Below are positions 1-20,000 of a stretch of 20,000 bases of DNA, piece after piece. The position numbers and the translations under genes are program-made. The DNA lies in the IMG/VR virus record IMGVR_UViG_3300006417_000262, positions 51,828-71,827 of that record, one strand, 5' to 3'. The DNA comes from an uncultured virus (IMG/VR IMGVR_UViG_3300006417_000262). Lineage: Duplodnaviria; Heunggongvirae; Uroviricota; Caudoviricetes. The notes under the pieces were generated by a model. The model was not told the origin of the DNA. It searched no databases and saw only the letters and a program-made list of their open reading frames with translations. Within the stretch, counting starts at the first letter, position 1; every line of letters starts with the position of its first letter.

Positions 1-3000
1 CTCTCACTAACGAGAGGAGACACCATCACTGCCGTGTCCTACTACTTGGCCGCGCAGAAGTTCTGGTGGACTCGGAACGACTCTTACCTGCAGCGGTTTG
101 GGTGGGACGGCACCACGCAGCGATGGGCTCCGTTCAAGGGGTCTCCCCCCGCGTCGCTCGGGAAGCTCTTGGGCGACCAGAGCTATGTTCTTGTCCCGCA
201 TCCGTCGCGGTTCTCGATCGGTGACTACCTGCCTGGTGATGCACTCACACCGGACTCCTACTCGATGGTTCGGGTAGGGACACGTCCTGACTCCAATGGG
301 AGTTCGGCAGTCGTCCTTGTAGTGGCAGACGCGGACGCCGCCTCAACGTACTCATTCCCGCCTGGCGTGGATGCGGTGGTTGGTGTGGCAAGCGGTGTGC
401 TACAGTGGAACCCCCTCACGATCGATAGCTCGGCGGGGCAGGGCGTGTGGTACGTGCCCGAGACGTTCTCGGAAGAATCAAATGGGGTGGTTGGGCCGCT
501 CCTTGGCGCGACGGACGACCCGCTCTTCATCGCACCTATTCCTGGCCCTACGGACTACCCGCTCATTCGCCTTGGCTCCAGGCGATACCTGTCGGCAGTC
601 ATGGCGGACTCGGATGCGGCATTGGGCGCGCTCACCGTGAATGAGGGCCAGGTGGGTTGGTCACTCGCAACGGGAAAGCTCAAGTTCAACGCGGCTGATG
701 TCCTGAAGGCTGACCCGGATGACGTGGGGTTCGAGCTTCTCTACCTTGGTTGCCAGGTCGTTTATGACGGTGTGTCCCTCACGCGCGCTCCCGTAGGGAC
801 TCGTGCCCCGGTTCAGGTTGTGGACTCCACGGGCACGCCAACCACGGTAGACGGTGGAAAGAACCTCTTCATCCCTAGCTCGACCCCGCTGCCATCACCC
901 GGCACGTCCGGTGTTCTCCTCGTCCCGGATGGTACAGGCATCACGCCGAACACGTCTGCGACGCCTGGCACACGCCCTAATGGATCGGGCCTCGTTCGGG
1001 AGGTGGCAGTCGATGGGGATCTGATTCTGTTCGGGAAAGCTGGAGCGATTGAGACGTTGGAGGTTGTCGAGTTCGAGTCGGAACTCCCGGTGTTCCTGTT
1101 CAAGCTCCGCAATGGGAAGGGCATGGTGGCCCGGGAGCTGTCGTCTACGGGGGCTGGTTCACGGGTGGAGATCGGTCGGAAAGACCGGGCGCTGCTTGAC
1201 GGAGAGCCGCTTTATTTCCTCCAGGCGGTGGTGCAGCCAGCCATTTATGCGACACAAGCTCGACTCGTGTCGCGCGTCCGCGAACCCTTTGTCCTCGACG
1301 GGGCCGAGGTGCTCGCATTCTCCATTGATGGCACGGACTATCTATGGGCGGCCACGGGCCTTGGTGCGGGGAGCTTTGATGCGGTGACCGTCGCTGCTAG
1401 CATCGATGCGGTTATCACGGGCACCGGAACCGCTTCGGCTAGCAACGGCCGCATCTGGATTTCTGCGGCCAACCTTAGCACTGGCACAGTTGAGATTGGC
1501 TTAGGCTCCATTGTGTCTGGGGCGTTTGCAGACCGCAACCTCTCTGGGTGCGCCGCGCTCGGGTTCCTGCCTGGCTGGCGGGTGAGCAATCCGGGATCGA
1601 CGGACAACTGGCTGCCCGATGCGGGGCTCGCGCTTGGCGTCTCGCGCAGCCCTCTGAACCTCAACCGAACACAGGACGATGCTGATTTCAAGGCTCGCGG
1701 GCGGTTCCGGGACACCGTTCTCTCGCGGAGCGTCACGCCCGTCCACATCTTCCCCCTCAACAACCCACCGCTCATAGACGTGGCCGGGTACGACGAGGGC
1801 ATCTTCTTCCAGACCATCGACGGCTTGTTCCGCCGGTCCTTGGAGCCGTTTGTGGATGTCCTCTATGAGTTTGAGGACGGTCGATTCTCGTGGTTGGAGG
1901 TGGGGTCGGTCATGAAGGGCGTGGCCGAAGCTACGGCGAGCCTCGCCCTGGACTCTACGGGCGTGGTCGGAGAGACCCTCCACCCGAATGTTGGGGCGGG
2001 CTACGGCCTGTATGTGGATCCTGGCTCTGGCGTGCTCTCTCCCCTCACCATCGGTGAGGACTACCTGTTGGACGAGGCTCCAGGGGTGGTCACGCTCATC
2101 GAACGAGTGGGGGATCAAGTAGCCTCTGGGTCTCTCGGGTCGTTCAGTGCAGGCTCTACGACGTTCACCGATGCGAATGCGACGTTCGTGACGGACGGTG
2201 TTGCCGCAGGCTATCGGCTAAAGCTCATTGGCGGCGACCCCTCGGTGCAAGGGTCGTACATCATCGCCTCCGTGACCAACGAGACGACGGTTGAGATTGT
2301 GACCGATGTGCTGTTTGCGGCGGCGGGCTCCGTGGTGTCGTGGGAGGTTTATGAGGGGCAGCCTTCATCGGGATACGATCCAGGCCTCCTTGCCGACGTG
2401 GTCTACAAGCAGTTCAATCACCTGCCGACTGAGACGTTCATCATCCGTGTCCTGTCACTCCTTGGGCCGACACCCGTGGATGCCGCAGCGCAGGCAGTGG
2501 GGAGGCTCAACGCGGTCGTGACGGATGCCTTGCTCGCGGGCCGCCCGATCTCGGTTCGTTTCGGGCAGGAGAGCGGCAACGACGAGGCATCCGTTGTCCC
2601 TTTGACTCGTACAAAGCTCGGGGTGATGGCCAATGGCACCTTGTCGGTGCCTGATGTGGCGGACCCCCATTTCACCACGGGCACACCTACGTTCTCTGTT
2701 CTTGTAGGGGCAGTGCCATACACCATCGGCTCCAACTTGGTCGGCGTGTCCGCGTTCACGGAGCCACTCCTCGGGGATCAGATCGAGTTTGGTGTCCCGG
2801 GGTCTGGTATCGAGGGGCAAATCAAGTTCGGAGAGGACACGTTAGCCGAACTGGAAGAGTCCTTCGTCTACTACGTGCAGACCTTCACGGATCCTGCAGA
2901 CCTTGCGGGCGGGGCAGCCGAGGTCGACCCAACAAGTGGGGATCTCAATCTCTCAGCAACGGATATGGCCAACCACGGTGGGGAGACCGCGTACTTCGTT

Positions 3001-6000
3001 GAGCAGATGATCACGGAAGATCGTCAGGACGTGGCCATCTCCCCCATTCAGGGAGCTTTGGCGTTCCGCCGCCCTCTCCGGGAGTTCCAGCTCGTTGAGG
3101 CGAGCTACTACCAGGCCGACGTGTCTGGAAACAAGGTGGTGGACAGTGATGGCAACGCGGTGCTCATCACGGAGTTCCTCCCGTTGTTCGTGAGGCTGGA
3201 GGCGGCTACCGAGAACACGACGCTGGAATACTCGTTCAACCCGACTGGACGCACGGTGCGTGGAGACATTCCCTCGCAGGTGTGGGTGGCAGACCGGCTC
3301 CAGAACTACGGCAATGTGACCACCGTGACGGTGGATGCAGAGGCGAGCGTGATCAGGTTCGCGACGCCGCTCACCTCGTCGTCATCGGTTCAAATCAACT
3401 ATGCGGTCAACGAGACATTTGGCGGGGAGCAGGGGTTCACCGTTTCGACGACGCCCGTGTGGCGTCCCCCGTTCTTCTTGCTTGAGGGCGCCAACACGTT
3501 CGAGCTGGAGTCTGACCGCACTGTCGATTTCCGGTCTGGCAACCTTCTACGTATTGGGCCGTCTCCCTTCTACGTGGTGGGGTCGGTGTACGACAACACC
3601 TCGGATATCACGACGGTGGTCATCTTCCCGACTCCCGATACGGAAGTCGGGTCGAGGGCTCCGGGCAACGACGCGCTCACCTTGATCTCGTCGAGGCCGG
3701 TGGCTGCAGAAGTGAACGGCAACCCGGCGAGCGGGGCTGCCGGATTCTTGCTCACCTTGGCGGCCACCTACGAGCCCGTGGATGCGGGCATGCTCTCCAT
3801 TGTGTTCCGTGGGGATGTGACTCAGTTTACGGTTGCGGGCCATCTCATTGAGATCGGCGGTGTCCCGTTCCTTAGCGCAGGCACGACGTTGTCGGCTGAT
3901 GGCCTCACGACGACGGTGAACGTGACGACCCCGTTCAGTCGTGGATTTGACTCGACTGTGGATGCAGTGAAGGTGTCCGCCCGTCCCATCTACCCCCCGG
4001 AGCCGCGCCAGTTCGTAGGGCTCGGCCCGGTTGTTTCGACCGAGCCAACCGAGCTTGTGCTGTTCGGGGAGATTGGCAGTGCAGGGACAGCGTTGCCCGG
4101 GCGCACCCTCGTCGCAGGGCGGGATTACACGCTTGATGAAGCAACGGGTGACATCACCCTCATTGCCCCCGTGCAGGCCCCGCTCGGACTTGACGAGAAG
4201 TTGTTCTTCTCCTACACGCGGCGCCAGGCGCTATCCCCCATCCTCGAGGACGGGATGATCGTGCTCCCGCGGTATCGGGCTGGGTTCGCACACGTCTCCA
4301 CTCCCACTGTCGAGAACGGATTTCTCGATGCCTATCTCACGGGCACGTACACCTTCTCGAGTCCTGATAGCTTCTACGTGCGCACGGTGTCGATGCCCGA
4401 ATGGATGGGGGAGGTTGCCCGAGTCGCAGCGGATCGTGTGGCGTCACGCACACCTCACGGCGGGCCCGTCGTCGTGTCCGGCCCTGCGTCAAACAACTGG
4501 CAGTTCGGCACCGTGCCCGTGGAGTCCCAAGAGCGAGAGCTTCAAGACCAGGACCGTGCAGCCCGGGTGTTCCTGAGCCTCTACGACTCGTTCATCCAAG
4601 CCTTTGAGCAGGTCAACGAGACGATCCTGGGCGATGTGGTGGGTGACCACGACGGCAAGTTCCGATTCTTCGTCGGCCGCAACAAGGTGTACGGAGGCCC
4701 CGGCTACGAGGACCAGATCACGGGAGTGCTACAATCCCGTTTCGTCTGGTCACAGGTATTTGAGGCGGCCAACCAGAGCTTCGGGGTGACGGAGGCCGAC
4801 CCTATCGTAGACCCCGAGACGGCCACGCAAGACCCCACTACGCTCGTGGTGTCCGGGGACGCGATGAACCCGTGGCTTCTGGACTACTACATTCGGGAGC
4901 AGCGAGCCCTCGTCCTCAACGACATGGACGACACCATCCTTGCGGGCAGGGGTAGGGCTCGGCTGTCGTTCCCCTTCTCGTTCCGAGTGGGCGGCGAGTT
5001 CAAGCAAATGTGGGCTCCGAGTGTGATCTCGCGGCTGTATCCAGAGTTCACGCTTGCGTTCACTACGACGTACCCCGGCCTCTTGGCAGGCACGTTGCCT
5101 GCCAACCCCGGCGTGTACTCCTTCTTGAAGCAGATCGAGCGCCCTCGCCTTCTCAAGGGCGAAGGCCCCGTGTTCGGGTCGACCTTCGGGATGGATATCG
5201 GTGACGTGTCGAACCCGGCCCTGGGCCTGATCACGAACATCACCGGCCAGGTGAAGCCACGGGCGCGACTGGCAAGGGCGCGCATCTGGGCCTACTCGGC
5301 CACTGGATTCCCCGACCTCGGCGGCCCGAGCAAGCCTTCTGTCATCGCCACTCCGCTTCTGCTTCGTGACTTCCCTGTAGACCCGGAGACGGGGCTGCCC
5401 GACATCACCAGGTTTGCGGAGCAGGGCGGGGATCTCCAAGACCTCTCGACGGGCGACTACGAGCTGTCCACGCCAGCATGGGAGGCATACAGCGACGCGG
5501 ACGACATCCGCCCGCAGGTGGCCTTCGGACGTCCGAGCGGGGAGACGTACTCCGTTGGGTTTGCCGGTGGCACGCTTCTAGATGCATTCGGCGGGGCGTT
5601 CACGTTCGCAAACCCGGTGTTCAAGGGCATCTTCGTGCATGCCCGGTACGCCGGGTGCATCCTCACGTTCACGGACGGCACGGGTGAAATCTCGGACGCG
5701 CAGGACATTGTGCGGATCGCCGAGGACGGGGTGACCACTCTTCCCTTCGAGCCAGCCTACGGGGACACCATCTACGTCATCCCGCCAGGCAGCGAGGATG
5801 CCAGCGGATTCGCCAACCCGCTCATGGTGGAGGACATGGCGAAGTTCGCAGCGCAGATGCCGTCTCTTGACGTAGGCGTGCGCGAGCGTCGTTCCTCCTT
5901 TGTCGACTGGAGCCTCCCGTCGTACAAGGACCCATCCCCGTTCCCGATCAAGGAGATGGTCGGCCAGCGGACGGCGGCCCCGCTTCAGCCTATCGAGGCG

Positions 6001-9000
6001 GACGTGGAGTTCGTGAGCACCCGTCGGGACCCCCTGGAGTTCCAGGCGCTGATGGGGTTGCCCACCAATGACCACGGGGACTACGGCATCCCCTACTTGA
6101 CCACCACGAATACAGAGATCGAGCGTTTGGGTGCGGTGGCTCCTGCGTTCACGACCATCGTGCAGACGGATGGCCCGTTTGTCTCGCACCTGTGGCTCGC
6201 GGTGTACCCCGACGAGATCGTGGGCAGCGACGGCTCTATCCTTGCCGCTGCCGCGGGGGTCACGCCTCCGGCCACACTCCTCACGGCCAGGGATCTGACC
6301 CCGGTGGCTACGGCGGGGGTCTACACGCCTCACTCGGGTGTTGGCGACGTGCGGCCGTATGACCTCCTCCTCATCGAGAAGGGCCAGGCTGACGTGGTGG
6401 ATGGCATTGAGGGTGTGCTTTCGGTCGGGGCGGCCACTGCGGACACCATTGAGCCGCCGCGCTTTGTGACCGCAACGGCCCCAGCGACCCGCATCCGCTA
6501 CCTGTTCACCAACGTGATGACCCACTTCTCCACCACGGGGCTTTCCGGGGTTGATATCCAAGAGAACGGAGGTGTGACGACCACGCTTGATATCTCCACA
6601 GTTGGCGGACTGTTCCTCAACGATGGCTCGGGTGCGGCCACGGGGGGCCTCAACGGCATCGTGAACAATGCCCTGTTTGCATACGGGGCCAACAACAACC
6701 GCATCACCATCGAGATCCTCGACCAGACTTCGGGCCTTGTGCTTGAGACCGTCATCATCGAAGGTGGGAACGTGACGGGTGGCTTGGGCACTGTGGCAAT
6801 GGGAGCCATGCCTACGTTCACGGACAAGGTGGTGACCATCACGGCCGTGGGGTTCGTGGACTTCGCTGCGTTGGGCGGGGTCGCCCCAGGTCCAGTGGGG
6901 CCGTTCGATTTCCTGGTGACCGTGGACACGCTCGTCACGATGGTGACCCCGAACACGGGATCCGCGACGGCCTACGTGGACACGGATCGGTTGACCTTCG
7001 TGGAGGAGATGGATCTCCGCACGGTGCTGCCGCGAGGCGCTGTGTCGGCTGGCGCTGTGTCCGCGCAAGGCGAACTGTCCGTGTTCGTCGTCACGGCGTC
7101 CGGTACGGACACATGCATCGTGAACCATCCAAACGAGGTGAACGGTGGTGCTCCGTTCACCTTCCTGGCAAGGGACTCGGGTTCCCCTGATTCCATCGGT
7201 TCGTTCGACCCGTCACCTGGCACGGAGCTGGGTTCTGTCAAAGTCATGGGCTTCGAGGGTCACGGCAACACGCCCCTGCCGAGCACGGGGTCGTTTGTGT
7301 TCTCGGCCATCCCGTCATCAGACCAGGGTGCCCTTGCCACGATCCTCTCGGGGACGGGTGCGGTGTACGACACAGGCGTGGGTGGCATCAACCCCAACTC
7401 CATCCTTGGGGTCACAGCGGCCTTGGGGTCGCTGGCCAACGTGGAGAGCGGGGACGTGGTTGTGGTGGACTCCTCGTCCGTTGGGGATGCGTCCACCAAG
7501 GCCGGGTCGTACCTCGTGCGGCACGCGATCCCTGACTCCACTGCGCTCGGCTACGACGAGGTGTTCGCTACTGCGTTTGGTGGTGCCTCGACGGGCTGGC
7601 TGCAAAGCAACTTCCCAACGGTGGTGTCCGGTGCGGTGGGGTCGCTAATCATCTCCTCCGTGCAGTCTGTCCCCGCGTCCCCCACGACCCATGACTGGGC
7701 CGCTACTGGTCGGGTCTATCTGTTCGTGTCAGCGGGTGACATCACGCAAACCGTGTCGCGCGAGTACACGGCGATCGTGGTGAATCCAGATGGGACGGCC
7801 ACGCTCACTCTGGACATCACGAACACGACGGGGCTCACCGCTACGGGAGTATTCCTCACGGATGCTGCTTTTGACGCGCTTGTGGCGTCGGGGCTGCTTG
7901 TTTCGGGAATGGTCTACCTCCCTATTGGTCAGTTCCGCTCCACGTACCCGGACAACAACGTGGTTGGATACAACCACGGCGTGACGGTGGGGGGGTTCGT
8001 CAACGTGACGTATGCCAATGGCGCTGGATCTGTCACGTTCGCCGCGGGTGTGGACTTGGTGCCCACGGCCCCTGCGGCGGATGACCTCGGGGTGGTTGTG
8101 TCGGACAACACCAACACCAACACGTCCGTGGGGTTCTTGGCCGACCGAGCGACGTCCGTGTATCTGGACGTGCCCCTCTACGTGGACCTTGGCGGCCTCG
8201 TAGACCCGACTTCGACCGTGTACGGGACTATCCACCCAACCGCGACCGCGGTGCGGTGTGTGGCCCCTGGGGACCTGTTCCAGACCCATGACGGGTTGTC
8301 CACGGCGACGACAGGATTCGAGGCACAGGCGGGCGTGTTTCTTGAGCCCTCGTTCCCACGACCAACCCAAGACCTTGGCAACGGCGAGGTCAAGGTGGTG
8401 GATGCGGGGGACACCGCTGCCGCCACGGACAGGATCGGGATGCGGGATGCGGCCACATTCCTCATTGCGTCTCCCGAGCAGGTGTCCTTCCAGGTGCGGC
8501 GTATCCGTCGCTTCCATGTCGCGCTTGATGCAGTGGGGGCAGACATGGCCCCACTGCGATTCGCCTACGAGATTCGCACGGGCACGGTGGCAAGCTATGC
8601 GGGCAGTCTGTTGACGGCTACGGGCACGGGAACGCAGCTTGGTGGGTTCAACAACGCCGACGTGAACGTGAACGCCGGCGACGTGGTGCGCATTCTTGAT
8701 GGGAGTGGGGCCGTGGTGGACCAGGCCGAAGTGGCCGTGGTCCTGAACGCCACGACGCTCATCATGCGATCGCCTGGATTTGCAGTGGCGCCTCCGGTGG
8801 GTGGCGAGACCTTCCAGGTGTTCTTGCGCCAGGCACCCGTCCCTCACGTGCAGTCGAACGAGCAACTACTGGAACTCATTACAGATCGGATCGTCCTCAC
8901 ACGGACGGCTGACCCTGTGGCAAACACGGGTGGACGAGCTTCCGTCGTCAACGAGTTCCGAGACAACGGTGTGGTTGACTTCTCGGCGCTTGATCCGGCC

Positions 9001-10056
9001 CCGCAGGTCGGGGACATTGTGCTTGTGGATCCCGCGGGCAGCCTGTCTGGACCTACGGGATCGCCATCACCTGCCGAGTACGGGGCTCGACCCGTGGGGG
9101 ATCAGTCGGTGTCCACTCGACTGGATGGGTCACACATCGCGGGGGCGCCAAGCGAGTTGGACGACAACCGGGGCTGGTATCGCATTGTAGATGATCCTGC
9201 GGTCACGCAGTCCTACCTCGCCGTGTCCGGGGAGACCGAGTTCACCGGCCCTGATGGGTCTCCTGTCATTTTCGGGGCTTCGGCGCCTATGAACCAGCAA
9301 TTCGTAGTGGTGCCAGACATCACGGGGTCTGGACTTACGGGCACGACCGAAGGCCAGATGGACTTCCGGCCCACCCATGTGGCCGATGGGGGCAACTCGT
9401 ACAAAGGCACGTTCCTTAGCGTGGAGCCCATTAGCTACCGGATCATCCGGCCGACAAACCTCGTAAGCACGGAGACGGTTGACCTGGTGCTCTTCATTCG
9501 GGAGCGGATGTTGTCGTTCGTGGAGAAGATGGCCACGGCAATGAGCGAGTCCAAGCAGGGGGACTACTATGTGTTCCAGCGCGACCAGCATGTGGCCGAC
9601 CTCGGCTCGGCCACAGATGGGGACGCAGGACTTGGGGTGCCAAGTAATGTCTACATCACCAGCATGGCTGGGCTCACGCAGTACGCCCCATTCGCCAACA
9701 CGTCGGATTGCCTGTCCGTGTTGGACCGTAGGTTCTGGTGCTTGGATCTGCGTCTTGACCGGGAGTACCCTCCGTACTCGGTGGGTGGGGATCCGTACAC
9801 CTCGTTCGAGGGAGATTACAGCGCGAGCGGCTACACGGTCGGGTCGGGGCGCCCCGTTGAACCCGATCTCGTCTCGGATGTCTTGGATCGCAGCGACCGA
9901 CTCCGCGCTCTGCGGTACTCGTGGATCAAGTTCCGCGCGAACCAGGAGAACGGCACGTTGCCTGCCATCGACCGATTCATCCTTGAGCTTCCTCGGCTTC
10001 TCCAAGAGCAGGCTGATTTCTTGCGGCTCCAGCAGTCCATCCAAGATTCGGAGTGA
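1..10056 (+). CDS. Giant (>3350 aa) multi-domain putative virion structural protein (baseplate/tail-associated), probably 5'-truncated by the window edge
   Basis: The frame is open from base 1 (LSLTRGDTITAV, then SYYLAAQKFWW), so the GTG at 34 need not be the true start. The protein is G/V/T/D/S-rich and acidic, with recurring beta-type motifs (G-x-DY-x-LDEA-x-G-x-[VI]TLI; GD-V-V-x-[VI]D) and two helical blocks. It sits upstream of baseplate wedge genes. Function is inferred from context only. Confidence 0.7.
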   Translation, partial: LSLTRGDTITAVSYYLAAQKFWWTRNDSYLQRFGWDGTTQRWAPFKGSPPASLGKLLGDQSYVLVPHPSRFSIGDYLPGDALTPDSYSMVRVGTRPDSNGSSAVVLVVADADAASTYSFPPGVDAVVGVASGVLQWNPLTIDSSAGQGVWYVPETFSEESNGVVGPLLGATDDPLFIAPIPGPTDYPLIRLGSRRYLSAVMADSDAALGALTVNEGQVGWSLATGKLKFNAADVLKADPDDVGFELLYLGCQVVYDGVSLTRAPVGTRAPVQVVDSTGTPTTVDGGKNLFIPSSTPLPSPGTSGVLLVPDGTGITPNTSATPGTRPNGSGLVREVAVDGDLILFGKAGAIETLEVVEFESELPVFLFKLRNGKGMVARELSSTGAGSRVEIGRKDRALLDGEPLYFLQAVVQPAIYATQARLVSRVREPFVLDGAEVLAFSIDGTDYLWAATGLGAGSFDAVTVAASIDAVITGTGTASASNGRIWISAANLSTGTVEIGLGSIVSGAFADRNLSGCAALGFLPGWRVSNPGSTDNWLPDAGLALGVSRSPLNLNRTQDDADFKARGRFRDTVLSRSVTPVHIFPLNNPPLIDVAGYDEGIFFQTIDGLFRRSLEPFVDVLYEFEDGRFSWLEVGSVMKGVAEATASLALDSTGVVGETLHPNVGAGYGLYVDPGSGVLSPLTIGEDYLLDEAPGVVTLIERVGDQVASGSLGSFSAGSTTFTDANATFVTDGVAAGYRLKLIGGDPSVQGSYIIASVTNETTVEIVTDVLFAAAGSVVSWEVYEGQPSSGYDPGLLADVVYKQFNHLPTETFIIRVLSLLGPTPVDAAAQAVGRLNAVVTDALLAGRPISVRFGQESGNDEASVVPLTRTKLGVMANGTLSVPDVADPHFTTGTPTFSVLVGAVPYTIGSNLVGVSAFTEPLLGDQIEFGVPGSGIEGQIKFGEDTLAELEESFVYYVQTFTDPADLAGGAAEVDPTSGDLNLSATDMANHGGETAYFVEQMITEDRQDVAISPIQGALAFRRPLREFQLVEASYYQADVSGNKVVDSDGNAVLITEFLPLFVRLEAATENTTLEYSFNPTGRTVRGDIPSQVWVADRLQNYGNVTTVTVDAEASVIRFATPLTSSSSVQINYAVNETFGGEQGFTVSTTPVWRPPFFLLEGANTFELESDRTVDFRSGNLLRIGPSPFYVVGSVYDNTSDITTVVIFPTPDTEVGSRAPGNDALTLISSRPVAAEVNGNPASGAAGFLLTLAATYEPVDAGMLSIVFRGDVTQFTVAGHLIEIGGVPFLSAGTTLSADGLTTTVNVTTPFSRGFDSTVDAVKVSARPIYPPEPRQFVGLGPVVSTEPTELVLFGEIGSAGTALPGRTLVAGRDYTLDEATGDITLIAPVQAPLGLDEKLFFSYTRRQALSPILEDGMIVLPRYRAGFAHVSTPTVENGFLDAYLTGTYTFSSPDSFYVRTVSMPEWMGEVARVAADRVASRTPHGGPVVVSGPASNNWQFGTVPVESQERELQDQDRAARVFLSLYDSFIQAFEQVNETILGDVVGDHDGKFRFFVGRNKVYGGPGYEDQITGVLQSRFVWSQVFEAANQSFGVTEADPIVDPETATQDPTTLVVSGDAMNPWLLDYYIREQRALVLNDMDDTILAGRGRARLSFPFSFRVGGEFKQMWAPSVISRLYPEFTLAFTTTYPGLLAGTLPANPGVYSFLKQIERPRLLKGEGPVFGSTFGMDIGDVSNPALGLITNITGQVKPRARLARARIWAYSATGFPDLGGPSKPSVIATPLLLRDFPVDPETGLPDITRFAEQGGDLQDLSTGDYELSTPAWEAYSDADDIRPQVAFGRPSGETYSVGFAGGTLLDAFGGAFTFANPVFKGIFVHARYAGCILTFTDGTGEISDAQDIVRIAEDGVTTLPFEPAYGDTIYVIPPGSEDASGFANPLMVEDMAKFAAQMPSLDVGVRERRSSFVDWSLPSYKDPSPFPIKEMVGQRTAAPLQPIEADVEFVSTRRDPLEFQALMGLPTNDHGDYGIPYLTTTNTEIERLGAVAPAFTTIVQTDGPFVSHLWLAVYPDEIVGSDGSILAAAAGVTPPATLLTARDLTPVATAGVYTPHSGVGDVRPYDLLLIEKGQADVVDGIEGVLSVGAATADTIEPPRFVTATAPATRIRYLFTNVMTHFSTTGLSGVDIQENGGVTTTLDISTVGGLFLNDGSGAATGGLNGIVNNALFAYGANNNRITIEILDQTSGLVLETVIIEGGNVTGGLGTVAMGAMPTFTDKVVTITAVGFVDFAALGGVAPGPVGPFDFLVTVDTLVTMVTPNTGSATAYVDTDRLTFVEEMDLRTVLPRGAVSAGAVSAQGELSVFVVTASGTDTCIVNHPNEVNGGAPFTFLARDSGSPDSIGSFDPSPGTELGSVKVMGFEGHGNTPLPSTGSFVFSAIPSSDQGALATILSGTGAVYDTGVGGINPNSILGVTAALGSLANVESGDVVVVDSSSVGDASTKAGSYLVRHAIPDSTALGYDEVFATAFGGASTGWLQSNFPTVVSGAVGSLIISSVQSVPASPTTHDWAATGRVYLFVSAGDITQTVSREYTAIVVNPDGTATLTLDITNTTGLTATGVFLTDAAFDALVASGLLVSGMVYLPIGQFRSTYPDNNVVGYNHGVTVGGFVNVTYANGAGSVTFAAGVDLVPTAPAADDLGVVVSDNTNTNTSVGFLADRATSVYLDVPLYVDLGGLVDPTSTVYGTIHPTATAVRCVAPGDLFQTHDGLSTATTGFEAQAGVFLEPSFPRPTQDLGNGEVKVVDAGDTAAATDRIGMRDAATFLIASPEQVSFQVRRIRRFHVALDAVGADMAPLRFAYEIRTGTVASYAGSLLTATGTGTQLGGFNNADVNVNAGDVVRILDGSGAVVDQAEVAVVLNATTLIMRSPGFAVAPPVGGETFQVFLRQAPVPHVQSNEQLLELITDRIVLTRTADPVANTGGRASVVNEFRDNGVVDFSALDPAPQVGDIVLVDPAGSLSGPTGSPSPAEYGARPVGDQSVSTRLDGSHIAGAPSELDDNRGWYRIVDDPAVTQSYLAVSGETEFTGPDGSPVIFGASAPMNQQFVVVPDITGSGLTGTTEGQMDFRPTHVADGGNSYKGTFLSVEPISYRIIRPTNLVSTETVDLVLFIRERMLSFVEKMATAMSESKQGDYYVFQRDQHVADLGSATDGDAGLGVPSNVYITSMAGLTQYAPFANTSDCLSVLDRRFWCLDLRLDREYPPYSVGGDPYTSFEGDYSASGYTVGSGRPVEPDLVSDVLDRSDRLRALRYSWIKFRANQENGTLPAIDRFILELPRLLQEQADFLRLQQSIQDSE

Positions 10057-10059
10057 GCC

Positions 10060-10290
10060 ATGTCTGACCTTGATGACCTCCGAAAGCGACTTGCCGAAGC
10101 TGGGATCCCGGTGGACGGGTGGGTTCAAACAGATGGCGGGGAGCGACCGCTTCCTCCATCCATTGTTCGCCAGAAGGAGCTTTTGACGAAGGTTCGTGAC
10201 CTACTGCAAGGGCAGGTGGATCAGGATCGAGCCAAACTCGCCGAACTCTATGAGGCGAAGAGTCGCCTCACCCATGGCGGGGGGTCGTAG
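10060..10290 (+). CDS. Small hypothetical coiled-coil protein (76 aa)
   Basis: Exactly fills the gap between two large genes (3-nt gap upstream, 1-nt overlap downstream), with GGAG at 10050-10053 before the ATG. The C-terminal half is heptad-like (QKELLTKVRDLLQGQVDQDRAKLAELYEAKSRL). Confidence 0.75.
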   Translation: MSDLDDLRKRLAEAGIPVDGWVQTDGGERPLPPSIVRQKELLTKVRDLLQGQVDQDRAKLAELYEAKSRLTHGGGS

Positions 10291-12887
10291 TGGCAACGGA
10301 ACAGCAGTGGGAAGTAGCGCAAGTTCAATTGCCCGAGGTGGTGACAGACCTAGCCTCCGCGCTCAACGGGCTCATCGGGGCGTTGATCGCGATCCTTGAC
10401 ATTGCGCTGGCGGTGCTCCGGGTCGTGAAGGCGTTCCTCGTGGGGTTCCTAGACCCTATCGCAGCCATCATCGCGGCCATCATCGCTGAGATTGAGGGTC
10501 TGCTAAACGACATTCGACAGATCGGCGTCTACTTTTCAGGGGACTTGGACGTAGAGCCGCCGTTTGACGAACTCCTGGGTGGCTTCACGGCATATGAGCG
10601 GAGGATGGTGGGTCGGCTTACAGATAGGACAGACCCCACCCGCCCTGCGTTCTCGTCTCGCACGGCGTGCGTTGCTGTGTTCTCCTATGCCTCGTTCGAC
10701 ACGACGTCGATCCAAATGGCGCTCGCCTTCATCAGTCAAATCCGCAAGTTCTTTGGGCTTCGGGGTCGCACCCGCACGTACACCATCCCGACTGGACTCA
10801 ACGTCTCATACGGCTCGGCGAGTACGGGGTTGGGGGCGTTTGGCTTGATCGGAGACATCTTCGACAAGGGAGAAGACCCATCCGTGGCGAGCGTGCGGTG
10901 GCAGATGGCCGCCCCAGCAGGTGCCGGTGCGGTGTCGTGGCCCCTGCCATCTCCTGCTGGTTTCCTTGTGGAGGTGTCCACCGTCCCAGACGGCCTGTAC
11001 CTGGCCTACCTGACGCCTCCGAAGGACTCGCAGTCCTCCGACGAAGTGGAGATGGGTCTCGTCGCTGGGCCTGACGGACGCCCGTTCAAGCTCTATGGCG
11101 GGGCATCCATCCTCAAGGAGGACTCGTCTCTTGTGTGGAGATCATCGGGGGACACGTATTTCCCCCCTGCCGGCGACAGGAAGACACGATTCTTCGCCTA
11201 CCGCTCCGCTGCGGACAACGTCCCGATCCCGATCTCCGCGCTACAGATGGGCGACAAGGCGGTTCTTCAACGCACGTTCTTTGTGGATGTGAAGACTGTG
11301 CTTGGCATCAACGTCGCTGCTCCGGGCCAACAGTTCTCCACTCTGCTACGGTACGAGGACATGCCGTATGACGCGACGTTCGAGGTCAATGCCGACGATT
11401 CCGTGACGGTCACACTTTCTGAAGAGCGCGCACGGGATGTGTACGTCCGTGTGTCAGCAGTCACTTCGGCGGTGGTGGCCAGTAGTCCGCAAGCGTCATC
11501 GTTCTACTGGTCGCTGTCAGAAGGGAACGTTCAAGCGGAGTCGTTTACACAGGTGAGGCTCGCGCTGACATCTGCAGCCAGTTCGGACAAGTCGGATGCG
11601 TCGGCCCCGTTGCAGGTCACGTTCCCGAGTGAATTGACCTCGCAGTACCTTGAGTGTGTCGCCACGGCTCTTGCTGTCCTTGTGCTTAGTCGGTCGGACC
11701 TGCTTGCCCAAGGAGATGATGCGAGCTTCGAGTTGGACACGGCGGCGCAGGAGACGGGTCTGGAAGACCTGGCCCGCTACCTTGTACCGCTCGTGTATGG
11801 CCGCATGTCGCCTGGTGAGTTCCTCAAGAAGAACTTTCCCGACGTGTCATCGTTCCGCGGCAAGATCCGCAAGCGATGCTTGGCGGTGGCGAACATGCTT
11901 CTCGCAAGCACGGGCCCGCTACCCTCTGCTGTACTCAACCTGGTGCTCGACAGGGCGCAGGTCACCGTGAAGTCGGGCGTCGTGAGGGGGTTGGCCGACA
12001 TCACCTGGAACGATCTTGCCCCGAGCTACGACATTGACGCGACGATCCTAGACGCGATGGACCCGTCGACGGATGCAGGGTCGGCTGCATCGACCGGTGT
12101 GGCACCCAACCCCCTTTCAATCGGCAAGTTGGACCCCACGTTCCTCGCAAGTCGATTTGGGGTCACGGGTGCGGCAGGGATTCCCCTTGCCCGCACTCCT
12201 GGGTTTGCAGTACCTCCCGAGTATGTCGATGAAAGGCCAGCCGATGCAGCCGGGGAGCTGCTCCCCGTGTCAATGGGGTCTGCAGACGATTCGCCCGTCA
12301 TATACTCGCTCGGCAGCCCTTCGCAGGCGGCATTCTGCCGCAACGTGTTCCTGGACAACCCAGAGATCCTCACTGCATCGCAGCTCGTGCTCAACGTCGC
12401 AGCTTCCACAATGACGAAGGCAAAGCGTCAGGGAGGGGCGTGGCTCAACTACCGGCTCTTCCCGCAAGGGCTTCCCCCGGTGGAGGCGGCGCTCAATGAG
12501 ATCGTGGCGTTCTTGAATGCCATCGAGGCGGGGTTGGCGGGGATTCTCGATGCCATCGTGGCCTACATCTCGTACATTGAGGCTCGAATCTTGGAGCTGG
12601 AGGCCCTTCTCCGTAGGCTTCAAGGGCTGCTGGATCTCATCCTCTCCATTGACGTGCCGCCGATGGCCACCCTAATCGTCACGGCTAATGGGACGAACGG
12701 GATTCTACAGGCGCTCCTAACCGCAGAAAACAAGCCCGCGGACACCACCACGACGGTATCCCGCATCAAAAAGGATGGGGAGGTGGTGGTGGGTGGCGCG
12801 TATGGGATTGGGACGGTCCTTCTTGCTGGGGGTCTGCCGTCATCGGTGGTTGACCTGCTTCGTCTAATCTTCCCTCCCGAGGAGTAG
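10290..12887 (+). CDS. Hypothetical phage structural protein (865 aa): amphipathic helical N- and C-terminal regions flanking an FN3-like core
   Basis: The GTG start overlaps the upstream TAG. Long amphipathic helices lie at both ends, and a DRTDPTRP motif follows the first. FN3-like strands are IPTGLNV / VRW / GFLVEVS / VYVRVSAV / SDASAPLQV. Confidence 0.75.
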   Translation: MATEQQWEVAQVQLPEVVTDLASALNGLIGALIAILDIALAVLRVVKAFLVGFLDPIAAIIAAIIAEIEGLLNDIRQIGVYFSGDLDVEPPFDELLGGFTAYERRMVGRLTDRTDPTRPAFSSRTACVAVFSYASFDTTSIQMALAFISQIRKFFGLRGRTRTYTIPTGLNVSYGSASTGLGAFGLIGDIFDKGEDPSVASVRWQMAAPAGAGAVSWPLPSPAGFLVEVSTVPDGLYLAYLTPPKDSQSSDEVEMGLVAGPDGRPFKLYGGASILKEDSSLVWRSSGDTYFPPAGDRKTRFFAYRSAADNVPIPISALQMGDKAVLQRTFFVDVKTVLGINVAAPGQQFSTLLRYEDMPYDATFEVNADDSVTVTLSEERARDVYVRVSAVTSAVVASSPQASSFYWSLSEGNVQAESFTQVRLALTSAASSDKSDASAPLQVTFPSELTSQYLECVATALAVLVLSRSDLLAQGDDASFELDTAAQETGLEDLARYLVPLVYGRMSPGEFLKKNFPDVSSFRGKIRKRCLAVANMLLASTGPLPSAVLNLVLDRAQVTVKSGVVRGLADITWNDLAPSYDIDATILDAMDPSTDAGSAASTGVAPNPLSIGKLDPTFLASRFGVTGAAGIPLARTPGFAVPPEYVDERPADAAGELLPVSMGSADDSPVIYSLGSPSQAAFCRNVFLDNPEILTASQLVLNVAASTMTKAKRQGGAWLNYRLFPQGLPPVEAALNEIVAFLNAIEAGLAGILDAIVAYISYIEARILELEALLRRLQGLLDLILSIDVPPMATLIVTANGTNGILQALLTAENKPADTTTTVSRIKKDGEVVVGGAYGIGTVLLAGGLPSSVVDLLRLIFPPEE

Positions 12888-12890
12888 CAC

Positions 12891-13721
12891 ATGGGTTTCG
12901 GGTATCTCGGCACGTTTCGACAAGGACAGTGGCAGGAGTACCGTTCGTTCGTCCTAAACGAGCGTCGCGACATTGCACGTCGGATGGCTGTGATTCAGGC
13001 CGAGCTTGTGCGGATTGGGCGGATTTCCGTGGGGTATCTGCAAACCACGGACGAGGTGTCGCAGGAAACTACGATAACCGAGCAGCGGACGGGCTTTGCT
13101 GTTAGCCAGGGATCCACGCTGGAGAAGCTGATCCAAGCGTATGTCGCGCAAGGTGGCAATCCGTTCAACATTTCGTTGTTTCTCACACCGGATAGCACGT
13201 TCGTGACGGATGACGACACGGAGTATCCGACGCAACCCTATGGGGGAGTGGTCTACCCCCAAACCGGAAGCCCCGCTGTTGGGACGCGATATGAGGGTGG
13301 CTACCTCGTCGTGAAGAAGTACCCACCATCACGACTTGGGGGCCGTAAGGACCCTCAAGATGGGATGGTGGCGGGGGCCGTGGCTGTCACACGGAAGTTC
13401 ATCAATCAAACCGCACAGCACCGTCTTCACAACCTAGAGGCCCGGATCATCAAGCAGTGTGACCTGCGAGAGCAGTTGCTGAATGAGTTGGAGGTCATGA
13501 CGATGGCCGTAGGGGGCGTTTCAGGCGCCATCCCCACAATAGACATGGATTTTTACGGGGACAGTCTAGGCGTAGCACAGATCGTGGCCGCCATAGACTC
13601 TATTTTCTACACCACGGAGGACGGCGTTCCAGATTTTGCCACGACCAATGACGAGATGCTTGCCAAGTACCCGTCACTGTATCCGGACATTCCAGGCGAA
13701 GAGGACAACACCGCGTTGTGA
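12891..13721 (+). CDS. Hypothetical protein (276 aa) with two predicted helical/coiled-coil segments, probably structural
   Basis: ATG lies 3 nt after the upstream stop, with GGAG just before it. Helical segments are ERRDIARRMAVIQAELVRIG and RLHNLEARIIKQCDLREQLLNELE, and the C-terminus is acidic. No family recognised. Confidence 0.75.
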   Translation: MGFGYLGTFRQGQWQEYRSFVLNERRDIARRMAVIQAELVRIGRISVGYLQTTDEVSQETTITEQRTGFAVSQGSTLEKLIQAYVAQGGNPFNISLFLTPDSTFVTDDDTEYPTQPYGGVVYPQTGSPAVGTRYEGGYLVVKKYPPSRLGGRKDPQDGMVAGAVAVTRKFINQTAQHRLHNLEARIIKQCDLREQLLNELEVMTMAVGGVSGAIPTIDMDFYGDSLGVAQIVAAIDSIFYTTEDGVPDFATTNDEMLAKYPSLYPDIPGEEDNTAL

Positions 13722-13764
13722 CGGTGCGCGGCCTATAGCCTGCGGGTGGTAGAGGACAGGACGA
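13722..13764 (+). promoter_or_regulatory. Possible internal promoter plus RBS ahead of the baseplate wedge genes
   Basis: This is the longest intergenic gap in the operon (43 nt). It contains CCTATAG (13732-13738) and AGAGGA (13751-13756) upstream of GTG 13765. Only one instance is present, so support is weak. Confidence 0.25.
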
Positions 13765-14883
13765 GTGTCTACCGACTTCCAAATTGCCTTCCCATGCCCC
13801 CATTTGATCATGGAGGAGGTCGTGGCTATTGGGGGTGACCGGAAGTCGCTGGTGCCAAAAGCGCCCGTAACCGCATCGGGCGTTGTTCGGATTCTCGTCA
13901 ACGACGAGGCGTACATCCCGCCCGGAGGTTTGTATGCACAGGCGCAGCTTTCTGGCTCGGTTGCTGGGCCGTTCCGCATTGATTCGTGCAACCGCACGTT
14001 CACAGTGCAGGGTAGCACGGAGACGGCGACGTTTGAGCTTCCCGTTGGCAATCGAGTCGACCCCATCGCTGTGCTGCGACTTCTTTTGAATGGTCTCACA
14101 GATGTAGCACCCGAGATCGTGCGTGGACACCTGGTTCTCACGGATGCCGGATCCGTAGGGGTTGGCTCATCGCTTCTTGTGAGTGGGTCCGGGGCCGCAG
14201 CCATCGGGTTTGGCGTGCAACGTGGGGCACGGGGGCGTCAGGTGTATCCAAAGTGGGGGCTTGCATCATCGTCATCTACGGTGGTGGGTCGCTACCCCAA
14301 GTTTTCGGCGCCCGTCCGTCAAAATCCAGTATTCAAGCTGACTTACGTGACTGAAGGTCGGCTTTGTCCACGGTGCTCTGGCACGTTCATCGAGAACGAT
14401 TACAGGTTCAACCTGCAAGGGGACGCCGTACTTATCCAGGACGAAAACCTTCTGTACCAGGCGGCCTTGAAGATCCTACTCACGCAGATTCGGTCGAATC
14501 CGTACCACCCTGGCTACGGGTCGGCGATCATGAGCCGCATTGGCACGAAGGCCATCGGGGCAGCCGTGTCGCTCATTACAGGGGATGTTCAAACGGCTCT
14601 GTCAAACATGCAGGCACAGCAGGCGGCGCAGTCGAAGTTCCAGGTGGTGTCCGCAAAAGAGCGTCTGTACTCCGTTACGTCGGTGAGGGTGTCCCCCCAC
14701 CCGCAGGATCCCACCATGTTTGAAGTGGACGTGGTGGTGCGCAACGCCTCTAACGATCCGGTATCCATCTCCATCGTGTACTCCGTCCCAGGCGCGGTAG
14801 CACTCGCTGGCACCAATGGGCTGTCACTAGGGCTTGAGACGACCGGGTTGTCCGCGGCTCAGTCCAGTCTGCTACTCCGGTAA
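13765..14883 (+). CDS. Baseplate wedge subunit, gp25/GPW-like, with N-terminal extra domains and a putative Zn site
   Basis: The C-terminal ~170 aa match the gp25 pattern: GDAVLIQDENLLYQAALKILLTQIRSNPYHPGYGSAI...ERLYSVTSVRV...FEVDVVV. The gene is directly upstream of the baseplate J-like gene and carries CPH and CPRC motifs. Confidence 0.8.
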   Translation: MSTDFQIAFPCPHLIMEEVVAIGGDRKSLVPKAPVTASGVVRILVNDEAYIPPGGLYAQAQLSGSVAGPFRIDSCNRTFTVQGSTETATFELPVGNRVDPIAVLRLLLNGLTDVAPEIVRGHLVLTDAGSVGVGSSLLVSGSGAAAIGFGVQRGARGRQVYPKWGLASSSSTVVGRYPKFSAPVRQNPVFKLTYVTEGRLCPRCSGTFIENDYRFNLQGDAVLIQDENLLYQAALKILLTQIRSNPYHPGYGSAIMSRIGTKAIGAAVSLITGDVQTALSNMQAQQAAQSKFQVVSAKERLYSVTSVRVSPHPQDPTMFEVDVVVRNASNDPVSISIVYSVPGAVALAGTNGLSLGLETTGLSAAQSSLLLR

Positions 14884-14895
14884 GGGTGAAGAATC

Positions 14896-17800
14896 ATGGC
14901 TACATCCATCACCCCACTCGTGCTTGGCCCCGATGGTGTCCTTCGAGACACCATGTATTTCGCAACTACGGTGGGATCCAAGTTCTTTACAGGGACATGT
15001 GACGCTTCAATCGTCGACATGGAGGTGTCGATCTCCGGCGGGGCGTACACCAGGGATCCTGACTACATCGTCTTCAATGGCACCTCATGGGTGCTGCCAA
15101 ATCCAGAAGTGTTCCCCGACGGCTTGGCCCTAGATGCGGGCGCGAACACGATCCTCGTGCGTTCGATCACGGGGAATGGCGGGGTGTCCTCTCCGGCCAC
15201 AATCGTAGTGCGCTTGGTGCAGGAGGGGGACGTGAGCCTGGTTGCGTCCCCGCCTACGGGTGTCTCCGTAGAGCAGCGGGATGGGGCCGTGGAATTGTCT
15301 GTGGATGGTCCTTCGGACGTCTCTTATTTCCAAGGGGTCAATTTCTACGCGAGCATGTATGAGGGTGGCGGGGCTACTGGCTACACACGGGTGAATCTGG
15401 AGCTGGTGGGTTCTGGCACGACGACGGAGGAAACCAGTGAGGTTGGCACCATCGAAGTGGATGCCGATGTGCTTGTGAGCGGCGACGGCACTCCGGCGGC
15501 GGATCCCATGTACGTCGAGTACGTGGGATCACAGGTGGATGCGGACAGTGCAGTGCTGCAGGCCGATTTCACCGAGCGGCTAGAGATCCCGGAAACCGCC
15601 ACGAAGGTTCGCACCACTATTCTGCTTGAAGCCGTGTCAACGACCACGCGCTATTCGTTCACCCACTCGCGAACAGCGACACGCACGTCGAGTCCGCCTA
15701 CTGTGTACGTCGGGTCATTTGCCTCGATGGACGTGTCGGAGTCTCTGTATTACGTGACGACTGCGGTTTATTTCGACCCGGTGGCACTCGTGGAAGTGGA
15801 GTCGTCCTACTCGGCTGAAGTCGTGGCACGGCCTCTGACAGTTACCACGACCGTTGGATCGTTCCCAATCGTCAGCCGACAGCAAATCATTCGAGACACC
15901 ATCACTGGGATTAGCCGGTCGAATCGGCAGATTCGGGTTGACCCTGGTTCCGTGCTTCGGGACACGTTCATCGATCCGTTCTCGTCAGAAGCTGAACGTC
16001 TTCGGTTTATCGTGGATTTCCTTCACCGCGCGCAGAGCTTCGCGGGCCTTCTGCAGATTGACGATCCTCAAAACACGGGGTTGTCCGTCAATGTGGCCTC
16101 GTCAACGTACAAGCTGGCGCTCAAGAAGGCGTTTGGGCTCTCGCGCAACGCGGACGTGCAGTCCGTCATTGACCGGGCATTCGAGTCTCTGGCCTCGAAG
16201 TACGGAGTGTTTCGGAGGGCCGGTCGATTTGCGCGTGGATTGGTGACGTTCTACACTACACAGACGCCTACGAGCACTCGACCAATACCTCTTGGTACGA
16301 TCGTGGCGGGTGGCTCCGTGCAATTCAAGGTGTTGTCCGCATCAAGCATTCGCTTCTCCGACCGTGGGTCATTCTACGACCCTACGACTGGGCGCTACCA
16401 GGTCAACGTCTCTGTTCAGGCCACCTCAATCGGTTCTGCGGGCAACGTGGCCGCGGGTCAGATTCGGAAAGTGGTGTCGGGGGTGACGGGGCTCTCTGTT
16501 ACAAATCCAGGAGATATGTTCGGAGGAGACGAGCAGGAGACGAACCTCGACCTCGCCACCCGGGCGCAGAATGCGCTGGCTTCGGTCGACTCGGGGACGG
16601 CACGCGGGTATCTGCAGACTGCTGCGGACGTGCCCGGAGTCGTGCAGGCGCAGGTGGTCATGGCAGGCGACCCCATCATGTTCCGCGACCTGGACGCCTC
16701 TGGCGTTCATCGTGGGGGCAAGGTGGACGTGTGGCTGCAAGGGGACAGCCTTGCCACGGTCACGGACACGTTTGCGTTTGCGCGAGACGTAGCCAATAGC
16801 ATCCATTTTGTGCTCATCGGAGACCCGTCCACGTTGATTTTCCGCGCCGTGGACCCGAGTCTTACGGCAAGCCTCCCCATTGTGGAGATGTTGGATGACG
16901 AAGAACAGAGTGTAGGGCTTCGCAACGCATCCACGGGTGAGTTCTTCGACCTCACGGACGTGCGGATCACGAGCTTTGACACCATCCAACTCTCCACGGA
17001 CGTGGTGCAGCCATCCGTCACGCTGTCCGATGTGGTGTTGGGGGACTATCGTCGCCTCACGGGCAATCGGTTTGACTTCACCCGCCAACCTGTTCACGCC
17101 GTGTCCAAGGTGGTGGGTGCCATCAGTGGGGAGCTGCCAAGCAATGCATACCAGCTCGTTCATGAGAGCGACCCGCTTGTGCTCGGCCGCTCGACGCTAG
17201 CCGGCGACTACCTTGAGATCGTCCCGGTTGACGATGGGGAGGGGGGGTACATCCCGTTCGGTGCATCTGTTAGCGTGGTAGGCGAGGAGCACACCCTCAT
17301 AGGGGAGTACCTGGAGTATTTGGACAGCATCGGTGCAGATCCGCTCTCAATCGTTGTGACGAGTCAAGACGGGCTGACCACATATCGGGGACCAAACGAT
17401 CCAAGCGGGGTGTCCGATTACACTATTGTGGATGGGGACGAGACAACCCCTTACGCCATAAAGCGTGTGCCAACGGGGACAATTGCATCAGGAGCCGTGG
17501 TGCTCGTGTCCTATGATCACGACGAGAACTTCACCGTCTCCTACACGACGAACATCATTGTTTCCGTCGCACAAGAAGCCATCAACGTGAAGCGTCATGC
17601 TACGGCAGACGTGGTCGTCAAGGAAGGCGTGCCCGTCCCTGTAGACATCGCAGCTACGGTCATCTTGGCTCAGGGATCCTCGAGATCTGCAGTGGACTCC
17701 GCTCTTCGCACGAACCTCGCCAACTACTTCGCGAGGTTGCGGCTTGGGGACCCGATTCGGCAAGGCGATGTGGTAGCGATCATCGAGGGCACGTCTGGCG

Positions 17801-18363
17801 TTAGTTACGTGGAGGTGCCGATCACGACGATGATCCGTCAAGAGGGATCCATGGTCGTGCGCGAGGGTCTTGCCACGGGTCAAGCAGGGGATGTGACGTA
17901 CGTGGCCGCTTGGTCCGGAGCGACGGTGTCCACATGGCTCATCGACCAGGAGCTGTCCTCCGCTACAACGAATGGAGGCGGCCCCACGAACGAGTACCGA
18001 GGAGTGTTCCAGGATGACGTTGCCTTGACGCTCCTAACCTCCTCACCGAGCACTGCGCTTGGCGCATCGGTAGGGAATGCGTTCATCGTCGGCGATGATG
18101 GGTTGGCTATTCCAGGACTTAGCGACACGGCGGCCCTGAATGCGGAGGGGTGGTTCACGGAGGACGAGCTAATTGAGCAGCGCCGCCTGCTCACGGCCAA
18201 CAGGGTGCTCGTCACCACGTCCGTCGATGACAGCCCCACAACCCACTCCTATGCCGCCACCTACATTGTCGGCGTGTCTACGGGGGCGGGCAACATCACC
18301 ACCAACCTGTCCGAGTATCCCATCATGGGCAACGTCGAGTTCACCTTCGACGAGGACCGGTGA
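14896..18363 (+). CDS. Baseplate J/gp47 (T4 gp6-like) wedge protein with N-terminal Ig-like and FN3-like domains and internal insertions
   Basis: Baseplate J motifs appear in order: PGSVLRD; LASKYGVFRRAGRFARGLVTF; IPLGTIV; VQATSIGSAGNVAAGQI; VTNPGDMFGGDEQETNLDLATR; GTARGY; VPGVVQAQV; GGKVDVW; and C-terminal LANYFARLRLGDPIRQGDVVAIIEGTSGVSYV. Confidence 0.9.
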   Translation: MATSITPLVLGPDGVLRDTMYFATTVGSKFFTGTCDASIVDMEVSISGGAYTRDPDYIVFNGTSWVLPNPEVFPDGLALDAGANTILVRSITGNGGVSSPATIVVRLVQEGDVSLVASPPTGVSVEQRDGAVELSVDGPSDVSYFQGVNFYASMYEGGGATGYTRVNLELVGSGTTTEETSEVGTIEVDADVLVSGDGTPAADPMYVEYVGSQVDADSAVLQADFTERLEIPETATKVRTTILLEAVSTTTRYSFTHSRTATRTSSPPTVYVGSFASMDVSESLYYVTTAVYFDPVALVEVESSYSAEVVARPLTVTTTVGSFPIVSRQQIIRDTITGISRSNRQIRVDPGSVLRDTFIDPFSSEAERLRFIVDFLHRAQSFAGLLQIDDPQNTGLSVNVASSTYKLALKKAFGLSRNADVQSVIDRAFESLASKYGVFRRAGRFARGLVTFYTTQTPTSTRPIPLGTIVAGGSVQFKVLSASSIRFSDRGSFYDPTTGRYQVNVSVQATSIGSAGNVAAGQIRKVVSGVTGLSVTNPGDMFGGDEQETNLDLATRAQNALASVDSGTARGYLQTAADVPGVVQAQVVMAGDPIMFRDLDASGVHRGGKVDVWLQGDSLATVTDTFAFARDVANSIHFVLIGDPSTLIFRAVDPSLTASLPIVEMLDDEEQSVGLRNASTGEFFDLTDVRITSFDTIQLSTDVVQPSVTLSDVVLGDYRRLTGNRFDFTRQPVHAVSKVVGAISGELPSNAYQLVHESDPLVLGRSTLAGDYLEIVPVDDGEGGYIPFGASVSVVGEEHTLIGEYLEYLDSIGADPLSIVVTSQDGLTTYRGPNDPSGVSDYTIVDGDETTPYAIKRVPTGTIASGAVVLVSYDHDENFTVSYTTNIIVSVAQEAINVKRHATADVVVKEGVPVPVDIAATVILAQGSSRSAVDSALRTNLANYFARLRLGDPIRQGDVVAIIEGTSGVSYVEVPITTMIRQEGSMVVREGLATGQAGDVTYVAAWSGATVSTWLIDQELSSATTNGGGPTNEYRGVFQDDVALTLLTSSPSTALGASVGNAFIVGDDGLAIPGLSDTAALNAEGWFTEDELIEQRRLLTANRVLVTTSVDDSPTTHSYAATYIVGVSTGAGNITTNLSEYPIMGNVEFTFDEDR

Positions 18364-18366
18364 GCC

Positions 18367-19404
18367 ATGGCCGCCGACGATCCTACCAACCCGCTTGACG
18401 CCATCACGCTGTCTCAAAATCCGTCTCCGTTTCCAGAGACGGGGCAGGATTTCCTCGACAAGGTGAGGCTGCAGACGAGCGCCATCCTGGCGCAGTTCAT
18501 CAAGGTGCTCCCTTCCAACTACGTCTCTCGCACCACGGGGCCGTTCTACACCCTCCAGTTCCAGGCAGCGGCCGAGCAGCTCGCTGTGTTCCAAGTCACG
18601 GCACAAGAGGTGTTCAAGGACGCGGACTACGACTACACCCGTCCAGAGTTCCTTTGGGAGGTGCTTGGGTCATTCGTGTTCCCCGAAGCCACCACCGTCC
18701 CTACCGTTGACGGCGACCAGGCCTACCGAACCTTCCTGAAAAAGATGGTGTTGCTGTTGCTCCGAGGGGCCACACCAGGCGTGATGCAGGAAGGGGCAGA
18801 GCTACTAACGGAAGCCGATGTCTTGCTGCTCGAGAGGTTCCTGGAAGCGCGGGAGCCAGGCTCCGCGTTCACGATCGACGACCAGTTCTTCGTGGACCTT
18901 CTAGTAGAGGAGGGGGGCGGGACATCCTTCCCAGCGCAGCCATTCGTCCTCCAGGAGAATGTCCGGCTCATCTTGAAGGCCCTCAAGCCAGCCCATGTCC
19001 TTTACAGCTACTCGCACTTGTTCCGAGAAACCTTCGGGACGCTCTTTGTGGACACGTACTCGTGGGAGATGTCCGCCTACTACTACGACGACTTCCGCAA
19101 GTTCTGCTACGGTGCCAAGGAGATTACAGGGCTGCGGTTCGTTCGCCGGCCGGGCCGATGCCCTAGCCCAGCGTACCGGGCGCGGGCAAGCAAAACGAGA
19201 CGGGCGCAGACCGGCCCGTACGCACGAGACCTCCTGCAACGCCGCCTCGGGCGCTGCGACGGTGCCCACCACCAGCGTGCGAGGCTGGCAGCGCGGCAGC
19301 GAAGCCTGCTGCTCAGTGCGAGAACTCTTGTGACGCGCGTCTTCGATAGGGGTTCTGGCTGCGACCGTGCGCCGGAGGTCGAGCGGCCTGAAGTTGAGGA
19401 GTGA
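18367..19404 (+). CDS. Baseplate wedge protein, P2 gpI/T4 gp7-like. Native only to ~19131 (aa ~255); the last ~90 aa are read-through into unrelated DNA
   Basis: Follows baseplate J and carries LPSNY, DQAYRTFL, RGAT and LKALKPAHV, motifs typical of gpI/DUF2313-like proteins. After ...GAKEITG the translation becomes Arg-rich and non-protein-like, and GC rises sharply. Confidence 0.75.
   Translation: MAADDPTNPLDAITLSQNPSPFPETGQDFLDKVRLQTSAILAQFIKVLPSNYVSRTTGPFYTLQFQAAAEQLAVFQVTAQEVFKDADYDYTRPEFLWEVLGSFVFPEATTVPTVDGDQAYRTFLKKMVLLLLRGATPGVMQEGAELLTEADVLLLERFLEAREPGSAFTIDDQFFVDLLVEEGGGTSFPAQPFVLQENVRLILKALKPAHVLYSYSHLFRETFGTLFVDTYSWEMSAYYYDDFRKFCYGAKEITGLRFVRRPGRCPSPAYRARASKTRRAQTGPYARDLLQRRLGRCDGAHHQRARLAARQRSLLLSARTLVTRVFDRGSGCDRAPEVERPEVEE
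19125..19140. other. Compositional junction between phage-like DNA and high-GC bacterial DNA
   Basis: Hand counts give ~57% GC for 19021-19080, ~72% for 19141-19200 and ~77% for 19681-19740. Protein-like translation is lost at the same point. Confidence 0.8.
19160..19189 (-). promoter_or_regulatory. Putative alphaproteobacterial sigma70-type promoter, divergent from rlpA and pointing at the junction
   Basis: The minus strand reads TTGCCC-17 nt-CTAGGG (in GCTAGGGC), resembling the TTG...GCTANAWC-type consensus, followed by a GC-rich stretch. Confidence 0.3.
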
Positions 19405-19642
19405 CCCCGCCGCCAGAGCGGGGCCGGTGCCGGCCGGCCTCGAGCCTCGATCCGATCTGCAACTCGATGTCCCCGCCGTCGTAGCCGCCGCCGGCGCCCG
19501 CGTTCACCCGATGCTCACCCTGTCTTGCCATGGTGCGGCCGTGGGTTCGCCGGGTTCACCGGCAAGGTATCCGTGGTCGGCGTCCGGCTCTCTCGACGGC
19601 TTTTCGAGGGCTGGCCCTCCAAGGTGGGATGGAGTTCGCGTG

Positions 19643-20000
19643 GTGGTGTTTGCGTTGGGCCGCGGGGCGGCCGTCCGGCGGGCTGGGGAGCGATCTCGCG
19701 TGCGTGCCGGCGTGGTGGCCGTGCTGGGCCTCGCCGTGGTGGCGGCGGCGTGCTCGCGCGGTGGCTCGGACCGGGTAGCCTCCAGCGGCATCGATCCGGC
19801 GACGGGAACCCGCGCCAGTCCGCGCGTGGTCGCCAATGGTCCGATCCCGAAGGGCGGCGGCGTCTACAAGGTGGGTGTGCCCTATCAGGTGGCCGGGCGC
19901 TGGTATCATCCGCGCATCGATCCGGCCTACGACCGCACCGGCGTCGCCTCCTGGTACGGCGACGATTTCCACGGCCGCAAGACCGCCAACGGCGAGATCT
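19643..20000 (+). CDS. rlpA: Septal ring lytic transglycosylase RlpA family lipoprotein (5' part, runs off the window)
   Basis: My translation: (M)VFALGRGAAVRRAGERSRVRAGVVAVLGLAVVAAAC-SRGG...ASPRVVANGPIPKGGGVYKVGVPYQVAGRWYHPRIDPAYDRTGVASWYGDDFHGRKTANGEI. It has a signal peptide with a lipobox-like Cys (19751-19753) and the RlpA hallmark ASWYG-x-x-FHGRKTANGE. GGAG lies at 19631-19634; the start could be GTG 19640, 19643 or 19646. It is absent from the ORF track because there is no stop in the window. Confidence 0.93.
   Translation, partial: MVFALGRGAAVRRAGERSRVRAGVVAVLGLAVVAAACSRGGSDRVASSGIDPATGTRASPRVVANGPIPKGGGVYKVGVPYQVAGRWYHPRIDPAYDRTGVASWYGDDFHGRKTANGEI

Follow-up and report, generated by a model that had tools for sequence, protein, structure and literature searches.

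The inner-baseplate core of contractile machines recurs as gp25-gp6-gp7(-gp53) in T4, gpW-gpJ-gpI in P2, gp46-gp47-gp48 in Mu, and TssE-TssF-TssG in T6SS. To our knowledge, metagenomes are almost the only source of information on huge phages (300-700 kb), and no description of their particles exists. Here, we analyzed a 20,000-nt part (hereafter the window) of contig C1 (71,827 bp) and found that it carries gp25-like, J-like, and gpI-like genes in the same order as the T4, P2, Mu, and T6SS cores, with the three genes tightly coupled. The window differs from these cores in that the gp25-like protein (372 aa) has a 220-residue N-terminal extension and a Cys/His/Cys/Cys set, J is 1,155 aa long, the gpI-like protein lacks a direct Pfam or PHROG match, and a 276-aa gene of no known family lies before the trio. 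Upstream of these are genes for 865-aa and 76-aa proteins and for a very large protein, referred to here as the giant.

Among cultured jumbo phages, J is homologous (24-30% identity) in the corresponding regions of Bacillus phage G (gp187-gp189) and Tunturiibacter phage Tunturi_5 (gp240-gp246), while no homologue of the giant, 865-aa, or 76-aa proteins was detected in either of them. In Tunturi_5, J is preceded by 1,969-aa and 1,106-aa proteins; these are annotated as RCC1-like, and the giant profile matches only at E 5.3. A tblastn search of 50,697 phage records, in which 3,000 residues of the giant served as query, found homologues of the giant and the 865-aa protein in LR745208.1 only and in no cultured relative. 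That unannotated record encodes a giant homologue of 3,644 aa (39-41% identity) and, after it, an 871-aa counterpart of the 865-aa protein. The block of 276-aa, gp25-like, J, and gpI-like genes is also present there, as it is in IMG/VR huge phages; in LR745208.1, the two blocks lie on opposite strands at a distance of approximately 20 kb, and the gpI-like gene is part of a fused gene whose product is 1,763 aa long. The phiKZ report describes a multi-layered jumbo-phage baseplate, and the layered architecture described there is the one that we propose here (PMC13250141). We found no sequence relation to phiKZ; the profiles of the giant, 865-aa, and 276-aa proteins have no PDB sequence match (designed helical bundles aside).

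A tightly coupled operon that ends at a chimeric join

We found that window positions 1-19131 form one tightly coupled plus-strand operon of seven ORFs, with intergenic gaps of 3, -1, 3, 43, 12, and 3 nt in order. The plus strand shows a coding pattern in GC by codon position (GC3 0.66-0.79), and by the same measure the long minus-strand ORFs resemble shadow frames. The first-pass annotation had described a 19-kb coupled operon; all seven of its ORFs were recovered at the same positions, and its end coordinate, 19131, is the exact point at which the window leaves true phage sequence. From 19132 to 20000, the window is foreign DNA (GC 0.69), a chimeric join to alphaproteobacterial DNA that arose by misassembly and truncates the gpI-like gene. 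An ORF at 19367-19999 in this segment is the beginning of a gene for an RlpA-family lipoprotein closest to those of Hyphomicrobiales, and RlpA-like relatives 59-74% identical occur in Hyphomicrobiales MAGs. Contigs from three sequencing runs cease matching at 19131, a fourth run matches only 19132-19981, and none of the four bridges the join; the IMG/VR contig L010 is identical over window positions 8428-19131 and then diverges. Since the join lies at 19131, only the first 255 codons of the 345-aa ORF at 18367-19404 are genuine. The last 869 bases of the record are unsuitable for host assignment.

In the contig, the tail-tip region runs from the gene for a tape-measure-like protein of 1,092 aa (in which Ala, Ser, Leu, Gly, Glu, and Lys are abundant) through two small paralogous genes, one for a hub-like protein of 1,387 aa that carries an M23 peptidase, and one for a 795-aa VgrG-like spike, and then through the 192-aa gene, the 3,527-aa giant, and the 76-aa, 865-aa, 276-aa, gp25-like, J, and gpI-like genes. 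The VgrG-like spike gene lies just upstream of the window at C1:48330-50717. It matches DUF2345 at 2.4e-5 (24.6 bits, under the 30.7-bit cut-off), and a 4-sequence spike profile matches the VgrG chain 6sjl_A (E 0.028) on the C-terminal Gly/Ala-rich region. It had been noted from the window alone that no spike was visible; this is correct for the window, but a VgrG-like spike gene is located immediately outside it. The 192-aa protein between spike and giant is hydrophobic and Gly/Ala/Val-rich. The upstream synteny of hub, spike, 192-aa gene, and giant is kept in three relatives (G001, G002, and G003). Elsewhere, the contig carries genes for a 1,781-aa sheath, GIY-YIG and HNH homing endonucleases, and RNase H.

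The wedge genes

The J gene (14896-18363, plus strand) sits between the gp25-like and gpI/gp7-like genes. Its product, a Baseplate_J/T4 gp6/TssF-like wedge protein, matches PF04865 over residues 430-591 (4.1e-23; 82.4 bits, with the cut-off at 21.1 bits). It also matches PHROG 6 (1.5e-31), described as "baseplate wedge subunit," and PHROG 1608 at residues 885-969 (1.3e-4). It is 45% identical over its full length to the LR745208.1 homologue, and long extensions flank the core domain on either side. By these profile matches, we consider the J assignment solid. The gp25/TssE-like gene (13765-14883, plus strand) encodes a putative sheath initiator that matches PHROG 2669 (2.9e-5) and PHROG 43 (2.1e-3), both at residues 223-339, which places the gp25-like domain after the N-terminal extension. 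The window's own protein has no Pfam match at E≤0.01, while PF10934 Sheath_initiator matches 3 of 10 relatives (6e-6 to 1e-3), all below the 32.9-bit cut-off. Residues C11, H13, C201, and C204 are invariant, the N-terminal module is also found in the sheath, and the family comprises 251 IMG/VR relatives. The gp25 assignment is thus weaker than that of J but consistent with the profile evidence. Both proteins had been flagged as oversized, and their lengths bear this out; an oversized J is nevertheless not unique because the cultured jumbo phage Tunturi_5 has a J of 1,239 aa.

The third gene (18367-19131, plus strand; first 255 codons) is assigned as gpI/gp7-like by its position and by transitive homology via phage G gp189. 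The intact gene in L010 encodes 429 aa, and over its full length the product can be aligned with a 423-aa relative (50% identity). The gpI-like profile matches the N-terminus of phage G gp189 (E 1.3e-22) and Tunturi_5 gp240 (1.4e-6). The phage G report calls gp189 P2 gpI-like and lists gp188 and gp189 as detected in virions (PMC12484599). Neither the window's own protein nor the intact L010 version matched Pfam or PHROG, Pfam matched none of four post-J homologues scanned (L010, L013, L016, and the 1,763-aa form of LR745208.1), and an 11-sequence profile found nothing in the PDB. PHROG 4017 "baseplate protein" weakly matches (E 0.0093) one of nine post-J homologues (L010, seven IMG/VR relatives, and the 1,763-aa form). 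The wedge trio proposed in the first-pass annotation is therefore supported by PF04865 for J, by PHROGs for the gp25-like protein, and by homology to phage G gp189 for the gpI-like protein, and the same evidence supports its broader view of an uncharacterized large myophage or contractile machine with a heavily elaborated baseplate.

The last four genes of the operon (276-aa, gp25-like, J, and gpI-like) make up a conserved inner-wedge block. By analogy with the T4, P2, and T6SS baseplates, J would build the wedge core together with the gpI-like protein, the gp25-like protein would seed sheath polymerization, and the 276-aa protein may be a lineage-specific fourth wedge subunit.

Four genes outside recognized families

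The four genes upstream of the trio had been described as belonging to no recognized family, and indeed none of them matches Pfam, PHROGs, or NCBIfam at E≤0.01. A match to described tail protein families had been named as one observation that would count against the proposed reading; because these four genes match no such family, that reading stands.

The 76-aa gene (10060-10290, plus strand) encodes a charged, probably helical protein. It is translationally coupled, with a 3-nt gap to the giant gene and a 1-nt overlap with the 865-aa gene. Some relatives only have kept it: G004 has a 42% identical homologue after a 3,631-aa giant, while G001 has just a 141-nt gap. The 865-aa gene (10290-12887, plus strand) has at least 96 homologous database proteins, none with a Pfam domain. 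It adjoins the giant gene in LR745208.1 and G004, even where the pair is parted from the wedge genes. A 59-sequence profile of this protein had no PDB match, and its predicted fold failed (pLDDT 33.7).

The 276-aa gene (12891-13721, plus strand) has at least 603 homologous database proteins. It lies directly upstream of the gp25-like gene in 10 of 13 IMG/VR loci and likewise in LR745208.1, and it weakly matches (E 0.034) its positional equivalent in Tunturi_5, gp243. In the PDB, a 58-sequence profile matched designed helical bundles only. These data suggest that the 276-aa protein probably belongs to the wedge core block as its fourth member.

The giant protein

The giant gene occupies window positions 1-10056 on the plus strand, is open at the 5' end, and contributes the last 3,351 of 3,527 codons. 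Its true start is at C1:51300, 528 nt upstream of the window, and overlaps the stop codon of the 192-aa gene by one base. With 3,527 aa, the protein ranks among the largest phage proteins; it is common to hundreds of huge phages and is not known to have been studied. We found at least 248 homologous database proteins and 146 IMG/VR relatives. Identity is 38-75% among 23 full-length members, and the protein is conserved from end to end, each 50-residue window having an identity of 0.33-0.65 across these members. Conservation is among the highest in the C-terminal 500 residues (0.46-0.61 per 50-residue window). The conservation over the whole length is easier to reconcile with a structural chassis than with a receptor binder that evolves fast. 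Long (approximately 3,500 aa) and short (approximately 1,950 aa) forms differ mainly in the distal two thirds, while the extreme C-terminus is common to both. Gly, Val, Ala, and Thr are abundant in the protein; BLAST found no internal repeats, and the family profile had no sequence match in the PDB. Scans of five family members, the protein from the window (3,351 or 3,567 aa) plus four relatives that span 1,949-3,631 aa, revealed no enzyme or toxin domain.

Structure prediction covered 701 of the 3,527 residues. Residues 1100-1800 (window 2770-4872) gave a mostly beta fold with a pLDDT of 78.2, predicted to be a string of small beta domains like those of phage tailspike, tail-tip, and baseplate proteins. 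This fold has 46 BFVD matches at E≤1e-3, including tail fibre, VrlC-like, Mtd N-terminal, neck, and tail-collar proteins, while Foldseek returned no PDB match at E≤1e-3 and TM-scores to whole chains are approximately 0.1. A domain of approximately 80 residues resembles connector domains of K1 capsule lyase (Z 10.3) and Mystique tail tube (8.7), with matches of the same type in JBD30 baseplate (8.2), Phi92 gp150 (7.8), and Chi tail tip (7.4), although Z scores of 7-10 for so small a domain stand near the tool's stated background of 7-8. The short form in G002 (1,970 aa) matches the tail-fibre PHROGs phrog_1591 (4.2e-6) and phrog_1980 (4.6e-5) at residues 1773-1869. Both these matches and the tail-fibre-like matches in BFVD suit a fibre equally well.

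Conserved gene order and phage origin

A search of IMG/VR for synteny, recommended in the first-pass annotation, revealed a conserved gene order. Among 13 non-self loci found with J, the gp25-like gene lies directly before J in all 13, a post-J gene is present in 11, and the giant is upstream on the same strand in 8. Fifteen contigs occur in both the giant and the gp25-like relative lists, and 14 of them have a giant segment 11.0-14.4 kb upstream of gp25 on the same strand. Since 20-57 kb separate the giant-865 pair from the wedge genes in LR745208.1 and G004, linkage of the giant to the wedge is not obligatory.

The relatives are IMG/VR virus contigs of 300-620 kb (up to 618 kb) and the 485-kb GenBank "uncultured phage" LR745208.1. 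One relative of 437,331 bp has terminal repeats and is rated 100% complete by CheckV. We searched G000, G001, G003, and LR745208.1 (the contig and three relatives) with Terminase_6N, Terminase_6C, Gp23, and the Tunturi_5 portal and found no head gene; these searches are insensitive, as Gp23 failed to match any of the control genomes and no genome is known to match the portal query. Given that the four queries found no head genes, phage identity rests on genome size, terminal repeats, and database classification. Between the phage and extracellular injection system (eCIS) origins that had been left open, the terminal-repeat genome, the GenBank phage, the sheath, and the homing endonucleases point to a phage.

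Under the injection-system alternative, which we consider highly improbable, the locus would belong to a bacterium, as a contractile injection system of phage descent or as a tailocin. The missing terminase, major capsid, and portal matches and the bacterial DNA at the window's end would suit it, but the former come from insensitive queries (Gp23 and portal) and the latter is the misassembly. An eCIS or tailocin would be a compact cellular locus that lacks head and packaging genes, while the relatives are virus contigs of 300-620 kb, including one that has terminal repeats and is rated complete, and the contig itself encodes a 1,781-aa sheath, RNase H, and homing endonucleases of the GIY-YIG and HNH types.

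Proposed role of the giant protein and alternatives

On balance, our data favor, if not strongly, the view that window positions 1-19131 are the distal half of a tail-tip operon from an uncultivated huge contractile-tailed phage, with the giant as a building block of the outer baseplate. A structural outer-baseplate component is the best reading of this protein, its main rival being a fibre. We infer its presence in the virion, its location in the baseplate, and its partners. With its constant neighbor, the 865-aa protein, it would form a structural block of an enlarged outer baseplate, as a long chain of small beta domains that is anchored to hub or wedge and holds up a peripheral layer. Large fibre- or depolymerase-like proteins from separate genes may attach to this layer. 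More tentatively, and with less than even confidence, we propose jointly that the giant and the 865-aa protein form a baseplate layer without a counterpart in solved phages, a multi-megadalton outer frame that is built from a few copies of the 380-kDa giant chain and is common to hundreds of huge phages, and that the 276-aa protein is an unrecognized fourth subunit of the gp25-gp6-gp7 wedge core. A large clade of huge phages keeps the universal gp25-J-gpI wedge plus four conserved familyless proteins, and each of these four families can now be aligned deeply enough for structure prediction. Insight into the function of the 3.5-kaa protein would reveal how a contractile tail is scaled for a half-megabase genome and would annotate hundreds of "hypothetical proteins."

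We regard it as rather unlikely that the giant is instead a very long tail fibre or adhesin for host recognition, with the 76-aa product as its assembly chaperone. The top BFVD matches (tail fibre, Mtd N-terminal domain, VrlC-like, and tail-collar), the likeness of the approximately 80-residue domains to tailspike N-terminal connector domains, the tail-fibre PHROG matches near the C-terminus of the G002 short form, the divergence of long and short forms in the distal two thirds, and the small gene that follows, as with fibre chaperone genes, all argue for a fibre. Receptor-binding tips, however, usually diverge fastest, while here the C-terminal 500 residues rank with the most conserved parts and the extreme C-terminus is kept even in short forms; the BLAST search for repeats was negative, and the 76-aa gene is absent in G001. 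Furthermore, IMG/VR relatives encode more proteins of 1,600-2,600 aa 3' of the gpI-like gene, and since one of these has a weak Phage_depo_C match (E 0.0044), they are the better candidates for receptor binders and fibres.

We also asked whether the giant might travel on or behind the spike and enter the host upon ejection as a pilot or cargo protein, similar to VgrG-linked T6SS effectors or the giant ejected virion proteins of other phages. Its gene follows the VgrG-like spike gene and the hydrophobic 192-aa gene, with the one-base stop overlap, and its product matches no structural family. This role is nonetheless improbable: the folded part appears, by prediction, to consist of small beta domains of a type found on the tail exterior, the five members scanned lack enzyme or toxin domains, and a 380-kDa beta-rich protein would need to unfold to traverse the tail tube. 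A role as the tape measure of a very long tail is close to refuted. Phage G does have a tape measure of similar size (2,893 aa, with a lysin domain) just before its baseplate genes. A tape measure would be largely alpha-helical and encoded before hub and spike. The giant, in contrast, is Gly/Val/Ala/Thr-rich with a folded segment of mostly beta strands, its gene comes after the spike gene and not ahead of the hub, and the 1,092-aa protein already occupies the expected upstream tape-measure position.

Wedge genes and layout of the operon

The gene module in the window is a form of the known myophage baseplate and not a separate kind of machine. The window is the final 20 kb of one 71,827-bp virus record (contig C1), and seven ORFs follow one another in an unbroken + strand series, with intergenic gaps of 3, -1, 3, 43, 12 and 3 nt in order. 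They comprise a giant gene (1-10056, 5' end open), genes for proteins of 76 aa (10060-10290), 865 aa (10290-12887) and 276 aa (12891-13721), a gp25-like gene (13765-14883, 372 aa), a Baseplate_J gene (14896-18363, 1,155 aa) and a gpI-like gene (18367 onward). The giant start codon lies in the contig at C1:51300, overlapping by one base the stop codon of the preceding gene, which encodes a 192-aa protein; homologues align from this methionine, and the full product is 3,527 aa. GC content by codon position follows GC3 > GC1 > GC2 in all + strand genes, while long minus-strand ORFs have the mirrored pattern typical of shadow frames. A tRNA search of the window found none.

The first-pass annotation had proposed a wedge trio of gp25-, J- and gpI-like genes, and this proposal stands on the Baseplate_J match, the gp25 PHROG matches and a profile link between the gene directly 3' of J (the post-J gene) and genes of two cultured jumbo phages. 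The J assignment is firm by sequence comparison: the protein scores 82.4 bits against Pfam Baseplate_J (cut-off 21.1) over residues 430-591 and matches PHROG 6 with an E value of 1.5e-31. The 372-aa protein is a probable gp25, matching two gp25-type PHROGs over residues 223-339 (E 2.9e-5 and 2.1e-3), and Pfam Sheath_initiator was found in the same region of 3 of its 10 relatives, all below the cut-off. Since nearly all of its 251 IMG/VR relatives align over almost their full length, the enlarged size of the gp25-like protein is ancestral to the clade. The product of the post-J gene gave no direct family match, a PDB search of its family gave none either, and its assignment as gpI-like rests on position and transitive homology. 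An 11-member profile of this family matched phage G gp189 at its N-terminus (E 1.3e-22) as well as Tunturi_5 gp240 (E 1.4e-6), each of which is encoded directly 3' of J. The phage G study describes gp188 as P2 gpJ-like and gp189 as P2 gpI-like with a C-terminal appendage, both present in virions (PMC12484599).

Across 65 family members, four residues of the gp25-like protein (Cys11, His13, Cys201 and Cys204) never vary. They could form a zinc site linking the N-terminal extension with the beginning of the gp25-like domain; T4 gp25 is not known to have a comparable Cys/His site. A module within the N-terminal part of the protein (residues about 59-108) recurs in a 1,781-aa sheath protein of the contig at residues 174-226 (profile E 7.4e-6). 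Complex prediction of the gp25-like and 276-aa proteins scored 0.00 in both runs, a result uninformative on binding either way.

Chimeric end of the window

We found that window 19132-20000 is a chimeric assembly end of alphaproteobacterial-like DNA joined inside the gpI-like gene. An IMG/VR contig carrying the intact post-J gene (L010) matches window 8428-19131 at 100% identity and diverges beyond it; the 429-aa product of its post-J gene aligns with a 423-aa relative from end to end (50% identity). The window's own post-J ORF becomes Arg-rich past codon 255, and GC content climbs to 0.69 in the last kilobase. The final ORF (window 19367-19999) is the 5' part of an RlpA-family lipoprotein gene, shows a lipobox-like signal, and is closest to Hyphomicrobiales MAGs and to Bradyrhizobium, Hyphomicrobium and Xanthobacteraceae genomes (59-74% identity). 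Words sampled from window 18300-20000 were present in any single public sequencing run at a fraction of 0.48 at most. Contigs from three runs, each of a different study, agree with the window as far as 19131 and from there carry letters fitting the L010 version; a contig of a fourth run covers 19132-19981 only, and what precedes that stretch in it is unlike the window. The join 19131/19132 was bridged in none of the four. The phage sequence itself is present at 99% identity or more in metagenomes from sludge, wastewater and runoff. Position 19131, at which the module had initially been taken to end, is the exact breakpoint of the phage sequence, which cuts the gpI-like gene. Because the join is an artefact, the RlpA-family gene is uninformative on the host.

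Conservation of the unassigned genes

The genes upstream of the trio had been described as belonging to no recognised family. This description holds for all four as regards family matches, yet they are real conserved families. The giant has at least 248 database homologues at E<=1e-3, the best 120 of which are 2,557-3,948 aa long and 42-83% identical; among the matches listed, none carries a Pfam domain or any name but 'hypothetical protein', and they occur on contigs of up to 647,917 bp. IMG/VR holds 146 relatives. The window's protein shares 38-75% identity with 23 full-length members; conservation among them is even from end to end, with residues 2400-2950 the most variable. Short forms of 1,949-1,984 aa in a more distant clade share blocks 192-455, 850-1000, 1116-1732 and 3466-3501. 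The 865-aa family has at least 96 homologues, 0 of them with a Pfam domain, and the 276-aa family has at least 603.

Gene order was compared across the 13 non-self J loci. The gp25-like gene precedes J in all 13 and the post-J gene is present in 11, while the 276-aa gene was found in 8 by tblastn and in 2 more as aligned ORFs at the same place. The giant lies upstream of J on the same strand in 8 of 13. Fifteen contigs are present in both the giant and gp25 lists; as we read these lists, the giant segment is on the strand of gp25 and 11.0-14.4 kb upstream of it in 14 of them. In LR745208.1, a 485-kb GenBank entry, and in one IMG/VR relative (G004), the giant, 76-aa and 865-aa genes lie together at 20-57 kb from the gp25-J block. 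The 276-aa gene and the post-J homologue remain with that block in LR745208.1; neither was found by tblastn at the J locus of G004. We read this arrangement as two modules, one comprising the giant and 865-aa genes, and the other the wedge block, with the 276-aa gene at its head where that gene occurs.

Some relatives carry homing endonuclease genes among the genes of the operon. An HNH endonuclease gene separates the giant from the 865-aa gene, and an endonuclease VII-like gene separates the 865-aa gene from the 276-aa gene (L018:4853-5686 and L023:7246-8094, segments of relatives). These genes are mobile insertions within a structural operon.

Spike-like and hub-like genes upstream of the window

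The first-pass annotation saw no spike gene nearby, which is true within the window; just upstream in the contig, however, lies a weakly VgrG-like gene. The series there begins with a tape-measure candidate of 1,092 aa rich in Ala, Ser, Leu, Gly, Glu and Lys, followed by two paralogous genes (227 and 356 aa), a protein of 1,387 aa that contains an M23 peptidase domain (L003:9167-13327, in contig segment L003) and a 795-aa protein with a Gly/Ala-rich C-terminus. The 795-aa protein matches DUF2345 (24.6 bits, cut-off 30.7) and a solved VgrG (E 0.028), both weakly. Between this spike gene and the giant lies the gene for the 192-aa protein (C1:50722-51300; L003:15722-16297), which is hydrophobic, rich in Gly, Ala and Val, and conserved in the relatives G001, G003 and G004. 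It gave no PAAR match and could act as a membrane-active tip protein. The order from the 1,092-aa gene to the giant is retained in G001, G002 and G003. Which tail protein carries the cell-wall-degrading domain varies among relatives: in this contig the 1,387-aa hub-like protein has an M23 domain, and in the 437-kb relative a 657-aa homologue of the 356-aa gene has an SLT transglycosylase (L032:1571-3541).

Structure and possible role of the giant

Searches of the giant against PDB sequences, with the single sequence or a 23-sequence profile, gave no match even at E 10. Residues 1100-1800 were folded from a 74-sequence alignment (mean pLDDT 78.2), and the model predicts small beta domains over about 500 residues and then long helices. 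Foldseek returned nothing at E<=1e-3 against the PDB and 46 matches at that threshold against predicted viral structures, including tail fibre, VrlC-like, Mtd N-terminal, tail-assembly and neck proteins. The TM is about 0.1 in each of the 46, a value to be expected when flexible strings of domains are compared. A barrel of roughly 80 residues (1424-1504) resembled connector domains in five structures, with Z 10.3 for K1 capsule lyase (rmsd 1.9 over 74 aligned residues), 8.7 for the Mystique tail tube, 8.2 for the JBD30 baseplate, 7.8 for Phi92 gp150 and 7.4 for the Chi tail tip; these Z values are barely above the tool's stated background. We take these matches as probable 'phage tail accessory domains' with no family assignment. 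Two adjacent beta-barrel domains are paralogous (profile i-E 3.4e-5; window 3742-4250, residues about 1338-1510); BLAST found no internal repeats in the giant. An ESM Atlas search with residues 150-1800 returned unnamed viral clusters only (0.84-0.85, below the tool's evidence level).

For the 865-aa protein, a fold from an 8-sequence alignment (pLDDT 33.7) was discarded, the ESM Atlas model was also poor (pLDDT 0.30) with meaningless neighbours, and PDB searches by sequence and profile gave no credible match. The 276-aa protein matched only designed helical bundles in the PDB.

We rejected the giant as a tape measure, as it is beta-rich and its gene follows the spike gene instead of preceding the hub gene. 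A scan of five members (the window's own and four relatives) found no enzyme or toxin domains. Relatives encode other proteins of 1,600-2,600 aa 3' of the gpI-like gene, one with a weak match to a depolymerase C-terminal domain, and these, together with conservation that stays even to the very C-terminus of the giant, favour a structural role for it, as the frame of an enlarged outer baseplate, over receptor binding. In a less probable reading the giant is a tail fibre, a host-recognition appendage; one short form has a tail-fibre PHROG match and the predicted fold has fibre-like BFVD matches, and the evenly conserved C-terminus speaks against this role. For the putative baseplate frame, the nearest solved functional analogue is the multilayer baseplate of phiKZ (PMC13250141), to which our searches found no sequence link. 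Al-Shayeb et al. 2020 go no further than stating that huge phages encode proteins of up to 7,694 aa, some tentatively called structural (PMC7162821). Our literature search found no paper describing the giant family.

Phage identity and relatives

The module had been ascribed to either a large myophage or a contractile injection machine. Phage identity rests on GenBank and IMG/VR relatives, a complete genome with terminal repeats, and the contig's sheath and endonuclease genes. The best GenBank match of J is LR745208.1, an unannotated 'uncultured phage' (45% identity, full length), followed by Tunturi_5 (309 kb) and then phage G (498 kb). IMG/VR holds 13 further J loci at 36-49% identity, one of them in a 437,331-bp genome that has terminal repeats and is rated complete by CheckV. 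These huge-phage relatives favour the myophage; head genes remained without a match. Quick searches with Terminase_6N, Terminase_6C, Gp23 and the Tunturi_5 portal found nothing in the contig (G000), G001, G003 or LR745208.1, and they were insensitive, the Gp23 query being silent in every control genome and the portal query having no known positive. A scan of Tunturi_5 at 115-163.5 kb for terminase or capsid sequences that could serve as queries found none. No paper on LR745208 was found, and the 'moraphage' clade, predicted to infect Bacteroidota, is a different one (PMC12619734).

The sheath protein of the contig (C1:4669-10014; L001:4669-10014) matches a tail-sheath PHROG over its last 360 residues (9e-26), and its 1,781 aa make it about two to three times as long as other phage sheath proteins. 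The contig also encodes two GIY-YIG homing endonucleases, a protein with an HNH endonuclease domain and RNase H. Also on the contig, in segment L002 (C1:18001-38000), are genes for a eukaryote-like Ser/Thr kinase (Pkinase match, 7e-43), an RNA-binding protein of the RRM type (1.3e-25), a peptidase resembling HslV and a GHKL-type ATPase.
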